Positions 1 to 64,000 of a DNA stretch of 64,000 nucleotides are shown here, one piece after another. The stretch's first letter is position 1. Every line of letters begins with the position of its first letter. The notes beneath the pieces are model-generated. The model did not search any database. It saw nothing but the letters and a program-made list of their open reading frames with translations, and was not told the DNA's origin. Source of the stretch: Patescibacteria group bacterium (lineage in GTDB: Bacteria > Patescibacteriota > Patescibacteriia > Magasanikbacterales > GWA2-37-8); the NCBI GenBank assembly GCA_041649475.1, contig JBAZNA010000001.1:328612-392611 (forward strand). Reading direction: 5' to 3'. The position numbers and the translations under genes are program-made.

Positions 1-1406
<1,406 letters not shown>

Positions 1407-1526
1407 TGGAGATACTCGGTCGAAAGACCGTGAACTCTTGTCGATATGAACTTCGGTTCATAATTGAATAGATGGGTCGCCTTCGGGCGACCAGGGCCTT
1501 TGTCACATTTGTGCAGTCAAGCTAAA

Positions 1527-1548
1527 AGCCGCCGTTTGGCGGCTTTTT
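1527..1548 (+). terminator. GC hairpin plus T-run downstream of the 16S gene (terminator-like or rRNA processing stem)
   Basis: 'agccgcc gttt ggcggct' followed by 'tttt'. A second UUCG-loop hairpin, 'gtcgcc ttcg ggcgac', lies just upstream (~1476 to 1492). Confidence 0.35.
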
Positions 1549-1604
1549 CATATCTTGAATTATTTAAACAGTTTTGGTATACTTGAAGTCGGATTTTTAA
1601 AATT

Positions 1605-1681
1605 GGGCGGCTAGCTCAGATGGTTAGAGCGTCACATTGACATTGTGAAGGTCACAGGTTCGATTCCTGTGTCGCCCACCA
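1605..1681 (+). tRNA. tRNA-Val (anticodon GAC), with CCA encoded
   Basis: Cloverleaf read by hand: acceptor gggcggc/gtcgccc, D arm gctc-agatggtt-agagc, anticodon stem tcaca/tgtga with loop 'ttGACat', T arm acagg-ttcgatt-cctgt, 3' 'acca'. Confidence 0.85.
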
Positions 1682-1729
1682 AAACTTGATTTTTAATCAA
1701 AAATCTGGTATTCTGGTTTCATAAAAAAT

Positions 1730-1803
1730 GGGCGTGTAGCTCAGATGGTTAGAGCGTTACACTGATAATGTAAAGGTCATAGGTTCGATTCCTATCACGC
1801 CCA
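1730..1803 (+). tRNA. tRNA-Ile (anticodon GAT), no encoded CCA
   Basis: Acceptor gggcgtg/cacgccc, anticodon stem ttaca/tgtaa with loop 'ctGATaa', T arm atagg-ttcgatt-cctat. Confidence 0.9.
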
Positions 1804-1831
1804 CACAGCCAAACTTCCCGTAGTTGTCAAT

Positions 1832-1860
1832 TTGCCAAAAGCCAAATAATCCTTTATAAT
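1832..1860 (+). promoter_or_regulatory. sigma-70-like promoter upstream of lepB
   Basis: TTGCCA, then a 17 nt spacer, then TATAAT (1855 to 1860). Confidence 0.4.
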
Positions 1861-1893
1861 ACTTCTAAATAATATTAAACATTATCTATTATT

Positions 1894-2496
1894 ATGGCCG
1901 ATAAAAACGGGTCATCCTTTAAGAAAAAAGCCGGAATTTATTTGCAAAAAGCCGGTCTATTTTTGCTGGAGCTTGTTAAAGTGGTGGTTTTAGCCGGAGT
2001 TACCATCGCCCTGGTCAGATATTTTTTGTTTAAACCGTTTTATGTCAAGGGCGCTTCAATGGAGCCGAATTTTGAAGATAAAGAATATCTCATCATAGAT
2101 GAATTGACTTACAGAATAAGAACGCCTGCCAGAGGCGATGTGATTGTGTTTAAGTATCCGGAGAATCAGCAAGAATATTTTTTAAAGAGAGTGATCGGTT
2201 TGCCGGGCGAACGTGTCAAGGTGTTTAACGGGGAAGTGACAATCTATAACAAAGAACACCCGGAAGGCGTAGTGCTTGAAGAGCCATATTTACCCAAAGA
2301 TTTGCAAACCGAAGGCGATCAAACCGTAACTTTGGGATCCAATCAATATTTTGTTCTAGGCGATAACCGTCCTAACAGTTATGATTCGCGCCGTTTCGGA
2401 GTAGTTGATAAAAGTTTGATTGTCGGTCGGGTAATTCTTCGGGGGTGGCCGTTTAATCGGGCGGAAATTTTTAACACCCCGAAACTTAATGTGTAA
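1894..2496 (+). CDS. lepB: signal peptidase I
   Basis: N-terminal TM anchor, the catalytic Ser box 'GASMEPNF', and the signature 'GDNRPNSYDSR' box. ATG start verified. Confidence 0.9.
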   Translation: MADKNGSSFKKKAGIYLQKAGLFLLELVKVVVLAGVTIALVRYFLFKPFYVKGASMEPNFEDKEYLIIDELTYRIRTPARGDVIVFKYPENQQEYFLKRVIGLPGERVKVFNGEVTIYNKEHPEGVVLEEPYLPKDLQTEGDQTVTLGSNQYFVLGDNRPNSYDSRRFGVVDKSLIVGRVILRGWPFNRAEIFNTPKLNV

Positions 2497-3899
2497 TGCA
2501 ATTAAAAAAATATATGCCAAAGAAAAAACAGCTGAAAGCGGTAGCCAAAAAGAAGATTTCCAGAAAACCGGAAAAAGAAAAAGCGGAGACATCAGAAAAG
2601 GGCAAGAAGGTATTTAACCTCTTGCGCGGAATGCATGATATTTTACCGAGAGAAGAAAAATATCTGAAACTTTTTTACCACACTGCCGAAAATTTGGCCG
2701 AGGCCTTTCAATTTGGCAGAATAGACACGCCGGCGCTTGAAGAGTCAGGTTTGTTTATCAGATCAATCGGCCGGGGTACGGATGTGGTGGATAAGGAAAT
2801 GTATGTTTTTGAAGACCGCGATGGCAACAAGGTTTGTTTGCGGCCGGAAGCAACTGCTTCAATTGTGCGCGCCTATATAATGCACGGCATGTGGAATATG
2901 CCCCAACCGGTTAAACTATGGTATTGGGGACCGATGTTTAGGTATGATCGCCCGCAAGCCGGGAGATTCCGCGAATTTAGACAGCTTGGGTATGAAACAC
3001 TTGGCGATGGCGATCCGGTAGTTGACGCCGAACTCATCCTAATGGCCTATAATTTTTACAGTGACGTCGGTTTGCCGGTTGAAATACATATTAACAGCAT
3101 CGGCACGCCCGAAGAAAGACAGAGATATAAGACCGCGCTGGTTGATTATTATAAAAGCAAACGCAGTTATCTGTGCGATGACTGCAAACAGCGCTTGCAT
3201 AAAAATCCTTTGCGTCTTTTGGATTGTAAACAAGAAAAATGCCAGCCCATAAAAGAGGAGGCGCCGCAAATCATTGATTGGCTGGGAGAGGACTCAAAAA
3301 GCCATTTCATGAAAGTTTTGGAATATTTGGATGAGTTGTCCATTCCTTATACTTTGCGCCATACGCTGGTGCGCGGATTGGATTATTATACCCGCACCGT
3401 CTTTGAAGTTTATCCGACTATAACCGGAGAGGGAGGCGCCCAAAGCGCCTTAGGCGGAGGCGGAAGATACGACTTATTGGTGGAAGAACTTGGTGGCAAG
3501 CCAACGCCGGCAGCCGGCCTGGCTCTTGGTTTGGAAAGGAGTGTCACCGCTTTAAAACAGTATCTGGAACAGACGCAATCCAAGTTGCCTTTGCCAAAAT
3601 TTGACGCTTATTTAGCTCAACTAGGCGATCAAGCCAGAAGGCGGGCGCTTAAAATTATCAATGAAATGCGCAAATCCGGCTTAAAAGTTGATTATAACTT
3701 TTCCAAGAATTCTTTAAAGAGCCAGTTGGAATCAGCCAACAGCATCCAAGTGCCTTATGCTTTAATTTTGGGTCAAAAAGAGGTTCAGGATGACACCATT
3801 ATTGTCCGTGATATGGAATCCGGCGTGCAGGAAATTGTTGACCAAAAGAAGGTAGAAAACGTGCTTAAGAAAAAATTGTCCAGGTTTGACGTTTCGTAA
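2496..3899 (+). CDS. hisS: histidyl-tRNA synthetase with a Lys-rich N-terminal extension
   Basis: Class II HisRS motifs 'LRGMHDILP' and 'RPEATASIVRAY', plus a C-terminal anticodon-binding region. About 45 Lys-rich residues precede the conserved core. The start overlaps the lepB stop (taATG). Confidence 0.9.
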   Translation: MQLKKYMPKKKQLKAVAKKKISRKPEKEKAETSEKGKKVFNLLRGMHDILPREEKYLKLFYHTAENLAEAFQFGRIDTPALEESGLFIRSIGRGTDVVDKEMYVFEDRDGNKVCLRPEATASIVRAYIMHGMWNMPQPVKLWYWGPMFRYDRPQAGRFREFRQLGYETLGDGDPVVDAELILMAYNFYSDVGLPVEIHINSIGTPEERQRYKTALVDYYKSKRSYLCDDCKQRLHKNPLRLLDCKQEKCQPIKEEAPQIIDWLGEDSKSHFMKVLEYLDELSIPYTLRHTLVRGLDYYTRTVFEVYPTITGEGGAQSALGGGGRYDLLVEELGGKPTPAAGLALGLERSVTALKQYLEQTQSKLPLPKFDAYLAQLGDQARRRALKIINEMRKSGLKVDYNFSKNSLKSQLESANSIQVPYALILGQKEVQDDTIIVRDMESGVQEIVDQKKVENVLKKKLSRFDVS

Positions 3900-3961
3900 A
3901 AAAACGTGTATACTTAAGGCAAAGATAAATTATTCATCAATTAAGAAAGTGAGGTGAATTT

Positions 3962-4201
3962 GTGCCAGAGGTAAAAAGAAGGAAGAATGAGTCCTTTGAG
4001 GCGTTTCTGCGCAGAGTAAAGAAGAGATGGCAGCAATCCGGTAAAATATTGCAAGTAAAGAAGATTCAGTTTTATGAACGTCCGAAGAATAAAAACATGC
4101 GCAAGAAAAGCGCCTTGCATCGTCTTGCTGTTGCCCAAAAAATGGAATATTTAAAGAAAATCGGCAGATTGCCGGAAGAGCCAAAGAAATTTGGCAGATA
4201 A
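3962..4201 (+). CDS. rpsU: 30S ribosomal protein S21
   Basis: 'MPEVKRRKNESFEAFLRRVKKR...FYERPKNKNMRKK' matches the S21 pattern (MPxVxVRENE...FYEKPS..RKR). GTG start with 'gaggtg' 6 nt upstream. Confidence 0.85.
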   Translation: MPEVKRRKNESFEAFLRRVKKRWQQSGKILQVKKIQFYERPKNKNMRKKSALHRLAVAQKMEYLKKIGRLPEEPKKFGR

Positions 4202-4228
4202 AGGGTTTGATAATCCCTAAATTATCCA

Positions 4229-6331
4229 TTGCCCATGCTTCAATGGATCCGAAAAAATTATTTTACAGTTCTAAAAACCGCCATGGCCCTAGGGGTGATT
4301 TTGTTGGCGGTTTTTTTGTTCGCGAGGGCTAATTTAGCACAGGCGCAAAGCACTTCCAGCGCTAATGGTTCTTTGCAGGAGGGAGTGCAGGTTATTAGCC
4401 AACCTTTGGGACTACCAACCACAGACATTAGGGTAATTATCGTAAATATAATAAAAACCGCCCTGGGGCTCTTGGGCATTATTTTATTGGTTATAAGTTT
4501 ATACGGCGGATATTTATGGATGACGGCCGGCGGCAATGAAGAACAAATTGCCCAGGCAAAAAAGGTCTTGGTTAATGCCGTAATCGGTTTGGCCATTATT
4601 TTAAGCGCCTACGCCATAGTGGCGTTTGTAGCCCAGATGCTCGGCATCGGCCAAGGCGGCGGCGGGCAGGGCACGGGAATAAATTTAGGAGCGCCCGGGA
4701 CGCAAAACTTTTCCGGCAGCGGGGCTTTGGGTGGTATTATCAAAGATCACTACCCGGCAAGAAATCAAACCGCCGTGCCCAGAAATACTAAAATCGTCGT
4801 CACTTTCCGCAAGCCGGTTTTGGCCAGCAGTTTTATAACAGATACCAATGGCGACGGTGTTTATGGAAACTGCCGGGATCCGTTTACCAGTTGGGCTGAT
4901 TGCGACCATGCTAAATTGGACAACGACCATATAATGATAAAACAGGCAGGCACTAGCACGCCAATTTCCGCCGCGGTTGTAACTGCTGTTTCCACCACCA
5001 TTAACGGTATTTCCGGTGTTTATACGATTGTCATCAAACCAATCACCGATCCAAATGCGTCTTCAGGCGGTTATCTTGGCAGTGATACAAATCAAATTAG
5101 TTATATCGTGCATCTGGGGTCGGGCATGCAGCTTGATGATCAACTCAATAATAATCCGTCGGCTTTCAGTGCGAGTTCAATCGGGAATAATTATTATGAA
5201 TGGCAATTTACCTGCAGTACTGAATTGGATCTGACGCCGCCGCACGTGGTGGATGTGTTTCCGGCGCAGGGTGTGACTGAAGCCAGAAACAGCGTGGTGC
5301 AAATTGATTTTAGCAAGCCGATTGACCCCACCGGCATTGAGGGAAAATTTAATAACGGCACAGCCACTGACCCGGCATATTTCTTAGACGGCCAAAATAT
5401 TTTCTTAAAAGCGGATAATAGCACGGTGCCGCCGGGCAGTTTTCATTTAGTCAACGGCTACCGCACGCTGGAATTTACGCCCAGTCAAGTTTGCGGCACC
5501 AATACCTGCGGCGGTAAAATTTATTGTTTGCCGGTTTGTGATAAAGCCGGGGCCAATTGTTCCCAGGACAATTATCAGTTTTTACTAAAAGCCGCGCGGG
5601 CCATTAGCAGCAGCACCTTTGAAGCTATACCACTTTCCGGAGTAATGGATTTATCCGGTAATGTTTTGGATGGCAATAATAACAGCAAGGTTGAATTCGC
5701 TCCGACCGCGATCCCGGTTTTTGACCACCAGCTAAAACCGGATAATTATTTTTGGGATTTTAATATCAATAATCAAATTGACGCAACTTCGCCATATCTG
5801 CGAAACGCAGTGCCCGGGTTGGATGCGGATAGCGTAAAAAGCGATCAGGAATGGAGTGTTACCTTTAACAAACGAATGCGGCTTGAGCCGTTATATGACG
5901 TGGTCATAGACGAAAAACCGACTCCGGCCGAGAGGCGCGACAATATTCCTCTTTGCAAGGTGCCGATAACCAAGTTTAATGCTGATAATTCAACCTATAC
6001 CAATTTCAGCCACTGTCCGTTTTTGACCGGCGCCATGCAATATTATTTCCCGATAGTCACTTCCACAATTGAAGATGTTCATTTTAATTGTTTTTATCCC
6101 GGCAAAGGTCCGGGAGGCGGATCCGGCAGTGCCAATGTTCCGGATGCGGCGGTCAAGGCCGATCCGGTTACAAAACTTTCTCCCACTTGCGCCGGAAACG
6201 GTGATAATTGTTGTGATGTAATCACCGCGACCAACAAAAGCACCTGTTGCAACGGTTCCACGCAATATAGCAACACTCAAGCTTGCCGGGAAAATTTAGA
6301 AAATAGCAGTATTATAATTCCAACCCCTTAG
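4229..6331 (+). CDS. secreted surface protein with a VirB2/TrbC-like pilin N-domain and Ig-like domains (the track start is TTG; an ATG at 4235 is more likely)
   Basis: Signal peptide ('...FARANLAQAQ'), then two hydrophobic helices separated by 'TAGGNEEQIAQAKK', then ~560 aa of extracellular Ig-like/SbsA-like sequence rich in Cys. The N-domain is 60/71 identical to that of the next gene. Confidence 0.7.
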   Translation: MPMLQWIRKNYFTVLKTAMALGVILLAVFLFARANLAQAQSTSSANGSLQEGVQVISQPLGLPTTDIRVIIVNIIKTALGLLGIILLVISLYGGYLWMTAGGNEEQIAQAKKVLVNAVIGLAIILSAYAIVAFVAQMLGIGQGGGGQGTGINLGAPGTQNFSGSGALGGIIKDHYPARNQTAVPRNTKIVVTFRKPVLASSFITDTNGDGVYGNCRDPFTSWADCDHAKLDNDHIMIKQAGTSTPISAAVVTAVSTTINGISGVYTIVIKPITDPNASSGGYLGSDTNQISYIVHLGSGMQLDDQLNNNPSAFSASSIGNNYYEWQFTCSTELDLTPPHVVDVFPAQGVTEARNSVVQIDFSKPIDPTGIEGKFNNGTATDPAYFLDGQNIFLKADNSTVPPGSFHLVNGYRTLEFTPSQVCGTNTCGGKIYCLPVCDKAGANCSQDNYQFLLKAARAISSSTFEAIPLSGVMDLSGNVLDGNNNSKVEFAPTAIPVFDHQLKPDNYFWDFNINNQIDATSPYLRNAVPGLDADSVKSDQEWSVTFNKRMRLEPLYDVVIDEKPTPAERRDNIPLCKVPITKFNADNSTYTNFSHCPFLTGAMQYYFPIVTSTIEDVHFNCFYPGKGPGGGSGSANVPDAAVKADPVTKLSPTCAGNGDNCCDVITATNKSTCCNGSTQYSNTQACRENLENSSIIIPTP

Positions 6332-6332
6332 C

Positions 6333-9300
6333 ATGCCAGCCAAGTTTAAAAAAATATTTATAATTTTATCGGCAGTTGCGGTTATCGCCGGGGGTTTGTT
6401 TTGGTTTGCTCAAATTTCAAATGCCCAGCAAGGTCCTGATTTGGGACTGGCGCAGGTGAGTTCTACTATCGGTTTACCTACAACCGATATCAGAGTGATA
6501 GTGGCCAATATTATCAGAACGGCTCTGGGACTTTTGGGAATTGTGGCTTTGGTTTTAGTTCTTTATGGCGGTTATACCTGGATGACAGCCGGCGGCAACG
6601 AAGAAAAAATTGCTCAAGCCAAAAAGATTTTGGTTAATGCCGTTATCGGGCTGGCGATTATTTTATCTGCCTACGCGATTACCAGTTTTATAATCAGTTC
6701 ACTGCTTGGTGCCACCACCGGAACTCCCGCGCATTGTTTTGATGGCATTCAAAATGAGGGTGAAACGGCGGTTGATTGTGGCGGCGGCGGTTGCGGGCCT
6801 TGCACGGCTCCGAATAATCCGTATTTTACTTCCGGCGCTTTCTATATTACCGCTTTGCCTGCCGGCGGACAGGTTTGTATCAGGAATGTTAATCCGGCCA
6901 TTACCTTTAATATGGATGTGGACGCCGCATCATTGGCCGGAAGTGTAGTGCTGTTGGATAACAATAACAATGAACAGGCCGGAGTGTGGAGCGTGGTTGA
7001 TGGTAACACGGCCAAATTTACACCGGTCGGGGCCTGCGGCGCGCCCGATAACGGCAATGATTGTTTGCTCGCTTCCACTAACTACACTTTGCATTTTAAA
7101 AATGGCGGTGCCATCAAATCCGCTGACGGGCGGGCTATAAATTGCCTGGCCGGAGCCAAATGCACTGATGTACAATTTACAACCGGCGACGGCATTGACC
7201 GCACGCCGCCGACAGTGAAAATAGAAAATATTGCCGACGATAAACTGGTAACCGGCCAGGTGGTGCCGGTTAAAATCAGTTATACGGACGATAATGGCGT
7301 ACAAAAAATTGATTTGAAAGCGGATAATAACTATGTTGGCAGCGGCACAGTTTCCGGCTGTCAAAAAACCGGCAGTGTCACCATAAATTGGCCGACAGCC
7401 GGGTTATCAGATGGCGCGCACGGTCTTGATGCTAAGGGTTATGACTGGTCAATGCAAAGTGCTGTTGATCATTATGCCGCGATTTTAAAGCCGCCCCATT
7501 GTTTGAATAATATTTTAGACGGAAACGAAGATCAGGCCGGACCACTGGGCTGTTGCGCGCCGGAAAAAAATTGCGGTTGCGGCGGTTGCGGGGGTTCAAG
7601 TTGTACTCAAGATACTGATTGTGCCAGTGGTTATTGCAAAATACCACCAGGTCAAACTACGGGTGTTTGTGTTGACCGCATGCGGATTACCGGCGTATCG
7701 CCGGGATCCGGAGCGGTTGGCACTTATGTTTCCATTTCCGGAGAATATTTTGGCACTGCCAGGGGTCAGGTATATTTTACCGGTGCGAGCGGTTGGCTTG
7801 TAGCGCCTCTGGCCGATTGTGGGGCCGGTGCCTGGAAACCGTGGCAGGTTATTGCTACTGTTCCGCAAGGCGCCATAACCGGACCGATAAGATTGATTAC
7901 CGCTGATCAGCAGTTTGTGGATGTTACTAATGATAATGTCGTTGGGCCGCTTATTCCTGATTTTGTGGTAAATAATTTGGTGCGTCCGGGAATTTGTTCT
8001 CTGGATAAAACCAATGGTTTGCCCAGCGACAGCATTACCATTTCCGGTAAAAATTTCGGCGCCGTGCAACTGGCGAACAGCGCCGTTTCCTTCGGACAAC
8101 TGCAGGCCTTTATTAATGTCTGGGGAGATACCACTATTAAAACAAAAGTGCCAATGCTTTCTGCCGGTCCGGCGGCCGTCAAGGTTACTAAAGAAAACAT
8201 AGACAGTAACAGTGTCGCCTTTTTTGTTGGCGAGGGAATAAACAGTACCACGCCGACTATTACTAGTATCAGTCCTGATCACGGCGCAAAGGGTGAATAT
8301 CTGACCATAACCGGAAATAATTTTGGCGCAGAGCAGGGGAGGGTGTGGTTTAAAGTTAACAATAACGGCCAGCCGGCCAATGACCAAGACGCGATCAATG
8401 GTTCGTTTGATTTTCCGGCCGGTTGTAAAGATAATATCTGGAGCGACAGCAAAATTATTGTTAAATTTCCAGAGAGCGCCGGTCAGACCGGCCAAACATA
8501 TTTTGTACAAGTGAGGCCGTCTGAAATTGATAAGGGCTGGAGCCCGATCGGTCCAACCTTTAAACTGGAAACAGGCAATCCGGCGCCGGGCATTTGCGGA
8601 ATTTCGCCGGCTTCCGGTCCGGTACCTTTTGGCACCGGCGCAGATCCGATGAAAATTTATGGAGAATATTTTGGCGGAAGTCCGGATGTGTATTTTTGGA
8701 ATACCAACGCGGATGCGTCTACTATAACTGGTCGCATAAAGGCAGCTAACCCAAATATTTCCGGTTCTGACTTGAATGTTTTTCCTCCCAACAACACTCA
8801 AACCGGTCCGGTGGTAGTTTTTAGAAGTTCTGACAGTAAGATGAGCAACTCGGCGCTATTTACAGTTTCAAATTGTGTGCAAAATGGAAACAGTTGTTCG
8901 CAAGCGGGTTACCATTGCTGCGCGGCCGGGCCCGAAGCGGGGATGTGCAAAACCGATTTATGTATTGATGAAAAGATATCCGCCGGTTATATCTGGCGGT
9001 TTGCCACTCAACCTATACCTAAGGTGCCTCATTTAGTTGAAAGATGCGATAGCCAGTCGGATGCCGGTAAAAATGTTCCTTCGCCTTCGCCCAGCGTCCA
9101 ATGGGACACTAATGATAGTGGTGACCATCATAATGTCTGCCGCACCGCCTCCATTGTCTTGGATTTTAGCGTTGATAATATCAATCCGATTCCCAGAGGA
9201 GACATTCTGGTGAGTGAATGCGAGTCAAGCACGGTGAATGTGGCGAGCAGAACCTGCACCCAGCTAACGCCCCGCCCCAGCTTTTTGGGAAGCGGTGACT

Positions 9301-12300
9301 ATGTTGTTGAACATAGTACGCAATCAACCAATGATCTGGAATTGGACTTGAGTCAGGATTATAACAATAACACCGGTAAATGGAAAGATAATACCTGGTA
9401 TCAGGTGATTTTAAGCGCGGATATTTCTGCCGGTGCCGGCACTGCTCTGATGCATCTGGCCAAAGACGCGCCTTGTGATAGTGCGGGTATTACCAATACC
9501 GCTTATTGTTTCTTGTTTAAAACTGATGCTAAGGATTGCAAAATTAAAGCGGTAGCCATAACGCCTTACTCTTACTGGGCATCGGTCTTGGAAGCGCCGA
9601 TTAAATACCGGTCCAGTCCTTCTGATGAGGGTGTGGATCTTGTTTATAGCGGCCATATTTTAAGCGATCAGCATTGTATTTGGATGAACCCGGGCGGATT
9701 GAATTGGGATTGGAACGTGGCCAACCCTGATCCAAACCAGAAAAAATATGCTGACGTTTTTGCTTTAAAAGAAGATACGGTCGTACACAAAACCGATGCT
9801 TTAATTTCGGCTTTGGCCAATACCGTGGGAGTGGGGTTGGCAAATAATTCCGTGGATGTTGAGGCCACGGTTTCAACCGGCACTGTCAGCCATACCGGTT
9901 CAAGCCCACTCAAAATAGATTTAAATACTCCGGAAGTGGTTGACTATTGGCCAAAATGCAATGAGGCCTGCGCTAATGCCGAGGTTGGCGCCAAATTTAA
10001 TACCACCATGTCTGATTTAAATTTAGACAGCGGCGCCGTGCATTTGTATAAATGTTTGGATGAAAATTGCGCGCAGACCCAGCCGGTGGTCTTGCCGTCG
10101 GTTAGTTTTGAAAAAAATTCAAATCCGCCCTATACGCTTTTAGAAATAAATAATTACGGTTTGAACCATGTTGATCTTGAACCGAATACGATTTATGAAG
10201 TGGTTTTGTCAGCCAGCAGTTCTAATCCGAATTCACCGGATCAGCTGTGGTCGGCTTCCAGTTTGTTAACCGATAGAGATGCAGACGGCAACGTCATTGT
10301 TATTGGCCGTTCCGGCACCAGCAAACCATATAATAAACAATTTATTTGGAAATTCACAACCAAACAAACTTCGTGTGCCGTTGATCGTACCGAAGTTTTG
10401 CCCAGTGTCTTTACTGCCAGACAAAATAATGACCGGGCTGTGTTTAATGTTCAGCCATATTCAGCGCCTGATGCCTGCAGTGTCAAAGGCCAAAAATTGA
10501 ATCCCTGGTCAGAGAATTGGGTTTGGAGTTCGTCTGATGTAAACGCGGCCACAGTGGCAACATTTAGCACTCAAGGGTATAGCCCGTATTGCACATCAGA
10601 TTGCATCCGCAGAGGGAGCACACTTCCGGCGGGTAGCGATACGGTTCCGCTTTGCGGAAGCGGCGGCAACCCGCAAGCCGGCCAGGATTGCGTTTTTCCT
10701 GATAAAAATAATAATTGCAGTTTGAATTGCTTGTTTATAAACAAAACCAACACCGGCTCCGCCCAGTCGGCCGGCGCCACCAGCGTCAGTTCATCGGTTT
10801 GCGGAAACGGATTCTTGGGAACAGGGGAGGATTGCGACATCGGCATACCGGCCAACCCGCTTAGTCCGACTTCATCAATGTATTGTTCAAATAAATGCTT
10901 GCATTTGGGCGCCCCGCTTGCATCCAGCTGGTGCAATACTCATTTTACGGATTATGCCGGTTTGGGTTTTACAAAAACAGAATTTGAAGCTGCCTGCGCC
11001 AAGGCAATTAGCGTCTGCGGTGATAAGGTCTTAAGTCCGGACGAAGATCCGGGCTGTGACGGGTCAGGTGGTTGGGATCAAAATTTATGTAATCGTATTT
11101 GTTTGTTAAAATCAAACAACGCTCCGACTGACAATGCGCCGGCTAATAGTTGTTCCAACGGAGGTTGTAATTTGGATAATAAACATGCTGGTTCTTCGCT
11201 CCTATATTCCACGCCTTCAGTTTGCGGAGATAAGGCGGTGGGTATTGGTGAAGACGTTTCCTGTGAAAATAATAATTTTATAACCACCGATCACGTCGGT
11301 AAGACAGATCCGTGGGCCTTGGTTTTGGGCAAAGGGCTTTCAACCAATGTTGGCGGCACACCGCCGGCGCAAAGCTCCACCATTTCCGCAACGGCCAATG
11401 TTAGCGGCAAAAATATTGCGGGGCAGGGCCAATTTGTGATTCCCTGCGGATACAAGACGGATGCTGAATGTAAGAATGCTTTGGGGGATGACTATGGGCT
11501 CGGCGCCAATTCCTGCTGTTATAAAAAACCGGTCTTAACTAAAGTGTACCCCGGTACAACTTCCACTCCAATCGCGCAAAATGTTTGTCCGAACACAGTG
11601 ATTGAAGCGCAGTTCAGCAATTCAATTGATGCTAAAAGTTTACCCGGGAATTTATTAATTGCCCGCGGTATCGGCGAAAATTTTTCCACGAATTTGAATA
11701 TAGACAGCACGGTTGGGTTGAGCGGTTCAAGTCACGTTTTTGTCTCCGGCAATTATGCTTATGTGGCCAACAGTTTAAACGGCCTGAATGTAATCAACAT
11801 TTCCGATTCCAAACATCCATTGCCAATTTGGACACCGCTTAATACTGCCAATTATGCCGATGTTTATGTAATAGGGAAGTATGCTTATATTGTTGATCAG
11901 GGCGCGAATTCTTTAAAAATATTTGATATATCCAGTTCCACGAATCCAACGGTAGTGGGTTCTGTTGATTTGGTAAACATAACCAATCCCAACCGGATTG
12001 TCGTTTCCGGAAAGTTTGCTTATGTGATTAGCGCTAATGGTGGAAACATAATCAATGTCGCCAATCCAGCCGGTCCTACTTTTTCAACCAAGTTATCAAT
12101 CTCACCAAGACAAATCCAGCCGGCCGGAAACAATATTGCTTTGTTGGATAATAATAATTTTACGATAATGGATTTTTCCGACCCCGCCAATCCCAGGACA
12201 ATCGGTTCAGTCCAAGTCAATGATGCTCAAGATTTTAAAGTTTCCGGAAATTATGCCTTTTTAGCCGGCACCGGCGGTCTGCAAATTTTGGATATTTCCA

Positions 12301-14036
12301 ATCCGGCCAATCCGCACAGTGTGGCCGCTCTCACCGCAGGGTCCCTTAGTAGTATTAATGTTTATAATAGTTTGGTTTTTGCGACTGATGCTTCCGGAGC
12401 AATACACATCATAGATGTTTCCGATCCCGCCATTCCCAAGAATCTTGAGGTGTATACCGGATTGGTACACGCGGGTTATGTGTCGCAAAACATTGCGGTT
12501 AGCGGCAATTATGCCTATGCGGTCCATAGTAGCGGTTTGACCATAGTTGATGTTTCAAAATATACAAATAATTGCCCGGCCAATTCTGATGTCACGAATT
12601 TAATTGTTTTGAATAGTCCGAACGCCAATTTACCGTGGTATGAAAAGATTTGGACAAATATTGTGCAATTTGTAAAATCATTATTCGGATTTACAGCCAC
12701 GGCCCAAAGCAATACCCCGACTAAATGGTGCGCCGGCCTTGATTTGGGCACGCCCGCCATGTTATCAAGCAGTACCATAATGGTGAAACTACAAGCGCCT
12801 TTGGCTTTAGACACCAGTTATGCCATCATTTTAAAGCATGGTCTCAAAGACACAAATGGCGTCAGTATTGATACCAGCACTAATTGGAGATTTGTAACCG
12901 CGCCTAAGATTTGTCAGGTCAGTGGTGTTAGTGTGACTCCAAATGCAGTGGCTTTTGGCAGTGTGGGGCAGACCAGCACCCTAGAGGCCAAGGCCCTGGC
13001 GGCGAGTGGCGGTGAAATACAAATTATACCCGGATATTATGCCTGGGAATATGTTTGGGGTCCCAGCAGTAATGCCTTTGTTACTTTGACAAACACCACC
13101 TCATCGCTCAATATGATTACTGCCCAAAATCGGAATGGTGAACTTGATGTTTGGGCTTCCGCTAATATAACTGACAATAAATACACCAGCCAGACCGGCC
13201 CGGCGGCAACCGGCAAGTCGCACGTGATTGTTTTCCTGTGTGAAAATCCCTGGCCGCCGAAGAATTTATATTATAATAATCAGGGGCCGTTTATGATTTT
13301 CCCTTATGAAGATAAATTGGGGAATAATGATAATTATAATTTAACGGCCGATAGTTTTGATAATACGGCTCTGCCGGCATCTCCGTTTGGCGGATACTTC
13401 AATTTTAGAACTTATTATTGCGCGGATAACGGCGCGCCCGGAACGGCCGATGATTTGCCTTATATGCGCGCGGCCGTACAGGTTTCACCGACGATTGTGA
13501 GCGACGCCACTGCTTTTAAACGTTTCATATTTACCAGCGCCAAAAACAATGACGCCATTGGTATTCAGGTCTTTCCCAATACCCAGCACTTAACGGTTGA
13601 ACAGTGGTTCCAATATGGCAAGACCTATGGCGGTCAGGGATTTGTCACCGGCGGAAATATGCAGCCAACCACCATAGACGGTTATGACGCGCTTTCCGAC
13701 GGCAATAATATTTACGTTGACGCGCTCAATTACGCTACGACATCGCCGGTTTCGGGGAATTTATATACCAATGTATATCTCTTTAGTATAAACGCCGATG
13801 CCCGGCCCGAAACCAGGAAGGTCTTTGAACAAATGATTAACAATTGGCATTTTAATATTAATCTAACTAATTACAGACGCTGTGGCGTGGATGTGGAGAG
13901 TCCCGGCGACACTTCTTGTCAGACCGACCTTGATTGTTCAGGTGGACAGATTTGTTCCGCGCAAATTGATAAATTAAAACGCAATTATCAAAGATTGCGG
14001 GATTTAAATGAAATTCAAAAAGCATTAGGGCAATAA
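6333..14036 (+). CDS. giant (2567 aa) secreted surface protein with pilin-like N-domain, 4x IPT/TIG, Myxococcus-type Cys-rich repeats and an LVIVD beta-propeller
   Basis: Signal peptide plus the same two-helix N-domain. Four TIG-like units ('RITGVSPGSGAVGTYVSISGEYFG', 'ITISGKNFGA', 'LTITGNNFGA', 'MKIYGEYFGG'). 'VCGNGFLGTGEDCD' and 'CGDKVLSPDEDPGCDG' repeats. Repeated 'VSGNYAYV..(L/I).V.D(V/I)S.P..P' blades at ~nt 11700 to 12600. Confidence 0.8.
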   Translation: MPAKFKKIFIILSAVAVIAGGLFWFAQISNAQQGPDLGLAQVSSTIGLPTTDIRVIVANIIRTALGLLGIVALVLVLYGGYTWMTAGGNEEKIAQAKKILVNAVIGLAIILSAYAITSFIISSLLGATTGTPAHCFDGIQNEGETAVDCGGGGCGPCTAPNNPYFTSGAFYITALPAGGQVCIRNVNPAITFNMDVDAASLAGSVVLLDNNNNEQAGVWSVVDGNTAKFTPVGACGAPDNGNDCLLASTNYTLHFKNGGAIKSADGRAINCLAGAKCTDVQFTTGDGIDRTPPTVKIENIADDKLVTGQVVPVKISYTDDNGVQKIDLKADNNYVGSGTVSGCQKTGSVTINWPTAGLSDGAHGLDAKGYDWSMQSAVDHYAAILKPPHCLNNILDGNEDQAGPLGCCAPEKNCGCGGCGGSSCTQDTDCASGYCKIPPGQTTGVCVDRMRITGVSPGSGAVGTYVSISGEYFGTARGQVYFTGASGWLVAPLADCGAGAWKPWQVIATVPQGAITGPIRLITADQQFVDVTNDNVVGPLIPDFVVNNLVRPGICSLDKTNGLPSDSITISGKNFGAVQLANSAVSFGQLQAFINVWGDTTIKTKVPMLSAGPAAVKVTKENIDSNSVAFFVGEGINSTTPTITSISPDHGAKGEYLTITGNNFGAEQGRVWFKVNNNGQPANDQDAINGSFDFPAGCKDNIWSDSKIIVKFPESAGQTGQTYFVQVRPSEIDKGWSPIGPTFKLETGNPAPGICGISPASGPVPFGTGADPMKIYGEYFGGSPDVYFWNTNADASTITGRIKAANPNISGSDLNVFPPNNTQTGPVVVFRSSDSKMSNSALFTVSNCVQNGNSCSQAGYHCCAAGPEAGMCKTDLCIDEKISAGYIWRFATQPIPKVPHLVERCDSQSDAGKNVPSPSPSVQWDTNDSGDHHNVCRTASIVLDFSVDNINPIPRGDILVSECESSTVNVASRTCTQLTPRPSFLGSGDYVVEHSTQSTNDLELDLSQDYNNNTGKWKDNTWYQVILSADISAGAGTALMHLAKDAPCDSAGITNTAYCFLFKTDAKDCKIKAVAITPYSYWASVLEAPIKYRSSPSDEGVDLVYSGHILSDQHCIWMNPGGLNWDWNVANPDPNQKKYADVFALKEDTVVHKTDALISALANTVGVGLANNSVDVEATVSTGTVSHTGSSPLKIDLNTPEVVDYWPKCNEACANAEVGAKFNTTMSDLNLDSGAVHLYKCLDENCAQTQPVVLPSVSFEKNSNPPYTLLEINNYGLNHVDLEPNTIYEVVLSASSSNPNSPDQLWSASSLLTDRDADGNVIVIGRSGTSKPYNKQFIWKFTTKQTSCAVDRTEVLPSVFTARQNNDRAVFNVQPYSAPDACSVKGQKLNPWSENWVWSSSDVNAATVATFSTQGYSPYCTSDCIRRGSTLPAGSDTVPLCGSGGNPQAGQDCVFPDKNNNCSLNCLFINKTNTGSAQSAGATSVSSSVCGNGFLGTGEDCDIGIPANPLSPTSSMYCSNKCLHLGAPLASSWCNTHFTDYAGLGFTKTEFEAACAKAISVCGDKVLSPDEDPGCDGSGGWDQNLCNRICLLKSNNAPTDNAPANSCSNGGCNLDNKHAGSSLLYSTPSVCGDKAVGIGEDVSCENNNFITTDHVGKTDPWALVLGKGLSTNVGGTPPAQSSTISATANVSGKNIAGQGQFVIPCGYKTDAECKNALGDDYGLGANSCCYKKPVLTKVYPGTTSTPIAQNVCPNTVIEAQFSNSIDAKSLPGNLLIARGIGENFSTNLNIDSTVGLSGSSHVFVSGNYAYVANSLNGLNVINISDSKHPLPIWTPLNTANYADVYVIGKYAYIVDQGANSLKIFDISSSTNPTVVGSVDLVNITNPNRIVVSGKFAYVISANGGNIINVANPAGPTFSTKLSISPRQIQPAGNNIALLDNNNFTIMDFSDPANPRTIGSVQVNDAQDFKVSGNYAFLAGTGGLQILDISNPANPHSVAALTAGSLSSINVYNSLVFATDASGAIHIIDVSDPAIPKNLEVYTGLVHAGYVSQNIAVSGNYAYAVHSSGLTIVDVSKYTNNCPANSDVTNLIVLNSPNANLPWYEKIWTNIVQFVKSLFGFTATAQSNTPTKWCAGLDLGTPAMLSSSTIMVKLQAPLALDTSYAIILKHGLKDTNGVSIDTSTNWRFVTAPKICQVSGVSVTPNAVAFGSVGQTSTLEAKALAASGGEIQIIPGYYAWEYVWGPSSNAFVTLTNTTSSLNMITAQNRNGELDVWASANITDNKYTSQTGPAATGKSHVIVFLCENPWPPKNLYYNNQGPFMIFPYEDKLGNNDNYNLTADSFDNTALPASPFGGYFNFRTYYCADNGAPGTADDLPYMRAAVQVSPTIVSDATAFKRFIFTSAKNNDAIGIQVFPNTQHLTVEQWFQYGKTYGGQGFVTGGNMQPTTIDGYDALSDGNNIYVDALNYATTSPVSGNLYTNVYLFSINADARPETRKVFEQMINNWHFNINLTNYRRCGVDVESPGDTSCQTDLDCSGGQICSAQIDKLKRNYQRLRDLNEIQKALGQ

Positions 14037-14040
14037 TTGT

Positions 14041-17000
14041 ATGCGTAAAAAAGCAAGTTTGATTATAATGTTTCTGTTCATGGTGCCGCTTATAAAAGAA
14101 GGATCATTTTTAAGCGGACAGAGTTTGAGCGTTTGGCCGTCCTGGTCTGTTTTAGGCAACGCGGTTGGCGTAGCTTTACCGGTTGATCCGATTAATAAAC
14201 TGGCGCCGGCCGGCACCTGCGCTTCTTCAACCAATCATTTCTGCGTAAAGAACACTGATTGCCCGGCTATGATCGGCACAACCACGCCGGAGAGTTGTAT
14301 TTTGCACGATCCGGCCACTGGCTGGAGCACTGTTAATCGTCGGTTTAGCTTCGCTTGCTCCACTTCTTCTTATGCTTACAGATATATTGACATCTCCACC
14401 ACCACCTACAAAATTTTAGCGCATTTTGAAGATCCTTTTGGTAACAGCAACGCGATTGCCAATTGGAATGATAATTTTGTATATAAATTTGTCAGCACCA
14501 CTGAATCGCCAAATCATAGTTATATTGTAATAAGCCAGCAGTATGGCATATGCAATAATGATCAGGAGATATCAACCCTTCAGCAGGGTTCTTGCGGTGA
14601 CAAGGTCTTGAATCCGAACGAGCAGTGCGACCCGCCGGGAAGCATGAGATATAGCGCTTGTTCGCCGGACGCGATTCATCCTAACCAAATCAGAGTTGAT
14701 AAATGCGGCACGGACTGTAAGTGGTCAGTTGCGCCAACCTATATATTATGTTCGGCTTTAAGCAAATGCGGCAATGGCATTATAGAATCAGGAGAACAAT
14801 GTGATGATGGCCGGTTAAACGGAACCTATAATCATTGCAATACAAGTTGTACGGGAAAAGTTGCCCCTTATAGTTCACATAACCCAAACGGATCCCCGGG
14901 TTATTGCGGTGATGGCGTTTCGCCAAACTATATAGTAAATCCAAAATATGAGGTCTGTGATAAGGGCGGAGTTGATTTTTGGGCGTTGCAAAGAGCGAAT
15001 TCCTGCAGTTGGAACTGCCAAGGGTATGGGCCTTATTGCGGCGATGGTGTTAAAAACGGTTCGGAAGAATGCGACGGTAACCAGCCATGTACGGCAAGCG
15101 GAAAAAATGGAACGATAGTGTGCGATAACACCTGTCATATAGTTTATCCGACCCAACAACCGGCCGTGGCAAATGATTTTGCCTTGTGGACTTTTGATAA
15201 CACAGACATGAATGGATCCACAATTATAGATAAAAGCGGAAACGGTCAGGATGCGATGGCTTATGGCACCTATTCAATTGTAAACGGCCATTCCGGACAG
15301 GCCATACAATTTGATGGACAAACAGCATTTGTTTCCAGCACCGTTATGAATTTTTATAAATATTTTTCAGCTGATTTTTGGATGAAGATCAACCAAACGG
15401 ATAATAATTGGCGAATGATTATGGCTGAAAATAATTGGAACGCGGGTCTGGGTTGGATGATGTATACAAGTCAGGGTTCTGCTAGCGGCAAAGCCAATTT
15501 TACCTATATGCGGTCTGGATATTCCGGAGTTGCCGTTGCTGATGCGTTTGATGTTGGTGTTTGGCAGCATGTTAAGGTTGTAAACAACAATGGCTCCGCA
15601 AAGGTGTATGTTAATGATATTTTAAAAGGCAGCGGTGCGGTTAGTATAAGCAATGCCGGTAATAACCTGCTTGTGGGAGCCGGCCATAATAATGATGGAA
15701 CCGGTGCTTCAGGTTATTTTAATGGAATAATAGACGAAGTTCATATAGCTAATAGTTCCACTACGCCACTGCTCCAATCATGCACTGTCGCGGTCAGTCA
15801 AGAGCCCACCAGTACTCCCGGGGCCTGTGGTGATGGACACGTAGATGCCAGTGAGGCCTGTGACAAGGGAGCGAATAATGGTAAGCCCTGTACGCCCGGA
15901 TACGATAAGGCCTGTTCTTACTGTTCGGCCGATTGCCAGAATGTGATTGATGTCCAGCCCACTGCTTATTGCGGCAATGGCCTGATAGAAGGAACAGAAG
16001 TTTGCGACACTGATCCTGGTAATGGAGATATTTATGTTTCCAGCACGGTATTTTGTACGCCGACAAATGAAGGCGGTCATGGCGGCGGTTTGACCTGCAA
16101 TTATCCTGATATTCTTAAATATACCTTTCAAAATCCGGTAACCGGACACGGTGGGCTCAAAGTTGTGAAGGATTGTGAAAGCGAAACTGCAAATGCGAAC
16201 ACCGTTAAAAAAGGTATTAAGGCCTGTGTTAATAATTGTAAAGCGGTGAAATTGACGACTGGAGAGGATCAATGCATAGCCTGCGGTTTAGATCCGGTAA
16301 ATGGCGTTGAAGTGGGTGGTTATGTGCTTAATGCGATTGATCCACTTTCAGGAAATCCGCTGATGGGAGTCGGTGGGCATACTGGTAGCCAGACCAAACT
16401 GGAGCTTTATTTGGGAACAAAGAAAGATTTTTCCTTCTCTCCCATTACTGCTACTAAAGTTACCGGCTATTGCGCGGCCAATACGTTCTATAAAAATTAT
16501 TCATTTTCAAGTTCCGTTCATCCTGACGCTTGTAATAACACCAGAGGGCTGTTAAATCCAAATCCGATTTGTTCCACCGGAAAAACCAGTTATAAGCTGA
16601 TTGTTAATGATGGTACTACTCATGTTTTTCCATTTTCAGTTATATCTGATCCGCTTGAAAAACAACCTTGGAGAAATGACTTACTGTTATCGCCGATGAT
16701 ACCACAACCCAGTCATATCAGGGTGGTGGTCAGCTGGGTCGGCGACGGAGAATTTTATAGCGGATTTTTAGACCCAGCCCAAACCAGCGATCCGATTATT
16801 GAGGGGTCTAAGTTTGTGACCGGCGATTATGTTGACCAGACTGTGGTTTACAATTATTCCACAGGTAAGGATTATTATACCCAAACTGATTCGGATCATA
16901 AAAAATTAGGTATTTGGTATCATGGCTTTGGCGATACTCCTAATTTGTTAAAAGAGGAGTCGTTTACAGTTGATACTGCAAATATGGATTCCGGTAATTA

Positions 17001-17841
17001 TGTTTTTTATGTCAGATCCGGAGGTCCGATTAAGCCATATCAGGTTTCGGCAAATTTGAAAGTGGAGGTTTATTTGCCGGAAGGTGATACTAATTATCGC
17101 CATTTCGGTTTGCCGGCGGCAACTTATTATTTAAGCGGCGCCTTGCCGTCTGATAGTCCGGCCGCGAGTTATTGGCAGGTCTTTAATATCGTTGATTCAA
17201 ACGGCACCGTGACCTTAGCGGATAATATCCTGGACGTTAATTCAATTGTTTCTGCCCCAAGATACTTTATTTATTCAACTTCTTGTATTGGCCGGGCCGG
17301 AAGATTATGCCGGGCATCGGCCGGACCTTGCGACACTGCCGAATATTGTGTGGCCGGAAATGATGTTTGTCCGGAAGATTCTTTTAGATCGGCCACGGCT
17401 TATTGTTATGACAATCTGGCTAGCAAACCGTGTTACAGCGGGGCCACCTGCAGTGGTTATTCTGCAGATTGTCCGCAAAGCACATATAAAGCGGCTGGTT
17501 TAACATGCACGGGCTTTGTGGTTGACAGTGAATGTGAGAATCCAGCAACCTGCAATGGAACCTCTTATGAATGTACCGGTAGTTTAACCTTAAAACCAGA
17601 CGGCACCTCATGCGGAAATGTGTGTAATAACAATGTTTGTCAGGGCGGATCCTGCAGAGCTGGCACCCCGACCAACTGTGCCAGCAGTAACCCCTGTAAA
17701 AATCCGGTTTGTGATCCTCTGATTGGTTGTACCTATAAACCAATAGGATCTCCTTGCAGTACTACTTCAGGTTCCGGTACTTGTCAGTTTCATTTGGGAG
17801 GTGGAGATCAGATTACATGTAAATATACCATCATCTACTAA
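14041..17841 (+). CDS. secreted 1266 aa Cys-rich protein with Myxococcus-type CGDG/ECD repeats, a LamG_3/concanavalin-like lectin domain and a Cys-rich C-terminal module
   Basis: Signal peptide. Repeats 'YCGDGVKNGSEECDGN', 'KCGNGIIESGEQCDDGRLNG', 'ACGDGHVDASEACDKG' and 'YCGNGLIEGTEVCDTD'. LamG_3-like region ending 'GIIDEVHIANSSTTP' (compare 'DEVRIYNRALS'). C-terminal ~200 aa with more than 30 Cys. Confidence 0.75.
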   Translation: MRKKASLIIMFLFMVPLIKEGSFLSGQSLSVWPSWSVLGNAVGVALPVDPINKLAPAGTCASSTNHFCVKNTDCPAMIGTTTPESCILHDPATGWSTVNRRFSFACSTSSYAYRYIDISTTTYKILAHFEDPFGNSNAIANWNDNFVYKFVSTTESPNHSYIVISQQYGICNNDQEISTLQQGSCGDKVLNPNEQCDPPGSMRYSACSPDAIHPNQIRVDKCGTDCKWSVAPTYILCSALSKCGNGIIESGEQCDDGRLNGTYNHCNTSCTGKVAPYSSHNPNGSPGYCGDGVSPNYIVNPKYEVCDKGGVDFWALQRANSCSWNCQGYGPYCGDGVKNGSEECDGNQPCTASGKNGTIVCDNTCHIVYPTQQPAVANDFALWTFDNTDMNGSTIIDKSGNGQDAMAYGTYSIVNGHSGQAIQFDGQTAFVSSTVMNFYKYFSADFWMKINQTDNNWRMIMAENNWNAGLGWMMYTSQGSASGKANFTYMRSGYSGVAVADAFDVGVWQHVKVVNNNGSAKVYVNDILKGSGAVSISNAGNNLLVGAGHNNDGTGASGYFNGIIDEVHIANSSTTPLLQSCTVAVSQEPTSTPGACGDGHVDASEACDKGANNGKPCTPGYDKACSYCSADCQNVIDVQPTAYCGNGLIEGTEVCDTDPGNGDIYVSSTVFCTPTNEGGHGGGLTCNYPDILKYTFQNPVTGHGGLKVVKDCESETANANTVKKGIKACVNNCKAVKLTTGEDQCIACGLDPVNGVEVGGYVLNAIDPLSGNPLMGVGGHTGSQTKLELYLGTKKDFSFSPITATKVTGYCAANTFYKNYSFSSSVHPDACNNTRGLLNPNPICSTGKTSYKLIVNDGTTHVFPFSVISDPLEKQPWRNDLLLSPMIPQPSHIRVVVSWVGDGEFYSGFLDPAQTSDPIIEGSKFVTGDYVDQTVVYNYSTGKDYYTQTDSDHKKLGIWYHGFGDTPNLLKEESFTVDTANMDSGNYVFYVRSGGPIKPYQVSANLKVEVYLPEGDTNYRHFGLPAATYYLSGALPSDSPAASYWQVFNIVDSNGTVTLADNILDVNSIVSAPRYFIYSTSCIGRAGRLCRASAGPCDTAEYCVAGNDVCPEDSFRSATAYCYDNLASKPCYSGATCSGYSADCPQSTYKAAGLTCTGFVVDSECENPATCNGTSYECTGSLTLKPDGTSCGNVCNNNVCQGGSCRAGTPTNCASSNPCKNPVCDPLIGCTYKPIGSPCSTTSGSGTCQFHLGGGDQITCKYTIIY

Positions 17842-17842
17842 T

Positions 17843-18241
17843 ATGAAAAAAATAATTATAATTATATTGGTTGTTTTGCTGGCGGGAGTTGGTATATTTG
17901 TATATTTGCGGATAAAAAGTAATAAAACCAGCCAGACCAATCCGCAGGATATTAAAAGAGCGGAATTTTTACAAAAACAAACCCAGTTTAACAATTCAAT
18001 CCAGACCATCGTTCAAACCGATAGTGATGCCGACGGCTTGTCAAATACGGATGAGGCCAAATACAAGACGGACCCAAACAACGCGGACACAGACGGGGAC
18101 GGTCTGACTGATAAAATTGAAATTTCGGTTTATCATACTGATCCGCTTAAAGCCGATACCGACGGAGATGGTTTTCCGGATGGTAAAGAAGTCAGATACC
18201 GCACCAATCCGCTTGATGTTAAAAGTCATCCAACTAAATAA
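17843..18241 (+). CDS. membrane-anchored protein with thrombospondin-type-3-like calcium-binding DxDxDG repeats (paralog 1; start trimmed from 17801 to the ATG at 17843, 1 nt after the upstream stop)
   Basis: 'MKKIIIIILVVLLAGVGIFVYL' anchor, then 'DSDADGLSNTDE...DTDGDGLTDKIE...DTDGDGFPDGKEV'. Confidence 0.65.
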   Translation: MKKIIIIILVVLLAGVGIFVYLRIKSNKTSQTNPQDIKRAEFLQKQTQFNNSIQTIVQTDSDADGLSNTDEAKYKTDPNNADTDGDGLTDKIEISVYHTDPLKADTDGDGFPDGKEVRYRTNPLDVKSHPTK

Positions 18242-18256
18242 TTTAAATATACCTTT

Positions 18257-19006
18257 ATGTTTGAAGACCAAAACCCACAAGCCAACCCGCCAAAAAATCT
18301 GCCGACCGAGCCGGTGGATATGTTTGCCGGTGTGGAAAAAAACACCGAGCCCGCGATTCCCGATGCCTTGTCGGCCGGGTTGCTTAAGAAAAAAGATTCA
18401 AGAATCCAAACTCCTCCGGATCTAAACACCTTAACGGCCCAAACCCAGACCTATAAGATCAGCGAACCGATCTTTGGCAAGGTTGCTTACGCTTTAATCA
18501 TCGCGGCCATTGTGGTTGGTTTGGCCGGTGGGGGCTGGTTTGTTTATGCCAAATATTTTAGGGCGACAAACACTATTATTCAAACTCAGGTTCAAACCCA
18601 GACACCTTTACCAGAACCTCCACAAACTACAGAACCGACACCCTCCGCTCAAGTCAATGAAACTGCGGCTACCCCCAGCGTCACTGCCACCAGTAATATT
18701 TCCAATGATGTTCAAAATGATAATATACTTTTTGGAAATACAGTAGATAGCGATAAAGACGGATTAAGCGACGCGCGCGAAACACAAATCGGCACTGATC
18801 CGCAAAATCCCGATACTGACAGCGACGGGCTGTCAGACGGCGATGAGGTTTTGATTTGGCATACTGATCCGCTCAAAGCCGACACCGACGGCGATAGTTT
18901 TCCGGATGGCCAGGAGGTGCGGAGCGGTTATGATCCGCTCGGACCGGGAAAATTATTTAGTGTTCCAACCCCGACAACCTCACCGGTGTCAACAAGCTCA
19001 AAGTAA
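18257..19006 (+). CDS. membrane-anchored TSP3-like calcium-binding repeat protein (paralog 2)
   Basis: TM 'IIAAIVVGLAGGGWFVYAKYF', a Thr/Pro/Gln-rich linker, then 'DSDKDGLSDARE...DTDSDGLSDGDEV...DTDGDSFPDGQEV'. Confidence 0.65.
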   Translation: MFEDQNPQANPPKNLPTEPVDMFAGVEKNTEPAIPDALSAGLLKKKDSRIQTPPDLNTLTAQTQTYKISEPIFGKVAYALIIAAIVVGLAGGGWFVYAKYFRATNTIIQTQVQTQTPLPEPPQTTEPTPSAQVNETAATPSVTATSNISNDVQNDNILFGNTVDSDKDGLSDARETQIGTDPQNPDTDSDGLSDGDEVLIWHTDPLKADTDGDSFPDGQEVRSGYDPLGPGKLFSVPTPTTSPVSTSSK

Positions 19007-19016
19007 ACGTTAATAT

Positions 19017-20117
19017 ATGTTTGCACAAAAAAAACAGGCGCCCGCCGAAACTGAAGAACAATTAGTACGGGTTCAAACCATCCCGAATGATTTTTATGGG
19101 GGAGTGAACCCGGTGGTTAAGTTTAAAAGAGTTGAAAAAGAGGTGGTGCTCCAACCAAAATTGTCTCCGACTGAAAAGGGCTTACTTGATAAAGCCACCG
19201 CGGTCGGCGGTTCCGAGGCCTTGCATCCGGTTAATTTGGTTTCTAACCGGAAGTACTTGCTGATCGGCGGAGCAGCGCTGTTTGTTTTGTTTATTGCCGG
19301 CGCCAGCTGGTATTATATTCGGCAAGCATATCCGAATAAACCGGTTACACCCGCACCCGTGCCCATAACAAATAATCCGGTGGAAACCGTTCCGGTGGTT
19401 GCGGAAACTTCAACCGAAACGAGCGTTGTTACCCCTGAACCCACCTCCACCGTTCCACAATTTTCAGCCGAAGCGCCGATTGAGTTTCCTTCAAAGCTTC
19501 TTGTTGAAAGCGTGGATACTGATCAAGACGGGTTAACCGATGTGGCCGAGGAGGTTTTTAGAACCGACCCAAATATACCGGATACTGATAATGACAGTTA
19601 TAATGACGGCTTAGAGGTTTATAATTTATACAATCCAAACGGCATCGCGCCGGTACGGCTCATTGATTCCGGATACGTGAAGGATTTTGTCAACCCGACT
19701 TTTGGCTACGAGTTATATTATCCGGCCGATTGGGCCGCCGGTAATGTGGATGGCAGTTATAGGGACATGCTTTTTAGTACTTTGGGCGGAGAAAATATTG
19801 AGGTTAGAGTTTTTGACCATGATCCGGCCCTAAGTTTTGCTGACTGGTTCGGACAGTGGGCCCCTGACCAAAATTATGGCGATCTGACTACTTTTGGCGG
19901 TTATTTTAAAGATCAGGGCATGGCCAGAAGCGATCATCTGGTTTACTATTTTTATGATGCCAACCACGCGTATGTAATTGTCTATCACACCACCGATTCA
20001 ATGACGGCTAATTATAAGTCAATCATTACAATGATAGCCAGAAGTATGAGATTACCCGCTACCGAGCCAACTCCAACCGAAGCTACTACCACTGAAGCTA
20101 CTACCACCGCCCTATGA
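19017..20117 (+). CDS. membrane-anchored TSP3-like repeat protein with an extra C-terminal domain (paralog 3)
   Basis: TM 'LLIGGAALFVLFIAGASWYYI', 'DTDQDGLTDVAEE...DTDNDSYNDGLEV', a ~150 aa C-terminal domain of unknown function, and an 'ATTTEATTTAL' tail. Confidence 0.6.
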   Translation: MFAQKKQAPAETEEQLVRVQTIPNDFYGGVNPVVKFKRVEKEVVLQPKLSPTEKGLLDKATAVGGSEALHPVNLVSNRKYLLIGGAALFVLFIAGASWYYIRQAYPNKPVTPAPVPITNNPVETVPVVAETSTETSVVTPEPTSTVPQFSAEAPIEFPSKLLVESVDTDQDGLTDVAEEVFRTDPNIPDTDNDSYNDGLEVYNLYNPNGIAPVRLIDSGYVKDFVNPTFGYELYYPADWAAGNVDGSYRDMLFSTLGGENIEVRVFDHDPALSFADWFGQWAPDQNYGDLTTFGGYFKDQGMARSDHLVYYFYDANHAYVIVYHTTDSMTANYKSIITMIARSMRLPATEPTPTEATTTEATTTAL

Positions 20118-20536
20118 TTTCTGTTTACATAAATCGGGAGATAAAAGCGTCGCCATCTGATCAGGAAATAAAAAAAATATTAAGTTTAATTGGAAAAAAG
20201 TTAAAATTCGCCGGCCAGATTGAGATAAATATTATTGGCGAAAGCGTGATTAAAAAATTAAATAAAAAATACCGCAAAAAAGATAAAGTGACGGATGTGC
20301 TGTCGTTTGCCTGGCAAGAAGATAAAATAATAAACAGTGATTTTATCGGCCAGATTTATATCTGCTATCCGCAAATACAAAGACAGGCGAAGGAATTTAA
20401 GGTGTCAGCCGGCGAAGAATTTATCAGAATTTTGACGCACGGGGTTTTGCACCTGTTGGGTTATGACCATGTGGAAGAAAATGGTGCCAAAAAAATGTTC
20501 AAAATCCAGGAAGACATAGTTAAAAAGTTTTTATGA
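20114..20536 (+). CDS. ybeY: rRNA maturation endoribonuclease YbeY
   Basis: 'HGVLHLLGYDH' zinc-binding motif. 140 aa. Overlaps the upstream stop. Confidence 0.85.
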   Translation: MISVYINREIKASPSDQEIKKILSLIGKKLKFAGQIEINIIGESVIKKLNKKYRKKDKVTDVLSFAWQEDKIINSDFIGQIYICYPQIQRQAKEFKVSAGEEFIRILTHGVLHLLGYDHVEENGAKKMFKIQEDIVKKFL

Positions 20537-20901
20537 TTTCACTTAAGCGTTTTTTTAAAAGTTTTATTCATGCCCTGCGCGGACTGGCCTTTGTTTTTAA
20601 TTCCGAACAAAATTTTCGCCTGCAGGTGTTGGTAGGGATACTGGTAATGATAGCCGCGTTTTATTTCCCGTTGCGCAACTTGGAAAGGATAGCGCTGATG
20701 ATGCTGGTCTTACTGGTTTTGTTGGTAGAAATTTTAAATACCGCCTTTGAGTATTTCAGCGATTTATTAAAACCGCGCTTACATCATTATGTGCATATTG
20801 TAAAAGATTTGATGGCCGGAGCTGTTTTTTTGACATCACTGGTGGCGGCGATTGTGGGGGCCATTATCCTCCTGCCTCACTTCATAAATTTGTTCAAATG
20901 A
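20533..20901 (+). CDS. dgkA: diacylglycerol kinase (prokaryotic DgkA family)
   Basis: 122 aa with 3 TM segments and the 'EILNTAFE' signature. 4 nt overlap with ybeY. Confidence 0.8.
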   Translation: MISLKRFFKSFIHALRGLAFVFNSEQNFRLQVLVGILVMIAAFYFPLRNLERIALMMLVLLVLLVEILNTAFEYFSDLLKPRLHHYVHIVKDLMAGAVFLTSLVAAIVGAIILLPHFINLFK

Positions 20902-20917
20902 TGTATAATGTTTTTAT

Positions 20918-22186
20918 ATGAAACGCGGACATAATCATTTAATTAGCGGCCTTGATATCGGTTCGGACATGGTGAGAATGGCTGTGGGACAATTGGCTGA
21001 AAAAGAAAACGGAGCACCGGAACTGCAAATTTTAGGGGCCGCTGAATATGCCTCTGAAGGCGTGCACAAGGGTGTTATCAGCAGTATTGAAGATGTTGTA
21101 TCTTCAATTTCCGGCTGTCTGGAAAGAGCAGAAAGAGTTGTGGGCGTGCCGGTTGACACGGCCTGGGTTGGAATTTCCGGATTGCATATTTTGCCGCAAA
21201 GCAGTAAAGGCGTGGTGGCTGTCTCAAAATCAAACAGTGAAATAGCCGGAGAAGACGTGGCCCGCGCGCTTGAGGCGGCCAGATCCATTGCCACACCGCT
21301 CAATTATGAGGTTTTGCACGTTTTGCCCTGTGCCTATACGGTTGACGGTCAGACCGGCATCAAAGACCCGATTGGCATGACCGGCGTTCGTCTTGAGGTT
21401 GATGCCCATATTATTTTAGGTGCATCTTCGCAGATCAAAAATCTAACCAAAGCCGTATATCGCGCCGGCATTGATATTGAGGATATGGTGCTTTCCATTT
21501 TGGCCACAGCCGAAGCCGTTGTCACCAAAAGACAGAAAGAATTGGGGGTGGCAGTCATAAATCTGGGCGGTTCAACCACCAGTTTGGCGGTTTTTGAAGA
21601 AGGCGAGCTGCTTCACACTGCGGTTTTGCCGGTTGGGTCAGAACATATTACCAATGATGTGGCTATTGGCCTGCGCACTTCGGTTGATATGGCCGAGAGG
21701 GTAAAACTTGAGTTTGGCGATTGTGTGCCTAATTTAACTGTCAAAAATGATGAAATTGATTTGTTTGACGTGGGGTCGTCTGATCATGAATTAATTAAAA
21801 AGAAATATTTAAGTGAAATAATTTCGGCCCGGGTTGAAGAAATTTTACAAAAAGTTGATGAGGAATTGCGGCGCATCGGGCGCAGCGGCCTGCTCCCGGC
21901 CGGAGTGGTGTTTACCGGCGGCGGCGCCAAACTTCCCGGTCTCACTGAAATGGCAAAAAAGGTTCTGCGTTTACCGGCCACTTTGGGCTATCCGATAAAC
22001 ATGACCAGCGTTACTGACAAAATCAATGATTTGGGTTTTGCCACTGCCATTGGTTTGGTTAAATGGGGTACTAATATGATGGGAGCCGGCGCGAGCAGGC
22101 CTGATGGTGCGCTCATGCGCAACTTAAAAGGCCTTGGTAATGCCGGCGGCAACTTCAAAAAATGGATAAAAGCACTTATCCCATGA
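20918..22186 (+). CDS. ftsA: cell division protein FtsA
   Basis: Actin-like ATPase start 'ISGLDIGSDMVRMAVGQ'. Immediately upstream of ftsZ. Confidence 0.85.
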   Translation: MKRGHNHLISGLDIGSDMVRMAVGQLAEKENGAPELQILGAAEYASEGVHKGVISSIEDVVSSISGCLERAERVVGVPVDTAWVGISGLHILPQSSKGVVAVSKSNSEIAGEDVARALEAARSIATPLNYEVLHVLPCAYTVDGQTGIKDPIGMTGVRLEVDAHIILGASSQIKNLTKAVYRAGIDIEDMVLSILATAEAVVTKRQKELGVAVINLGGSTTSLAVFEEGELLHTAVLPVGSEHITNDVAIGLRTSVDMAERVKLEFGDCVPNLTVKNDEIDLFDVGSSDHELIKKKYLSEIISARVEEILQKVDEELRRIGRSGLLPAGVVFTGGGAKLPGLTEMAKKVLRLPATLGYPINMTSVTDKINDLGFATAIGLVKWGTNMMGAGASRPDGALMRNLKGLGNAGGNFKKWIKALIP

Positions 22187-22312
22187 GGGTGTTTTTGTTT
22201 GCTTGACAGCGCCAAAGTTAACCTATAAACTATATAGCGGAGAAAAGCTCCGTTATTTATTTAGAAGAGGGTGAACACAAATTGTGTTCAAGAATTTTTT
22301 TAAACTATTTAT

Positions 22313-23536
22313 ATGCCTCAAGTAAAACCGGACATTGAAACATTTGCCAAAATAAAAGTTGTTGGTGTCGGCGGCTCCGGCGGATCAGCCGTCAATAGAA
22401 TGGTTGCCAGCAGAATTAGAGGGGTAGATTTTATAGTCATGAACACAGATGTTCAGGCCTTGCATCATAACAGCGCTCCGCAAAAATTACATATCGGTAA
22501 AAGTGTCACCAGAGGATTGGGAGCGGGAATGGATCCGGATATAGGCAGAAAAGCGGCCGAAGAGTCGCAAAATGAAATCAGAGAAACACTAAAAGACGCG
22601 GACATGGTTTTTATCACTTGCGGCTTGGGCGGAGGCACAGGCACCGGCGGCGCGCCGGTAGTGGCCGCGGTTGCCAAAGATGTTGGCGCGTTAACAGTGG
22701 CGGTTGTAACCAAACCGTTTGGTTTTGAAGGGCCAAAACGATCTGACATTGCCGACAGGGGTTGGGAACAGCTGGCCAAAAATGTTGATGCGATTATCAC
22801 CATACCCAATGACAGGATTCTTCAGGTCATTGATAAGAAAACCACATTGCTTGATGCTTTTAGAATTGCCGATGAAATCTTAAAACAAGGCGTGCAAGGT
22901 ATTGCTGAACTCATTACCATTCCTGGGCTCATTAATGTTGATTTTGCCGATGTCAAAACAATCATGAAGGATACTGGTTCGGCTTTGATGGGCATAGGCA
23001 CAGGGAGCGGCGATAACAAAGCGACGGAAGCGGCCAAGTCGGCTATTTCCAGTCCGCTTTTGGAATTGTCCATTGACGGCGCCAGAGGTATACTGTTTAC
23101 CATTACCGGCGGTCCGGATATGACTATGACCGAGGTTAGCGAGGCAGCCAAAATTATCACCAGCTCGGCTTCGCCGGACGCCAAGGTTATTTTTGGCGCC
23201 ACTATAGATGATAGTTTAACCGGCAATATGCGTATCTGCGTGGTGGCGACCGGCTTTGATGACCGTCGGCCAAATATGCCGGCAGTTGAAGACGAATCGC
23301 AATCTTTTTTTGGCGCCGGCAAATTCACCCCCAGCAATTTTATGCGCAAGATGCAGAAGGATGAAGAAGAGGAAGAAAAGAAATTTAAACAAATTATCCA
23401 AAAGAACGCGCCGGTCGCGCCGGTTAATAATAAAAGAGCGCCCGAACCATTTTCTGCTTCTTCGGCTTCAGCGCCGAAAAGCGAAGATGAAGAATTGGAA
23501 ATTCCGGCCTTTATAAGAAAGAAAATGGGAATATAA
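22313..23536 (+). CDS. ftsZ: cell division GTPase FtsZ
   Basis: 'GVGGSGGSAVNRM', tubulin signature 'GGGTGTGGAP', an acidic 'DEEEEEKK' linker, and a C-terminal 'EIPAFIRKK' FtsA-binding peptide. Confidence 0.95.
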   Translation: MPQVKPDIETFAKIKVVGVGGSGGSAVNRMVASRIRGVDFIVMNTDVQALHHNSAPQKLHIGKSVTRGLGAGMDPDIGRKAAEESQNEIRETLKDADMVFITCGLGGGTGTGGAPVVAAVAKDVGALTVAVVTKPFGFEGPKRSDIADRGWEQLAKNVDAIITIPNDRILQVIDKKTTLLDAFRIADEILKQGVQGIAELITIPGLINVDFADVKTIMKDTGSALMGIGTGSGDNKATEAAKSAISSPLLELSIDGARGILFTITGGPDMTMTEVSEAAKIITSSASPDAKVIFGATIDDSLTGNMRICVVATGFDDRRPNMPAVEDESQSFFGAGKFTPSNFMRKMQKDEEEEEKKFKQIIQKNAPVAPVNNKRAPEPFSASSASAPKSEDEELEIPAFIRKKMGI

Positions 23537-23559
23537 AAACTCGGCTTAGCATTGCTTGT

Positions 23560-24012
23560 ATGCGTTGTCCGGTTTGTAATAATAATAGTTTAAGCGTGAT
23601 AGACACGCGGTCATCGGAAGACCATTTATCCATCAGACGCCGCCGCGAATGCGACAAGTGTCATTTTCGTTTTTCCACCATTGAAGAAATGGAATTATTG
23701 GATATTATTGTGATAAAAAGCGACGGTCACCGGGAAAGCTATATGAGGGACAAACTGGAAAGCGGTATTAAAATGTCTTTGACCAAAAGGCCGTATACCC
23801 GTGATAGTTTCCACAGGTTAGTGAATTCCGTAGAGCGTGATATCCAAAAGATAAAAGGCAAAGAAATTTCCAGCTCTGAAATAGGGGAGATCGTGATGAA
23901 ACATTTGCGCGGTTTTGATAAAGTGGCCTATATTCGGTTCGCGAGCGTGTATCGTGATTTTAAGGATGTGCGCACATTTGCCAAGGAGCTTAAAAATTTA
24001 TCTAAAAAATAA
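23560..24012 (+). CDS. nrdR: transcriptional repressor NrdR
   Basis: 'MRCPVCNNNSLSVIDTRSSED' and 'RRRRECDKCHFRFSTIE' zinc ribbon, plus an ATP-cone. Confidence 0.9.
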   Translation: MRCPVCNNNSLSVIDTRSSEDHLSIRRRRECDKCHFRFSTIEEMELLDIIVIKSDGHRESYMRDKLESGIKMSLTKRPYTRDSFHRLVNSVERDIQKIKGKEISSSEIGEIVMKHLRGFDKVAYIRFASVYRDFKDVRTFAKELKNLSKK

Positions 24013-24014
24013 AT

Positions 24015-24443
24015 ATGTTTAAACATGACAAAATTCCGGAACAAAGTTCCGAGGCGGAGAAAAAAACAGACGGAAAAGACGAAGCGAAAATTGAAGTAGC
24101 ACAACCCAAAAAAGAAGAAAGTTTGGAGGATTTAGTTCGGAAGAATTTGAAGTGGTCGCAGATTATTTATGAACAGAACCGGAAGATAAATAACAAATTG
24201 CTGTGGTCGGCCGTTGTCAGCTGGCTGTATTTTATTTTAATAGTCGCTCCGCTTATTTTGGGCATTATATTTTTGCCGCCGTTAATTAAGAATGTCTGGT
24301 CGCAGTATGGCGATTTGTTGGGAGGTATAACCGGCACGACCCAAAATTCCGGCTCCAGTCAAAGCACCATAGACAGCTTTATTAAAATGTTGAATCTGGA
24401 TCCGGCCAAACAGGCGCAGGTAAAGGCCCTGATTAATAAATAG
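24015..24443 (+). CDS. hypothetical membrane protein
   Basis: Charged N-terminus and one long hydrophobic segment. Tight 3 nt spacing after nrdR. No recognisable motif. Confidence 0.45.
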   Translation: MFKHDKIPEQSSEAEKKTDGKDEAKIEVAQPKKEESLEDLVRKNLKWSQIIYEQNRKINNKLLWSAVVSWLYFILIVAPLILGIIFLPPLIKNVWSQYGDLLGGITGTTQNSGSSQSTIDSFIKMLNLDPAKQAQVKALINK

Positions 24444-24462
24444 TTTGCGGAAATTATAATAT

Positions 24463-25899
24463 ATGTTTAAAAAAACCAAAATTTGCTGCACCATCGGTCC
24501 GGCTTGCGCGGATGTGAAAACCTTAGCCGACATGGTCAAAGCGGGCATGAATATCGCCCGTTTGAATTTTTCTCACGGTGATTATAAAAGCCATGAGAAA
24601 TTAATAAAAAATATCAGGAAGGTGGAAGAAAAAACCGGCGAGCCGGTTGCAATTATGCAGGATTTGCAGGGACCGAAAATCAGAATTGGCGCTATGCCGG
24701 AAAAGGGCGTGATGATTAAAGAAGGCGAACAAATAATATTGGACACTTCCATACAGGAATTTAAGAAGAATTTCCCCATTGATTATCCCGATTTGCATAA
24801 ATATATTAAAAAAGGGGATAGGGTTTTGATTGATGACGGACATATTGAGTTAAAAGTTTTGGAAGTTAGCGGAACAAAAATAAAGGGCCAGGTGGTTGAA
24901 GGCGGTTTAATCACCTCGCATAAAGGCATTAATTTGCCTGACAGTAAATTAACCATTCCGGCTCTGGGCGATAAAGATAAGCAAGATTTAAAATTCGGAG
25001 TGGAAATGGGGGTTGATTTAATTGCTTTGTCTTTTGTGCAGACCGCCAAAGATATTTTGGATTTGCGCTTTTTGATAAAACAACACGAAGATAAATTAAA
25101 ATTAAAAAATCAACCGCCGATAAAAATAATTGCCAAAATTGAAAGGCACGAGGCGGTTGATCATCTGGAAGAGATTTTAGACGTCGCCGACGGGGTGATG
25201 GTGGCGCGCGGAGATTTGGGTTTGGAGATGCCGGCCGAAGAAGTGCCGCTGGTGCAGAAAAAAATTATTGATGAAGCCAGAAAATTGGCCAAGCCGGTGA
25301 TTGTGGCCACACAGATGCTTGATTCCATGCGCGAAAACCGCCGGCCAACGCGCGCCGAGGTTAGCGACGTGGCCAATGCGGTGATTGATCATGCTGACAC
25401 TCTGATGCTTTCTAATGAAACCGCTACCGGCAGATATCCGGTCTTGGTGGTCCGGACAATGGCCGAAATTATTATCGCTACAGAACAATCCGTTTATGAT
25501 GATATGGCTTTGCCGGCTATTCATAAAAGCGGGACGACTGTAGACACGGCCGTAAGCGAACTTTCGCGCATTTTGGCCGAAGAAGTAAAGGCAAAATTAA
25601 TTTTAGCGGCTTCTTTGTCGGGTGAAACAGGGCGGCTTATAAGTCATGTCCGTCCCGGTTTGCCAATTCTGGTGGCTACCGGCACAGATCGGGTGCGCAG
25701 ACAACTGAATCTTTCCTGGGGCGTCAAACCGTTTATTTTGATTCCCTGCTCCAGCATTGAAGAATTAATTGAACGTTCAATTTCCTATATTAAGAAAAAT
25801 AAGCTGGCCAAAAATGGTGAGCGGATAATTGTGGTGGCCGGGGAGCCGGTGGGACAGGCCGGAAATGTGAATTTGGTTGAGGTGAGGGAGATTAAATAA
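24463..25899 (+). CDS. pyk: pyruvate kinase
   Basis: 'KICCTIGPA', '[12 protein letters not shown]'. 478 aa. Confidence 0.9.
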
Positions 25900-27139
25900 G
25901 TGTCGGATACAACGGAAACTTTTTCGTTAGTTCAATCACTTGCTGTTTAATCGCAGCAAGTTTTGTTTCATCCTGCCAGTTCATAATCGCGTCATCAATC
26001 CAGCCGGCCACCATTTTCATCTCTTCTTCTTTCATTCCGCGGGTAGTCAGGGCCGGAGTACCCAAACGGATACCGGAAGGGTCCATTGGTGAGCGGGGAT
26101 CATCCGGGATCATGTTTTTGTTTACCGTTATGCCGGCCTTGTCCAAGGCAATTTGTGCCTGCTTGCCCGACAAACCCTTTGGTGTGACATCCATTAAAAT
26201 TAAATGGTTATCAGTTCCGCCAAAGCACAGTTTGTATCCGCGCGCATTGAATTCCGCTTCTAAAACTTTGGTATTCTTTTTAATTTGTTTTGCGTATTCT
26301 TTAAACTCCGGCTGGAGAGCTTCTTTAAACGCCACGGCCTTGGCTGCGATGTTATTTTCATGCGGACCGCCCTGAAAACCGGGAAATACTGCCTTATCAA
26401 TTTCCTTGGCAAATTTTTCTTTGCACATAATCATGCCGCCGCGCGGGCCGCGCAAAGTTTTATGCGTGGTGGTTGTCACCACATCAAAAATCGGCACCGG
26501 GTTATCCATTTCACCGGCCGCGATCAGCCCGGCGATATGGGCGATGTCAGCCATGGTCATGGCGCCAACTTCATCGGCGATATCTTTTATTTTTTGATAT
26601 TCAATTTCGCGCGAATAGGCCGAGTAGCCGACTAAAATTAATTTGGGTTTATGCTCCAAAGCCATCTGGCGCAGATTGTCCAAATCAATTTTTCCCGAGG
26701 CATCTGTCTTATAGCGTACAAAGTTAAAAACCTGGGCCATGTAGGTGACCGGGTGGCCATGGGTCAAATGCCCGCCATGGGAGAGATCCATACCCAGGAC
26801 TGTGTCCCCGGGCTTCAGTAACGCGAAATAAACGGCTATATTAGCGGGCGCGCCGGATAAGGGCTGTACATTGACGTGCTCGGCCCCAAAGAGCTGTTTG
26901 GCGCGATCTATGGCCAATTGTTCAACTTCATCAATAAATTCACAGCCGCCATAATAACGCTTCCCTACATACCCTTCGGAATACTTATTGGTCAAAATTG
27001 AGCCCAGCGCTTCCAAGACCGCGGGGGAGACAAAGTTTTCTGAAGGGATCATCTCCAGTCCTTCTTCCTGTCTTTTCTGCTCTCGTTTTATACTGGCTAA
27101 AATATCTGGATCAAAGTCCTTTAAATTATGCGTGTACAT
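25892..27139 (-). CDS. glyA: serine hydroxymethyltransferase
   Basis: '[27 protein letters not shown]', PLP-binding region '[14 protein letters not shown]'. Confidence 0.9.
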
Positions 27140-27150
27140 ATTATATGGAT

Positions 27151-27999
27151 TTAAGATAAAATTTGTTTTAATAAATTATTTACTTCCGCAAATGTGCCGT
27201 CGTTTAAAATAATTAGATCATAGATTTCTTTATAGGCAGGCAAGTGCTCGTCTACCTTAGTATTTAAGAATCCAATTTTTATTAAATTTTTATAATCAAA
27301 GCCCTCCACCATGCCGACGTCGTTTTGACTGTCGCCGATTAAGATAACATTTTTTCTGTTTTTAATCGTTTGAAAAACCGGAAAATTTTGGATAGCGGTT
27401 TCATCTTTGTTCATGCCGTGAATAATCGGCTCTTGCACGCCAACGGCCTTGCCCTGTTCGTCCCAAATAAATTCATTGCCGATTATATGGATGTTGTTGT
27501 ATAAATGTTTTTCTTGTTCTAAGTATGTTTTTATTGCATCGCCACCCAAACCACTTGAAGACATGATAACAATCGGCACCTGTGCTTCGTGGAGTGTTTG
27601 TACAAATTCTAAAACTCCGGCTCTGAATTTTAATTTACCCGATTTGACCACCTGTTCAACATGGTCTTTAGTTAGGCCATAATCGAATAAAAGTTTGAAA
27701 ACTTTCCGCCACCACTGCGCCATGGCCGCCTTCTTTTCTGCCTTGGGAATTTTTGGGTCAATTTCAATTGGGTAATAATGACTATATAACTCTTGTGCCT
27801 TGGCGGAATAATCCGGAGCTAAATATCCCTCATCAAATAAAATAGCTATCATGGCGGGGAGTAATTTACCATTCACAAAGGCATGCGTCAGTGTCCGATC
27901 AAAATCCGTCAGAATATGTAAATTTTCCGGCCCATCGGTTTTAATTTTGGTTATAGTTTTTTCCAGTTTTTCTTTATCCGGGATTTCAATTTCCATCAT
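27151..27999 (-). CDS. HAD-superfamily hydrolase resembling pyrimidine 5'-nucleotidase (UMPH-1/P5N-1 family)
   Basis: HAD motif I '[10 protein letters not shown]', motif III '[17 protein letters not shown]', ~280 aa. Family assignment is from memory of P5N-1 motifs. Confidence 0.5.
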
Positions 28000-28006
28000 A
28001 TGTTCT

Positions 28007-29566
28007 TTAAATGTTTTTCACCATGTATGTGTTATCCAGTTTATAACCCAGCTTTTTGTAATATCCGCGCACACCAACCCCGGAAATAACAGTCAGTTTT
28101 TTAACCCCACCCTTCTTTGCTAATTGTTCGGCTATCTTAACTAACTTTACACCCAAACCCTTGTGTTGGCTAGCGCCTTTTTCGGTCTTGCCGATCTCAA
28201 CTAAATGACCGTAGGTGTGCAGTTCGCGGATAAAAGCCGGATAAATTACGTTTTTGCAAATGCGCAACCGGCAAAACGCAAAAACCACGCTTCGCTTGGC
28301 GTCTTCAAAACTGATAAAATATTCTGTGCCGCCGCTGGATTTATATTTATCAATAAATAATTTCGGCGCGGCTATAGTTTTTAATTGGTGGCCGACTTCC
28401 CGGCAGCGCAAACATTTACACTTTAAACCTTCTTTAGTCATCTCGGCTTGAATAACCTGGCGCAGGTTGGTTAATTTATTGCCGGCCTGGATGTGGTGGC
28501 TGGGAATATCTCTGATTAGACGGGAAATACGCGCATACCTTGGCACTTGGGTCTTAAATTTTTTTAAAATATTTATCAATTGGCGATCAGAATATGGTTT
28601 ATACTTTCCGGCTTTCAGCCACTTATATAATTGTGTATTTTTTATCACCGTGCAGGGATAAATTTTAATCATGTCCGGACGAAAAGCAGAATCGGCAAAA
28701 ATTTCCAGCATCATTTTTAAATCCTTAGCCGGAGTGGAGCCGGGTAGTTGAGGCATCAAGTGATAGTCAACCTTAAATCCGGAATTTTTTAATAACCTCG
28801 TGGCGTTAATGACACTTTTGACATCATGTCCTCTTTGGATTTTTTTTAGCGTTTTTTCATCAGTGGTTTGCACACCCATTTCAACGCGCGTGCATCCCAA
28901 CTCGCGCATTATTTTTATATTTTTCTCATTTATATAGTCCGGCCGGGTTTCTAGGGTCAGACCGATTATGCGATGTCTCGCAGATTCGTTTTTGATTTGT
29001 GCTTTTTGCAAATCGTTAGTTTTTGATTCGTTGCACGCTTCAAAGCATCTCAAGATAAACCAATACTGATAACTAGTCGGATAAGCGTTCCACGTACCGC
29101 CTTTAACAATCAGTTCAATCTTGTCAGTCGGATGGCCATTATCTTCCAAGGCCTTGATGCGCAGGCGAACCTGTTCGTAAGGATCAAATTTTAAACCGAG
29201 AGCTCTATTTGCAGCGGGTTCGTCTGATAAGTAACTCTTAGGCATACCATTTTCAGTCGGACAGTAAATACATTTTCCCGGGCAGGAGAATGGCTTAGTT
29301 AAAACCGTGATTATGGTCACTCCGGACAAGGTTCGCACCGCCCTTTTGGTCAAAAGCTGTTCCAAATTAAGGTCTTTTTTAATCTTGTGTTTAAGCACTA
29401 ATTTATGGTATGCTTTAAGCAGTTCCGAAGTTGTTGGTATGTTTTTTACAGTTGTTTGGGAGCGCAAAATCAGGCGCTTTAAGGTGTTAAGCGCTTCCAG
29501 ATCCTTCGGCTTTTTCCGAATGGATTCAACCACCATTTTTTCGTTTAGATTCAGCTTTTTTTCCAT
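28007..29566 (-). CDS. elp3: Elp3-type radical SAM / GNAT acetyltransferase (tRNA wobble-uridine modification homolog)
   Basis: Radical SAM 'CPGKCIYCP', C-terminal GNAT 'QHKGLGVKLVKIAEQLAKKGGVKKLTVISGVGVRGYYKKLGY' (Elp3 'RNYYRKLGY' box). 519 aa. Confidence 0.8.
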   Translation of the reverse strand: MEKKLNLNEKMVVESIRKKPKDLEALNTLKRLILRSQTTVKNIPTTSELLKAYHKLVLKHKIKKDLNLEQLLTKRAVRTLSGVTIITVLTKPFSCPGKCIYCPTENGMPKSYLSDEPAANRALGLKFDPYEQVRLRIKALEDNGHPTDKIELIVKGGTWNAYPTSYQYWFILRCFEACNESKTNDLQKAQIKNESARHRIIGLTLETRPDYINEKNIKIMRELGCTRVEMGVQTTDEKTLKKIQRGHDVKSVINATRLLKNSGFKVDYHLMPQLPGSTPAKDLKMMLEIFADSAFRPDMIKIYPCTVIKNTQLYKWLKAGKYKPYSDRQLINILKKFKTQVPRYARISRLIRDIPSHHIQAGNKLTNLRQVIQAEMTKEGLKCKCLRCREVGHQLKTIAAPKLFIDKYKSSGGTEYFISFEDAKRSVVFAFCRLRICKNVIYPAFIRELHTYGHLVEIGKTEKGASQHKGLGVKLVKIAEQLAKKGGVKKLTVISGVGVRGYYKKLGYKLDNTYMVKNI

Positions 29567-29586
29567 GTTTTCGGTCAGATCTAATT

Positions 29587-30294
29587 ATGCGGGATATTAT
29601 ACAGAAAACTCGTGAAGATTACAATAAAATAGCCAAATATTTTTCCGATACCAGGTATGATTCCTGGTTTGAGCTTGAACAATTCAAAAAGCTCGTGAAA
29701 GACGGTCAAAATATTTTGGATTGGGGATGCGGCAATGGCCGGCTTATTTTTTTATTACAAAGCAAAAACATCAAATATTTTGGTATAGATCAGAGCGAAA
29801 ATCTGATCAAAATCGCGAAAACAAAATTCAGCCGGGAAGTTAAAAAGGGCAGAGCGAAATTTTTTTGTACGGCAAAAAAACGGAAGAGTTTTCCGCCCGG
29901 TTTTTTTGATCTGGTGTTTATGGTCGCTTCTTTTCACCATTTGCCCGACAAAACTAGCCGTTTACAGCTCTTGACGCAGGCCTATAAAGAAATGAGAAAA
30001 GGTGGTAAGATAATCATAACAGTTTGGAATCTTGGCAGTGACTGGGCCAAACAAAAGTTTAAAAAGGACTGGCAAAAAATCGGGGAAAATGATTTTCTGA
30101 TTCCCTGGAAAAATTCGCAGGGTGAACTGCAGTGCCAAAGATACTATCATCATTTTTCCAAAGAAGAATTAAGGGGGCTTTTAAAAGAAGCGGGTTTTAA
30201 AGTAAAAAAATTGGATTATTATAATAAAGATAACTGGACTGATGAAAAAATAGGCAGGGACTTAATTGCCATTGCGGAAAAAACTAAAATTTAG
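29587..30294 (+). CDS. class I SAM-dependent methyltransferase
   Basis: Motif I 'ILDWGCGNGR', acidic motif II. Confidence 0.7.
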   Translation: MRDIIQKTREDYNKIAKYFSDTRYDSWFELEQFKKLVKDGQNILDWGCGNGRLIFLLQSKNIKYFGIDQSENLIKIAKTKFSREVKKGRAKFFCTAKKRKSFPPGFFDLVFMVASFHHLPDKTSRLQLLTQAYKEMRKGGKIIITVWNLGSDWAKQKFKKDWQKIGENDFLIPWKNSQGELQCQRYYHHFSKEELRGLLKEAGFKVKKLDYYNKDNWTDEKIGRDLIAIAEKTKI

Positions 30295-30297
30295 ATT

Positions 30298-31509
30298 ATG
30301 CGCGTTCTCCAAGTCAATAAATTTTTTTACCGAAGAGGCGGAGCGGAAGTGGTTTTTTTTGATACCATAAACGGCTTGCGCGAGCGCGGTCACGAGGTGA
30401 TAGAATTTTCCATGCAGGGCAGCCGTAATTTACCGTCTGATTATTCGGCCTACTTTTCTCCGGAAATTCCGGAGTTTACCTCCAAACAAAGTTTGGGGTC
30501 GGATTGGGTAACCTTTAAAAACATTTTTCATTCAAACGCAGTGGAAAATAAACTGCGGACTTTGATTTCCGCCACCGAACCGGAGGTGGCGCACTTGCAC
30601 AATGTCACCCGGCAATTATCAGCCAGCATATTTTTTACTTTGAAAAAGGCCGGCGTGCCGATTGTGCTCACCGTTCATGATGTCCAGCCCATGTGTCCGA
30701 ACCACCGCATGCTTCGCAATCACACTGTCTGTGAGAAATGTTTTAAACACAAATATTATAATTGCACGCGCTACAATTGTATAAACGGTTCCAAGGCGCA
30801 GAGTTTGGCCGGATCACTTGAGGCCTATTACTATTATTTAAAAGGCATTTGGCATTTTGTGGATGCTTTTGTTTGTCCCAGCCAGTTTATGCTGGATAAA
30901 ATGGTAAAGTGGGGGTTCCCGGCAAAAAAAATGCATCTGGTGCGCAATCCGTATGCCGTGACAGCCAAAGATACAACCTTGGGCGATAAGGTTGTTTATA
31001 TGGGCCGTTTGCATGAGGAAAAGGGAATAAATATTTTTTTGGAGGCCTTAAAAGATTTGAAAAATTATCAAGTTATCATTGCCGGCACCGGTCCGGAAGA
31101 AGAAAATGTGGAAAAATTTATCAGACAAAACGGACTAACCAATGTTTTAAGGGTGGGCTGGGTTGGCGGCGAGAAATGGCAGGCAATAATGAACGAAGCT
31201 AAAGTAATAGCGGTGCCGTCGTTGTTTTATGAAAATTGTTCAATCTCAATTTTGGAAGCTCTGGGCAATGGCAAGCTGGTGGTCGCGTCAGACCGCGGCG
31301 GCAACAATGAACTCATAATAAACAATCAAACCGGTTTTTTGGCCGAGCCGGAAAATCCAAAGTCATTGGCCGAAGCAATCAGGAAGGCCATGCAACTGCG
31401 CGGGCCGGAAGCTGGCAAGCTAATCGCGAATGCCAAAAATTTACTGGAGCAAAATCATGATCCCGCCGGATATTGCCACGCCTTAGAAGAAATTTACGCG
31501 GCTCTATAA
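30298..31509 (+). CDS. glycosyltransferase family 4 (GT-B fold)
   Basis: C-terminal 'E...GNGKLVVASDRGGNNELI' EX7E-type motif. Confidence 0.7.
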   Translation: MRVLQVNKFFYRRGGAEVVFFDTINGLRERGHEVIEFSMQGSRNLPSDYSAYFSPEIPEFTSKQSLGSDWVTFKNIFHSNAVENKLRTLISATEPEVAHLHNVTRQLSASIFFTLKKAGVPIVLTVHDVQPMCPNHRMLRNHTVCEKCFKHKYYNCTRYNCINGSKAQSLAGSLEAYYYYLKGIWHFVDAFVCPSQFMLDKMVKWGFPAKKMHLVRNPYAVTAKDTTLGDKVVYMGRLHEEKGINIFLEALKDLKNYQVIIAGTGPEEENVEKFIRQNGLTNVLRVGWVGGEKWQAIMNEAKVIAVPSLFYENCSISILEALGNGKLVVASDRGGNNELIINNQTGFLAEPENPKSLAEAIRKAMQLRGPEAGKLIANAKNLLEQNHDPAGYCHALEEIYAAL

Positions 31510-31510
31510 T

Positions 31511-32716
31511 TTACGCTACCTTATAACTTTTTTTAACTTCGGTTTTTTTCGGCAACGAGTATAGATCGCCGGTCTTTAGGGCGATATCCTGCCAATTATA
31601 TTTTAAATTGGTGGTTTGTTTGTTTAACAACCCCGTATTTTTTAGCAATTGCTCATCACTCATCAGTTCAACAATTTTATTGGCCAGAGACATAGTGTTG
31701 GCATTGGCAAACCAAAAACGGCCGTCAGTAATAACTTCTTTATGTTCAGGAATATCTGAAACTAAAACCGGCTTGCCATAAGACATGGCTTGTAAAACGG
31801 TTATAGGCATACCTTCATTTTCCGAAGGGTGAATGAATAATTTTGCGTTGGCGTATAATTCGGATAAATTTTGTCCGCTCTGCCAATCAGTGAAAATAAT
31901 GCTATTATCTCCGCGGGCCATGGTGTGTAATTTTTTAACATAATCATCCGTAAAAGAAGCCCCACCCACAATTACCAGTTTGTAATCTTTCAAAATTTCC
32001 GGATTTTGCTGTTTGGCGAACTGCCAGGCGTCAATCAAAAAATGTGCGCCTTTGTGTTTGACCAAACGGGAGACCATCAAAACGTATTTGTTGGTTTCCA
32101 AATTCCATTGATCAATCACGGCCGGTGATTTGGAAACCTGGCCGGTGATGCCGTTGGGAATGTAGGTAGTTATTGTCTGATATTCGTTTAAGCAGTAATT
32201 TTGAATAGTTTTAGAAACCGCAATGGCTTCGTGCGCAAAACGGCAGGCAGACCATTCACCCAGGTGAAGCATCAGGCGCGCGAACAGCCCCCATTTTTGA
32301 TGGTATCTGTCAAGACAATGAATAGTAGCAACCACTTTTATTTTAGGGGCGAAAATTCTTGGTAGCCAGCAAAGCAAAGACGGGCCGACTCCGTGGAAGT
32401 GAATAACATCCGGTTTTTGCCACATAGCATGAATTGCGGATGTGAAAGTATTGGAAATAGCATCAAGATGTTTGGAATGAAATGCCGGGGTGTGGATAAT
32501 TTTAATGCCGTCAAAATTCTTAATATTTGGCGAGGTATACCATTTTCTGGCGTAAACAGACACAGAGTGGCCTTGTTTAACCAATTCTAAAGCCAGCTCC
32601 TCAACATGGCGCTCAATGCCGCCGTATTTGGCCGGAATGCCTTTTTGTCCAATCATGGCTATTTTCATATCGTTTTTAAAACATTCAATCATAGCAGATT
32701 TTGGGATTTTTGTCAA
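31511..32716 (-). CDS. glycosyltransferase family 4
   Basis: 'KIAMIGQKGIPAKYGGIERHVEELA' N-domain and 'EGMPITVLQAMSYGKPVLVSDIPEHKEV' C-domain. Confidence 0.7.
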   Translation of the reverse strand: MTKIPKSAMIECFKNDMKIAMIGQKGIPAKYGGIERHVEELALELVKQGHSVSVYARKWYTSPNIKNFDGIKIIHTPAFHSKHLDAISNTFTSAIHAMWQKPDVIHFHGVGPSLLCWLPRIFAPKIKVVATIHCLDRYHQKWGLFARLMLHLGEWSACRFAHEAIAVSKTIQNYCLNEYQTITTYIPNGITGQVSKSPAVIDQWNLETNKYVLMVSRLVKHKGAHFLIDAWQFAKQQNPEILKDYKLVIVGGASFTDDYVKKLHTMARGDNSIIFTDWQSGQNLSELYANAKLFIHPSENEGMPITVLQAMSYGKPVLVSDIPEHKEVITDGRFWFANANTMSLANKIVELMSDEQLLKNTGLLNKQTTNLKYNWQDIALKTGDLYSLPKKTEVKKSYKVA

Positions 32717-32741
32717 TAGTTGGGCTAATTTGAGCCGGCTC

Positions 32742-32770
32742 TTGACGTACAGTTATAAAATTGTTATAAT
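32742..32770 (+). promoter_or_regulatory. sigma-70 consensus-like promoter driving the GC-rich mini-operon
   Basis: TTGACG, 17 nt spacer, TATAAT. Followed by AGGAGG (32792 to 32797) 8 nt before the ATG. Confidence 0.45.
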
Positions 32771-32805
32771 TTAGCATCGCTATTTACTCACAGGAGGGAA
32801 AAAGG

Positions 32806-33003
32806 ATGAGCCAGAGCAGAGGTGTCCACAGGGGACCGCGCCGGCGCATGATCTACGATTCGCCGCAGTACAGCAATCCCATGACTGCCTTCGGTCAGCC
32901 CGCCACCGCACCCGCGAAGACGGTTGTGGTCAGAAGGGGGCCGTCTCCGCAGGCAGTACTGCGGTACCGGAAGAACCGGCAGTTCCGCCGGCTGCAGGGC
33001 TAG
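32806..33003 (+). CDS. 65 aa Arg-rich small protein in a GC-rich island (hypothetical)
   Basis: Complete ORF with a strong SD. 'RGVHRGPRRRMIYDSPQYSNP...RYRKNRQFRRLQG'. The composition is very different from flanking genes. Confidence 0.35.
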   Translation: MSQSRGVHRGPRRRMIYDSPQYSNPMTAFGQPATAPAKTVVVRRGPSPQAVLRYRKNRQFRRLQG

Positions 33004-33011
33004 GTGTCGCC

Positions 33012-33095
33012 ATGATCACCACTGCTGCGGTTGTTGGAGGCATCGCTAGCGCAGTGGTGATCATTTTCGCCGTGCGCAAGCTCTTCCCATCCTAG
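33012..33095 (+). CDS. 27 aa hydrophobic mini-peptide (MITTAAVVGGIASAVVIIFAVRKLFPS)
   Basis: ATG 9 nt after the previous stop. Single TM-like helix with a basic tail. Directly followed by a strong terminator. Confidence 0.25.
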   Translation: MITTAAVVGGIASAVVIIFAVRKLFPS

Positions 33096-33126
33096 AGGGA
33101 ATCACCAAGAGAAAGAACCCTCTTCC

Positions 33127-33168
33127 GGGTGCCCGACGCGACTCTACGTCGGGCACCCACACTTTTTT
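33127..33168 (+). terminator. strong rho-independent terminator
   Basis: 12 bp GC stem 'gggtgcccgacg'/'cgtcgggcaccc', then 'acac' and TTTTTT. Confidence 0.7.
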
Positions 33169-33234
33169 CTAAACAATTGTGGAGTTATCAATTTAATGGT
33201 AGAATAATAACGCTTTAAGGCGTTTTTTGTTTTA

Positions 33235-34146
33235 TTGTATATGTGGCTTACCGTAGCCCTGCTCGGTTTTACAATCTCGGCAATAGTCGGTATTTTGGAC
33301 AAATTCATTATTTCTAAATCAGAAGTCCGGCCGATTGTTTTTACCTTTTATTCTTCCATTTTTGTTTTGCCAATTTTATTGCTTCTGCCGTTTGGAGTGG
33401 CGTTTCCTTCTCGTGCCATTGATTGGCTGATTTTTGTGGTAGCCGGTTTTGGTTTTGCCCTTGGTTTGTGGGTGATGTATCTTGGTTTTAAAAAAAGCGA
33501 GATTAGCCATATCGGGCCCCTGGTCGGGGCCGCTACCGCCTTTTTTGTTTTGATTTTGAGCAATCTTTTTTTACCTGAAAATTTGGGTGTTTATAAACTC
33601 ATAGCCATTTTTGTTTTAATTATCGGTTCGCTGGTTATTTCTTTTGAATACAGTCCGGAGCATAACGGCCTGCATACAGGTATGCTTCTGGGAATAATTT
33701 CCGGGTTGCTGTTTGCAATTTCGCACGTGGCTTCCAAGTATGCTTATGATGTTTACGGGTTTTACAGCGGCTTTGTCTGGACGCGAAGTTTTTTGGGCGT
33801 GTTCGGAATTTTGTTGTTGGCCTTTCCCGGCGTGCGTGCGCTTTTTTATAAAAAGAAAACCGGAGCGGTCGTTAAGGAGGTTAAACAAACCGTATTGGTA
33901 TGCTGGGATAAAATTTTGGGCGTCTTTGGTTTGGTTTTAATTCAGTACGCGATCGCTTTGGGAAGCGTGACTTTGGTAAACGCCTTGGCCGGCGTACAGT
34001 TTGCCATTTTGATTATTTTTGTTGCCTTGCTGTCAAAATTTTTTCCCAAGATTTTCAAAGAGGAGTATATGGGCAGGGAAATTATTCAGGAATTTTTTGC
34101 CGTTGTTCTCATTGCCGGCGGTTTGGCATTAATGCTCATAAAATAG
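33235..34146 (+). CDS. 10-TM membrane protein, EamA/DMT-superfamily-like transporter
   Basis: Two ~140 aa halves, each with 5 hydrophobic helices. No catalytic motifs. Confidence 0.45.
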   Translation: MYMWLTVALLGFTISAIVGILDKFIISKSEVRPIVFTFYSSIFVLPILLLLPFGVAFPSRAIDWLIFVVAGFGFALGLWVMYLGFKKSEISHIGPLVGAATAFFVLILSNLFLPENLGVYKLIAIFVLIIGSLVISFEYSPEHNGLHTGMLLGIISGLLFAISHVASKYAYDVYGFYSGFVWTRSFLGVFGILLLAFPGVRALFYKKKTGAVVKEVKQTVLVCWDKILGVFGLVLIQYAIALGSVTLVNALAGVQFAILIIFVALLSKFFPKIFKEEYMGREIIQEFFAVVLIAGGLALMLIK

Positions 34147-34153
34147 CAAATAT

Positions 34154-35176
34154 ATGTTGGCAAAACATGCACGGACATTAAAAATAATCATTATTACTTT
34201 ATTAATCATCGGAGTCGGTTTGTTTTTGATTTTTTTATCAGCTTTTTTATCCGATAAAGCGCGCCAGCCGGGCAATGTTATTTATGGCGTGACTTATGAT
34301 CCGGCGTATGCGCAGTATCTGGGGCTGGACGGACGGGCGTCTTTTATAAGAATGCTTGATGATTTTAAATTTAAATATATCCGGCTCACCGCCCATTGGG
34401 ATATGGTGGAGGCGGTTGCCGGAAAAAAAGATTTTACTGAACTTGATTGGATGATGAGCGAGGCGCAAAAAAGAAACGCAAAAATAATTTTGGTGGTTGG
34501 CCAAAAAACACCCCGGTGGCCGGAGTGTCATATTCCGGGCTGGGCGGCTAAACTGCCTCTTGATAAATATAGGAACAAATTGGAAGGTTATATAGACGCC
34601 ACTGTTAATCATTTTAAAAACAGTCCGGCTTTGGAAATTTGGCAGGTTGAAAATGAACCGTTTTTGGCATTTGGCGCAAAATGTCCGAAATTTACGGACA
34701 AAAATTTAGCCGATGAGTTAAAATTGGTAAAGAGTTTAGATCCCAACCATCTAACCATGACCACAGATGCCGGAGAGTTAAGTTTGTGGACTCATACTGC
34801 CGACAAAGCCGATCTTTTCGGGTTTACGGTTTATCGAGTGGTATGGGATGAAAATATTGGCTATTGGACTTATGATTATATTCTGCCGACAGCCGGTTAC
34901 CGTCTGCGACTGGCCGCCAATGACAGAAATATTGATACTGCTTATGCCGTGGAATTGCAGGCCGAACCATGGATACCGTTTGGAACGCTTTCTTCTACTC
35001 CTTTAAAAGAACAATTTAAATCAATGGATTTAAGCCGATTAAAAGACAATATCAATTTCACCGACAAAATTGGTGTGTCCAGAGCATATTTGTGGGGGGC
35101 GGAATGGTGGCTGTGGCTGGAAAAACAGGGTGATAACAGTTTTGTTGAGTATGTGAGAACTTTGCGGAAGGAATAG
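34154..35176 (+). CDS. membrane-anchored glycoside hydrolase (TIM-barrel clan GH-A, GH5-like)
   Basis: N-terminal TM, 'WQVENEPF' (catalytic acid/base NEP box), and a second conserved Glu region 'VELQAEPW'. Confidence 0.45.
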   Translation: MLAKHARTLKIIIITLLIIGVGLFLIFLSAFLSDKARQPGNVIYGVTYDPAYAQYLGLDGRASFIRMLDDFKFKYIRLTAHWDMVEAVAGKKDFTELDWMMSEAQKRNAKIILVVGQKTPRWPECHIPGWAAKLPLDKYRNKLEGYIDATVNHFKNSPALEIWQVENEPFLAFGAKCPKFTDKNLADELKLVKSLDPNHLTMTTDAGELSLWTHTADKADLFGFTVYRVVWDENIGYWTYDYILPTAGYRLRLAANDRNIDTAYAVELQAEPWIPFGTLSSTPLKEQFKSMDLSRLKDNINFTDKIGVSRAYLWGAEWWLWLEKQGDNSFVEYVRTLRKE

Positions 35177-35220
35177 TTGACTTTTCCTGCGTCTTCCGTT
35201 ATACTTTTTTCATTGTTATC

Positions 35221-35294
35221 GCGCGCCTAGCTCAGTTGGTTAGAGCATCTCGTTTACACCGAGAGGGTCAGGGGTTCGAATCCCTTGGCGCGCA
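35221..35294 (+). tRNA. tRNA-Val (anticodon TAC)
   Basis: Acceptor gcgcgcc/ggcgcgc, D arm gctc-agttggtta-gagc, anticodon stem tctcg/cgaga with loop 'ttTACac', T loop ttcgaat. Confidence 0.9.
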
Positions 35295-35309
35295 CAACTT
35301 CAGCTCGTA

Positions 35310-36518
35310 GTGGAATTATGGTATAATATTGCCATGATAACGCCTTCTACAATTACTGATAAAAAAATAGTCCTTCATCAAGGAGTTTATAAACCAATAG
35401 CCACGGTGTCGGAGGCGGTTTTTATGATTACGGGCATGACTATTGGCGCCGGTGTGCTGGGCATGCCTTATGTCATCTCCAAAGTCGGACTGCTGATTGG
35501 TATTTTATATATTATCGTTATTGGCTTGGTAATGTTGGGGTTGAATCTGATGATTGGCGAGGTGGCTCTTAAAACCGATGAACAGTTACAATTGCCGGGT
35601 TTGTCCGGCAGGTATTTAGGTAATTGGGCAAAGTATTTATCTTCATTTTTATTTATTTTCGGTGCCTACGGTAGTTTGTTGGTTTTTATAGTCGGCGAAG
35701 GGGAATCTTTGTCGGCACTGTTTGGTGGCAATCCAATCTGGTGGGGAGTTTTTTTCTGGAGTTTGGGCAGTTTCTTTATTTGGAGAGGTCTGCGCATGAT
35801 TAAAATTTTTGAGAAGATAATTGGTTCAATAGTTATTTTTATTCTGGCGGCGCTTTCTATCTTTTTATTAACAAAAGTACAGGTAACAAATCTATTCTAT
35901 ATTAATACCGCTAATATTTTCTTGCCGCTCGGTGTTATTATGTTTGCCTTAAGTAATAGCGCGGCTGTGGTGGAAGCGCACGCGCTTTTGCCGGGCAGTC
36001 AGCGTCATTTTCGCAAAGCATTAATAATAGGCACTTTAATTCCAATTGTCTTATATATTCTGTTTGCCGTGGCCGTGGTCGGTGTTAGCGGTTTAAATAC
36101 TACTGAAGTGGCCACCATCGGCCTGGGGGAAATTTTTGGCAATGCGGTTTTAGTGGCCGGAAATTTATTGGCGATTTTGGCCATGGGCACCGGTTTTGTG
36201 GGTATTGGCATTGTCTTAAAACAAACTTTTATTTGGGATAATAAGTTGAACAAAGTTTTGGCGGAATTTCTGGTTATTTTTTTACCCCTAGCCGCATATC
36301 TGGCCGGGATAAGAAATTTTGTGGGCATACTCGGTATTATGGGCGGGCTGGGGTTTAGTTCGTATTCAATTATTTTAGTGCTGGCGTGCTGGCGTGCTCA
36401 CAAGGTTGGCGGTTTGGATACCTCAAGATACAACCTGCGTCATTTTTGGCTGTTAACAGTTCCGTTATTTTTGATTTTTACTTTAGTATTTGTTTACAGC
36501 CTGCTGGCGTTGTTCTAA
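35310..36518 (+). CDS. polytopic membrane transporter, amino-acid permease-like (APC/aromatic amino acid permease type)
   Basis: About 11 hydrophobic helices. 'GMTIGAGVLGMPY' resembles the Trp/Tyr permease and amino-acid transporter N-terminus. Confidence 0.4.
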   Translation: MELWYNIAMITPSTITDKKIVLHQGVYKPIATVSEAVFMITGMTIGAGVLGMPYVISKVGLLIGILYIIVIGLVMLGLNLMIGEVALKTDEQLQLPGLSGRYLGNWAKYLSSFLFIFGAYGSLLVFIVGEGESLSALFGGNPIWWGVFFWSLGSFFIWRGLRMIKIFEKIIGSIVIFILAALSIFLLTKVQVTNLFYINTANIFLPLGVIMFALSNSAAVVEAHALLPGSQRHFRKALIIGTLIPIVLYILFAVAVVGVSGLNTTEVATIGLGEIFGNAVLVAGNLLAILAMGTGFVGIGIVLKQTFIWDNKLNKVLAEFLVIFLPLAAYLAGIRNFVGILGIMGGLGFSSYSIILVLACWRAHKVGGLDTSRYNLRHFWLLTVPLFLIFTLVFVYSLLALF

Positions 36519-36536
36519 CAGCTGTAAGAAGAACTT

Positions 36537-38285
36537 CTATTCGGTTACTTGAGAGCCGTAAATATGGCCCCTGTCGTTGGCGTTTAAAATATTTGTTACT
36601 CCGGCTGTGGATAAGTTGAAGGTTTTATTTACAAAATCATCAGTCGCTCCAAACTGCATACTGTTGGTCAGGTTTATATTTTGACCAAGCTGGGCGGCGG
36701 TTGGGGTGACGGCGACTTCAAAATATATTCCAACCTGGCTATTGGCTGGGATAGCATCATTGCTCCAGCTTATTTTTCGGCTGGCAGAATCGTAAATAAT
36801 ATCTGATCCCAAAGTCACGCTTTGTTTGCCGGTGAGCGTAACGCCGTTTGCCAGAGAGGTGATTAGTTTAGCGTTATTTATTTGGTTGCTGGTATTTGAA
36901 ATTTTTATAAAGACCCAGTATTTGGTGGTCTTTTTTACTTGCGGAGGCAGGGACCCTCGTCCGAGCTGGTCTCCTTCCGGGGTGTAATATCTGGCTTCAG
37001 AGGCAAGGCGCACTTCGCTGGCGAGTGGTAATCTGGCTCTTGAGCCCTCTTGGGTGAATTTTTGCGTAGAGATTTTAGCCAGTCCGGCTTCCATTGTTGG
37101 AATGAGTTCTAAATAGATTTTTTCGCCGGTAACGGCAAATGTTGGCAGTAAATATAAATTTATGGTGAAGCTGTCGTTACTGCCCGGGTTGCCATTACTG
37201 AAATTTGTTCTGGTTTTTGTATCTAAAATCAATCCATCTTTTGCGGCTGTAGCGTGGTTTTCTCTGGCGGTTTTGGCCCAGTCCACGACTTTCGTCTGGT
37301 TTGCCGTTAATTTCATTTGTAAATTATCCAGTTTGAAATTACTTTTATTATTCCACCTGATTGCAAGCGGTATCACTTGGCCCGGTTCGGCGTAAGCCGG
37401 TGTGGAAACAAAACTTACGCTTGATTCTATATTTGGCGAGATGTTATTACTCGTTTGTTTTACGATCTTCTGCGCTATTTGGTAATTATTGATTAAAATT
37501 TGCGGTGTAATTTCTAAGGAATAATTTCCGCCTTGATTGGGGGTGGTTAGAGTTCCGCTGATAACCTTGTAACCTCCGGCCGGTAAAGAAAAATTTTGGT
37601 CTTTTGCGGCAATTATATTGGTTAGCCAATTGTTAATTAGAGAAATATTATTTACAGTTTCTGATCCGGTGTTGGTGATAGTGTAGGTAAATTGAGTCGG
37701 CGTGTTTGGAAAAGTGGTGGTGGCCATCTCAAGTTTGCCGGTGATTATGCTTTCCGGCAACCTTGCGGCATAGACAGAGACCTTTTGTTCGGTTCGGTTA
37801 AGTCCGTGCGGTTCATAGGCCAAGTAGGCCGTGATTCTTTCTTCCTGATTAGGTACGCTCCACAGCCAGCCAAAGATTTCTACCTGACCTTTGGCGCCCG
37901 GGTCCAGAGTTGTTATGGCCGTAAAGATTGAAGTTTTTGAAAAGGTTGATTCAGGAGTTTTTGTTCTATCAACTGTGAATCCGTTTGGCAGGCGCAAGCC
38001 AAGAGAAATATTTTCCAGTTTATATTTGCTTTTGTTGGCATAATCCACGGTGAGGTGGACGTATTCGCCGCTTTTTATTCGGTTGTTGCCCAGTGAGATG
38101 CTTAGATCAATTAAATCAGTGATACCCGGTTTCCAGAAAAAGAAAAATATGCCGCCGGCCAGTATGATGATGGCTAAGCCCAGCAAAGCTAAATCAAAAA
38201 CAAAAAGTTTTTTAGCGTGTCTGTATATACCATGGTATTTGGTATGGTATATTTTATGGAAGAAACTATAGATGTGTTTGTGCAT
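36537..38285 (-). CDS. membrane-anchored cell-surface protein with DUF11-like repeats (hypothetical)
   Basis: N-terminal TM 'LALLGLAIIILAGGIFFFFW'. 'TYTITNTGSETVNNISL' is the DUF11 repeat pattern. Asn/Thr-rich. Confidence 0.5.
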   Translation of the reverse strand: MHKHIYSFFHKIYHTKYHGIYRHAKKLFVFDLALLGLAIIILAGGIFFFFWKPGITDLIDLSISLGNNRIKSGEYVHLTVDYANKSKYKLENISLGLRLPNGFTVDRTKTPESTFSKTSIFTAITTLDPGAKGQVEIFGWLWSVPNQEERITAYLAYEPHGLNRTEQKVSVYAARLPESIITGKLEMATTTFPNTPTQFTYTITNTGSETVNNISLINNWLTNIIAAKDQNFSLPAGGYKVISGTLTTPNQGGNYSLEITPQILINNYQIAQKIVKQTSNNISPNIESSVSFVSTPAYAEPGQVIPLAIRWNNKSNFKLDNLQMKLTANQTKVVDWAKTARENHATAAKDGLILDTKTRTNFSNGNPGSNDSFTINLYLLPTFAVTGEKIYLELIPTMEAGLAKISTQKFTQEGSRARLPLASEVRLASEARYYTPEGDQLGRGSLPPQVKKTTKYWVFIKISNTSNQINNAKLITSLANGVTLTGKQSVTLGSDIIYDSASRKISWSNDAIPANSQVGIYFEVAVTPTAAQLGQNINLTNSMQFGATDDFVNKTFNLSTAGVTNILNANDRGHIYGSQVTE

Positions 38286-38300
38286 AATTAAGTATGAATA

Positions 38301-38361
38301 GTATGAGAGATGAAGTTTTGAGCACTAGCGACAGCTTGGCGAAAAACTTCATCTCTCATAC
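38301..38361 (+). repeat. conserved-loop hairpin element, copy 1 (19 bp perfect stem, 23 nt loop GAGCACTAGCGACAGCTTGGCGA)
   Basis: Left stem 'gtatgagagatgaagtttt' pairs with 'aaaacttcatctctcatac'. The loop is shared with four other copies. Confidence 0.7.
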
Positions 38362-38420
38362 TATCGTATTTATAATATGTAGCTATATTATACAACTTCC
38401 TTAGCTATACAGCAAACAGT

Positions 38421-38453
38421 CAAAAGGAACAAAAACGCCGGCTAGGCGGCCGG
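38421..38453 (-). terminator. candidate terminator of the HTH gene (short GC hairpin over the stop codon, T-run on the minus strand)
   Basis: 'ccggc taggcg gccgg'. The minus strand then reads 'cgtttttgttcctttt'. Confidence 0.35.
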
Positions 38454-38804
38454 TGTTTCTGGTTCATTTTCTTTTTTATTTTCTACAGTTTTGGGGTTGG
38501 GGGAGTAAAGGGGATTCTTGATCTTCCATTGACCTACAAATTGCCCAATTCCTTTATTAATCAGCTTGTTTTTAATTGTGGTATGGCGTTGTGACCACTT
38601 AACTAAGCTTTCAAAATTTAGTTTATATCTTCCGGCTACTATAATATAAGTGACTTCTTGAGCTGTAATAGCGCGTCTGATGGTTTGGGCATTTACACCA
38701 AAGAGTTTGGCGGCTTCAGAAATGGAGACCCTGATGATTTCTTTGGGGTTTTCTGTTTTTTTATTGTCTTCATTCATAGTAGAAGTATACAATAGTGTAT
38801 ACAA
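38442..38804 (-). CDS. small helix-turn-helix DNA-binding protein (excisionase/MerR-like HTH). The track start is TTG; an ATG at 38777 gives 111 aa
   Basis: 'ISEAAKLFGVNAQTIRRAI' HTH. Basic, 111 to 120 aa. Confidence 0.5.
   Translation of the reverse strand: MYTLLYTSTMNEDNKKTENPKEIIRVSISEAAKLFGVNAQTIRRAITAQEVTYIIVAGRYKLNFESLVKWSQRHTTIKNKLINKGIGQFVGQWKIKNPLYSPNPKTVENKKENEPETPAA
38785..38804 (+). promoter_or_regulatory. operator-like 20 nt element GTATACAATAGTGTATACAA, copy 1 (two GTATAC palindromes), at the HTH gene start
   Basis: An exact second copy lies at 38975 to 38994. A related 'tgtatacgcttgtctatacaa' is at ~38862. Confidence 0.45.
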
Positions 38805-38899
38805 TCATAGCACAGCTACAGATATTTGTCAATCAAATCATATAGATAGTTGTTGTATTTATTATATTTGTATACGCTTGTCTATACAATTTTACAATA

Positions 38900-38963
38900 A
38901 TACACACGGAAAAGTAGTATTTTTCGCCAAGCTATCGCTAGTGCAAAAAACCTCATGTGTGTA
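38900..38963 (-). repeat. conserved-loop hairpin element, copy 2 (minus orientation, imperfect stem)
   Basis: Contains 'ttttcgccaagctatcgctagtgcaaaaaa', the reverse complement of GCACTAGCGATAGCTTGGCGAAAA. Flanks 'tacacacgg' and 'cctcatgtgtgta' pair with a bulge. Confidence 0.55.
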
Positions 38964-38974
38964 CTATTATGTTT

Positions 38975-38994
38975 GTATACAATAGTGTATACAA
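38975..38994 (+). promoter_or_regulatory. operator-like element GTATACAATAGTGTATACAA, copy 2
   Basis: Identical 20-mer ~190 nt from copy 1. Confidence 0.45.
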
Positions 38995-39013
38995 ATTATT
39001 ACAGATACTGACA

Positions 39014-39109
39014 ACTTACAGACATAAAGAAGATTTTAAGCACTAGCGAAACACCTTTAAATCAAGTATGTGTGGAGCTTGGCGAAAAATCTTCTTTATG
39101 TCTGTAAGT
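39014..39109 (+). repeat. conserved-loop hairpin element, copy 3 (24 bp perfect stem; loop carries a ~25 nt insertion)
   Basis: Stem 'acttacagacataaagaagatttt'/'aaaatcttctttatgtctgtaagt'. Loop 'aaGCACTAGCGAA-acacctttaaatcaagtatgtgtgg-AGCTTGGCGA'. Confidence 0.65.
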
Positions 39110-39136
39110 CTTTGTGTGGGTATTTGTATATTTTAT

Positions 39137-39165
39137 TTGACCAAACCTTGAAATTTTGCTAAAAT
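39137..39165 (+). promoter_or_regulatory. sigma-70-like promoter upstream of the ECF sigma gene
   Basis: TTGACC, 17 nt spacer, TAAAAT. Confidence 0.35.
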
Positions 39166-39200
39166 ATGTAACATTAATTTTGAGCTATAACAAGGTAGGT

Positions 39201-39225
39201 GTAACACTTTTAATTATTTTACGTC
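39201..39225 (+). promoter_or_regulatory. ECF-type promoter (GTAAC-N16-CGTC) abutting the sigma gene start; implies autoregulation and a leaderless transcript
   Basis: 'gtAAC acttttaattatttta CGTcta' is an exact AAC-N16-CGT core. The ATG at 39233 is ~7 nt after CGTC. Confidence 0.45.
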
Positions 39226-39232
39226 TACTATA

Positions 39233-39796
39233 ATGTCAGCCAAGAAGCTTACCGAGAAAATCCTCCTCTATCAACTATATACTAAGCAAGATCCTGAAGC
39301 GTTTGCGAAACTTTACGATTTGTACGCAAGACGCATTTACAGGTTCGTTTTTTTTAAAGTTGCAAATCATGAAGAAGCCGAGGATGTTACTTCTGAAGTA
39401 TTTTTAAAGGCCTGGAATTTCATAAGCGAGAAGAAAAAGATTGATAGTTTCAGCGGGTTGCTTTACAAATTGGCACGCAATTGCGTGATTGATCTATACA
39501 GAAAAAAATCCAGACAAACAGAAATCTTGTCCCTGGATAATATAAATGAAGAAAGCGGGCTTGATATAAATGATGCCGGAAAATGGAAAGAAACATTCGG
39601 AGATAAAATGGAAGCGCAAAAAATCATTCAGGCCTTGCAAAAATTAAAACAAGAATATAGAGAAATAGTTACTCTGAAATATGTTGATGAACTGGATGTA
39701 AGCGAGATTTCCGAAATAACCGGAAAAGGCGGTATAGCAGTAAGAGTCACTTTGCATCGTGGTCTAAAAAAATTGAAAGAGCTTTTGGAAGGTTAA
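39233..39796 (+). CDS. ECF-family RNA polymerase sigma-70 factor
   Basis: 187 aa. Region 2 'LYKLARNCVIDLYRKK'; region 4 'EYREIVTLKYVDELDVSEISEITGKGGIAVRVTLHRGLKKLKE'. Confidence 0.8.
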   Translation: MSAKKLTEKILLYQLYTKQDPEAFAKLYDLYARRIYRFVFFKVANHEEAEDVTSEVFLKAWNFISEKKKIDSFSGLLYKLARNCVIDLYRKKSRQTEILSLDNINEESGLDINDAGKWKETFGDKMEAQKIIQALQKLKQEYREIVTLKYVDELDVSEISEITGKGGIAVRVTLHRGLKKLKELLEG

Positions 39797-39799
39797 AAT

Positions 39800-41119
39800 A
39801 TGTATCGCAACATAATTAAACAACTCAAAACTCTGAAACATCAGGATGTCAATCCTAGCAATGAGTGGTTAGAGAATAACCGCGGGCTTTTGCTGTCTCA
39901 AATAAAAAATACAGTTACCCAGGAACCTTCCCAATTTAAAATGGAGAATGTCTGGCAGAGCCTGTCCATCTTTTTACCGCAATCCTTTGTTAATTCAATA
40001 GTTCGCCCGGCCTTGGCGCTGGCCCTCATTATGGGTATGGTTGGTGGCGGCTGGCTTGGAACAGTGTCAGCTTCAGCCGAAGCTCTGCCCGGGGATTGGT
40101 TATATGCTGCTAAGAAAATTACAGAACAAACCCAAGCGGCGGTGGTGGCGGTTGTTGGAGATAAGAAGGCCGAGGCCAGCTTACATGTGGAGTTTGCCAA
40201 ACGCCGAGCCATAGAAACCAAAAAAATTATCAGCGATCCGCAGAAAATCGGTATGGCCATGAACACTGTTAATGATTTGAAAAATGAAATTCAAACTGTG
40301 AGCAGCACCTTGAATGATTTAAAAACTAATACCGACGCGTCGGTATCCGCTCAAACCGCCAAAGACATATCTCAAAATGCGGTGCAAATCCAGGATGTCT
40401 TAACTTCCGTAAAAACAGATCTTTTAACCACTCCAACCAGCACAGCGGCCAGTTTAAGTGATTTGACCACCCGGGTAGCTGAAGCCAAAAATTTAACCAA
40501 AGACACTGCGGTGAAAGCAATGGAAGTTATGGTAACCAAACATTTGCAGGGTGATAATAGCGTTTCCAAAGATGAAGTAAAACAAGTTATAAATAATCAA
40601 TTGCAATCTGCGGTTGCCGATGCCGCCGTATCTCAACAAAATACCGCGGATGTTAATCAAGCCATCAATATTGTAAAAACCGAAGTGGCTGCTATTTCCA
40701 AAGACGCCAAGCAAGATAAAAATACAAGTTTAGTCAGCAGTACGCAAGTGCTGTCCACCAAATTGGAAGCCGCCAGCATTCAGACCCAGGTTGCGGTAAG
40801 TCAGACCCAACAAGTCGGGGTTGTCGCCAATCAACAAGCAAGCGAAGGCCAACAGCTTCTATCTCAAGGCAACTTATTGCAAGCTGTTGATAAAGTAAAA
40901 GTGGCTTCAGATGCCACCAAGGTATCAGAACAGATTGCCGACAATACCATTAAAACTGTTCAGACCGTATTACCGGTGGTATCGGTTGTGGGTGATAAAG
41001 GGGTATCCTCAAGCATATCAGCGGTTGTTATCACCTCAACACCATCAAGCAGCAGTACGGTGGGTATTGTCGTGAGCAGTTCAACGGTTATAATATTGCC
41101 AACCAGCACGGTAAAATAG
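39800..41119 (+). CDS. probable anti-sigma factor / membrane-anchored coiled-coil protein (assigned by context)
   Basis: Starts 4 nt after the sigma gene. ~70 aa cytoplasmic N-terminus, one TM 'ALALALIMGMVGGGWLG', then a long Ala/Gln/Thr/Val-rich extracellular region. Confidence 0.45.
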   Translation: MYRNIIKQLKTLKHQDVNPSNEWLENNRGLLLSQIKNTVTQEPSQFKMENVWQSLSIFLPQSFVNSIVRPALALALIMGMVGGGWLGTVSASAEALPGDWLYAAKKITEQTQAAVVAVVGDKKAEASLHVEFAKRRAIETKKIISDPQKIGMAMNTVNDLKNEIQTVSSTLNDLKTNTDASVSAQTAKDISQNAVQIQDVLTSVKTDLLTTPTSTAASLSDLTTRVAEAKNLTKDTAVKAMEVMVTKHLQGDNSVSKDEVKQVINNQLQSAVADAAVSQQNTADVNQAINIVKTEVAAISKDAKQDKNTSLVSSTQVLSTKLEAASIQTQVAVSQTQQVGVVANQQASEGQQLLSQGNLLQAVDKVKVASDATKVSEQIADNTIKTVQTVLPVVSVVGDKGVSSSISAVVITSTPSSSSTVGIVVSSSTVIILPTSTVK

Positions 41120-41246
41120 TTTTTTCTTCCCGCACTGCAGGCAAGATTTATTGTCTGTAACGCGGAGAGAAAAAGTTAGTAAGTAGTAGTTATTATTAAC
41201 GGTCTTAGCAAAGGTTGAGGGTCCATGAGGACTCGCCTAGACCATT

Positions 41247-44200
41247 GTGTCTCTTGCAGGTATCCTAACGGAAATTTGCGAGGGAAAAAATAATCTTAAT
41301 TTAAATATGACCGATGTATTAAAACTAGGAAAGAGAATCTTTACCATCGGCGTTGTTGTAACCACAATCATGTGGTCACTTGGCGTAGTTTCATTAGCTT
41401 CAACCGTTGCTAATGCCGCATCATGTCCAACTTTATCAGCTGGCAACATGATTAAGGTAACTGGCAAGGCAGCTATCTATGCTGTAAACAATGCTTCAAA
41501 GGTATTGTATTTTCCTTCCGGAGATGAATTTAAGAGCTGGAACGTAAACAACACCTACGGTGGCTATATTTCAGTCACCCAGGAATGTTTTGACTCTTTG
41601 TCAGTTCCCAGCACTTATCCAGGCGGAGTAAACTATCGCCCGGGTTCTTATGTTGTAAAGAGACCGTCTTCAGATCAATTATATGTAGTTGAACCAGGAA
41701 ATACTTTGGCAAAAATCAGCGTAACTGATGCCAAGGCCCTCTATGGCGCAACCTACAAAGTAATGACAGTTGCTGATCCGTTCTGGCCGCATTATGTTAA
41801 CCGCGGTGCAGACATTGCTGGCTTAGCCCATGAGGGCATGCTGGTAAGCAAGGACAGCAAAACATGGTATGTCGCCGCCGGTAACGTCCTTCGTGAAGTT
41901 ACTGCTACAGGCATGACTGCCAACAGATTCAAGACCGCATTTGTACATGCTGTTCCTGCTGCTTATTTAGCAGGATTCACCACTGGTGCTGTGCTTGATT
42001 CTTTAGATTCAACAATCAGCAACCGAACACAGGACGGAGCAATTGCTCCGGGTACTGGCGGTAACTTAACAGTGGCCTTAGCCGCAGATAATCCAGCAGC
42101 TGCAAACATTGCTGATGGATCTGCCTATAACGCTGTTTTGAAGTTAGCCCTAAGCGCTGGTAGCGCCACAAAAGTAACTGGTATTACCTTAACCAAAACT
42201 GGTTTAATCGCTAATACCAATATTACTGGCGTCAGCATTTGGGACGCGGAAGGAAATCGCCATGGCGATGTCATGACCTCCTTCACTTCAGACAATAAAG
42301 TAACTGTGGGCTTTGCCGGCAACCCAATCTTGGTTTCTTCCGGCGCCCCGGAATCTTTAATTGTCAGGTTAAATATTTCCGCTGCTGCTAACTCCGGTTT
42401 GGTTGGAATGAAAGTCGCTGCTGCCACTGATATTACTTCAGACGGCACAGTTGGCGGTTCATTCCCAATCACTGGCAACCAGATGAGTATTATTGACGGC
42501 AATGCATCATTAGCTATAGTTTCATCTACTAATGTAGCTGTCGGTGGTATTACAAATGGCAGTGAGGCAACAATTGCTCTCGCCAACATTTCAGTTGGTG
42601 ATGTCGGCAAAGAAATTGCCAAATTCAAATTCACAGAGAGCAGCGGCAATGAAGATGTTGTTATTTCAAGATTGACCTTCTATTTTGAAGGCAGCTTGCA
42701 AGACAAAGATCTTACCAATCTCTCTCTCGTGGCACCGGATGGTTCAGTATTGGGTACAGCGACCACTCTAGCTGATCGCTATGTGACCATAAATTTCACT
42801 AACCCGTATACTTTGCCAAAGAGCACCAACAGAACATTGACCTTAAAAGCCGATGTTGTTGATGGTTCAACTCATTATTTCCGCGTTCACTTACAGAATG
42901 ATTACGACATGTTGCTTAAGGGATCCACAACCGGGTTCTATATTTTACCGGACGGGTTCGCTGACCAATATGAAACAAACGGCTGGTTTGAAATCAAATC
43001 CGGCAGTTTGACTGTAAACAAGAACGTGGCTTCTCCAGCCGGGAATATCTCCTCTGGAGCTTCAGGAGTTGTGTTAGCAACCTTTGATATTAAAGCGGTT
43101 GGTGAGAACATGGAAATCCGCAAAATGGGCTTGGGAGTAGTAACTACTACTGCTTCAACCCATAAGTTAACCGGTAATATTTCTGTACAGGATTCCAGCG
43201 GCAATACCTACTTGACCGTCGCTGCTTCTGATGTAAATTTGTATTACCCAACGCAGGGCAAACAATATAACATGTCCAGCTACTTGACAATCAACTCTGG
43301 TAGTACCAAGACCTTGCAAGTAGTCGGCAATATTGATTCCCTTGCCAGCGGAGACACCTATAAGATTGCTGTTGGTGATTTCTATGCCAAGAGATTATCT
43401 ACTCTTGACTTCAAAGATAATCTGCCAACTGTTGTGCCAACCAGCACAGCCGCCAATCAATTGGCCGTGAGTGCAACCGCACTTACCTGCTACAAAGATA
43501 CTGCCATGGGTAATGTGACCCGCGCCAGCGGATCAAATACCGTTCTTGGCCAGTACATTTGTACAGCCGGCACCTCTGAAGATATTGCTTTAAGCAGCAT
43601 GACCTTCGCCTTTGGTGATACCGGCAGTGCAGCCAATACTTTCCAGAATGTAGCTCTGTATGATGGAACCACTCAATTGGGCTCCACCTTAAGCACCGTA
43701 GCTTCCACTTCAAATGGTTATACTTTCAGTTTAACTGTTCCGAAGGGCACTACTAAGACCTTGCAATTACAGGGTCTGATAATTTCAGGCGCTTCCGGTG
43801 TCGTGAGTTCATCCATCTCAGCGTATAACTACACTGGCAAGAGCAGCAACAATTCCACATCCTACACCACTCCTCTGATCGTTGGTCAGAATGTGACCGT
43901 GGGAAATGGTACATTGGGAATCGCTGCGGCATCTGATGCCTCAACTATCTCCAAGATCTACGGTCCGAGTCAGACCGGTGTTCAGCTTGGTAAGTGGAAA
44001 TTATCCGCGGCCAGCGATAGCGTGACCTTAAACAAGTTGTCGTTTACTTTAAGGCTGCCGGATGGTGCTCCTATTATTGACTACACCACTTCAGGTCTAT
44101 TCGGTCTGTTAACATTGTACGATTCTACCGGCGCTGCCTTAGCTACAGGCAATTATGTTGCTGGCAATGTTGTTTTCACCGGGCTCACTCTTGAAATCCC

Positions 44201-45014
44201 GATGGATTCATACAAAGTCATTACCTTAAAAGGTAACACTAATGGCTCAGGCGTGATTAACAAAGATCAACCGGTTGACTTCGTAATCAAGAGTAATAGC
44301 AATACGGACATGGAAGCCAGATCAGGCGCAGGTTCTTTATTGGCAGCCGCCGATATTGGCCTTACCACTGCTGGTAGCAATTCCGCAATGGAAAGATTTG
44401 CGACTTCTTCTGCCTACATCTTCCATGATGCGTATCCGACAATTACTGCCACATCTTTGGGCTCTGCCTTAGCTTTGGACACCAAAGCTCAAATACTTAA
44501 ATTCACAGTTACCAATTCTGGTGCCCGTGATTTAAGAGTTGGTTCAACTACGATTTCTGTTAGCGTGTCCGGTTTGGCCGGCGCAGGAACATCTAGTGGA
44601 ACAATCAGAGACTTCAGATTGTATGAAGATAACGGTTCAGGCGGACTTGGAACTTATCTTGCTGTAAACGATACAGTGGTAAATTCCAGCACAGCCAATC
44701 CATCCACCGTTACCTTTGATGGGGCTCAAGCGGCCACAACTGGTTCAATGAGTAATATTACTATTGGTCCAGGCGCCGCGATTACCTTTATTGTCACTGC
44801 TGACACATCCAATATGGGTACTAGCAAGACCTCAGGCACCAGCGTAACGCTGTCTGCCAAGATTGCCGGTTCAACAGGTTGGAGCGGTTCAGCGTGGAAT
44901 ACAGGCAACTTGTTCTACTACTACACTCCAGTCGGAGGTAGCGAGAACACTGTTCCTTATTCAGCTTCAGATTCTTACGAAGTGTCCGGATCAACAATGA
45001 CCCGAGCCTTCTAA
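41247..45014 (+). CDS. large (1255 aa) Ser/Thr/Gly-rich surface protein, S-layer/adhesin-like, with tandem Ig-like beta-sandwich repeats (an ATG at 41307, 'MTDVLKLGKR', may be the true start)
   Basis: Signal/anchor 'IFTIGVVVTTIMWSLGVVSLASTVANAAS'. ~200 aa N-domain, then ~1000 aa of low-complexity repeats ('TLTLKADVVDG', 'TKTLQLQGLII', 'VITLKGNTNGSG'). Sits directly downstream of the ECF pair. Confidence 0.6.
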   Translation: MSLAGILTEICEGKNNLNLNMTDVLKLGKRIFTIGVVVTTIMWSLGVVSLASTVANAASCPTLSAGNMIKVTGKAAIYAVNNASKVLYFPSGDEFKSWNVNNTYGGYISVTQECFDSLSVPSTYPGGVNYRPGSYVVKRPSSDQLYVVEPGNTLAKISVTDAKALYGATYKVMTVADPFWPHYVNRGADIAGLAHEGMLVSKDSKTWYVAAGNVLREVTATGMTANRFKTAFVHAVPAAYLAGFTTGAVLDSLDSTISNRTQDGAIAPGTGGNLTVALAADNPAAANIADGSAYNAVLKLALSAGSATKVTGITLTKTGLIANTNITGVSIWDAEGNRHGDVMTSFTSDNKVTVGFAGNPILVSSGAPESLIVRLNISAAANSGLVGMKVAAATDITSDGTVGGSFPITGNQMSIIDGNASLAIVSSTNVAVGGITNGSEATIALANISVGDVGKEIAKFKFTESSGNEDVVISRLTFYFEGSLQDKDLTNLSLVAPDGSVLGTATTLADRYVTINFTNPYTLPKSTNRTLTLKADVVDGSTHYFRVHLQNDYDMLLKGSTTGFYILPDGFADQYETNGWFEIKSGSLTVNKNVASPAGNISSGASGVVLATFDIKAVGENMEIRKMGLGVVTTTASTHKLTGNISVQDSSGNTYLTVAASDVNLYYPTQGKQYNMSSYLTINSGSTKTLQVVGNIDSLASGDTYKIAVGDFYAKRLSTLDFKDNLPTVVPTSTAANQLAVSATALTCYKDTAMGNVTRASGSNTVLGQYICTAGTSEDIALSSMTFAFGDTGSAANTFQNVALYDGTTQLGSTLSTVASTSNGYTFSLTVPKGTTKTLQLQGLIISGASGVVSSSISAYNYTGKSSNNSTSYTTPLIVGQNVTVGNGTLGIAAASDASTISKIYGPSQTGVQLGKWKLSAASDSVTLNKLSFTLRLPDGAPIIDYTTSGLFGLLTLYDSTGAALATGNYVAGNVVFTGLTLEIPMDSYKVITLKGNTNGSGVINKDQPVDFVIKSNSNTDMEARSGAGSLLAAADIGLTTAGSNSAMERFATSSAYIFHDAYPTITATSLGSALALDTKAQILKFTVTNSGARDLRVGSTTISVSVSGLAGAGTSSGTIRDFRLYEDNGSGGLGTYLAVNDTVVNSSTANPSTVTFDGAQAATTGSMSNITIGPGAAITFIVTADTSNMGTSKTSGTSVTLSAKIAGSTGWSGSAWNTGNLFYYYTPVGGSENTVPYSASDSYEVSGSTMTRAF

Positions 45015-45051
45015 GTAGTTTGAGTTGAATTCTGTAAAAAGTTTACAGAAC

Positions 45052-45078
45052 AAAACCCGCCCGCAAGGGCGGGTTTTT
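45052..45078 (+). terminator. rho-independent terminator (GCAA tetraloop)
   Basis: 'acccgcc c gcaa g ggcgggt' followed by ttttt. Confidence 0.75.
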
Positions 45079-45079
45079 G

Positions 45080-45108
45080 TTGACAAAAACATACTTATTG
45101 TGTATAAT
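45080..45108 (+). promoter_or_regulatory. perfect sigma-70 consensus promoter for typA
   Basis: TTGACA (45080 to 45085), 17 nt spacer, TATAAT (45103 to 45108). ATG at 45134. Confidence 0.6.
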
Positions 45109-45133
45109 TTTGTCACCGCAATCTTAAATATTT

Positions 45134-46945
45134 ATGAAAATCAGAAACGTCGCCATTATCGCCCACGTAGACCACGGCAAAACCACGCTCGTGGATGCTT
45201 TGCTTCGCCAATCCAAAACCAAACTGTCCAAAGAACAGGCAAATCAGGACACCATTATGGACAGCAATGATCTGGAACGCGAAAGGGGAATTACTATTTT
45301 TTCCAAAAATGCGGCCATAGATTGGCAAGGGACCAAAATAAACATCATTGACACCCCGGGTCATGCTGATTTTGGCGGGGAAGTTGAACGCGTTTTGAAG
45401 ATGGCCGACGGTTGTTTGCTTTTGGTTGATGCCAAAGAAGGGCCGATGCCGCAAACCAGATTCGTGCTCAAAAAAGCGCTGGCCATGGGGCATAAGATTA
45501 TTGTGGTGATAAATAAAATTGACAAGCCGGGCGCCAGGCCGGAATACGCCTTGGACAAAACCTTTGATTTGTTTGTGGAGTTGGGCGCCAGCGATGAGGC
45601 CGCTGATTTTCCGGTAATATACGCTTCAGCCAAACAGGGCAAAGCTGGGCTTCTCCCGGATATAGAAAAAATGACCGACATCACTCCAATTTTTGATACG
45701 ATTTTAAAATACGTGCCCGAGCCGTCCGGCGATGAAAATGCGCCTTTACAAATGCTTGTCACCACCATCAGTGGTAATGACTTTAAAGGCAGAATCGCCA
45801 TTGGCAGAATCTATAACGGCAAGATAAAAGCCGGTCAGGATGTCATGCATATTAATCGCGCCGGACAAATGGAAAAATGTCGCTTGATGTCTCTGATGAG
45901 TTTTGAGGGGTTGGGTCGGGTTGAGGTAAGTGAGGCCTTGGTCGGAGACATTGTGGCCTTGGCCGGAATTCCTGATATAAATATCGGAGAAACAATCGCG
46001 GATGTTGCCAGCCCAATCGCTTTGCCCCTTTTAAACATTGAAGAGCCGACCGTGAAGATGACCTTTTGCGTAAATGATTCGCCCTTTGCCGGCAAAGAAG
46101 GCCAATTTAGCACTTCGCGCCAGGTTAGGGAAAGATTATATAAAGAGTTGGAAACGGATATGGCTTTGCGGGTTACAGACGGGCCAAACGGTGATTGGAT
46201 TGTTTCCGGAAGAGGCGAACTGCATTTGGCCATTTTAATTGAACGCTTGCGCCGGGAGGGTTATGAATTTCAGGTTTCCCGTCCGCAGGTGATTCTTAAA
46301 GAAGTTAATGGAAAAATGCTGGCGCCATACGAGCAGATATTTATTGAGACCCCCGAGGTTCATGCCGGAGCCGTTATTCAAAAATTAGGCGGCAGACACG
46401 GCGAATTGCGCGAAATGCGTACGGAAAACGGAATTAATTTTTTAGAATTTATTATTCCCACCCGGGGCTTGTTCGGCTATCGCACCGAATTTTTGACCGA
46501 CACCAGGGGCCTAGGAATAATCAATACAATTTTTTATGATTATATGCCTGATCCGGGCAATTGGCGCGAACGCGACCAGGGTTCTTTGGTCGCTCATGAA
46601 ACCGGAACGACAAATTTGTACGGCCTGTTAAATGTGCAGGATAGGGGAGTGATGTTTGTTGGGCCGGCCGTGTCTGTTTATAAAGGACAAGTTGTCGGAC
46701 AGAATGCGCGCACCGGCGATATCCGCGTTAATGTTTGTAAAGAAAAACAGCTTTCCAACATGCGTTCCAAAGGCGACGGCAGCGCCGAACATTTCAATAC
46801 GCCAAGAACCATGGATTTGGAAGATGCCTTGGAATATATTGGCGATGATGAATTGGTGGAAGTGACTCCCAAAAATATCAGAATTAGAAAGGTGATTTTG
46901 GATCCGGAGGATGAGAAAAGAAGGTCTAAAGGGATTATGGTATAA
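45134..46945 (+). CDS. typA: translational GTPase TypA/BipA
   Basis: '[22 protein letters not shown]', '[14 protein letters not shown]', 'NKIDKPGAR'. 603 aa, typical TypA length. Confidence 0.95.
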
Positions 46946-46961
46946 TATTAAATGCCTTTAC

Positions 46962-47033
46962 GCCGCCATCGTCTAATGGCTAGGACATTACCCTCTCACG
47001 GTAGTAATAGGGGTTCGATTCCCCTTGGCGGTA
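46962..47033 (+). tRNA. tRNA-Glu (anticodon CTC)
   Basis: Glu-like D arm 'cgtctaatggctaggac', anticodon stem ttacc/ggtag with loop 'ctCTCac', T arm 'aggggttcgattcccct'. Confidence 0.8.
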
Positions 47034-47044
47034 CAATTCTAATT

Positions 47045-49225
47045 CTAATAGGTCACATCCAAAAACCCTTTGTTGATATTATCTATTGAAAAAGTCATTA
47101 TCAAGAAATATCCCGGTTTATACATAGTCAATTGTTTGCTCCCTTCGTCCTGCGTTTTGTAGCCAAGGCCTTCCAGATAACTTTTCACTTTAGCCATATC
47201 GTCTTTGGTAATAACGCGATCAAAGGTGTAGCTTAGCATTTGTCCGGACAAATTATCCGTCAGTTTGACGTGACTGTCAAAAAGCTGGTTTAGAATGGGT
47301 AGGAGCTCGCTGTTGATTGTCCGGCTCTTTTCATTGACCGGTTCCACAGTGGTTTTGTTGTCGTAATTCATTTCCGGCCAGGTTTTTTTAGCAGTGAAAT
47401 CAGTGTTGTTAGTAGAAACTGTAGGCAGTTGGGCGGGGGGAGTATTTTGAGAAGCTTTAAACGGGGCGTAGGTTGAAACTTTTGCTTTTTTATAGAGAGA
47501 AAATTCCGGCTTGCGGTTTGTTAAATTAATTGGGTAGGGTTCCACTTGCGCGGTTAAATTATTGGAAATAGAGTAGGTCGTCGCCATCTCTACGGCAAAA
47601 CTGCCGTTATAGTCTGTTATCCAACTGGTATCATTATTAACATTGCCGCTTGCATCTATCTTCAGCAAAAATCCGTCTTTATAATAGGTTTTACTGTCCA
47701 ATATGACTGATTTAACTATCTTAGTTACATATTCGCCGGCGATGATGGCCCCGCTGTCGGTTGTGGCCTTTAAAACATAATTCGTGGCTCCGCGCTGGGG
47801 GTTAATTATCTTTGCCCAGCTAACATTTAGGTCAGCATCCATTTTCATCATAAAAATACCGGGGCGATACGCGTCTCGAGCCGCATCAATGGTTGCTTGA
47901 TCCTGTTCATTGACTGCTTTAGTTTTTTCCTGAAAATCATCGTCAGCCCAACTGATCGGTCCAGCAATCATTATTTGTTTGTCAGCCGAGAGAGCCATGG
48001 AAAATTCTATCATCGGCGAGGTAAAATCATTAAAACCAAAATTCATTTTTTTGACCCACTCTAAATTACCCGCAGAATCATATTTGAAGGCAATCAAATA
48101 ATCCTTTTTCATTGACGCTAGGTCCGTAATTTTTGGCAGCATAGACAAGGTTCCGGCTAAAGTTCCTAAAACCAAATACCCGTTATCTTGCGTCTGAATC
48201 AGGCCGCGAATATTGCTTGCTCCTTGGCGCACCTTTTTCCAACCCATCTCATAGCCCCCGCCTGCTTTGGGAATAGCCGCGGCCATATCCAAAGGCGTCC
48301 CCTCCAAACTTTTTGCCCACTGGAAGTTAAAATCTTTATCAAATTTAACCAGTCCGGGATAGGTATCAAAATTATACGGCAAACTTTTTTCCGCATTCGG
48401 TTCGGTTACGTTTCCGGCCAGGGCATAGCCGCCATCTGGCGTTGCTATAAGATAAGAATCATTGTTGCGGGAAATAAAGTTTTTTATATTTTTTGACCAA
48501 TCCAAATTTCCGTTTTTATCAAATTTCAAAACCTTAAGCGAAGCAAAGGGCAAATCTTGATAAACATCAGAGTCCTCTCCTCTTTGCTCGGGCGGCAAAT
48601 CAAGTATGTTTGCGTAAAACAAAAAACCATTGTCCGCGGTTTGGAGCAGTGAGTTTCTGGCATCTTCCACGGCGGCGGTGAAAGATTTGTTCCAAACCAT
48701 GTTGCCATTCTTGTCCAATTTGGTGATTAGTATTTTGTTTAAATCAACATTGTCCATCTTCCATTCTGCGGATTTAATAAACCCCCAGACCTTGGAAGCC
48801 ATTAAATAGCCGCCGTTTTTAAGTTCAATAATTGACTGGACATCTTCTTCCCCTTTGGGATTGCCATCTCCGGCGGCATTGGTGGTTTTTAGAAGTTTTA
48901 GCCACTGCACGCTGCCCTGTTTATCAAGTTTGGCCACAAAACCATCCGGCGGGATAAACATAATATTGGGGTCAGTCGTGCCGGAAACAATATAACCGCC
49001 ATCTTTGGTTGGCCAGGCGCCGTTAATTTTTGTAAATACCAGCAGACGGTATGATTTTAAAAAGGTGGTATTAGCCACGGATGTGGCCGATGCCGGGCTA
49101 AGAGAAACACCCACGCTGACTTTAGCCGCATTCGTATTCCAATTCATTCCTATGCAAACCGAGGATAAAAATATCAAAGCAAAGGCAATGGTGAGCAAAG
49201 AGTTGGTTTTTGAACTTCTTTTCAT
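47045..49225 (-). CDS. secreted beta-propeller repeat protein (hypothetical)
   Basis: Signal peptide. Recurring ~50 aa units of the form 'G(G)Y...(A)G......D..(L/I)(A/T)KLDKNGN..W.K'. Confidence 0.5.
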   Translation of the reverse strand: MKRSSKTNSLLTIAFALIFLSSVCIGMNWNTNAAKVSVGVSLSPASATSVANTTFLKSYRLLVFTKINGAWPTKDGGYIVSGTTDPNIMFIPPDGFVAKLDKQGSVQWLKLLKTTNAAGDGNPKGEEDVQSIIELKNGGYLMASKVWGFIKSAEWKMDNVDLNKILITKLDKNGNMVWNKSFTAAVEDARNSLLQTADNGFLFYANILDLPPEQRGEDSDVYQDLPFASLKVLKFDKNGNLDWSKNIKNFISRNNDSYLIATPDGGYALAGNVTEPNAEKSLPYNFDTYPGLVKFDKDFNFQWAKSLEGTPLDMAAAIPKAGGGYEMGWKKVRQGASNIRGLIQTQDNGYLVLGTLAGTLSMLPKITDLASMKKDYLIAFKYDSAGNLEWVKKMNFGFNDFTSPMIEFSMALSADKQIMIAGPISWADDDFQEKTKAVNEQDQATIDAARDAYRPGIFMMKMDADLNVSWAKIINPQRGATNYVLKATTDSGAIIAGEYVTKIVKSVILDSKTYYKDGFLLKIDASGNVNNDTSWITDYNGSFAVEMATTYSISNNLTAQVEPYPINLTNRKPEFSLYKKAKVSTYAPFKASQNTPPAQLPTVSTNNTDFTAKKTWPEMNYDNKTTVEPVNEKSRTINSELLPILNQLFDSHVKLTDNLSGQMLSYTFDRVITKDDMAKVKSYLEGLGYKTQDEGSKQLTMYKPGYFLIMTFSIDNINKGFLDVTY

Positions 49226-49337
49226 ATTTTTTATTTATAGTTTTTGGCGACTCTATTATACCACTATATTGCCCGGTTGTTGAGTTATGGTGTATAATAT
49301 TAAAAATTAATGGCTTTTATTCTTAATATCATACGTT

Positions 49338-49958
49338 ATGAACAAAAAAACGTTGATCGTAGTGGTCGTGGTGGTGGGGGCATTGGTGGTGTTGGGTGGA
49401 ATATTTTATGGCTATAATCGCTGGCGCCAACAAAGGATAGCCAATCAAATTTTGAGTTTGTATGGCGGCAATACCGGCTTGTTGGGTAAATTGACCGGTG
49501 GCGACGCCAACCAAATTGCGCAGGAAATGGCCAGACAGCAAGCGATTGAGGAAGCAAATACCGCGGCCCAGGAAGCGGCCAAGACCCCGGAGGATAAATA
49601 TAACGCAACGCAGGAAATGCAAGCTTATGATGATAATTCCAGGACCGTGTCCGGTGCGGCCAAGGCAATAGTGGAACAGGTGTTTGGTAAAGCGAAGTTA
49701 ACCTCTTATACTACGGGTTATTTTGCGTCCACTCCTGGTTCCGGCGCGGCAATTTTTGAAACCATCCGGCCAGCCACTGCTGCTGACGTGGGCGCCTTTA
49801 ATAAAATATTGACTGATAAGGGTTTGCAGATTATTTCGAGCGGCACGGATAATCAGGATGCTTCAATCATGGCCGGTAATGACAACGAGCAATACATAAT
49901 TGGATTTGGCATCGGCAGTCAGGAGATAACGGTAACGATTGTTAAGACCGCCCAGTAA
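49338..49958 (+). CDS. hypothetical membrane-anchored protein
   Basis: 'LIVVVVVVGALVVLGGIFYGY' anchor and an Ala/Gln-rich exported part. Confidence 0.45.
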   Translation: MNKKTLIVVVVVVGALVVLGGIFYGYNRWRQQRIANQILSLYGGNTGLLGKLTGGDANQIAQEMARQQAIEEANTAAQEAAKTPEDKYNATQEMQAYDDNSRTVSGAAKAIVEQVFGKAKLTSYTTGYFASTPGSGAAIFETIRPATAADVGAFNKILTDKGLQIISSGTDNQDASIMAGNDNEQYIIGFGIGSQEITVTIVKTAQ

Positions 49959-51108
49959 TTTTTCCATTGATTTTTTTGGATGTTTGGCCTATAGTATCTG
50001 TATGAACAGTGATTTTTCATATCAATTTTTTAATACATCCGTTTTGGCTTGGGAGGCAATGTACCAGGCAATTTTGGCTGCAAAAAAATCTATCTTTTGG
50101 GAGGTTTATACCCTGGTTGACGACGAAGCCGGTAAAAGATTTATAGAGCTTTTGGCGGAAAAAGCCGCCGTTGGTATTGATGTGAAGATTATTGTTGATG
50201 CTTTCGGCAGTTATGATTTGTCCAAATCCGCTCTTTTTAAATTGCAAACAGCCGGGGCCAAGATTGTTTATTTCAACCGTTTGCGCCCGGGCATAAATAT
50301 AGTGGATTGGGTGCGTAGGATGTGGTATAGAACTCATAGAAAAATTTTGATCATTGACGAAGAGAGGGCTTTTGTCGGCGGGGTCAATGTTGAACAGCCC
50401 GCGGCTGATTGGTATGATTTGCATCTTCTCATTACCGGCAGCGCAGTAATCAGGCCGCTTTTGTATGGATTTGCCAAATCTTATATTCATTGCGGCGGCA
50501 ACGCCAAAGAAGTGGAGCATTTGTTACATCCCGATTTTGCCGAAGGCCTTAATTCCATCAGAAATAGAATTAATTTTTTGATGCATGCGCCGTTTTACGC
50601 GAAGATTTCTCCGTTTAAAAAATTTTATTACCAAAGTTTGGAATCCGCCCAAAATACTTTTAATGTGGTAACGCCGTATTATGTGCCCGATTTGCATTTT
50701 TTGGATCTGGTTTCACGCGCCAAAAAGCGGGGAGTGGAAGTCAATATAATTTTGCCGTGGGAAACCGACGTGAATTTAATGCGGCATATGGCCAACGCCT
50801 TTTATGGCATATCTTCCAAGGCCGGCGTGTCTTTTTACATGCTTAAGAAAATGAATCACGCCAAGGCCGTAAGTTATGACGATAAACTGGGTATTGTCGG
50901 CAGCGCCAATTTTACGCCGCGCAGTTTTTTTATCAACCAGGAAGCCAGCGCCGCGTTTTCCGATCCCAAGATGGTCGGCGATTTAAATAAAATTATTGGT
51001 GATTGGAAGAAAGAAGCCGTGCCGTTATCCGAGGTTGGTTTGAGCAAAAAAAAGTGGTCGGCCAGGTTTAAGGATTGGTGGCTGAATAAGTTTAAGGATT
51101 ATGTCTGA
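49939..51108 (+). CDS. phospholipase D-family protein with two HKD motifs (cardiolipin-synthase-like; an ATG at ~50002 may be the real start)
   Basis: 'HRKILIIDEERAFVGGVN' and 'HAKAVSYDDKLGIVGSANF'. Confidence 0.7.
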   Translation: MLRPPSNFSIDFFGCLAYSICMNSDFSYQFFNTSVLAWEAMYQAILAAKKSIFWEVYTLVDDEAGKRFIELLAEKAAVGIDVKIIVDAFGSYDLSKSALFKLQTAGAKIVYFNRLRPGINIVDWVRRMWYRTHRKILIIDEERAFVGGVNVEQPAADWYDLHLLITGSAVIRPLLYGFAKSYIHCGGNAKEVEHLLHPDFAEGLNSIRNRINFLMHAPFYAKISPFKKFYYQSLESAQNTFNVVTPYYVPDLHFLDLVSRAKKRGVEVNIILPWETDVNLMRHMANAFYGISSKAGVSFYMLKKMNHAKAVSYDDKLGIVGSANFTPRSFFINQEASAAFSDPKMVGDLNKIIGDWKKEAVPLSEVGLSKKKWSARFKDWWLNKFKDYV

Positions 51109-52324
51109 AGTTTTAAAATCGCCTTTGGCCGACCGGATGAGGCCAAAGAATTTTGCGGAGTTTGTCGGGCAGGAAGAGATCGTCGGCGCCGGCCGGCTGC
51201 TTCGGAAATTAATTGAAAAAGACGAAATGGCGTCCATTATTTTTTGGGGTCCGCCCGGAGTGGGCAAAACCACCTTGGCCAGAATTATAGCCGAACAGAC
51301 AAAATCCGCCTTTTCAATCATTTCCGCGGTTACCTCCGGCAAAGAAGAATTAAAAAAAATTATTGCCACCGCCAAACAACTTCTGCAGGTTGGACAAAAG
51401 ACAGTATTGTTTGTTGATGAAATTCACCGCTGGAATAAAGCCCAGCAGGACGCCCTGCTTCCGCATGTTGAAAACGGGATTATCACCTTAATCGGCGCTA
51501 CCACTGAAAATCCTTCTTTTGAAATAATCGGGCCGCTCTTATCGCGTTCCAGAGTTTTTATTTTAAAAAATTTGGCCGATGCTGATATTGTCAAGATTAT
51601 AGAAAGGGCTTTAGAAGATAAAAGCAGGGGATTGGGGTCTTTAAAAATTAAAATAGAAAAGGAAAGCGTTGAACTGTTGGCCGAGCTTTCCGGCGGCGAT
51701 GCCCGCACCGCTTTAAACGGCCTGGAGCTGGCCGTGAAAGCGAAACTCAAACCAAAAGAGTCCGCGGTTGAATTAACTAAAGAAGATATTAAAGAGGCCC
51801 TGCAGAGGACACATCTGGTTTTTGATAAAAAGGGCGAGGAATTTTATAATTTAATTTCCGCTCTGCACAAATCAATGCGCGGATCAGATGCCGATGCGGC
51901 GCTCTATTGGCTGGCCCGCATGCTTGAAGGCGGAGCCGACCCCCTGTATGTGGCTCGCCGGGTGCTTAGGTTTGCCTGTGAGGATATTGGTATGGCTAAC
52001 AGTGAAGCTTTAGTGCAAGCCAATGCCGCTTATGACGCCTGCCATAAAATCGGCATGCCGGAATGCACTGTGCATTTGGCCCAGGCCGTGGTTTACTGTG
52101 CCAAATCAAAAAAATCAAATTTATTATACACAGCTTACGGCAAAGCGGCCGCGGATGCGAAAAACACTTCGCATCTGGGCGTGCCACTGCATTTGCGCAA
52201 CGCGCCGACAAAATTCATGAAGGAAATCGGCTACGGCAAGGATTACAAATACAATCCGAATTTTGCCGGGCCGGTTGAGCAGGATTATTTGCCGCCGGAA
52301 CTGAAAGGCAAAAAATATTTATGA
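51101..52324 (+). CDS. rarA: replication-associated recombination protein A (AAA+ ATPase)
   Basis: Walker A '[11 protein letters not shown]', Walker B '[23 protein letters not shown]', MgsA C-terminal helices. Confidence 0.9.
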
Positions 52325-52863
52325 CTTTAAAATTTCTACTGCACACCTGTTGTGCGCCGTGCAGTATCGCCATAATTGATGAATTGAAAAACAAATTTGC
52401 GCTGACGGTCTTTTTTTATAATCCCAACATTTTTCCCTTTGCTGAATATGAAAAGCGCAAAGCCGAGGTAGTGCGGGTTTGCCAGGAGTGGGGTGTACCG
52501 ATGATTGATATGGATTATGAGGCGGACAAATGGCACAAGGAAGTGGCCGAGGGTTTGGAAATGGAAGCGGAAGGAGAGTCCAGGTGCGCGCTGTGTTTCC
52601 GGTTCCGGCTGGCCAAAACCGCCGAGTACGCCAAGAAAAACGGTTTTCATTATTTCAGCAGCAGTTTAACCAGCGGCCGCAACAAACCAGCCGAAGTGAT
52701 AAATTCAATTGGCAAAGTTTTTGGCAAGCATTACAAAGTGAAGTTTTATGATGTTGATTGGAAAAAAGACGGACGGCAGGAAAAGGCAAAGAAGATGGTT
52801 GAGGAGAGGGGAATATACAGACAAAATTATTGCGGGTGCGAGTCGTCAATTAAGAAACCGTGA
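52321..52863 (+). CDS. queH: epoxyqueuosine reductase QueH (DUF208)
   Basis: 'LLHTCCAPCS' Cys cluster plus 'CALCF' and 'YCGCE'. Confidence 0.75.
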   Translation: MTLKFLLHTCCAPCSIAIIDELKNKFALTVFFYNPNIFPFAEYEKRKAEVVRVCQEWGVPMIDMDYEADKWHKEVAEGLEMEAEGESRCALCFRFRLAKTAEYAKKNGFHYFSSSLTSGRNKPAEVINSIGKVFGKHYKVKFYDVDWKKDGRQEKAKKMVEERGIYRQNYCGCESSIKKP

Positions 52864-53269
52864 TTTTTCTTTTCGTTTCTTCCAGATGTTCCAATAAAAT
52901 TGAGATGGTTTTTTTATTTTGTAAAAGTCCGGAAATTTTTTCCGGCCATTCAATCACGCAAATTGTATTTGGTTTTCCCAGATAATCTTCTACTCCAATA
53001 TCAATCAGTTCCTGCGCGTTTTTTAACCGGTAGGTGTCAATGTGAACAAAATTTCGGCCGGCTGGCATCGGGCAGACATTCATCAGAGTAAAAGTGGGAC
53101 TGGTCATTTCATTTTTTATTCCCAAACCGCGCGCCAGGCCTTTAATCAGGGTGGTTTTGCCGGCGCCGAGTTCGCCGGATAATAACACAACCTCTCCGCC
53201 TTTTAATTTTGCGGATAGGTCCTGGCCGAATTTTTCAGTTTCTTTTTCCGAATTTGTGATCATAGGCAT
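52850..53269 (-). CDS. tsaE: tRNA t6A37 biosynthesis ATPase TsaE
   Basis: 139 aa. P-loop 'LSGELGAGKTT'. 'SPTFTLMN' motif. Confidence 0.8.
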   Translation of the reverse strand: MPMITNSEKETEKFGQDLSAKLKGGEVVLLSGELGAGKTTLIKGLARGLGIKNEMTSPTFTLMNVCPMPAGRNFVHIDTYRLKNAQELIDIGVEDYLGKPNTICVIEWPEKISGLLQNKKTISILLEHLEETKRKITVS

Positions 53270-53341
53270 ACTTGAATAATTTTACCTCGTCCTATTTGAC
53301 CGTGTCAATACCAAGTGGTATTCTTATATTGGCCTGGTTTA

Positions 53342-53414
53342 CGGGTTGTAGCGAAGTTGGTATCGCGCATGCATGGGGTGCATGAGATCGCGGGTTCAAG
53401 TCCCGCCAGCCCGA
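53342..53414 (+). tRNA. tRNA-Pro (anticodon GGG)
   Basis: Acceptor cgggttg/cagcccg, D arm gcga-agttggta-tcgc, anticodon stem catgc/gcatg with loop 'atGGGgt' (G37), T arm gcggg-ttcaagt-cccgc. Confidence 0.85.
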
Positions 53415-53416
53415 CT

Positions 53417-54247
53417 ATGATTAATGAAAATCGACTTGTTGCTCATGCTTGGATTTTTGATGTTGACGGAGTTCTTACTCATCCAAGCGAAAAAAAAGTT
53501 ACTAAGCAAGAATTATTTTTTCAGCTTATTAAAAGATTAGAAGCCGGCGAACCTGTGATTTTGAATTCAGGACGAGCGGTAGATTTTATGCTTAAAAATA
53601 TTCTTGATCCAGTTGAACGGTTAGTTGAGGACAAAAAGTTTCTCAAAAATTTGTTCGCTGTCGGTGAAAAAGGGGCTGTGAGTGTTTTGTATAATGACAA
53701 CAAGGAGCGTACAGAGTACATAGATCGTTCAATAATTGTGCCTCAAGAATTGCAAAATGAGGCCCGAAAATTAGTTGAAGAAAAATTCAGCGACATTGCT
53801 TTTTATGATTTGACTAAAAAAACCATGATTTCTATAGAGATGCACGATGGTTTGTCTGTTGATGAATTTAGAAAAAGACAAGGAGAACTGGGCAAAAAAT
53901 TATCAGAACTGCTGGAACAGCATGGCCTTACTGCAAAATATAGGGTTGAGCTTACCAGGATTGCGATTGATGTTGAAAACAAGCATGTGGGCAAGGGTTT
54001 GGGAGTGCAAAGAGCTCTGCAGTGGCTGTCTGAACAAAAAATCAAACCGGAGAAATTTATTGCTTTTGGCGATAGCCCGTCAGATGCGGCAATGGCAGCT
54101 GAATTGCAAGAGCGGGGCCTGCCGGTAGAATTTGTCTTTGTCGGCGAAAAAGACCTTTTGGCCGATCAAAAATTTGACTTTCACATCACCTATACCAAAG
54201 GGCAATGCGAGGAAGGCACGGTAGAATATTTAAAAGGCCTGGAATAA
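53417..54247 (+). CDS. HAD-superfamily hydrolase (start trimmed to the ATG 3 nt after tRNA-Pro; the track ORF from 53315 overlaps the tRNA)
   Basis: Motif I 'IFDVDGVLT', motif III 'FGDSPSDAAM'. Confidence 0.65.
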   Translation: MINENRLVAHAWIFDVDGVLTHPSEKKVTKQELFFQLIKRLEAGEPVILNSGRAVDFMLKNILDPVERLVEDKKFLKNLFAVGEKGAVSVLYNDNKERTEYIDRSIIVPQELQNEARKLVEEKFSDIAFYDLTKKTMISIEMHDGLSVDEFRKRQGELGKKLSELLEQHGLTAKYRVELTRIAIDVENKHVGKGLGVQRALQWLSEQKIKPEKFIAFGDSPSDAAMAAELQERGLPVEFVFVGEKDLLADQKFDFHITYTKGQCEEGTVEYLKGLE

Positions 54248-54250
54248 ACT

Positions 54251-54279
54251 AGCCCCCTTTTTTTGTCGGGGGCTTTTTT
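54251..54279 (+). terminator. rho-independent terminator
   Basis: 'gccccc'/'gggggc' stem followed by tttttt. Confidence 0.65.
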
Positions 54280-54283
54280 GTAT

Positions 54284-54311
54284 TTGACATACTATACCAT
54301 ATTGGTATGAT
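54284..54311 (+). promoter_or_regulatory. sigma-70-like promoter placing the start site within a few nt of the SDR ATG (apparently leaderless)
   Basis: TTGACA, 16 nt spacer, TATGAT (54306 to 54311). ATG at 54320. Confidence 0.35.
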
Positions 54312-54319
54312 TTAAGTAT

Positions 54320-54919
54320 ATGAAACTTGATGTCAAACACAAAACTATTTTTATCACCGGACCAAGCGTGGGCATCGGCAGGGAGACGGCTTTAAAATTC
54401 GCCCGCGCCGGCTGTAGTTTGGCTATTACTTATTATAAGGATAAGGAAGAGGCGATGGAAGTGGCTGACAAATGCCGGCGTCTGGGTGCAAAGGATGTGC
54501 AAGCGGTACGGCTTGATTTAATGGATGATCAAAGCATACGCTTGGCCGTGGGTGAAGTGGTTGAAAGGTTCGGAGAGATCTCGGTGTTGATTAATAATGC
54601 CGGAGTGGTTGTTTGGAAGCCCCTAAGCGAGCAGAGTTTTGAAAATATTGAACAGCAAGTACGGATAAACGTTGAGGGTTTGATTAAAATAACCAGAGCT
54701 TGCCTGCCGCATATCAAGGACTCAATCATCAACATTGTCGGCGATGCCGGCAGGGAAGGGATGGAGAATTTGGTTACTTATTGGACTGCCAAATTTGCAG
54801 TCAGGGGTTTTACCGAGGCCTTGGCCAGAGAATTGCCGGAGATAAAAGTATCGGCGGTTAACGAAGATCCGGCCTCATTCAATACAGCAATCAATAGCTT
54901 TCTTTACAATCGCGCGTAA
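54320..54919 (+). CDS. short-chain dehydrogenase/reductase (SDR), short at 199 aa
   Basis: 'TGPSVGIGRETALKFARAG', 'NNAG', 'YWTAKFAVRGF' (YxxxK). Confidence 0.65.
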   Translation: MKLDVKHKTIFITGPSVGIGRETALKFARAGCSLAITYYKDKEEAMEVADKCRRLGAKDVQAVRLDLMDDQSIRLAVGEVVERFGEISVLINNAGVVVWKPLSEQSFENIEQQVRINVEGLIKITRACLPHIKDSIINIVGDAGREGMENLVTYWTAKFAVRGFTEALARELPEIKVSAVNEDPASFNTAINSFLYNRA

Positions 54920-55447
54920 TTTGCCCATAAATCCCTGATTACTGACGCCGGCAGCCGGAGGAACAGGCAAACTTTTGTCAGTGTCATGCCTGTTTAAGGC
55001 CTCTTCATCTATTTTTTTGATGTCATCGGTTTTAATGAGTTTCAAATTGATGCCCCAGAACATTGAATATAAATCATAGGCCTTGCTAAACAATCCCAGC
55101 GCTTCTTCTTTTTTCCCGACCCCCTGGGCCTTGGTGCCGACTTCCATTAGACGCATGGATGCCGCGAGCAGATGTTTGGAAATGCACCAGACCTCGCCTT
55201 CCGGTTCTTTGACGATTTTTTTCAGCAGGGTTTTTCTCATTTCACGCACTTCCTGGAGTAAATCAAAATATGCCGGCTTGTCCAGTTTGGCGCCGGTAAA
55301 AAAGAAATGTTCTTCAATACTCACTAAATTCATTATGGCAATGGACAGATCTTCATCGGAAGACAGATCCATTTTTTCCTGTTTGGACAGATTGTTTACT
55401 TTTTGCACTAATTGATCCAGATTGTATAAATTATTTTCTTCGGGCAT
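54875..55447 (-). CDS. hypothetical protein (convergent 45 nt overlap with the SDR gene)
   Basis: 190 aa. No motif recognised. Confidence 0.35.
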   Translation of the reverse strand: MPEENNLYNLDQLVQKVNNLSKQEKMDLSSDEDLSIAIMNLVSIEEHFFFTGAKLDKPAYFDLLQEVREMRKTLLKKIVKEPEGEVWCISKHLLAASMRLMEVGTKAQGVGKKEEALGLFSKAYDLYSMFWGINLKLIKTDDIKKIDEEALNRHDTDKSLPVPPAAGVSNQGFMGKLRAIVKKAIDCCIE

Positions 55448-55456
55448 ATGTAATAA

Positions 55457-55894
55457 TTATCTTGTGAGCAAGTAAAATATTAAACTGAAAATTAAAAGTG
55501 GCACAACCGGAGCCACGACTTTTTCAAAAGGAAAATGCGCTTTGCCGTTTTTTCTTTTAATATAATCATACCAGGCAATGCCGGCAGTCAGGCCGATACT
55601 CCCCAGCAGGAAGCCGAACATTATTTTATCAATTCCCCAAAGCTTGTTTTGCGGATGTCCCATGATGCCGGCGAGTTCCAGGGGTATGAGGACCATGGCA
55701 TAGTAAGCCAGGAGAACGAGAACCTCCTTAGCTTTGAAGTTTATATTTTTTTTAGTCAGCCAATTTATTGTCCATAAACTGACGGCCACGGTGAGTCCGC
55801 CGATCCACAACCCGCTGATAGTATCGTCTATTCCCAACCATCGGGAAAGTCCGACTCCGGCGGAAACCACGACAATGCAAACTGGGCAAGGCAT
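55457..55894 (-). CDS. small polytopic membrane protein starting 'MPCPVCIVVVS' (start trimmed from 56017 to remove overlap with the upstream gene)
   Basis: CxxC at the N-terminus, followed by 4 hydrophobic segments. Confidence 0.4.
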   Translation of the reverse strand: MPCPVCIVVVSAGVGLSRWLGIDDTISGLWIGGLTVAVSLWTINWLTKKNINFKAKEVLVLLAYYAMVLIPLELAGIMGHPQNKLWGIDKIMFGFLLGSIGLTAGIAWYDYIKRKNGKAHFPFEKVVAPVVPLLIFSLIFYLLTR

Positions 55895-55905
55895 AATTTT
55901 TTGGA

Positions 55906-56397
55906 TTACTTGTTTATGTATTGCTGTAAATAATTTGTAACCTGGTCTTCGCCTTCGTAGCATTTGCTTCCGTCCCATAGCAGAGGCACACCCAGCTGAT
56001 TGCCGGTGATGCCGCATTTTTGGGCGGTTTTGGCCATGTCGCTTGCATTATTTTGATCATGATACACTTCCACCCGGTTTATTTTGACTTTTTGGTCAAT
56101 ATTGTTTGTTTTTATAAACTCTTCAACCCGGGCGCAATGAGGACACTCCTGGCCATAATATAAAGTCAGCCCCTCGGCCGGTTTTTGGCCTTTGAAAAAG
56201 AAAATGGCGCCGACAACTATAACGATTGCCAGAATAATTAAAATTACTGTTTTTTTCATAAAACTTAAGTTAGGCTGTCGCTTTGGCCAGTGTTCTTCGG
56301 CAGGTGGAACAGACCCTGATGCTTTTGCCGCTGATTTTGAGCAATTGCAGATTAGGATTTTGTCTGCGCGGAACTTTTCGGTTGGAGTGGCTGACAT
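55906..56397 (-). CDS. membrane-anchored thioredoxin-fold (glutaredoxin/DsbA-like) protein with a CPHC active site
   Basis: TM 'VILIILAIVIVVGAIFFF', 'YYGQECPHCARVEEFIK', C-terminal 'PLLWDGSKCYEG'. Confidence 0.6.
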   Translation of the reverse strand: MSATPTEKFRADKILICNCSKSAAKASGSVPPAEEHWPKRQPNLSFMKKTVILIILAIVIVVGAIFFFKGQKPAEGLTLYYGQECPHCARVEEFIKTNNIDQKVKINRVEVYHDQNNASDMAKTAQKCGITGNQLGVPLLWDGSKCYEGEDQVTNYLQQYINK

Positions 56398-56549
56398 TGT
56401 TGGCGCGAGCCGATGATTTGCCGCATAAATCGCATGATCTGGACATAAAGTTGATTACTTAGTGTTAATAAGATATAATTACTTTGTAGAAAAGTGGATT
56501 AATTGTATCTTGAAAAACTGTTTTTGTCAAATGATAATATGGATAAGTT

Positions 56550-57158
56550 ATGGAATTGATTTTTTATTTTTTAATTATCATTCCTTCAGCCATAATTCAT
56601 GAATATGCTCATGGCTGGGCCGCTGATTTGATGGGCGATCCAACTGCGAAATTCGCGGGTCGCCTGACCATAAATCCGGTCGCGCACATAGATTTGTGGG
56701 GAACGATTTTAATGCCGCTGGTGCTATATTTTTTAACCGGAGGCCAGTTTATGTTTGCTTACGCCAAACCGGTTCCGTATAATCCCTATAACTTAAAAAA
56801 CCAAAAATGGGGTCCGGCCTTGGTGGCAATTGCCGGGCCGATAGCTAATTTTTTGCTGGCTTTTGTTTTTGCCATGGTTTTAAGGTTCGTACCTATAGGG
56901 GTTTTCAATCCTGGTCTAATTTCTTTCCTTGACATAATAGTTTACGCCAATATAATGCTGATGGTCTTTAATCTGGTGCCGATTCCGCCCTTGGACGGAT
57001 CAAAGGTTTTGTACGCGGTCTTGCCGGCATCGGCGCAAAATGTAAAATTGTTTTTGGACAGATACGGGTTTATTATCTTATTGGTTTTTATTTTCTTTTT
57101 ATTTGAATTGATCTCGCCGATTATAGACGGCATATTCAGATTGCTGGTGGGTTATTAA
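56550..57158 (+). CDS. intramembrane zinc metalloprotease, site-2-protease (M50)-like
   Basis: 'IIHEYAHGWAADLMGD' (HExxH inside the first TM), further TM helices, and a second motif 'LVPIPPLDGSKVL' (M50 LDG box). Confidence 0.6.
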   Translation: MELIFYFLIIIPSAIIHEYAHGWAADLMGDPTAKFAGRLTINPVAHIDLWGTILMPLVLYFLTGGQFMFAYAKPVPYNPYNLKNQKWGPALVAIAGPIANFLLAFVFAMVLRFVPIGVFNPGLISFLDIIVYANIMLMVFNLVPIPPLDGSKVLYAVLPASAQNVKLFLDRYGFIILLVFIFFLFELISPIIDGIFRLLVGY

Positions 57159-57192
57159 TATATTTTAATTTTTTATTCATTAATGTAAAAAT

Positions 57193-57531
57193 ATGAAATT
57201 ATTGTTTAGATGGTTAATTAGCGCGCTAGTTTTAATGTTCATTGCTTATTACGTGCCGGGTATTCATGTGACCAGTTTTTATTCGGCCTTGGTGGCGGCT
57301 TTGATTTTGGGTTTGGTCAATGCCCTGATAAGGCCATTGCTTTTATTGCTAACCTTGCCGATAAATATTTTTACTTTTGGACTGTTTACCTTAGTCATAA
57401 ACGCCTTAATGTTCTGGCTGGCCTCAACAGTGGTCAAAGGTTTTTATGTGGCTGGATTTTGGCCCGCCTTTTGGGGGGCTTTGATTATGTGGATAGTCGG
57501 CTGGTTTGTAAACAGTTTATTAAAAAAATAG
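57193..57531 (+). CDS. YvlD/phage-holin-4_2 family small membrane protein
   Basis: 'YVPGIHVTSFYSALVAALILGLVNALIRPLLLLLTLPINIFTFGLFTLVINALM' closely follows the YvlD family pattern. Confidence 0.6.
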   Translation: MKLLFRWLISALVLMFIAYYVPGIHVTSFYSALVAALILGLVNALIRPLLLLLTLPINIFTFGLFTLVINALMFWLASTVVKGFYVAGFWPAFWGALIMWIVGWFVNSLLKK

Positions 57532-57544
57532 AGTTTGGATATTG

Positions 57545-57605
57545 GGTAGTGATATATGTTTTTGAGCACTAGCGATAGCTTGGCGAAAAAACATATATCA
57601 CTACC
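57545..57605 (+). repeat. conserved-loop hairpin element, copy 4 (19 bp perfect stem, loop GAGCACTAGCGATAGCTTGGCGA)
   Basis: Stem 'ggtagtgatatatgttttt'/'aaaaacatatatcactacc'. Sits 14 nt after the stop of the preceding gene. Confidence 0.7.
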
Positions 57606-57753
57606 AATGAATAAAGTTTATATATTATATGAAAAACTACTCTTCAAACAGAGCACAAAAAGGGAAGACAGCATTTAGGACTCCAAGCATGTTTAAGGTG
57701 TTTAAATCACAATTTGCTAAAAACAAAATAAATAATAAAATGAACAATAAAAT

Positions 57754-58443
57754 ATGGTCAAACCAGAAGTCAAAGTGATTTCCATCGGCGGATCAATCAT
57801 AATTCCCAAGACCGGATTTGACATAGAGTTTCTAAAAAAATTTCGGGAAATGATAATCGCACGGGTAAAGACGGGTGAAAGATTTATTCTGGTTGTCGGC
57901 GGCGGCAGCACTTGCCGCGCCTATCAGGCGGCCGCCAAAAGCGTTGTTGATCTTTCCGGCGTGGATTTGGATTGGCTTGGTATTGCCGCGACTCATTTTA
58001 ACGCCCAGTTTGTTAAATTATTATTTGGTGATCTGGCCTATCCGCAAATTGTTGACAACCCGACTAAAAAAATAAAAACTAATAAACCGATAATAGTCGC
58101 CGGCGGCTGGCAACCGGGTTGCTCAACCGACAGAGACGCGGTGCTACTGGCCAAGACCTACGGGGCTAAAGAAGTGATAAACGCTTCCAACATAGATTTC
58201 GTTTATACGGCTGACCCGAAAAAAGATCCCAGTGCCAAGCCGATCCCCAAAATGACTTGGCCGCAGATGCAAAAAATAGTAGGGGAGATGTGGAGTCCGG
58301 GCGCCAATTTGCCTTTTGATCCTTTGGCCACCAAAGAAGCCGGTAAACTAAAACTAAAGGTTTCTTTTGTCAAAGGCACGGACTTAAAAACATTTGCCAA
58401 TATTTTAAATAAAAAAGAGTTTCAGGGGACAGTTGTTGAATAA
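57754..58443 (+). CDS. pyrH: amino-acid-kinase-family protein, archaeal-type UMP kinase-like
   Basis: 'VISIGGSII', 'LVVGGGSTCRAY'. ~229 aa, the size of archaeal-type PyrH. Confidence 0.5.
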   Translation: MVKPEVKVISIGGSIIIPKTGFDIEFLKKFREMIIARVKTGERFILVVGGGSTCRAYQAAAKSVVDLSGVDLDWLGIAATHFNAQFVKLLFGDLAYPQIVDNPTKKIKTNKPIIVAGGWQPGCSTDRDAVLLAKTYGAKEVINASNIDFVYTADPKKDPSAKPIPKMTWPQMQKIVGEMWSPGANLPFDPLATKEAGKLKLKVSFVKGTDLKTFANILNKKEFQGTVVE

Positions 58444-58457
58444 TTAATTTTTTGCGT

Positions 58458-58619
58458 ATGTCGGTTGAAAAGCCAGTATCATTAAAAGAATTTTTAGAGA
58501 AAGAAACGCCCCAAGAAAAATTAGCCAAACACCTCCGCAGTTTACCGGATGAGGATAAACGCCGTCGAGCTGTCATTAAGGCCGCCGCCAATGCTGAAAA
58601 GAAGCAAAAACATGAGTAA
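58458..58619 (+). CDS. small basic hypothetical protein (53 aa; below the ORF-track cutoff)
   Basis: The ATG starts the frame 'MSVEKPVSLKEFLEKETPQEKLAKHLRSLPDEDKRRRAVIKAAANAEKKQKHE', and the gene fills the gap before the rplJ promoter. Confidence 0.3.
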   Translation: MSVEKPVSLKEFLEKETPQEKLAKHLRSLPDEDKRRRAVIKAAANAEKKQKHE

Positions 58620-58622
58620 TGC

Positions 58623-58782
58623 TTGACATTATTTTTATTATAGGTTATCATTTGGACATCCATAGACAGTAGGTGCCCTTTGGGCTTAATCTCCTACCGA
58701 GGTGCAAAAGCTAGATTTAAAGCTAATTTAGGTCGATTGTACCGTTTGGTCTGTGGTGGATATCACAGATTTTTTGTTAAAT
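58623..58782 (+). promoter_or_regulatory. rplJ promoter (TTGACA-17-TATCAT) plus a ~130 nt structured leader (candidate L10-leader autoregulatory element)
   Basis: TTGACA at 58623, TATCAT at 58646. The leader contains 'ggtgccctttgggc' and other stems. Confidence 0.35.
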
Positions 58783-59313
58783 ATGCCAAAAACAAAACAA
58801 CAGAAACAATCAACCGTAAAAATCCTTGTTGATGGTTTAAAGAGCGCCAAAGCCGCTGTTTTTGCCAACTTCCAGGGTTTGAAAGTTTCCGAAGCAGAGC
58901 AGTTGCGACGCGAATGCCGCAAAAATAACATCCAAGTATTGGCTGCCAAAAAAACCCTGGTTAAAAGAGCTTGTGAAGATATTGGTTTAACCGATATCAA
59001 CCCAAAAATCTTTTCCGGCGGCGTGGCCACGTTTATGGCCCAGGGCGATGAGGTGTCGGCGGCAAAAATTGTAAGTAATTTTGCCAAGACCCATCAAATT
59101 GTCACCGTTTTCGGCGGTATCATGGAAGGCAAATTCGTTGATGCTTTGGCTATAAAAAGTTTAGCCAGTTTGCCAAGCAGACAGGAACTTTTATCAAGGT
59201 TGGTTGGCACAATCAATGCGCCGGTTTCCGGTTTCGTCAATGTGTTGGCCGGAAATTTACGCAATTTGGTTGGCGTATTAAATAATATTAAATCCGCAAA
59301 GGGCGGAGCTTAA
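58783..59313 (+). CDS. rplJ: 50S ribosomal protein L10 (track start GTG 58753; ATG 58783 preferred)
   Basis: 'MPKTKQQKQSTVKILVDGLKSAKAAVFANFQGLKVSEAEQLRRECRK'. Immediately upstream of rplL. Confidence 0.85.
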   Translation: MPKTKQQKQSTVKILVDGLKSAKAAVFANFQGLKVSEAEQLRRECRKNNIQVLAAKKTLVKRACEDIGLTDINPKIFSGGVATFMAQGDEVSAAKIVSNFAKTHQIVTVFGGIMEGKFVDALAIKSLASLPSRQELLSRLVGTINAPVSGFVNVLAGNLRNLVGVLNNIKSAKGGA

Positions 59314-59326
59314 TTAAAATAATTAT

Positions 59327-59731
59327 ATGACTGACGAACAAAAAAACGTTGAGGTGCCGAAAAAGTTTGCGGCCCTCGTAGAGGAAATAGAAAAAATGTC
59401 CGTTCTGGATCTTTCCGAATTGGTGAAGATTCTGGAAGACAAGTTCGGCGTATCAGCCGCCGCTCCGGCCATGATGATGGCCGCACCGGCCGCGGGAGCC
59501 GCATCGGCCGCTGAAGAAAAATCAGAGTTCAATGTTGAACTTACTGACGCGGGCGCTTCCAAGATCAACGTGATCAAGGCAGTGAAAGAAATAACCGGTC
59601 TTGGTTTAGCCGATGCCAAAGCTTTGGTAGACGGCGCTCCAAAAATGATTAAAGAAGGCGTCAAGAAAGATGATGCCGAAGCCATGAAAAAGAAAATTGA
59701 AGAGGCCGGAGGCAAGGTTACACTAAAATAA
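59327..59731 (+). CDS. rplL: 50S ribosomal protein L7/L12
   Basis: Ala-rich hinge, then '[56 protein letters not shown]'. Confidence 0.95.
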
Positions 59732-59743
59732 TCTTTAGACAAT

Positions 59744-59816
59744 ACAAAAGAGGGATGGAAAGAGTTTTTCGCCAAGCTTCGCTAGTGCTCAAAACTCTTT
59801 CCATCCCTCTTTTTGT
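59744..59816 (-). repeat. conserved-loop hairpin element, copy 5 (about 25 bp stem; loop is the reverse complement GAGCACTAGCGAAGCTTGGCGA). Probable bidirectional terminator between rplL and the convergent gene
   Basis: Stem 'acaaaagagggatggaaagagtttt'/'aaaactctttccatccctctttttgt'. Loop 'tcgccaagcttcgctagtgctc'. Confidence 0.7.
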
Positions 59817-59817
59817 T

Positions 59818-62094
59818 TTAGTTCAAAGTTATCTTGTATAATTTTTCCGAGTCCACTACATAGATAACATTCTTCGCTTCATCCACAATCATGCCGGTGG
59901 GTTTTACAAATTCATTGGCCGTGATTTGTTTTATCAGCTGGCCGGTTTTATCTAAAATAATAATCCGTTTATTTTGACTGTCTAAAATGTAGTTGTAAGT
60001 CAGATCGGTGTAGGTATAAATTTCATCAGCGTGGTCAAGCGCGGGATCAAGGCCGCTTACAGTATACGGTTGTTTCTGGCCGGAGGTAAATTTATCAATC
60101 GTGCCGTTGCTTTCCAAAACAAACATGTCGCCGTCGGTGGCCAGGTCAATGCCCGCGGCCAGGTTTACTCCCGCATCTTTTATCCAATTGGTGCCGCGGC
60201 CAAAACCGGTTTTGATGGAATCGTGCCGGTAAATTTGGTTATTGGCGGTATCAAGAGAATACAAGCGGCGGTTATAAATCATGATATTTTTAATATCCAC
60301 GTTCGTATTCGGATATGACACGTCAATAAATTTGACGGAATTATCAGTCGGATTATATTGCGCCAATTTGTTGTCGGCTAAAAGCAGTGCGTAATCGTTT
60401 TCTTTAGGCACGGTGCCGGCCGTAAAGCCGTTTATGGCCAAACCGGAAGTAATGGTTTTACTGCTTTTGGAAACCGGATCATAAACGAACAGGTTGGAAG
60501 TGGCGCTGCCAAAACCGATAATTTGATTGCTAATGACAACAATATTTTCTATACCGGCCTGACCGGCTAAGTTAGCCCAATCAGCCAGAAGCTCCGGAGC
60601 GGCAACCGTTACTTTTCTAAGTTTTAACAGCAAAGCGTTTAACTGGTCGCCCAAACTCTGGCAGGTATTTTTTTCATCGGCGGTTTTGCAGGGGAGGCCG
60701 GCGAGCGTGGCCTGGGCCTCTTTAATATTGGTCATGGCCGCGCTGTTGTCCCCGTAAATTGAAGCGCTATCCGCGTTGCCGATTTTTGTATTAATGCTTG
60801 ACACCGCATCGGCGTAGGCCTTGGCCGTTGCCGCTTTTTGCTGATTGATGCGCAGGTAAATTAAGCTGAAAACAAAAGTGATGCAGACCAATACGGAAGC
60901 GATCAAAAGTATTTTTGTAATAAGCGGCAGGCGTTTTAAATTATTTATAAATTCCTGCCGTCTTTTTGACCAGATATTTAAAATATCCTGCCGACGATTT
61001 TTATAGTTGAAAATGACAATAAACAACAGCACAATGGTTCGGCCCAGCCCCACTACGAGGGCGGCGATAAACATGGCCAGCCAGGCCAGGCCCCTGGCAA
61101 TGTATTTTATGATTTGCCAAGCCACTTCCAGCACTTGTTTGAGCGCTTGCTGGAAATCAATCGTGTTGGTTTTTTCTTTTAGGGAACGATGCGATTTTAA
61201 GTGGGTGGAATTTATTTGGGCGTCGGCATTCATATTTGTCGCCGACTCCGCATGGTCTTCATCGTTGCCTTTAAAAGAATTATTCAGCCGGTTTTGCAGG
61301 CGTGGTAAAAATGATGAGGAGAGTATGTTAGCGGTTTTTTGTTCAGTGTTAAAAAGATTGGAGAGCGATTTTACCGAACCCTTGGCCTGCTGGGATCTTA
61401 CTGATTTTATCAGCCGGTCATCGCCTTTTTGGAAGTGGATGATTATGCCGCCGAAAGAAGTATTGCTTTTTAATTCCGCCAAAACCCTTTGCAGATGTTC
61501 CGAACTTTGCCGGGGCGGGCGGGTGGTTACTATTTTTTGCAATCTGTCATTGCTGAAATATTCTTTGACATGAGGCGTGCTGGCAAAAAAGTAATCATTC
61601 TGGCCGATTTTTCCCTGAATGATTTGTGAAAAAAGCTGCCGGCTGGCTTCGGGCTCTTCGCTCCGGTTTTCCGTGATTAAATCCATGACTTTATAATTTC
61701 CGTCTTTGGTTTTGTAAAACAACAGCATCTGCGGCTCGCCGTAAAAACTGAAGATAATTTCCTGTTCGCGGATGGCGCCGACCAGGCAGTTCATCAAGAG
61801 ATCGGGTTTGACCAAAGAAAACGACTCTTTGTTGATTTTATCAAGCACGATTTCCAGTGAGCTTTTGTCCGCCTGATCCGGGGTTTCATAATAATCATTT
61901 TCCACCTCGTCTATGATATGCTGGAGTTTTTCTATTGATTTATGCTCGCCGTTGTTTATTTCGCAGACGGCAAAAAAATAGCCCTTGTCTTTTTCTGCCG
62001 GTGTGGCCGGTTCGGTGATGTTAAGCAGAACATGGGAGTTTTCGGCGTCTCCTCCTTCAACAAAAAATTCATGCAAATGTAGGATTGGATCCAT
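59818..62094 (-). CDS. large bitopic membrane protein: ~330 aa cytoplasmic N-domain, 2 TM helices, ~370 aa extracellular beta-propeller-like C-domain (hypothetical)
   Basis: TM helices 'LAWLAMFIAALVVGLGRTIVLLFIVIF' and 'ILLIASVLVCITFVFSLIYL'. C-terminal repeated 'YV.D...K.I...' strands. Confidence 0.45.
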   Translation of the reverse strand: MDPILHLHEFFVEGGDAENSHVLLNITEPATPAEKDKGYFFAVCEINNGEHKSIEKLQHIIDEVENDYYETPDQADKSSLEIVLDKINKESFSLVKPDLLMNCLVGAIREQEIIFSFYGEPQMLLFYKTKDGNYKVMDLITENRSEEPEASRQLFSQIIQGKIGQNDYFFASTPHVKEYFSNDRLQKIVTTRPPRQSSEHLQRVLAELKSNTSFGGIIIHFQKGDDRLIKSVRSQQAKGSVKSLSNLFNTEQKTANILSSSFLPRLQNRLNNSFKGNDEDHAESATNMNADAQINSTHLKSHRSLKEKTNTIDFQQALKQVLEVAWQIIKYIARGLAWLAMFIAALVVGLGRTIVLLFIVIFNYKNRRQDILNIWSKRRQEFINNLKRLPLITKILLIASVLVCITFVFSLIYLRINQQKAATAKAYADAVSSINTKIGNADSASIYGDNSAAMTNIKEAQATLAGLPCKTADEKNTCQSLGDQLNALLLKLRKVTVAAPELLADWANLAGQAGIENIVVISNQIIGFGSATSNLFVYDPVSKSSKTITSGLAINGFTAGTVPKENDYALLLADNKLAQYNPTDNSVKFIDVSYPNTNVDIKNIMIYNRRLYSLDTANNQIYRHDSIKTGFGRGTNWIKDAGVNLAAGIDLATDGDMFVLESNGTIDKFTSGQKQPYTVSGLDPALDHADEIYTYTDLTYNYILDSQNKRIIILDKTGQLIKQITANEFVKPTGMIVDEAKNVIYVVDSEKLYKITLN

Positions 62095-62167
62095 AACGTT
62101 CGCCTTTGACTTTTTAGGTTCTAATTATTATACTATAGGTAACTTTAAAACGCAAAGCACACAATAT

Positions 62168-62767
62168 ATGCTTGAACAACTTTTTGGTTCAAAGACCAGA
62201 GTTAAATTACTCCATATTTTTTTTCAATTCCCGGAAAGATCTTTTTACGTGCGGGAAATCGCCCGGCTGGCCGACACTCAATTAAACGCGGTCAGGCGCG
62301 AAATTGCCAACATGGAGGAGTTGGGGCTGATTTGCGGCGTATCAATGGATGAAGCCGCTTCCACGTCTGAAATCGGCGGCACCGGCCGATCAAAATATTA
62401 TAAATTGGATGGCGGCTGTTTGCTCCATTTTGAACTGAAGGCGCTCCTGTTAAAGGCGCAAATGCTCCAGGAAAGGGAATTGGTTGAACTTTTAAAGCAA
62501 AAAGCCGGCAAATTAAAAATGATGATGCTCACCGGCTCGTTTACCGGCGCGACTGATTCTGAAACCGACGTGCTTTTAGTCGGCGAGGTTAAGCCCGGGG
62601 CGGTGGTTAAAATAATAAATGAATTTGAAAAAGATTTGGGCCGTTTGATCAGGTACACGATCATGTCTGAAAAAGAGTTTTTCGACCGTAAAGAAATTGG
62701 CGATAAATTCTTATATAACATTTTTGAAGGCAAGCACATGGTTGTTCTTGACGAGATAACGGTTTAG
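62168..62767 (+). CDS. winged-helix transcriptional regulator-like protein (start trimmed to the ATG 62168; the track ORF from 61985 overlaps the divergent gene)
   Basis: 'KTRVKLLHIFFQFPERSFYVREIARLADTQLNAVRREIANMEELGLI' wHTH. Confidence 0.45.
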   Translation: MLEQLFGSKTRVKLLHIFFQFPERSFYVREIARLADTQLNAVRREIANMEELGLICGVSMDEAASTSEIGGTGRSKYYKLDGGCLLHFELKALLLKAQMLQERELVELLKQKAGKLKMMMLTGSFTGATDSETDVLLVGEVKPGAVVKIINEFEKDLGRLIRYTIMSEKEFFDRKEIGDKFLYNIFEGKHMVVLDEITV

Positions 62768-62769
62768 TT

Positions 62770-63162
62770 ATGTTTTTAATCATTGATAACAGCGGGGAGA
62801 AAGCGGTTGTCTTTTATTATTCAACCGGCGCTTCCAGCGGAGGATTTAAGCAGAAACAAATCAAAGCGGAAGCAGGGGAGGACATTTTAGTTTGTCTGGA
62901 AAAATTTTTGACGCAAATCGGTTTGACGCTGAAAGATATAAAATATTTGGCAGTGGTTATCGGTGTCGGCAAATTCACGGCCACTCGTCTGGCAGTTACT
63001 TGCGTCAATACGCTGGGCTTGGCTTTAAAAATTCCGGTTATGGGCATAGATAAGGAGTGGCGCCCGGAAGCTGTTTGGAAAAAAATAAAGAAAATTCCGG
63101 TAGGGCAGTACGCAGTGCCAAAATACAGCGGCGAGGCGCATATCGGCAAGAAAAAAAAGTAA
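62770..63162 (+). CDS. short TsaB/YeaZ-like protein (N-terminal Kae1/YgjD-fold half only)
   Basis: 'MFLIIDNSGEKAVV...' follows the TsaB 'M.ILAIDTATE..SVAL' start. 'LAVVIGVGKFTATRLAVTCVNTLGLALKIPVMGI' follows 'GPGSFTGVRIG...A.GL.L..P..GV'. Confidence 0.4.
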   Translation: MFLIIDNSGEKAVVFYYSTGASSGGFKQKQIKAEAGEDILVCLEKFLTQIGLTLKDIKYLAVVIGVGKFTATRLAVTCVNTLGLALKIPVMGIDKEWRPEAVWKKIKKIPVGQYAVPKYSGEAHIGKKKK

Positions 63163-63165
63163 ACT

Positions 63166-64000
63166 ATGCTTTCAAACTACGCCAGATATCGGCTATATGA
63201 GATTTTACCGGGACTGTCTATTTGGCTGACCCTGATTGTCGGCGTCGGTCTGTCTTTTGTCCGGCCGCTGTGGATGATTTATTTTATAATTGTTTTTGAT
63301 GTTTATTGGGTTTTGCGGGTTATTTATTTTTCATTTTATCTGATATTTTCCTGGCGCCGGTTCAGGCGCGCGGTCAAAGTGGATTGGTTTAAAAAATTAA
63401 CCGAAGAATTTCCCAACTGGCGCGAGAAAAAGAATGTAGTTTTTTTACCGATATATAATGAGGATTGGGAGGTGGTTGGAACCACCCTGGACAGTTTATG
63501 CGCTTCGACGTATCCGGCCGGCGAAATATATATTGTCATGTCCGGAGAAGGCAGAAAAATTGAACACTGGCAGAAAATTCAAAGCCAGGTTAAGGAAAAC
63601 TATGCGGGAAAATTTGCCGACCTGATATTTTATACGCACCCCGACGGTTTGCCGGATGAAATCAAGGGCAAGGGTTCCAATATTCATTTTGCCGAATATG
63701 AATTTAAAAAATACGCCGATACCAGGGGTTGGGATTATAAAAATATTATCGCCTCAATTTTTGACATAGACACGATCGCGCACCCCGCCTATATAGCGCA
63801 CCTGACCTATTTATATTCTTCACACCCCAGGCCGGATCACAGTTCTTTCCAGCCGCTTACCCTCTACAACAACAACATGTGGCAATCGCCTTCAATCTTG
63901 CGCGTGATGGCGTTCGGCACGACTTTTTGGATGTTGTTTTCTCTGGCCCGGCTGGATAATCTGGTGACGTTTTCTTCGCACAGCATGAGTTTTAAGGCCA
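63166..64000 (+). CDS. membrane glycosyltransferase, GT2-like (3'-truncated by the window end)
   Basis: Open frame from the ATG at 63166 to the window edge. N-terminal TM helices, then 'VVFLPIYNEDWEVVGTTLDSL' (GT2 start of the catalytic domain, D/E-x-D region). Confidence 0.5.
   Translation, partial: MLSNYARYRLYEILPGLSIWLTLIVGVGLSFVRPLWMIYFIIVFDVYWVLRVIYFSFYLIFSWRRFRRAVKVDWFKKLTEEFPNWREKKNVVFLPIYNEDWEVVGTTLDSLCASTYPAGEIYIVMSGEGRKIEHWQKIQSQVKENYAGKFADLIFYTHPDGLPDEIKGKGSNIHFAEYEFKKYADTRGWDYKNIIASIFDIDTIAHPAYIAHLTYLYSSHPRPDHSSFQPLTLYNNNMWQSPSILRVMAFGTTFWMLFSLARLDNLVTFSSHSMSFKA

Follow-up and report, generated by a model that had tools for sequence, protein, structure and literature searches.

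Three consecutive genes in the 64,000-nt stretch of Magasanikbacterales DNA analysed here (the window) encode Magasanikbacteria-specific paralogous single-pass membrane proteins, P1, P2 and P3, that display thrombospondin type 3 (TSP3)-like repeats and lie between genes for giant surface proteins and the division genes ftsA and ftsZ. The three open reading frames that a sequence-only reading of this DNA had pointed out are present, on the + strand, and specify a signal-anchored protein of 132 aa (P1, 17843-18241, recognized as an open reading frame with a match to Pfam PF18884) and two type II membrane proteins of 249 aa (P2, 18257-19006) and 366 aa (P3, 19017-20117). Their paralogy, also part of that reading, is borne out by BLASTP, which aligned P1 with P2 at 40 % identity (E 9e-29) and P2 with P3 at E 1e-9. 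Each protein contains one strong hydrophobic segment; the N-terminal transmembrane (TM) anchor that had been attributed to all three is, however, N-terminal in P1 only, as in P2 and P3 the TM helix follows a tail. P1 consists of MKK, a TM segment at residues 4-22 (nt 17852-17908), a variable linker and three TSP3_bac (PF18884) repeats (nt 18020-18223) that end in an NPxxx cap, its family consensus being built from 62 orthologues. In the AF2 models the TM helix of P2 spans residues 72-100 (nt 18470-18556) and precedes a T/P/Q-rich linker, three TSP3_bac repeats (nt 18746-18955) and a Ser/Thr-rich end. That of P3 spans residues 78-104 (nt 19248-19328) and is followed by a T/P-rich linker, two degenerate TSP3 repeats (nt 19482-19637), a PsbP/Mog1-like α/β domain of about 140 aa (residues ~208-345, nt 19638-20051) and a T/E/P-rich C-terminal tail.

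The count of two or three DxDxDG units per protein was reproduced with a regular expression, which placed repeat starts at residues 60, 82 and 105 of P1, 164, 186 and 209 of P2, and 167 and 189 of P3. Judged against the PF18884 gathering cut-off of 25 bits, P1 (78.9 bits, E 2.4e-22, three stretches) and P2 (64.6 bits, E 6.7e-18, three stretches) pass by a wide margin and P3 on its own falls below the threshold (13.2 bits); 11 of 36 P3 orthologues match the family at E<=0.01, the best at 3e-8. Each unit carries the acidic ladder D-x-D-x-D-G-x-x-D, with Asp columns that are invariant or at least 90 % conserved in the P2 and P3 alignments, and the Asp residues of both DxDxDxxxD units of P3 are invariant or nearly so across the family. 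This acidic repeat, 22-23 residues long (D-x-D-x-D-G-x-x-D-x-x-E ... T-D-P), is shared with the bacterial TSP3 proteins of PF18884, among them CglD and MtsC/MtsD of Myxococcus, TraB and OmpA-family proteins (PDB 5wtl), where it is extracytoplasmic and presumed to bind Ca2+; in NCBIfam the best partial matches of the trio's repeats were CglD and MtsD. The closest solved structure is the region B tandem of Staphylococcus aureus Bap (7c7u, 7c7r), which is cysteine-free like the trio. The P2 repeats match Bap at a phmmer E of 3e-4, and the AF2 model of the P2 TSP3 module superimposes on 7c7u/7c7r with an rmsd of 0.7-0.8 Å over 44-45 residues at 53-55 % identity (Foldseek). P2 thus resembles the Bap-type tandem in both sequence and backbone, but the remaining Bap architecture is absent, for Bap is a cell-wall-anchored protein of 2276 aa that holds the tandem inside a large domain, whereas the trio carries it by itself on a stalk; nothing in the trio points to amyloid behaviour.

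The Bap segment matched by P2 presumably comprises EF-hands 2-3. In EF-hand motifs 2-3 of Bap, bound Ca2+ controls folding versus aggregation (PMC4915627), and OmpA-type TSP3 repeats bind Ca2+ (Dai et al. 2017, cited in PMC12045341), a binding that the title of that study describes as dependent on an intra-repeat disulfide. In contrast with these OmpA repeats, P1, P2 and P3 contain no cysteine, and the cysteine pairs of eukaryotic TSP type 3 repeats are accordingly missing from all three. The earlier reading had named TSP_3 (PF02412) as the family to search for, and no match to it was obtained at E<=1 for any of the three proteins. Its description of the repeats as TSP3-like and Ca2+-binding therefore keeps the support of PF18884 and of the Bap-like backbone, but not that of PF02412 or of cysteines. 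EF-hand membership was also considered for the trio and gave no significant Pfam match. From the conserved acidic ladders and the backbone similarity to Bap, in AF2 models that place no ions, the TSP3 modules are predicted to bind Ca2+ and would be rigid once bound.

CglD, MtsC/MtsD, TraB and the OmpA-family proteins are diderm outer-membrane or lipoprotein components with β-barrel, OmpA_C or VWA domains. In the trio, by comparison, a single helix crosses the cytoplasmic membrane and the ectodomain consists almost entirely of the repeats, and cytoplasmic linear motifs are an addition. No OmpA Pfam match, whether OmpA_C or β-barrel, was found in P1-P3, and 5wtl was matched weakly, through the repeats (E 0.71); the label 'Peptidoglycan-associated outer membrane protein' that one P2 orthologue bears in the databases is thus unfounded. 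Thrombospondin and COMP offer an analogy, not a family to which the trio belongs. The likeness lies in the modelled succession of an Asp-rich, putatively Ca2+-binding 'wire' and a globular domain in P3, and LamG-like and Cys-rich domains encoded by the upstream genes loosely echo the thrombospondin repertoire. The globular domain of thrombospondin is, however, an L-lectin jelly-roll and that of P3 is PsbP-like, besides the unmatched PF02412 and the lack of disulfide cysteines.

The additional C-terminal domain of P3, which the sequence-only reading had also pointed out, is modelled with confidence: residues 150-350 have a pLDDT >90, and the repeats and the globular domain form one unit. Foldseek matched the domain to BT_1490, CyanoP, PsbP and Tsi3 (E 2e-4 to 2e-3, probability 0.98-1.0, target TM-score 0.34-0.53), such that the model resembles solved members of the PsbP/Mog1/DUF1795-like group and shares the α/β fold of that superfamily. 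At the sequence level the P3 of the window stays under family thresholds (PsbP, PF01789, 14.8 bits against a cut-off of 23.5), and a PDB profile search reached PsbP (2xb3) at E 0.3. Twelve of 36 P3 orthologues match PsbP at E<=0.01 (best 1.7e-5), a weak NCBIfam PsbP match was also obtained, and NCBI names one orthologue 'PsbP-related protein'. The PsbP/Mog1-like fold generally serves protein-protein contacts. P3 has no photosystem context, and it joins the domain to a cytoplasmic motif, a TM helix and TSP3 repeats in one protein.

The segments that precede the TM helix in P2 (about 70 aa) and P3 (about 78 aa) are predicted by AF2 to be disordered and are conserved in sequence. The P2 tail contains the motifs NLPxEPxDMFAGVE and PDALSAGLLKKK (nt 18287-18397), with P12, N14, L15, P16, E18, P19, D21, A24, A37, G41 and L43 invariant in the orthologue alignment, and the P3 tail contains TIPxDFYGGxNPVVKFKxVEKEV (nt 19065-19148). 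Both families begin with a conserved MF and share the core P-x-D-hydrophobic-[FY]-[AG]-G at residues ~19-25, which among about 4000 open reading frames is limited to the P2 and P3 families. Conservation of the tail motifs equals that of the repeats (0.84-0.85 and 0.84 in P2; 0.71 and 0.72 in P3), and the linkers score 0.31-0.37. Homology between the two tails was detected by hhalign at E 1.4e-3, against 0.4 for the reversed control, and with a probability of 85 % when the TM was included. The xDMF of the P2 core resembles the β-clamp-binding pentapeptide (QADMF), but such a link is implausible in a membrane protein. The orientation of the trio is probably N-in/C-out, with the tails cytoplasmic: P1 has only MKK before its TM, and the paralogous repeat module must therefore be outside. 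The positive-inside rule does not decide the topology of P2 and P3, as 2.0-2.5 Lys plus Arg residues lie on either side. The conserved tails, which were absent from the sequence-only reading, imply a cytoplasmic partner and hence that the trio is more than a set of passive anchors.

The trio is embedded in a co-directional gene block. Its first gene, preceded by a promoter-like site (3886-3914), encodes a 700-aa surface protein (4229-6331, +) with three N-terminal hydrophobic segments, a VirB2-like T4SS_pilin N-terminal membrane domain and Big_5 (Pfam), for which the NCBIfam match is Mbov_0395 pilin-like. There follow a giant surface protein of 2567 aa (6333-14036, +), with a T4SS_pilin N-terminal anchor, Big_5, Big_7, TIG and LVIVD repeats and 78 Cys, and a secreted or anchored protein of 1266 aa (14041-17841, +) with a single N-terminal hydrophobic segment, Laminin_G_3 and Cys-rich repeats (Pfam, NCBIfam). 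The last of these is a gene of its own in the window, whereas many relatives have it as part of the giant; its end lies 1 nt before P1, so that the trio is directly downstream of the giant genes as previously described. At the other end the stop of P3 overlaps the start of ybeY (20114-20117) and, again as described, ybeY (20114-20536), dgkA (20533-20901), ftsA (20918-22186) and ftsZ (22313-23536), all assigned by Pfam, resume on the same + strand. PADLOC defence models matched nothing meaningful.

This arrangement is a property of the lineage. P2 and P3 are present across Magasanikbacteria, and the orthologue clusters number hundreds, with full-length alignments at 42-76 % identity. The block reads giant pilin-fusion protein, P1 where present, P2, P3, ybeY, dgkA, ftsA, ftsZ and nrdR; the trio adjoins ybeY-dgkA-ftsA-ftsZ in 80 of 80 loci. 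The conserved co-localization with pilin-fusion genes that the earlier reading had proposed as a check was found at every locus with the upstream side visible (75 of 75 GTDB loci, together with L086, L087 and a JGI contig), with an orthologue of the 2567-aa giant on that side. Median gaps are 2.5 nt between P3 and ybeY and 2.5-12 nt from the giant to dgkA. The block is also kept in relatives in which P3 identity is 35-40 %, and synteny outside it decays, the neighbour directly after pyk being the same in 30 of 56 loci. P1 was found in 60 of 75 loci and is missing from 15, and is thus dispensable. In one variant locus (L088) P2 and P3 have each gained a cupredoxin domain and the trio still precedes ybeY-ftsZ, which shows the scaffold in use as a display stalk. 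Searches with a C-domain profile and with a divergent query listed informatively named matches that were all from Magasanikbacteria and in the same block, and in the C-domain search about 550 weaker matches (1e-30 < E < 1e-10), perhaps fragments or distant relatives, lay beyond those listed. No paper in the literature searched ties TSP3 repeats, the pilin-fusion proteins of Patescibacteria/Magasanikbacteria or CPR FtsQ to the locus.

We propose, as a tentative explanation with a little less than an even chance of holding, that the trio are calcium-stabilized, membrane-tethered adaptor or display stalks that are co-expressed with the giant proteins and extend tails to a cytoplasmic partner. The three proteins would be made from one tightly packed mRNA shared with the giant VirB2-pilin-anchored surface proteins, and their repeat modules would sit on the outer side of the cytoplasmic membrane, borne by a disordered stalk rich in Thr, Pro and Gln. 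Binding of Ca2+ would stiffen the repeats, and the trio would build up, close to the membrane, a Ca2+-stabilized envelope layer with an adaptor or display function, which may dock or space the giant proteins and the trio members themselves and which the P2 and P3 tails would tie to the cytoplasmic partner. That the trio might organize the giant surface proteins, as the sequence-only reading had suggested, is a plausible proposal. It should be stressed, however, that the 700- and 2567-aa proteins possess VirB2-type anchors of their own, and a docking or anchoring partner is thus not obviously needed. Furthermore, linkage is equally tight to the giants and to ybeY-dgkA-ftsA-ftsZ, and synteny therefore singles out no partner; since the whole block is invariant, synteny within the clade cannot separate a role with the giants from one with the divisome or with both.

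It might be argued that the trio belongs instead to the divisome, as bitopic division proteins analogous to FtsB/FtsL/FtsQ or to tethers of the FtsN/ZipA type, in which the P2 and P3 motifs bind FtsA, FtsZ or another septal protein and the ectodomains touch the septal wall or envelope. FtsB, FtsL and FtsQ are bitopic and increase in size from one to the next, and the largest of the three ends in a globular α/β domain. The trio matches this description and, like FtsQ/DivIB-FtsL-FtsB(DivIC), comprises three single-pass, probably N-in proteins near ftsA-ftsZ. It shares its packed block with ftsA-ftsZ in all 80 loci and in divergent relatives, with P3 and ybeY overlapping in the window and median gaps to dgkA of 2.5-3 nt; its cytoplasmic linear motifs are strongly conserved; an FtsQ/POTRA gene was not found adjoining ftsA in the window; and the L088 trio keeps its site before ybeY-ftsZ despite its changed domain content. 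We nevertheless consider a divisome role unlikely. Neither POTRA nor FtsQ_DivIB_C was matched in Pfam at E<=1, FtsQ is absent from the top 50 Foldseek matches of P3, the trio has no coiled coils, and ybeY and dgkA intervene between P3 and ftsA in the window and in 80 of 80 loci. P3 was accordingly rejected as an FtsQ/DivIB homologue on Pfam, on Foldseek and on its position, which is not immediately upstream of ftsA. The tail motifs were likewise rejected as copies of the FtsZ C-terminal peptide, their hydrophobic spacing being unlike that of the FtsZ end, ELEIPAFIRKKMGI, and FtsA has a C-terminal amphipathic helix of its own that makes an extra tether unneeded.

A somewhat less unlikely alternative holds that the three act on their own at the surface in a Ca2+-dependent way, whether as adhesins, as sensors or buffers of Ca2+ or as generic display stalks. 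The genes on either side would then encode no specific partner, and the location of the trio would be a frozen accident within a long co-directional gene string of a small genome. TSP3_bac repeats do occur in many unrelated surface proteins, including CglD, MtsC/MtsD, Amuc_1099, OmpA-family proteins and Bap, the L088 scaffold bears unrelated cupredoxin modules, and the dispensability of P1 also fits; moreover, the functionally unrelated ybeY, dgkA, nrdR and pyk are in the block as well, and co-location therefore need not equal co-function. This alternative accounts poorly, however, for the retention of the block at divergences at which adjacent synteny has already been lost, for translational-coupling distances that are conserved on both sides of the trio, and for cytoplasmic motifs that imply a specific intracellular partner. 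It is decidedly improbable that the N-terminal motifs of P2 and P3 are instead sorting or secretion signals, like YSIRK/GS or extended signal peptide regions, on tails that might be cut off after insertion. The fixed N-terminal distance of the motif and the MF start in both families, and the S26 signal peptidase gene upstream of the trio in the window (1894-2496), are in keeping with such signals, but no conserved AXA-type cleavage site follows the TM in the P2 and P3 family alignments, P1 has the same type of ectodomain without the motif, and tails of 70-80 aa with second conserved elements (PDALSAGLLKKK and PILGK) fit binding motifs better than a signal. The possibility that the reading frames arose by chance, or that biased composition mimics the repeats, is refuted to the point of vanishing probability by Pfam E-values of 1e-18 to 1e-22, full-length orthologue clusters, the conserved gene order and confident AF2 models.

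Cells of the Patescibacteria/CPR are very small, have for the most part not been cultured and are believed to live attached to hosts, and to our knowledge almost nothing is known of the organization of their envelope and giant surface proteins or of their division. The trio represents a lineage-wide, strongly conserved and uncharacterized envelope set, placed between giant genes and ftsA/ftsZ, with conserved motifs in both its cytoplasmic and its outer parts. It provides short peptides for interaction screens, ectodomains that are small and soluble and suit assays of Ca2+ and of binding, and a candidate connection in a CPR lineage between the architecture of the surface and the machinery of the cytoplasm, and its analysis corrects misleading labels on orthologues, which besides the outer membrane protein annotation discussed above include 'Fibronectin type III' and 'von Willebrand factor type A'. 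A further reading, which we regard as improbable, is that the trio forms a Ca2+-dependent transmembrane coupling complex between giant fibres outside and FtsA/FtsZ or another cytoskeletal protein inside. If so, the giant pilin-anchored fibres of the surface would be held in place by the TSP3 modules together with the PsbP-like head, the tails, through their P-x-D-hydrophobic-[FY]-[AG]-G core, would bind FtsA/FtsZ or the other cytoskeletal protein, and the trio would replace the ftsQ-type gene that is missing upstream of ftsA. The division machinery would then dictate where the surface layer is assembled, or receive feedback from that assembly, which would account for the giants, the trio and ftsA-ftsZ staying one translationally coupled block throughout the lineage.

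Three adjacent plus-strand open reading frames, P1 (17843-18241, 132 aa), P2 (18257-19006, 249 aa) and P3 (19017-20117, 366 aa), encode real, paralogous and lineage-wide membrane proteins with TSP3_bac repeats, each containing exactly one strong hydrophobic segment. P1 and P2 match the bacterial TSP3 family PF18884 over three stretches apiece (78.9 and 64.6 bits, respectively; cut-off 25 bits). P3 of the window scores 13.2 bits on its own; 11 of its 36 aligned orthologues match the family at E<=0.01 (best 3e-8), and every Asp position of its two repeat units is invariant or almost so in the family alignment. The repeats start at residues 60, 82 and 105 of P1, 164, 186 and 209 of P2, and 167 and 189 of P3. 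The P1 and P2 proteins display 40 % identity (E 9e-29), with 72 % DNA identity retained over 125 nt, while the match between P2 and P3 has E 1e-9. P3 is 100 % identical to the database entry 'hypothetical protein WC526_01725 [Patescibacteria group bacterium]'. The gene for LamG1266, a 1266-aa Laminin_G_3 protein, ends at 17841, just 5' of P1, and the start of ybeY overlaps the P3 stop, followed by dgkA, ftsA and ftsZ. The coordinates, repeat counts, additional P3 C-terminal domain and flanking genes described by the sequence-only reading all hold. Its N-terminal membrane anchor holds for P1, in which MKK precedes a transmembrane (TM) helix at residues 4-22, but not for P2 and P3, in which tails of ~70 and ~78 residues come first.

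Among GTDB species representatives, 196 stretches contained a P3 relative, and all relatives with informative names were Candidatus Magasanikbacteria or Magasanikiibacteriota. Scripted ORF/BLASTP comparison of 80 loci fetched from these stretches revealed a single order: a giant T4SS_pilin protein, usually a P1-type gene, P2, P3, ybeY, dgkA, ftsA, ftsZ, nrdR, a conserved unknown gene and pyk, the LamG part being either its own gene or fused to the giant. P2 and P3 were universal among the 75 loci with a visible upstream side, the small gene accompanying P2 in 60 and P2 standing alone in 15. The sequence-only reading had staked its proposal on a Ca-binding family match and on co-localisation with the pilin-fusion genes; PF18884 is matched, and the order is conserved in 80/80 loci (upstream side visible in 75). 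Median gaps are 12 nt (LamG-P1), 8 nt (P2-P3), 2.5 nt (P3-ybeY), 3 nt (ybeY-dgkA), 35 nt (dgkA-ftsA) and 142 nt (ftsA-ftsZ). Between genes or near their starts, consensus promoter-like sites occur only 5' of the gene for the 700-aa giant G700, right before ftsA and before ftsZ, which is weak evidence; the block is probably co-transcribed. In a divergent branch, with P3 just 35-40 % identical to that of the window, the block is intact (a giant of 3600-3900 aa, small TSP3, medium TSP3, P3, ybeY, dgkA, ftsA, ftsZ, nrdR; L085 likewise) and the genes after pyk are different. As a control, the window's next gene after pyk was kept in 30 of 56 loci, and UMPH-1 in 2. The block, tightly packed, is thus exceptionally stable, far more so than the genes around it, and synteny therefore fits a partnership of the trio with the giants and with ftsA/ftsZ alike.

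The block also includes a conserved, uncharacterised 142-aa protein (24015-24443) between nrdR and pyk, present in 64/64 loci where visible; it has no Pfam match, and its sole match is a weak one to PADLOC PycTM (E 1e-3). The ftsA-ftsZ spacer (22187-22312, 126 nt) contains a promoter-like site (22203-22231) and two hairpins (22234-22256 and 22272-22290); as the first large gap of the block in all loci, it may serve to regulate ftsZ. The block is Patescibacteria-specific, yet many of its GTDB/NCBI records, L005, L007 and L008 among them, go under the title 'uncultured Gammaproteobacteria', 'Candidatus Udaeobacter' or 'Kapabacteria', and the names 'Fibronectin type III', 'von Willebrand factor type A' and 'Peptidoglycan-associated outer membrane protein' occur on orthologues; titles and names alike look mistaken.

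Of the solved structures, the Ca-binding tandem in region B of S. aureus Bap comes closest to the repeats (sequence match E 3e-4); the repeats of the P2 AF2 model (pLDDT ~88-95) superpose on it over 44-45 residues, with an rmsd of 0.7-0.8 A and 53-55 % identity. Unlike eukaryotic and OmpA-type TSP3 repeats, P1-P3 lack any cysteine, and the eukaryotic TSP_3 profile (PF02412), the search suggested by the sequence-only reading, is unmatched in all three; assignment to the thrombospondin type-3 family proper was thus rejected. Given the Bap match, the cysteine-free repeats and the unmatched TSP_3 profile, the module is a bacterial TSP3 family member that most likely works like the Bap tandem. In Bap, Ca2+ at millimolar concentrations makes the protein more stable and prevents aggregation by way of EF-hand motifs 2-3 in region B (PMC4915627), and the TSP3 repeats of OmpA-type proteins are also cited as Ca-binding (Dai et al. 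2017, in PMC12045341). The P1-P3 repeats would likewise bind Ca2+.

Lys and Arg are about equally frequent on both flanks of the P2 and P3 TM helices, and the positive-inside rule leaves their orientation undecided. We infer an N-in/C-out topology because the repeat modules of P2 and P3 are paralogous to that of P1, which must be exported as just three residues precede its TM helix; because the long tails have no signal peptide ahead of them; and because, with their strongly acidic character (pI 4.0-4.3) and Thr/Pro/Gln-rich linkers, the modules resemble extracytoplasmic Ca-binding ones.

Family alignments (28 P2 and 36 P3 sequences, 42-78 % identical to the window proteins) reveal short, very conserved motifs in both tails, which, like the linkers, are disordered in AF2 models. 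The P2 tail contains 'NLPxEPxDMFAGVE', 'PDALSAGLLKKK' and, next to the membrane, 'PILGK' (invariant P12, N14, L15, P16, E18, P19, D21, A24, A37, G41 and L43), and the P3 tail 'TIPxDFYGGxNPVVKFKxVEKEV' (invariant P23, F26, P32 and F36). Scored as the mean fraction of sequences with the majority residue, conservation in P2 is 0.84-0.85 for the tail motifs, 0.84 for the repeats and 0.31 for the linker; the P3 values are 0.71 (tail motifs), 0.72 (repeats), 0.65 (C-domain) and 0.37 (linker). A core P-x-D-hydrophobic-[FY]-[AG]-G is common to both tails at equal distance from a conserved 'MF' start, and hhalign aligns the tails in register (E 1.4e-3; reversed control 0.4), with 85 % probability when the TM segment is included. 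A tail motif followed by a TM segment was absent from all other window ORFs and from every other ORF among ~4000 six-frame ORFs of the fetched loci. Conserved linear motifs in disordered tails usually mark where a partner protein binds, as these may well do.

The C-terminal domain of P3 is PsbP-like. With the family alignment, AF2 models residues 150-350 at pLDDT >90, and Foldseek matches in the PDB are BT_1490 (3hlz, E 2e-4), CyanoP (2lnj, 6e-4), plant PsbP (1v2b, 1e-3, target TM-score 0.53) and the immunity protein Tsi3 (3wa5, 2e-3). The PsbP matches of the window P3 in Pfam and NCBIfam are faint; that match is significant in 12 of 36 orthologues, and NCBI names one orthologue 'PsbP-related protein'. 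The PsbP-like fold family consists mostly of protein-binding modules. Searched against 1.84 billion representatives, a profile of this domain alone retrieved 180 clusters at E<=1e-30, 726 at <=1e-10 and 1286 at <=1e-3; in 150/150 matches listed the domain lies where the P3 architecture predicts, and the 15 most divergent of these all contain the tail motif, TM helix and two repeats when their sequences are read.

In a divergent relative, L088 (ENA ERZ27286485 k119_904953, 334-5443), the P2 homologue comprises the tail 'ENPADDLFSEVD', a TM helix, three repeats, an acidic linker and an added C-terminal cupredoxin domain; the P3 homologue likewise gains a cupredoxin (Copper-bind) domain after an acidic linker, and a third protein, of 652 aa and with Kazal and cupredoxin domains, has been inserted between P3 and ybeY. 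The contig stops 334 nt upstream of the trio, placing the giant-gene position outside it. This variant shows the P2/P3 scaffold in use as a membrane-anchored stalk displaying extracellular modules and, as all three cupredoxin domains are closely alike, suggests surface-displayed copper proteins on a TSP3 scaffold.

G700 and the 2567-aa giant G2567 each open with a signal-like segment, then the two TM helices that make up a VirB2-type T4SS_pilin domain, and are thus self-anchored or polymerising; LamG1266 has a single N-terminal hydrophobic segment. G700, G2567 and LamG1266 contain 17, 78 and 68 cysteines, respectively, and the trio none. The Laminin_G_3, Cys-rich protein (14041-17841) is its own 1100-1500-aa gene in ~22 loci (L003-L083 compared) and in most others forms the C-terminal part of the giant pilin-fusion protein (ORFs >3000 aa), a fission/fusion polymorphism within the lineage.

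Elsewhere, positions 1-1804 hold the 3' 1405 nt of a 16S rRNA gene, tRNA-Val(GAC) and tRNA-Ile(GAT), followed by a signal peptidase gene in place of tRNA-Ala and 23S; the rRNA genes thus appear unlinked. An ECF-type sigma factor gene and, after it, a DUF5667 protein (39233-41119) are likely an anti-sigma pair, its start overlapped by the 2-kb bin of lowest GC in the window (38001-40000, 0.352). ORFs 41247-45014 (+, 1255 aa) and 47045-49225 (-, 726 aa) have no Pfam match at E<=1e-3, and a 758-aa ORF (59818-62094) has only a faint beta-propeller match. tRNA-Pro(GGG) (53342-53415) overlaps the 5' end of a HAD hydrolase ORF (53315-54247), whose true start is therefore probably further downstream. 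An Rfam ribosomal protein L10 leader (58642-58784, 70.5 bits) lies upstream of ORF 58753-59313.

The bacterial TSP3 repeat family and the PsbP-like fold are already known. We found no paper describing the architecture of tail motif, TM helix, stalk and cysteine-free TSP3 tandem with or without a PsbP-like head, the three-gene set, or the invariable position that this set occupies throughout Magasanikbacteria, with giant pilin-fusion genes on one side and ybeY-dgkA-ftsA-ftsZ on the other.

That the trio is an artefact is refuted. That these are autonomous Ca-dependent surface proteins caught in a frozen gene string is a rather unlikely reading. An association with the divisome, for which the downstream neighbours ftsA and ftsZ speak as much as the upstream ones speak for the giants, is unlikely, and the boldest reading, in which the trio acts as a physical link between giant surface fibres and FtsA/FtsZ, is doubtful, even though the order of the genes would suit it. 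The tails might instead be sorting signals, which we consider improbable. We tentatively favour, short of an even chance, a trio that would be made together with the giant surface proteins and form an adaptor or display layer in the envelope, close to the membrane and stabilised by Ca2+, with a connection to a partner in the cytoplasm.

Follow-up and report, generated by a model that had tools for sequence, protein, structure and literature searches.

The 64,000-nt stretch of DNA analysed here (the window) contains, between a GT4 glycosyltransferase gene on the minus strand and an EamA transporter gene on the plus strand, a short unit that is very probably a genuine and conserved protein-coding pair of genes under selection at the level of its RNA, for GC content as well as for structure. 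Its transcript is best read, at slightly less than even probability, as a coupled, structure-gated bicistronic mRNA for small proteins with a mechanism like that of hok/mok; a toxic role of the second product has to be rated below this. The finding is real and it is not an ordinary one; the functions discussed below are proposals.

Anatomy of the unit and its gene setting

The neighbouring genes were ordered as methyltransferase, GT4, GT4, small-protein unit, EamA, glycosyl-hydrolase-like gene, tRNA-Val and amino-acid permease. The nearest relatives of the flanking EamA/DMT transporter and of GT4 were Patescibacteria, loci fetched through EamA were mostly from Candidatus Magasanikbacteria, and the source organism can be placed among the Magasanikbacteria (Patescibacteria). 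The unit and its immediate surroundings displayed the following features:

Setting: small-protein unit between the GT4 gene (minus strand) and the EamA gene (plus strand)
32716-32688, minus strand: promoter of the GT4 gene itself, from a consensus scan
32742-32770, plus strand: promoter TTGACG (32742-32747), 17 nt, TATAAT (32765-32770), with extended -10 TG at 32762-32763, from a consensus scan
32777-32805, plus strand: short 5' UTR with the Shine-Dalgarno (SD) sequence AGGAGG (32792-32797), 8 nt before the ATG at 32806
32803-32817, plus strand: 5' strand of a predicted long-range pairing, AGGAUGAGCCAGAGC, including the ORF1 start codon (partner probabilities 0.90-0.99)
32806-33003, plus strand: SD-led ORF1, 65 aa with 12 Arg, net charge about +13
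33012-33095, plus strand: ORF2, single-pass hydrophobic peptide of 27 aa, MITTAAVVGGIASAVVIIFAVRKLFPS, starting 8 nt after the ORF1 stop
33012-33064, plus strand: perfect 14-bp hairpin ATGATCACCACTGC / GCAGTGGTGATCAT (33012-33025 with 33051-33064, 25-nt loop; 100% complementary repeat)
33080-33093, plus strand: 3' strand of the predicted long-range pairing, GCUCUUCCCAUCCU, the last ORF2 codons and the first base of the stop codon
33094-33126, plus strand: 3' UTR hairpin AGAGGG...CCCTCT from folding, then a CU-rich, anti-SD-like box, CCCTCTTCC
33127-33168, plus strand: intrinsic terminator GGGTGCCCGACG / CGTCGGGCACCC (12 bp, 8-nt loop), then ACACTTTTTT

Every element named in a preliminary description of this DNA (promoter, SD, two ORFs, terminator and divergent intergenic position) was thus found in its place. 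That description had also judged the GC content to be far above that of the remaining DNA, and calculation bore this out. In windows of 200 nt, GC reached 0.64-0.65 at 32800-33099 and 0.36-0.49 in the flanks. In windows of 150 nt over the entire 64 kb, the mean was 0.441 (sd 0.061) and the island at 32771-33170 (GC 0.61-0.67) peaked at 0.67. This was the highest and the longest GC island of the 64 kb, and even the 16S rRNA gene was lower (0.62).

Contigs encoding the closest EamA proteins served as relatives and are referred to here as L002, L003/L004 and L005. Their EamA proteins were 83 %, 71 % and 66 % identical to that of the window, respectively, and synteny was kept in all of them. The gap between GT4 and EamA measured 590-820 nt in these contigs and each time contained a GC-rich island (0.65-0.75). 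Each of the units of L002, L003 and L005 had an SD of the AGGAGG type, placed 7-9 nt ahead of its ATG, and an ORF of 58-96 codons, together with a terminator rich in GC. L111 was a closer relative (GT4 89 % identical), the contig of which ends 50 nt upstream of GT4, so that the element is not covered.

The promoter matched 11 of 12 consensus positions, which was the joint best score among sites found in 31500-34500, and TTGAC-17-TGnTATAAT was kept in L002, L003 and L005. Transcription would start near 32777. In the 5' UTR, the stretch CAGGAGGGAAAAA was identical between the window and L002, and a small local CUC/GAG hairpin overlapped part of the SD. Six AGGAGG sequences were present on the plus strand of the window; five of them lay inside listed ORFs, leaving that of the unit as the only well-placed one. 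Of the 38 long ORFs checked in the window, no more than two carried so much as a partial SD, in agreement with the early impression that strong SDs are otherwise rare there. Despite this scarcity, the 3' end of the 16S rRNA encoded in the same window carries CCUCC.

The terminator stem (33127-33158) included ten G-C pairs out of 12 and its core, CCGACG-loop-CGTCGG, was kept in L002, L005, L112 and L115. The CU-rich box preceding it was also present in L002 (CUCCUUCUC) and L005 (CCCUCUCCC). Promoter, SD and terminator were all kept in relatives, and the interpretation as a self-contained transcription unit stands. The region upstream of EamA displayed its own promoter-like site, TGnTAGAAT, and a 5' UTR hairpin, both located 3' of the terminator of the unit. 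A cis-regulatory leader or riboswitch of EamA was considered and rejected, as the strong terminator at 33127-33168 and the separate EamA promoter-like site break the continuity between the two.

Coding signatures and divergence of the two frames

Codon positions of ORF1 differed in GC content. GC1/GC2/GC3 amounted to 0.62/0.57/0.80 in the window (chi-square for periodicity, p 0.013), 0.57/0.38/0.90 in L002 (p 5e-8), 0.60/0.50/0.87 in L003 (p 4e-5) and 0.60/0.57/0.88 in L005 (p 5e-6). Ordinary genes of the window averaged 0.48/0.40/0.46, and none of them exceeded a GC3 of 0.54. The ORF1 proteins of the window and L002 were collinear and 26 % identical (E 0.007, from a single comparison).

ORF2 had a mean Kyte-Doolittle hydropathy of 1.69. 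Its equivalents were 32 aa long in L002 and 28 aa long in L005, and the distance between the ORF1 stop and the start of this transmembrane frame was 8 nt in the window, 5 nt in L002 and 1 nt in L005. An ATG-started transmembrane ORF of 27-32 codons abutting the ORF1 stop arose in none of 5000 dinucleotide shuffles in each of the three lineages. In ORF2, codon periodicity reached significance for L002 (p=0.003) and for L005 (p=0.0007). By eye, a weak SD-like AGGTG could be read 5 nt upstream of the ORF2 ATG. Recorded gene calls depart from the frames preferred in this analysis: ORF2 of the window is missing from the called genes, and the two relatives L002 and L005 have predictions in other frames or without one of the ORFs (L002 carries a 50-aa call and L005 a 73-aa call in another frame).

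The preliminary description had hesitated between a pair of small proteins and a structured non-coding RNA with spurious ORFs. The periodicity of both frames, the tightly abutting transmembrane ORF kept in relatives and the collinearity between the window and L002 indicate that both frames are coding, in favour of the first option. The spurious-ORF option was rejected on account of these coding signatures and of the absence of any Rfam match, even at E<=10.

Distribution of the two frames was unequal. The GC-rich, SD-led ORF was kept in L003/L004, which have no ORF2, and ORF1-type frames can therefore persist alone. Among the 72 Patescibacteria loci that were fetched through EamA, the transmembrane ORF2 type was confined to the window, L002 and L005, being absent from most relatives that keep EamA. 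Full-length alignment of the units of the window and L002 was weak (nhmmer E 1e-4 to 2e-5). L003 and L005 had in common an additional leader, some 150 nt long (E 2e-13), which is absent from the window, and ORF2 and the terminator core were common to the window, L002 and L005. This uneven sharing of leader, ORF2 and terminator core suggests a small and mosaic window-type family, with only three or four known members.

Between the window and L002, nucleotide identity was 77 % for EamA, 80 % for GT4 and 55 % for the third codon positions of EamA. Corresponding values were 61 % for ORF1, with many gaps, and 69 % for ORF2. Divergence of ORF1 thus proceeds at roughly the synonymous rate. In all lineages it was nevertheless open, SD-led and GC-rich (0.61-0.68, third positions 0.8-0.9). 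As an unselected segment would, at this divergence, relax towards the 0.44 of the host, GC content must be under active maintenance. GC3 was much higher than GC2, which places the pressure mainly on synonymous sites, and the amino-acid composition stays hydrophilic. A frame that remains open and GC-rich despite such drift is what is expected where translation itself is needed, not where a product is conserved.

ORF1 could also be the functional product, that is, a small, basic and mostly disordered protein, for example a nucleic-acid- or ribosome-binding one, with an amphipathic C-terminal helix; ORF2 would then be accessory or lineage-specific, and GC content and structure would only tune mRNA stability or expression. 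We consider this unlikely, at a level that still deserves attention. Of all features, only the SD-led ORF1 recurs in each of the four lineages, L003 (which has no ORF2) among them, and a GC2 well below GC3 implies some constraint on amino-acid composition, so that the product may matter. Single-sequence AlphaFold modelling predicted residues 1-47 to be disordered and residues 48-63 to form a basic helix (pLDDT 87-95), which aligns with QVLRH of L002. Opposed to this are the divergence at about the neutral rate and a charge that changes sign, being +13 in the window and acidic in L003. No homologue or domain was found either: searches of 5.8 billion protein clusters and of 1.84 billion representatives scanned with HMMER returned only ORF1 itself and one low-complexity match (E 1e-4), and Pfam, PHROGs, NCBIfam, PADLOC and PDB gave no relevant match. 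A likeness between the C-terminal part of ORF1 and ribosomal protein L34 was considered and dropped, as Pfam showed no match.

RNA structure and proposed mechanism

Plus-strand transcripts folded more stably than dinucleotide shuffles in all four lineages, with MFE z-scores of -5.2 (window), -3.3 (L002), -8.4 (L003) and -4.7 (L005); the earlier characterisation of the segment as strongly structured was accurate. When synonymous codons were shuffled with protein and codon usage fixed, 5, 18, 2 and 19 of 120 shuffles matched the native fold in the four lineages. Each of these results is weak alone, and all four point in the same direction.

The 5' arm of the perfect 14-bp hairpin begins at the ORF2 start codon. 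Predicted pairing probabilities of the ORF2 AUG were 0.85-1.0 in the window, 0.6 in L002 and 0.94 in L005, with a pairing partner that varies between lineages. For the start of ORF1, AGGAUG, the predicted partner (p 0.97) was CAUCCU in the final part of ORF2, and an analogous pairing of GAGAUGAGC with GCUCAUUCUC was predicted for L002 (p ~0.8). The duplex between the 5' and 3' segments was not stronger than duplexes with dinucleotide-shuffled 3' segments (P = 0.10 for the window, then 0.18, 0.64 and 0.06). For the window, pairing of the two ends is accordingly a prediction only, helped by the kept purine-rich 5' end and the CU-rich 3' box. Covariation lent support to none of the window-type helices, for which too few sequences are available. 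Most bases of this GC-rich RNA are paired anyway.

These features may be assembled into the following mechanism. From the strong extended -10 promoter, a transcript of about 390 nt would be produced, ending at the strong intrinsic terminator. The disordered and basic ORF1 would be initiated from the sole good SD of the neighbourhood. The AUG of ORF2, lying 8 nt past the ORF1 stop, would be buried in the perfect 14-bp hairpin and, as the most likely consequence, ORF2 would be translated only when a ribosome ending ORF1 opens this hairpin (termination-reinitiation coupling). The start region of ORF1 would itself be masked by the predicted pairing with the end of ORF2, and the overall fold may hence mask both starts. 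ORF1 may matter mainly through being translated, and its near-neutral drift fits this idea.

The peptide and the layout of the mRNA fit the suggestion that ORF2 resembles a type I toxin, but neither an antisense promoter nor an antitoxin RNA was found. A consensus scan of 32777-33250 and its borders turned up no promoter on the minus strand, although a weak or non-sigma-70 promoter could escape it. Owing to this result, to the lack of similarity to known families and to L003/L004 lacking ORF2, the unit was not classed among the type I toxin-antitoxin systems.

Structure of another kind was encountered among the loci fetched through EamA. In nine of them, a 5' box of the sequence AGAGUAGYGYGY is separated by 300-560 nt from a 3' box, RCGCRCUACUCU, behind which CCA is invariant. 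Pairing of the boxes gives a 12-bp helix with standard pairs throughout (108 of 108 cells). At two positions both partners of the pair have changed (UA 5 / CG 4; CG 7 / UA 1 / UG 1), G.U wobbles fit only an RNA of the plus strand, and none of 500 shuffles reached the observed score. End-to-end closure of ORF-bearing RNAs is therefore supported by covariation in these nine relatives, and remains a prediction for the window type. The closed units resemble that of the window in occupying the same GT4/EamA slot in the same orientation, in their SD-led ORF and elevated GC, and in a CU-rich, CUCUCCA-like 3' box followed by a terminator and then the EamA promoter. In contrast to the window, they possess their own 5' box and an invariant 32-nt 3' core (both absent from the window), have unrelated ORFs according to hhalign and lack the transmembrane ORF2. 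Rfam has neither these units nor two conserved RNA-like motifs of the wider slot.

The function might instead reside in the structured RNA, or in an RNA of dual function, with the frames tolerated or secondary; we regard this as quite improbable. It would account well for the strongly negative z-scores of all lineages, for a GC content kept despite sequence turnover, for the compensatory changes in the 12-bp helix that closes the unit of the nine distant relatives in the same slot, where the 3' core outlasts the ORFs, and for a leader of L003 and L005 that is kept while their ORFs are not. Codon periodicity and the kept transmembrane ORF, on the other hand, speak for selection at the level of translation, the conserved boxes of the nine relatives are missing from the window, and the window-type helices have no covariation behind them. 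Nor was a known RNA recognised: Rfam yielded nothing at the gathering threshold in the window, only chance-level matches at E<=10 in 32650-33300, nothing relevant in relatives at either threshold and no match over the homologous units of L002, L003 and L005, and ARAGORN found no tmRNA.

The GT4/EamA slot and comparison with known systems

Many of the 72 EamA loci displayed a GC island (0.6-0.8) located 200-600 nt upstream of EamA. These islands hold differing SD-led small ORFs, including Zn-ribbon-like proteins, and one ORF family was common to L012, L017, L030, L033, L035 and L036. The slot of L115 encodes an SD-led two-TM protein of 83 aa, with ordinary GC and the same terminator core. No GC island was found upstream of EamA in the distant relatives L108 and L109, and only moderately GC-rich genes were located there in L106; the L105 locus covers only about 220 nt upstream and L107 was left out of profiling. 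By eye, ORF1 had seemed akin to the 'AVxGxGKQ..ALxxLPP' ORFs of L012, L017 and L036 ('cluster A'), an impression that was discarded after hhalign (probability 0.06%). A metagenome scan with the pattern TCGCTNTTTN{5,35}CAGGAGGGAAAAA gave 27 matches, none with a downstream GC island, and these were dismissed as chance. Altogether, the slot reads as a hypervariable and modular expression site.

The composition of the unit is atypical for its host (GC 0.61-0.67 against 0.44, GC3 0.80 against 0.46), and the segment had initially been described as a foreign insert. As a recent acquisition this could not be upheld, given that relatives with flanking proteins 66-84 % identical have this slot filled by a GC-rich unit that shares the promoter or the terminator. 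A fragment or cassette acquired horizontally from a GC-rich donor in a recombination hotspot, with no settled function, is very improbable: its GC3 and SD use are atypical for the host, slot content is mosaic among relatives (Zn-ribbon proteins, 2-TM proteins, unrelated small ORFs) and hhalign does not relate ORF1 of the window type to the cluster A ORFs that occupy this slot, but promoter, SD, terminator and ORF2 are common to relatives at that flanking identity, the promoter signals are AT-rich as is typical of the host, an unselected insert should by now have drifted towards host GC, and there was no integrase or transposase gene near the unit, no donor homologue in the 5.8 and 1.84 billion sequences, no blastn match to phages and no second copy in the window. 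As neither a second copy nor a template repeat was present within the 64 kb, nothing suggests the target of a diversity-generating retroelement.

A more far-reaching view, to which we attach a low probability, is that the GT4/EamA slot of Magasanikbacteria holds an undescribed class of strongly promoted, SD-led and GC-maintained small-protein mRNAs with ends that pair, as covariation supports in nine relatives, and with coding content that is renewed or swapped at a far higher rate than the flanks change. If true, this would be a diversifying system of small effectors, or of addiction, peculiar to these episymbiotic bacteria. The bacterium's own genes lack both SD-dependent initiation and GC3-rich codons, on which grounds such cassettes might be tuned for translation conditions unlike those of its ordinary genes, for instance in a GC-rich host cell.

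Genomes of Patescibacteria are small and rich in unannotated short genes, and we know of no type I toxin-like system described in this lineage. The combination of coding frames, excess structure and a GC3 of 0.8-0.9, in a genome with a GC3 of 0.46 and no SD use, points to strong RNA-level selection and structure-gated translation. The slot constitutes a compact natural experiment in fast cassette turnover beside conserved envelope genes.

Three known systems offer themselves for comparison with the coupled, structure-gated unit favoured here. Small single-pass membrane regulators encoded next to transporters, of the KdpF, AcrZ and MgtS type, share with it a one-helix peptide of 27-32 aa, the C-terminal end of which is basic, and the proximity of its gene to that of a transporter (here EamA). 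The unit differs from them in being a separate transcription unit, with a strong terminator before EamA and a promoter of EamA's own, and most relatives that keep EamA lack the peptide. Dual-function sRNAs that encode small proteins (SgrS/SgrT, RNAIII/delta-haemolysin and SR1/SR1P) are likewise stand-alone, highly structured and abundant-looking transcripts encoding a very small protein; the unit departs from them in its two cistrons, in having no known pairing target or seed and in the absence of Rfam homology.

The third comparison is with the hok/mok/Sok-type type I toxin-antitoxin loci. To our knowledge, an extreme and maintained GC3 as seen here is not known from hok loci, and similarity to Pfam or NCBIfam toxin models and a relevant PADLOC match were lacking. 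Further differences are that no antisense promoter was detected, that ORF1 abuts ORF2 instead of overlapping it and that one lineage is without the peptide. In hok/mok mRNAs, the leader frame is required for translation of the toxin, the SD is sequestered and the 5' end folds back on the 3' end (PMC9841398; for the general scheme of such toxin mRNAs, see PMC11228461). Like hok/mok/Sok, and like aapA/IsoA of H. pylori, the unit would yield a transcript of about 400 nt, for which it has a promoter and a terminator of its own. As in hok/mok/Sok, a longer translated frame runs up to or past the start of the small hydrophobic peptide ORF, the starts are buried in mRNA structure and the 5' start pairs with the 3' end (both predicted here), and the upstream frame is poorly constrained in sequence (PMC9841398, PMC11228461).

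Closing helix of the GC-rich unit in nine relatives

In nine Magasanikbacteria (loci L012, L017, L025, L027, L030, L033, L035, L036 and L038), the GC-rich ORF unit lying between the GT4 glycosyltransferase gene (minus strand) and the EamA transporter gene (plus strand) was closed by a 12-bp helix joining its 5' and 3' sides. Its strands, 5' AGAGUAGYGYGY and 3' RCGCRCUACUCU, were 300-560 nt apart, and an invariant CCA directly followed the 3' strand. One example is:

L036 2357-2368 paired with 2873-2884: closing helix

Standard pairs occupied all 108 of the 108 cells of the helix alignment, with compensatory changes at two pairs; the G.U pairs were compatible with the + strand only. The 3' helix strand was part of an invariant 32-nt core, itself followed by an AT-rich hairpin, which displayed compensatory changes in L027. 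This closing-helix motif had no counterpart in Rfam.

Leader and EamA-upstream motifs

L003 and L005, two of the nearest EamA relatives, had in common a leader of about 150 nt between promoter and SD (Shine-Dalgarno) sequence (nhmmer E 2e-13), which was absent from the window and from L002, another of these relatives. At its beginning stood a long hairpin resembling a terminator, AAUCGCUUGGCCUG...CAGGCUGRGCGAUUUUG, and conservation of the leader ended just 5' of the start codon.

L003 3464-3621: shared leader (nhmmer)
L005 1424-1570: shared leader (nhmmer)

In three relatives, a second conserved motif, of about 105 nt, directly preceded the EamA start codon (nhmmer E 1e-15 to 1e-16). An Rfam search gave no match for this motif, which is a candidate cis-regulatory RNA of the EamA transporter.

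L017 2861-2969: EamA-upstream motif (nhmmer)
L025 2869-2966: EamA-upstream motif (nhmmer)
L035 2865-2968: EamA-upstream motif (nhmmer)

The EamA gene of the window displayed its own promoter-like site, TGnTAGAAT, and a 5' UTR devoid of an SD, in which a small hairpin (33209-33224) preceded a U-run just 5' of the ATG. This hairpin was also present in L002 and L003, with differing stem sequences.

Window 33196-33240: EamA promoter-like site and 5' UTR

Contig breaks and GC3-rich small genes

The contig of the closest relative, L111 (GT4 89% identical), stopped 50 nt upstream of GT4 (L111 1-50), and this end coincided with the expected start of the GC-rich element. Further short contigs broke at or within the GT4|EamA slot (L006, L031). 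Such breaks may stem from strain-level variability disrupting the assemblies.

Four loci, from genomes with a GC content of 0.46-0.57, encoded a conserved Cys-containing protein family of about 100-135 aa with a GC content at third codon positions (GC3) of 0.87-0.93. The L056 member was located upstream of a 280-aa gene (FolD-like by eye) and did not directly adjoin EamA, so the occurrence of small GC3-rich genes extends beyond a single slot.

L044 575-982: Cys-containing family
L054 1818-2168: Cys-containing family
L056 1462-1827: Cys-containing family
L058 1601-1897: Cys-containing family

rRNA genes and translation initiation in the window

The 16S rRNA gene, followed by tRNA-Val(GAC) and tRNA-Ile(GAT), was found within window positions 1-1804, and no 23S rRNA was encountered in the remaining 62 kb; the rRNA genes seem unlinked. 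A tandem pair of very large ORFs (2567 and 1266 aa) occupied 6333-17841 on the + strand.

SD sequences were nearly absent among all 38 long ORFs of the window, despite the presence of CCUCC at the 16S 3' end. In several genes, a box resembling a -10 element stood a few nucleotides 5' of the ATG (examples are at 20918, 54320 and 56550), an arrangement suggestive of initiation that, in this lineage, is leaderless or independent of an SD.

Follow-up and report, generated by a model that had tools for sequence, protein, structure and literature searches.

A conserved apical module on unrelated stems points to a small repeat copied from hairpin to hairpin in a Patescibacterium

Five hairpins in a 64,000-nt stretch of DNA (the window) from a Magasanikbacteria-like Patescibacterium carry a nearly identical apex on arms that are unrelated between copies. 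Such an arrangement suggests an unusual kind of small repeat, passed on from one hairpin to another, and none of the known families fits it. The sequences show clearly that the module has spread between loci and left its stems behind. We give an even chance to an explanation at the level of DNA, in which an apical module moves between loci without stems and the stems are kept perfect by replication template switching. The chances are likewise balanced that this family, F1, belongs to a wider class of short 'apical modules', rich in GC, that Magasanikbacteria-like Patescibacteria carry, and that it is the form specific to this lineage; it is with middling confidence that we describe the modules of this class as sitting atop long, perfectly paired, locus-specific intergenic inverted repeats.

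Results

The window holds five copies (c1–c5) of TTTT-(G/T/A)(A/T)GCACTAGCGA[C/T/-/26 nt]AGCTTGGCGA-AAAA, bearing out the number and positions given in an earlier note on this DNA. Exact matches numbered three for the 23-mer and one for the 22-mer, with zero expected (100 shuffles), and each 10-nt half of the core occurs exactly five times in the window, the split copy c3 included. The cores are 96–100% identical. A conserved loop of 22–23 nt had been described; this holds for the core, but the full conserved unit is longer, comprising 31 nt (T4, the 22/23-nt core and A4), with T4 and A4 bordering the core in all copies. A stable mini-hairpin had also been proposed within the loop, and by nearest-neighbour DNA parameters it is no stabler than shuffled sequence.

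Copy c1 (38298–38364, plus strand) has 22-bp perfect arms at 38298–38319 and 38343–38364 around the core GAGCACTAGCGACAGCTTGGCGA (38320–38342), and an imperfect palindrome reaches beyond these arms to about 38289–38372. Copy c2 (about 38899–38965, minus strand) has an imperfect stem around the core TTGCACTAGCGATAGCTTGGCGA (38924–38946, minus strand). In c3 (39014–39109, plus strand) the 24-bp perfect arms (39014–39037 and 39086–39109) enclose a split core, whose halves AAGCACTAGCGA (39038–39049) and AGCTTGGCGA (39076–39085) are separated by a 26-nt apex segment (39050–39075). Copy c4 (57545–57605, plus strand) carries the core GAGCACTAGCGATAGCTTGGCGA (57564–57586) between 19-bp perfect arms (57545–57563 and 57587–57605), and c5 (59746–59813, minus strand) carries GAGCACTAGCGAAGCTTGGCGA (59769–59790, minus strand) between 23-bp perfect arms (59746–59768 and 59791–59813). 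Perfect inverted repeats of 19–24 bp, AT-rich, thus carry F1 in four of the five copies, with loops of 22–48 nt across the family. No other perfect hairpin in the window reaches 19 bp. RNA fold z-scores against shuffles range from −5.6 to −11.4. Spread across 21 kb, the copies sit at conserved junctions between housekeeping genes. A covariance model of F1, which the earlier note had proposed building, matched these five and nothing else across the window and 87 kb of relatives; the part of the genome examined is about 71 kb of roughly 0.96 Mb.

We entertained the possibility of chance similarity, or of an artefact of assembly or of the library (hairpin adapters left in place, for instance), given that the genome is metagenome-assembled and that inverted repeats round a constant centre resemble hairpin-adapter read-through. 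The probability of this is close to nil: the expected number of chance matches is zero, the arms span only about 20 bp, both flanks run on into syntenic genes, and the window sequence is identical in the ENA contig and in Logan contigs. In a second assembly all copies are identical. The Logan contigs break exactly within the c4 and c5 loops. Analogous hairpins with other modules, moreover, are present in JGI and ENA assemblies and in those of several Logan runs.

The long, mostly perfect and copy-specific stems were confirmed. Local alignment scores between the arms of different copies are no better than those of shuffles, except for c2/c3, and arm identity does not rise toward the core. Changes are two-sided in 11 of the 16 arm pairs tested, and the 88 stem pairs of the four perfect copies contain neither a mismatch nor a wobble (G-U) pair. 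Copy c2 duplicates part of c3 in inverted orientation, namely the left arm and core of that copy (p=0.005); it adjoins native sequence, where relatives read TTTTAGCCAAG(T)T, which agrees with the core end at 13/15 positions. Neither c4 arm matches nearby or window sequence, so that no F1 copy supports a 'one native arm' origin.

The F1 core was not found in GTDB representative genomes, JGI metagenomes, IMG/VR and about 87 kb of syntenic relatives. The same loop is thus not found in these relatives, where other modules occur instead. Module F2 (56 nt) lies at L072 19549–19658, at L082 9773–9882 and at the start of L079; module F3 (55–58 nt) lies at L072 9754–9858 and at about L087 955–1040. Both are GC-rich and apical; arms, locus and genome all differ between the occurrences of each module. 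Their identity between genomes is 86–88% against a third-codon identity of about 0.4 (saturated). The modules are thus conserved far beyond neutral sites.

Three intergenic slots vary in what they hold from one genome to another. The c4 site holds F1 in the window, F3 in L072 and F2 in L079, and is empty in L074, L075 and L076. The c1 site holds F1 in the window and F3 in L087, and is empty in L080, L082 and L086. At the c3 site, F1 in the window is matched by F2 in L082, by another GC-rich hairpin in L080, and by none in L086 and L087. Stem homology at shared slots between genomes is marginal (p = 0.03–0.07). At the empty sites, the missing c1 block (38286–38381) measures about 96 nt, and the c4 block (57532–57625), missing in L076/L078, L074 and L075, about 94 nt; in these same relatives TATGAAAAAC directly adjoins the stop codon of the PF04020 gene. 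The nearest relative at the c4 site (L076, third-codon identity 0.68) has no hairpin at all, which suggests that the stems and module of c4 were gained together, or were lost together in that relative.

These indels raise a second interpretation, namely that the whole palindrome, arms and core together (about 95 nt), moves as a MITE under the action of a transposase encoded elsewhere. The core would then be a constrained recognition site, and the arms, diverged among old master copies, would need only to pair. We consider this unlikely. It draws on the near-equal size of the c1 and c4 indels, which are palindromic almost to their ends, on their TA borders in an AT-rich context, and on the F2 subtype that L082 and L079 share together with about 13/15 nt of the inner arm. 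A target-site duplication, possibly the TA at both ends of c1 and c4, is, however, inseparable from the AT-rich context in the two empty-site comparisons. Arm similarity is found in no pair of the five copies, the half-duplicate c2 apart, despite cores that are 96–100% identical, and the terminal repeats, usually the part bound by a transposase, are here the least conserved. A gain of c4 after the L076 split would also be too recent for the arms to have been randomized, an objection that falls if the source copy of c4 sits in the unseen part of the genome. Further copies whose arms are related, a sign of whole-hairpin transposition, may lie beyond the roughly 71 kb covered.

Traces consistent with template switching were found. 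The right arm of a hairpin at L072 1210–1280 is the 5′ end of tRNA-Pro, so that its left arm is the inverted copy of native sequence. Because this arm copies the native tRNA-Pro end, and because c2 is an inverted half of c3, we read both as marks of template switching. Nested apex structures occur in two places, namely in c3, where the 26-nt segment takes the precise tip of the core, and in the same tRNA-leader hairpin of L072.

The genomic setting of the copies is mixed. The long intergenic region of 950 nt assigned to c2 and c3 does not exist as such, since it holds a conserved HTH_17 gene (38442–38776/38804, minus strand); the true spacer between this gene and the ECF sigma gene is about 430–460 nt and is equally long in relatives. 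Both c2 and c3 lie there between two divergent sigma-70-like promoters, upstream of both, with c3 between an operator-like palindrome and the −35 box of the sigma gene. A placement at gene 3′ ends had been claimed for three copies. It stands for c4, which follows the PF04020 gene inside a co-oriented gene string, and for c5, which takes up the 86 nt that separate rplL from the convergent 758-aa gene, with an A-run before and a T-run after. It does not stand for c1, which lies 78 nt past the HTH gene's own canonical terminator and within the leader of the next gene. Ordinary GC-rich terminators are present elsewhere in this genome, as at 38453–38438.

The proposal of a recognized loop motif installed on terminators was unsupported for four of the five copies. 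A scan for the rho-independent terminator consensus did not call c1–c3, and A/T runs by sequence are present only at c5. The short GC-rich stem, 3–8-nt loop and 3′ T-run that define such terminators were not found in the family; only c5, after rplL, looks like a terminator, as far as its sequence indicates, and at its site the relatives have bidirectional terminators of the ordinary, GC-rich type.

Four module families have the borders T|GAGY...RGCGA|A in common, on one strand only, and the GAGC...GCGA strand of F2 and F3 folds 3–5 kcal/mol better than its complement. In some copies GA is replaced by TT, AA or TC. Relative to transcription, module orientation is mixed: the GAGC...GCGA strand is antisense at c1, L072-A and L072-B, sense at c4 and untranscribed for some copies.

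These features bear on a reading at the level of RNA, in which transcripts of the hairpins would offer their loop to a protein or RNA partner; the loop would be held constant by selection and the stems would covary. Termination, RNase III processing and transcript stabilization are the suggested roles, and the loop would present a tandem G.A motif, two G-C pairs and a GNNA or GAA apex. The borders shared on one strand and the better folding of that strand agree with this reading, as do the many double-sided stem changes, the position of c4 inside a co-oriented gene string and that of c5, with its A/T runs, exactly at the bidirectional terminator site of the relatives. We nonetheless judge it quite unlikely. 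The stems lack any G-U pair, unlike selected RNA stems, and c4 is missing in the closest relative; the strand that folds better is antisense at three sites yet sense at c4, the GA positions are exchanged in some copies, and Rfam gave no match to the copies at the gathering score or even at permissive thresholds (below threshold, matches were to generic hairpins, that is, miRNA precursors, only). Because c2 and c3 lie between divergent promoters, c1 lies beyond a terminator, orientation is mixed and 88 pairs hold neither wobble nor mismatch, action as DNA rather than RNA is the better supported.

No trans-acting enzyme emerged from the window ORFs covered. A Pfam scan of 41 of the 50 ORFs of at least 90 aa, in which 10 of the 41 had no match of any kind, returned no transposase, HUH nuclease, reverse transcriptase or Nop-domain match, no member of the Y1/RAYT family and no integron integrase. 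Of four arms tested against IMG/VR, three had no exact match, and an 18-mer of the fourth had three matches, about chance level by our own estimate.

These searches touch on a further reading, in which the stems are acquired 'spacers' on a constant scaffold, as in shRNA-like or TIGR-Tas-related guide or defence hairpins. Variable 19–24-bp stems on a constant loop recall such a system, and parasitic bacteria, Patescibacteria included, carry TIGR stem-loop arrays whose palindromic stems vary (PMC12045711). This reading is disfavoured and very improbable: the copies are dispersed at conserved housekeeping junctions and form no array, the scanned window ORFs include no Nop-domain or Tas gene, the arms lack viral matches above chance in IMG/VR, and in TIGR the spacers lie in the loop with the stems as mere flanks (PMC12045711), whereas here the loop is constant.

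Discussion

The contrast drawn in the earlier note with REP, MITE and CRISPR architectures is valid, in that the apex is conserved and the arms are unrelated. REP, BIME and REPIN elements of proteobacteria, mobilized by RAYT, are similarly short, intergenic, hairpin-forming and dispersed in many copies, often between convergent genes, with side effects on termination and mRNA stability (PMC3733652). Their stem is conserved and their loop or spacer variable, the reverse of F1, in which only the apex is conserved among copies. The arm ends of F1 carry no GTAG or CGTC tag, and no RAYT is present among the 41 scanned window ORFs.

Copies of a MITE, such as the Correia elements of Neisseria or MITEs derived from IS630, share common terminal inverted repeats and usually their whole sequence. 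F1 resembles MITEs in the c1 and c4 indels, which are palindromic over nearly their whole length, sit in AT-rich intergenic DNA and are TA-bordered, in their presence or absence at orthologous sites, and in that a MITE insertion can put a hairpin in a leader or between genes. It differs in that only the central 31 nt are common, the 'terminal repeats' being unrelated.

TIGR-Tas arrays are alike in having variable, consistently palindromic stems that flank a loop with conserved short motifs, and in their presence in Patescibacteria and their phages (PMC12045711). [quoted passage not shown] Integron attC sites, which adjoin an integron integrase and cassettes, have conserved outer R''/R' sites and a variable centre, the opposite of F1. 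Rho-independent terminators share with c5 its position between convergent genes and its A-run and T-run flanks; they differ from the 19–24-bp AT-rich stems and 23-nt loop, and c1–c4 lack a T-run or lie outside transcription units.

In behaviour, the closest analogy is with the GC clusters of yeast mitochondria and related organellar hairpin elements (PMC4478555; PMC2800124). These are short, GC-rich, palindromic modules in the AT-rich spacers of a reduced genome, variable at homologous sites, common to several species, constrained in sequence, and prone to merging and nesting (PMC4478555; PMC2800124). Module type, variable presence, sharing and nesting all recur here, as behaviour only. The host is an organelle, there is no sequence similarity to F1, a putative AG target duplication has been reported that is not seen for F1, and no description of GC clusters places them atop perfect inverted repeats that are long, AT-rich and specific to their locus.

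Template-switch (quasipalindrome) mutation accounts for the wobble-free stems, the native-flank arm at tRNA-Pro and the half-duplicate c2. As a mutational process and not an element family, it leaves unexplained the identical 31-nt centre at five unlinked loci. Template switching can both create and maintain perfect stems (PMC8794818). In the DNA-level explanation that we prefer, near-identical modules would stand on unrelated stems because the module is copied without them, and the stems would stay bound to their loci, kept perfect and sometimes extended through intrastrand template switching at replication. Such switching would copy one arm onto the other, with the end of a native flanking gene serving as an arm in at least one case.

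Module movement could possibly proceed by apex insertion, by microhomology-mediated template switching or by transposition of the whole hairpin as a MITE. The module might arrive by structure-directed insertion at hairpin apexes, or by a microhomology-mediated template switch at the T-run and A-run bordering every module. The earlier note's alternative of a small element inserting into pre-existing hairpin loops comes nearest to the evidence: copying without stems, slots with differing modules and nested apexes agree with it. None of the five copies shows a stem older than its module, and the closest relative has no hairpin at the c4 site. Effects on transcription, such as termination at c5, a structured leader at c1 and an operon spacer at c4, would be by-products and not the reason for the family.

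Against the DNA-level explanation count the lack of a trans-acting enzyme among the 41 scanned ORFs, the joint gain or loss of stems and module at the c4 site and the marginal stem homology at shared slots. As a further counterpoint, the better fold of the GAGC...GCGA strand in F2 and F3 also fits a function as RNA or as single strand.

A conserved apical module on unrelated stems

Five intergenic hairpins in the window, c1 (38298-38364, +), c2 (38899-38965, -), c3 (39014-39109, +), c4 (57545-57605, +) and c5 (59746-59813, -), carry one conserved sequence at their apexes. The 23-mer core GAGCACTAGCGANAGCTTGGCGA, or a 22-nt variant of it, was located at 38320-38342 (+), 38924-38946 (-, two mismatches), 57564-57586 (+) and 59769-59790 (-), where shuffled sequence is expected to yield no match. 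In c3 the core is split into halves at 39040-39049 and 39076-39085 with 26 nt between them, and each 10-nt core half occurs five times in the window. On its 5' side the core of every copy abuts four T or more, and on its 3' side four A or more, so that the conserved unit spans 31 nt; we refer to it as F1.

The arms flanking the core form perfect inverted repeats of 22 bp (c1), 24 bp (c3), 19 bp (c4) and 23 bp (c5), the stem of c2 being imperfect; no other perfect hairpin in the window reaches 19 bp. All copies fold far more stably than shuffled sequence (z = -5.6 to -11.4), which does not hold for the 23-nt core by itself. Alignment found the arms of different copies to be mutually unrelated, with 11 of 16 arm pairs differing on both sides in a register-fixed alignment, and none of the 88 stem pairs in the four perfect copies is a mismatch or wobble. 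The five-copy family of a shared loop on unrelated stems, proposed in an earlier note from the sequence by eye, is real. A shared inner-stem segment beyond the T and A runs was rejected, as arm identity shows no gradient toward the core. We also dropped C-free 5' arms as a sign of untemplated synthesis, since the window holds 130 C-free runs of at least 24 nt.

Protein neighbours show the window to belong to a Patescibacteria MAG near Candidatus Magasanikbacteria. An ENA contig of 633,560 bp and Logan contigs from run SRR8542065 carry all five copies with identical sequence, and the structures are therefore not an assembly artefact. Two of these Logan contigs terminate precisely within the c4 and c5 loops, illustrating that hairpins carrying F1 break short-read assemblies. 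The near-identity of the cores firmly indicates that the module has been copied between unlinked loci recently, and it is equally firm that the stems were not copied along with it, or else were made anew.

Genomic context of the copies

The space that separates the convergent rplL and 758-aa genes is taken up by c5, preceded by an A-run and followed by a T-run. On one side of c4 is a PF04020 membrane-protein gene and on the other a small conserved ORF (57629-57755; MKNYSSNRAQKGKTAFRTPSMF..., start TATATGAAAAAC) immediately 5' of pyrH; every relative examined has kept this ORF in sequence and place, and at locus L076 of one relative it is annotated as a gene of 49 aa. c1 is found 78 nt past the canonical terminator (38453-38438) of an HTH_17 gene, just 5' of the start of a 582-aa gene. 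c2 and c3 are situated between two divergent promoters of sigma-70-like type, one (38832-38804, minus strand) for the HTH gene and the other (39137-39165) for an ECF sigma gene. The 950-nt intergenic region in which the earlier note had placed these two copies in fact contains the conserved HTH gene.

Within the spacer between the HTH_17 and ECF sigma genes, c2 and c3 are surrounded by three conserved operator-like palindromes, TTTGTATAC-N5-GTATACAAA (38786-38806, 38868-38890 and 38969-38995, with a half-site at about 39123-39131), which are kept in the related loci L080, L082, L086 and L087 and to which the HTH regulator probably binds. Immediately 5' of the sigma start, the conserved GTAACAC-N16-CGTCTAC resembles an autoregulated promoter of the ECF type. 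We considered the HTH gene with c1 and c2 as a mobile cassette and rejected this, because the HTH gene and the operator palindromes are syntenic in all relatives.

From these positions it follows that the GAGC...GCGA strand of the module is sense at c4 and antisense at c1; at c2 and c3 it is probably untranscribed. The copies are wrongly placed relative to promoters, their orientation is mixed and wobble pairs are missing; we conclude firmly that the pattern matches neither an ordinary terminator nor a family of transcribed RNAs. One of the two explanations first offered, a recognised loop motif installed on terminator hairpins, finds no support in four of the five copies.

Searches for further copies, stem sources and an enzyme

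The exact pattern GCACTAGCGA-N(0-30)-AGCTTGGCGA was scanned against GTDB representatives (one genome per species), JGI metagenome contigs and IMG/VR, giving 21, 43 and 2 matches, respectively, all of them chance-like, in unrelated and mostly GC-rich sequence without inverted flanks. A covariance model built on stem plus core, applied to the window and 87 kb of syntenic relatives, recovered the five window copies and nothing more, and the 7 kb past the window end hold no additional F1 copy. Rfam returned no family even at permissive thresholds, with ribozymes, K-turns and known RNA motifs all unmatched.

Two sources for the stems were rejected. Acquired spacers were discounted since the arms of c1, c3 and c4 have no exact match in IMG/VR and the three matches to an 18-mer of c5 are, by our estimate, at about chance level. 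Copying of arms from elsewhere was discounted since, in comparisons with the remaining window and with their own 400-nt flanks, no arm exceeded shuffles except that of c2, which matches c3. A Pfam scan of 41 of the 50 window ORFs of at least 90 aa matched no transposase, HUH nuclease, reverse transcriptase, integrase or Nop-domain family. Our literature search found no description of an apex-conserved, stem-variable architecture.

Orthologous slots in relatives carry other modules

Syntenic loci of relatives (L-numbered below) were retrieved through their PyrH and ECF-sigma homologues. At third codon positions L076 has an identity of 0.68 to the window, and every other pair is saturated at about 0.4. 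At the c4 site, L072 has a 25-bp stem with a 55-nt GC-rich loop (module F3), and the L079 contig begins within another GC-rich loop (module F2). L076/L078, L074 and L075 have neither module nor hairpin there; their stop codon adjoins TATGAAAAAC, so that the window, with F1, is about 94 nt longer. At the c1 site the window carries F1 and about 96 nt extra relative to L080, L082 and L086, which lack module and hairpin, and L087 has a hairpin with F3. The c3 site, occupied by F1 in the window, holds a 31-bp perfect stem with F2 in L082, a different GC-rich hairpin in L080, and an AT-rich spacer only in L086 and L087. At the c5 site, F1 in the window corresponds to ordinary GC-rich bidirectional terminators in L071, L075 and L079 and to a 28-bp perfect hairpin with an 8-nt loop in L074. 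This last hairpin (L074 4942-5005, the rplL terminator site) shows that a palindrome can be long and perfect and yet bear no GC-rich module: 17 more perfect pairs lengthen a canonical terminator core, GACCC...GGGTC with A/T runs. A search for a closer relative at the c5 site found none: the neighbouring 758-aa protein has a best homologue of only 57% identity.

L072 also has a 27-bp hairpin with F2 between MreB and glycosyltransferase genes that adjoin directly in the window genome and in L075. F2 was not found in IMG/VR. Copies of F2 are 86% identical and those of F3 88%, across loci and genomes whose neutral sites are saturated, and the borders T|GAGY...RGCGA|A on one strand are common to four module families, with the border GA swapped for TT, AA or TC in some copies. 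Apical modules on hairpins are thus, we conclude firmly, a property of the clade with several module families, and module sequence is firmly either constrained or horizontally mobile. The feature exceeds the five-copy family first described because it belongs to this clade-wide class.

The second explanation first offered, that a module enters hairpins already in place, fits the evidence better than the first. Against its simple form, the closest relative has no hairpin at the c4 site and no F1 arm matches local or window sequence; stem homology between genomes at shared slots is marginal and suggestive only (c3 site, p = 0.067 against L080 and p = 0.48 against L082; c1 site, p = 0.03-0.05 against L087). 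For these same reasons a whole-hairpin MITE whose arms are free to drift is a serious rival.

Possible template-switch footprints and proposed mechanisms

Perfect stems are known to arise, and to be repaired, through template switching at replication (PMC8794818), and two features look like footprints of this process. In the L072 hairpin at 1210-1280 (region 1210-1345; 12-bp stem), the right arm is the first nine bases of tRNA-Pro, which starts at 1272, plus three upstream bases, so the left arm has to be native sequence copied in inverted form. Its 47-nt interior is a 15-bp AT-rich hairpin framed by TCGCTCG...ACTCACTC, and the orthologous tRNA of the window (53342-53414) has no such hairpin leader. 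The second feature is c2, which duplicates the left arm and core of c3 in inverted orientation (p = 0.005). It runs into native sequence at the point where all relatives read TTTTAGCCAAG(T)T, which matches the end of the core at 13 of 15 positions; half of the core could have originated there, or the site could have offered microhomology for landing.

By such a route, the constant T-run and A-run borders would provide the microhomology for switches from hairpin to hairpin. Alternatively, a putative structure-specific enzyme would insert modules at apexes; the nested apex structures, one formed by the 26 nt in the middle of c3 and the other by the L072 hairpin in the tRNA leader, are consistent with insertion of this kind.

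At 57158-57193 the window has no gene between the M50 peptidase and PF04020 genes, the junction at which relatives carry the exonuclease VII subunits xseA and xseB (L071 7895-9309; L074 921-2227). ExoVII suppresses quasipalindrome template-switch mutations in E. coli, and the absence of xseA/xseB at this locus could thus bear on palindrome dynamics.

Comparison with known elements and significance

REP/REPIN elements have conserved stems and MITEs conserved terminal repeats; F1 keeps its apex and varies its stems, so the contrast with these families drawn in the earlier note holds. F1 has neither the conserved stems of REP/REPIN nor the shared terminal repeats of MITEs, and it does display one MITE trait, presence and absence at orthologous sites. 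TIGR-Tas arrays resemble F1 in their variable palindromic stems and differ in being tandem, in adjoining a Tas gene and in carrying variable spacers within the loop (PMC12045711). The closest behavioural analogue of the apical modules is the palindromic GC clusters of yeast mitochondria, which vary in presence at homologous sites, are common to several species, are sequence-constrained, and merge and nest (PMC4478555; PMC2800124).

We regard F1 as akin to small palindromic mobile repeats, with an unusual architecture; it most likely acts as selfish or structural DNA that affects regulation as a by-product. We think it rather unlikely that F1 is a minimal mobile element of which only a 23-56-nt apex is heritable, homing into existing hairpin apexes or seeding a palindrome by fold-back (snap-back) synthesis; each copy would then make its own perfect stems from adjoining sequence. 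Structure-directed, sequence-independent targeting has, to our knowledge, no described precedent among bacterial repeats, and under this reading the elements would give rise to new terminators, leaders and cruciforms in the streamlined genomes of Patescibacteria. Were the module copied between hairpin apexes, it would be a very small mobile unit with structure-based targeting and a natural experiment on creating, maintaining and tolerating perfect palindromes in bacteria with reduced repair.

Tools for repeat finding and annotation seek conserved stems or whole-element similarity, and they cannot see a family whose sole defining trait is a 31-nt apex on stems that are unrelated. The hairpins have changed gene junctions, with a terminator replaced, a leader inserted into and an operon junction split, and their contribution to regulatory change in Patescibacteria may thus be significant.

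Other features of the window

A GC island of about 300 nt (32800-33100; 64-65% GC against 44% for the genome) sits in the 520-nt gap from a GT4 glycosyltransferase gene to an EamA-type permease gene. No intact long ORF lies in it, and it could be a decayed foreign gene or another type of GC-rich insert. Its 14-bp inverted repeat (33012-33025/33051-33064) matches a core half with one mismatch and was rejected as a family member, being a different sequence in GC-rich surroundings; a GC-rich terminator-like hairpin (33127-33158) follows the island. The window also contains very large ORFs of 2567 aa (6333-14036) and 1255 aa (41247-45014), the latter without a Pfam match. ORFs beside them match Big_5, T4SS-pilin-like, Laminin_G_3 and TSP3 repeat families, and this probably marks a cell-surface gene cluster.
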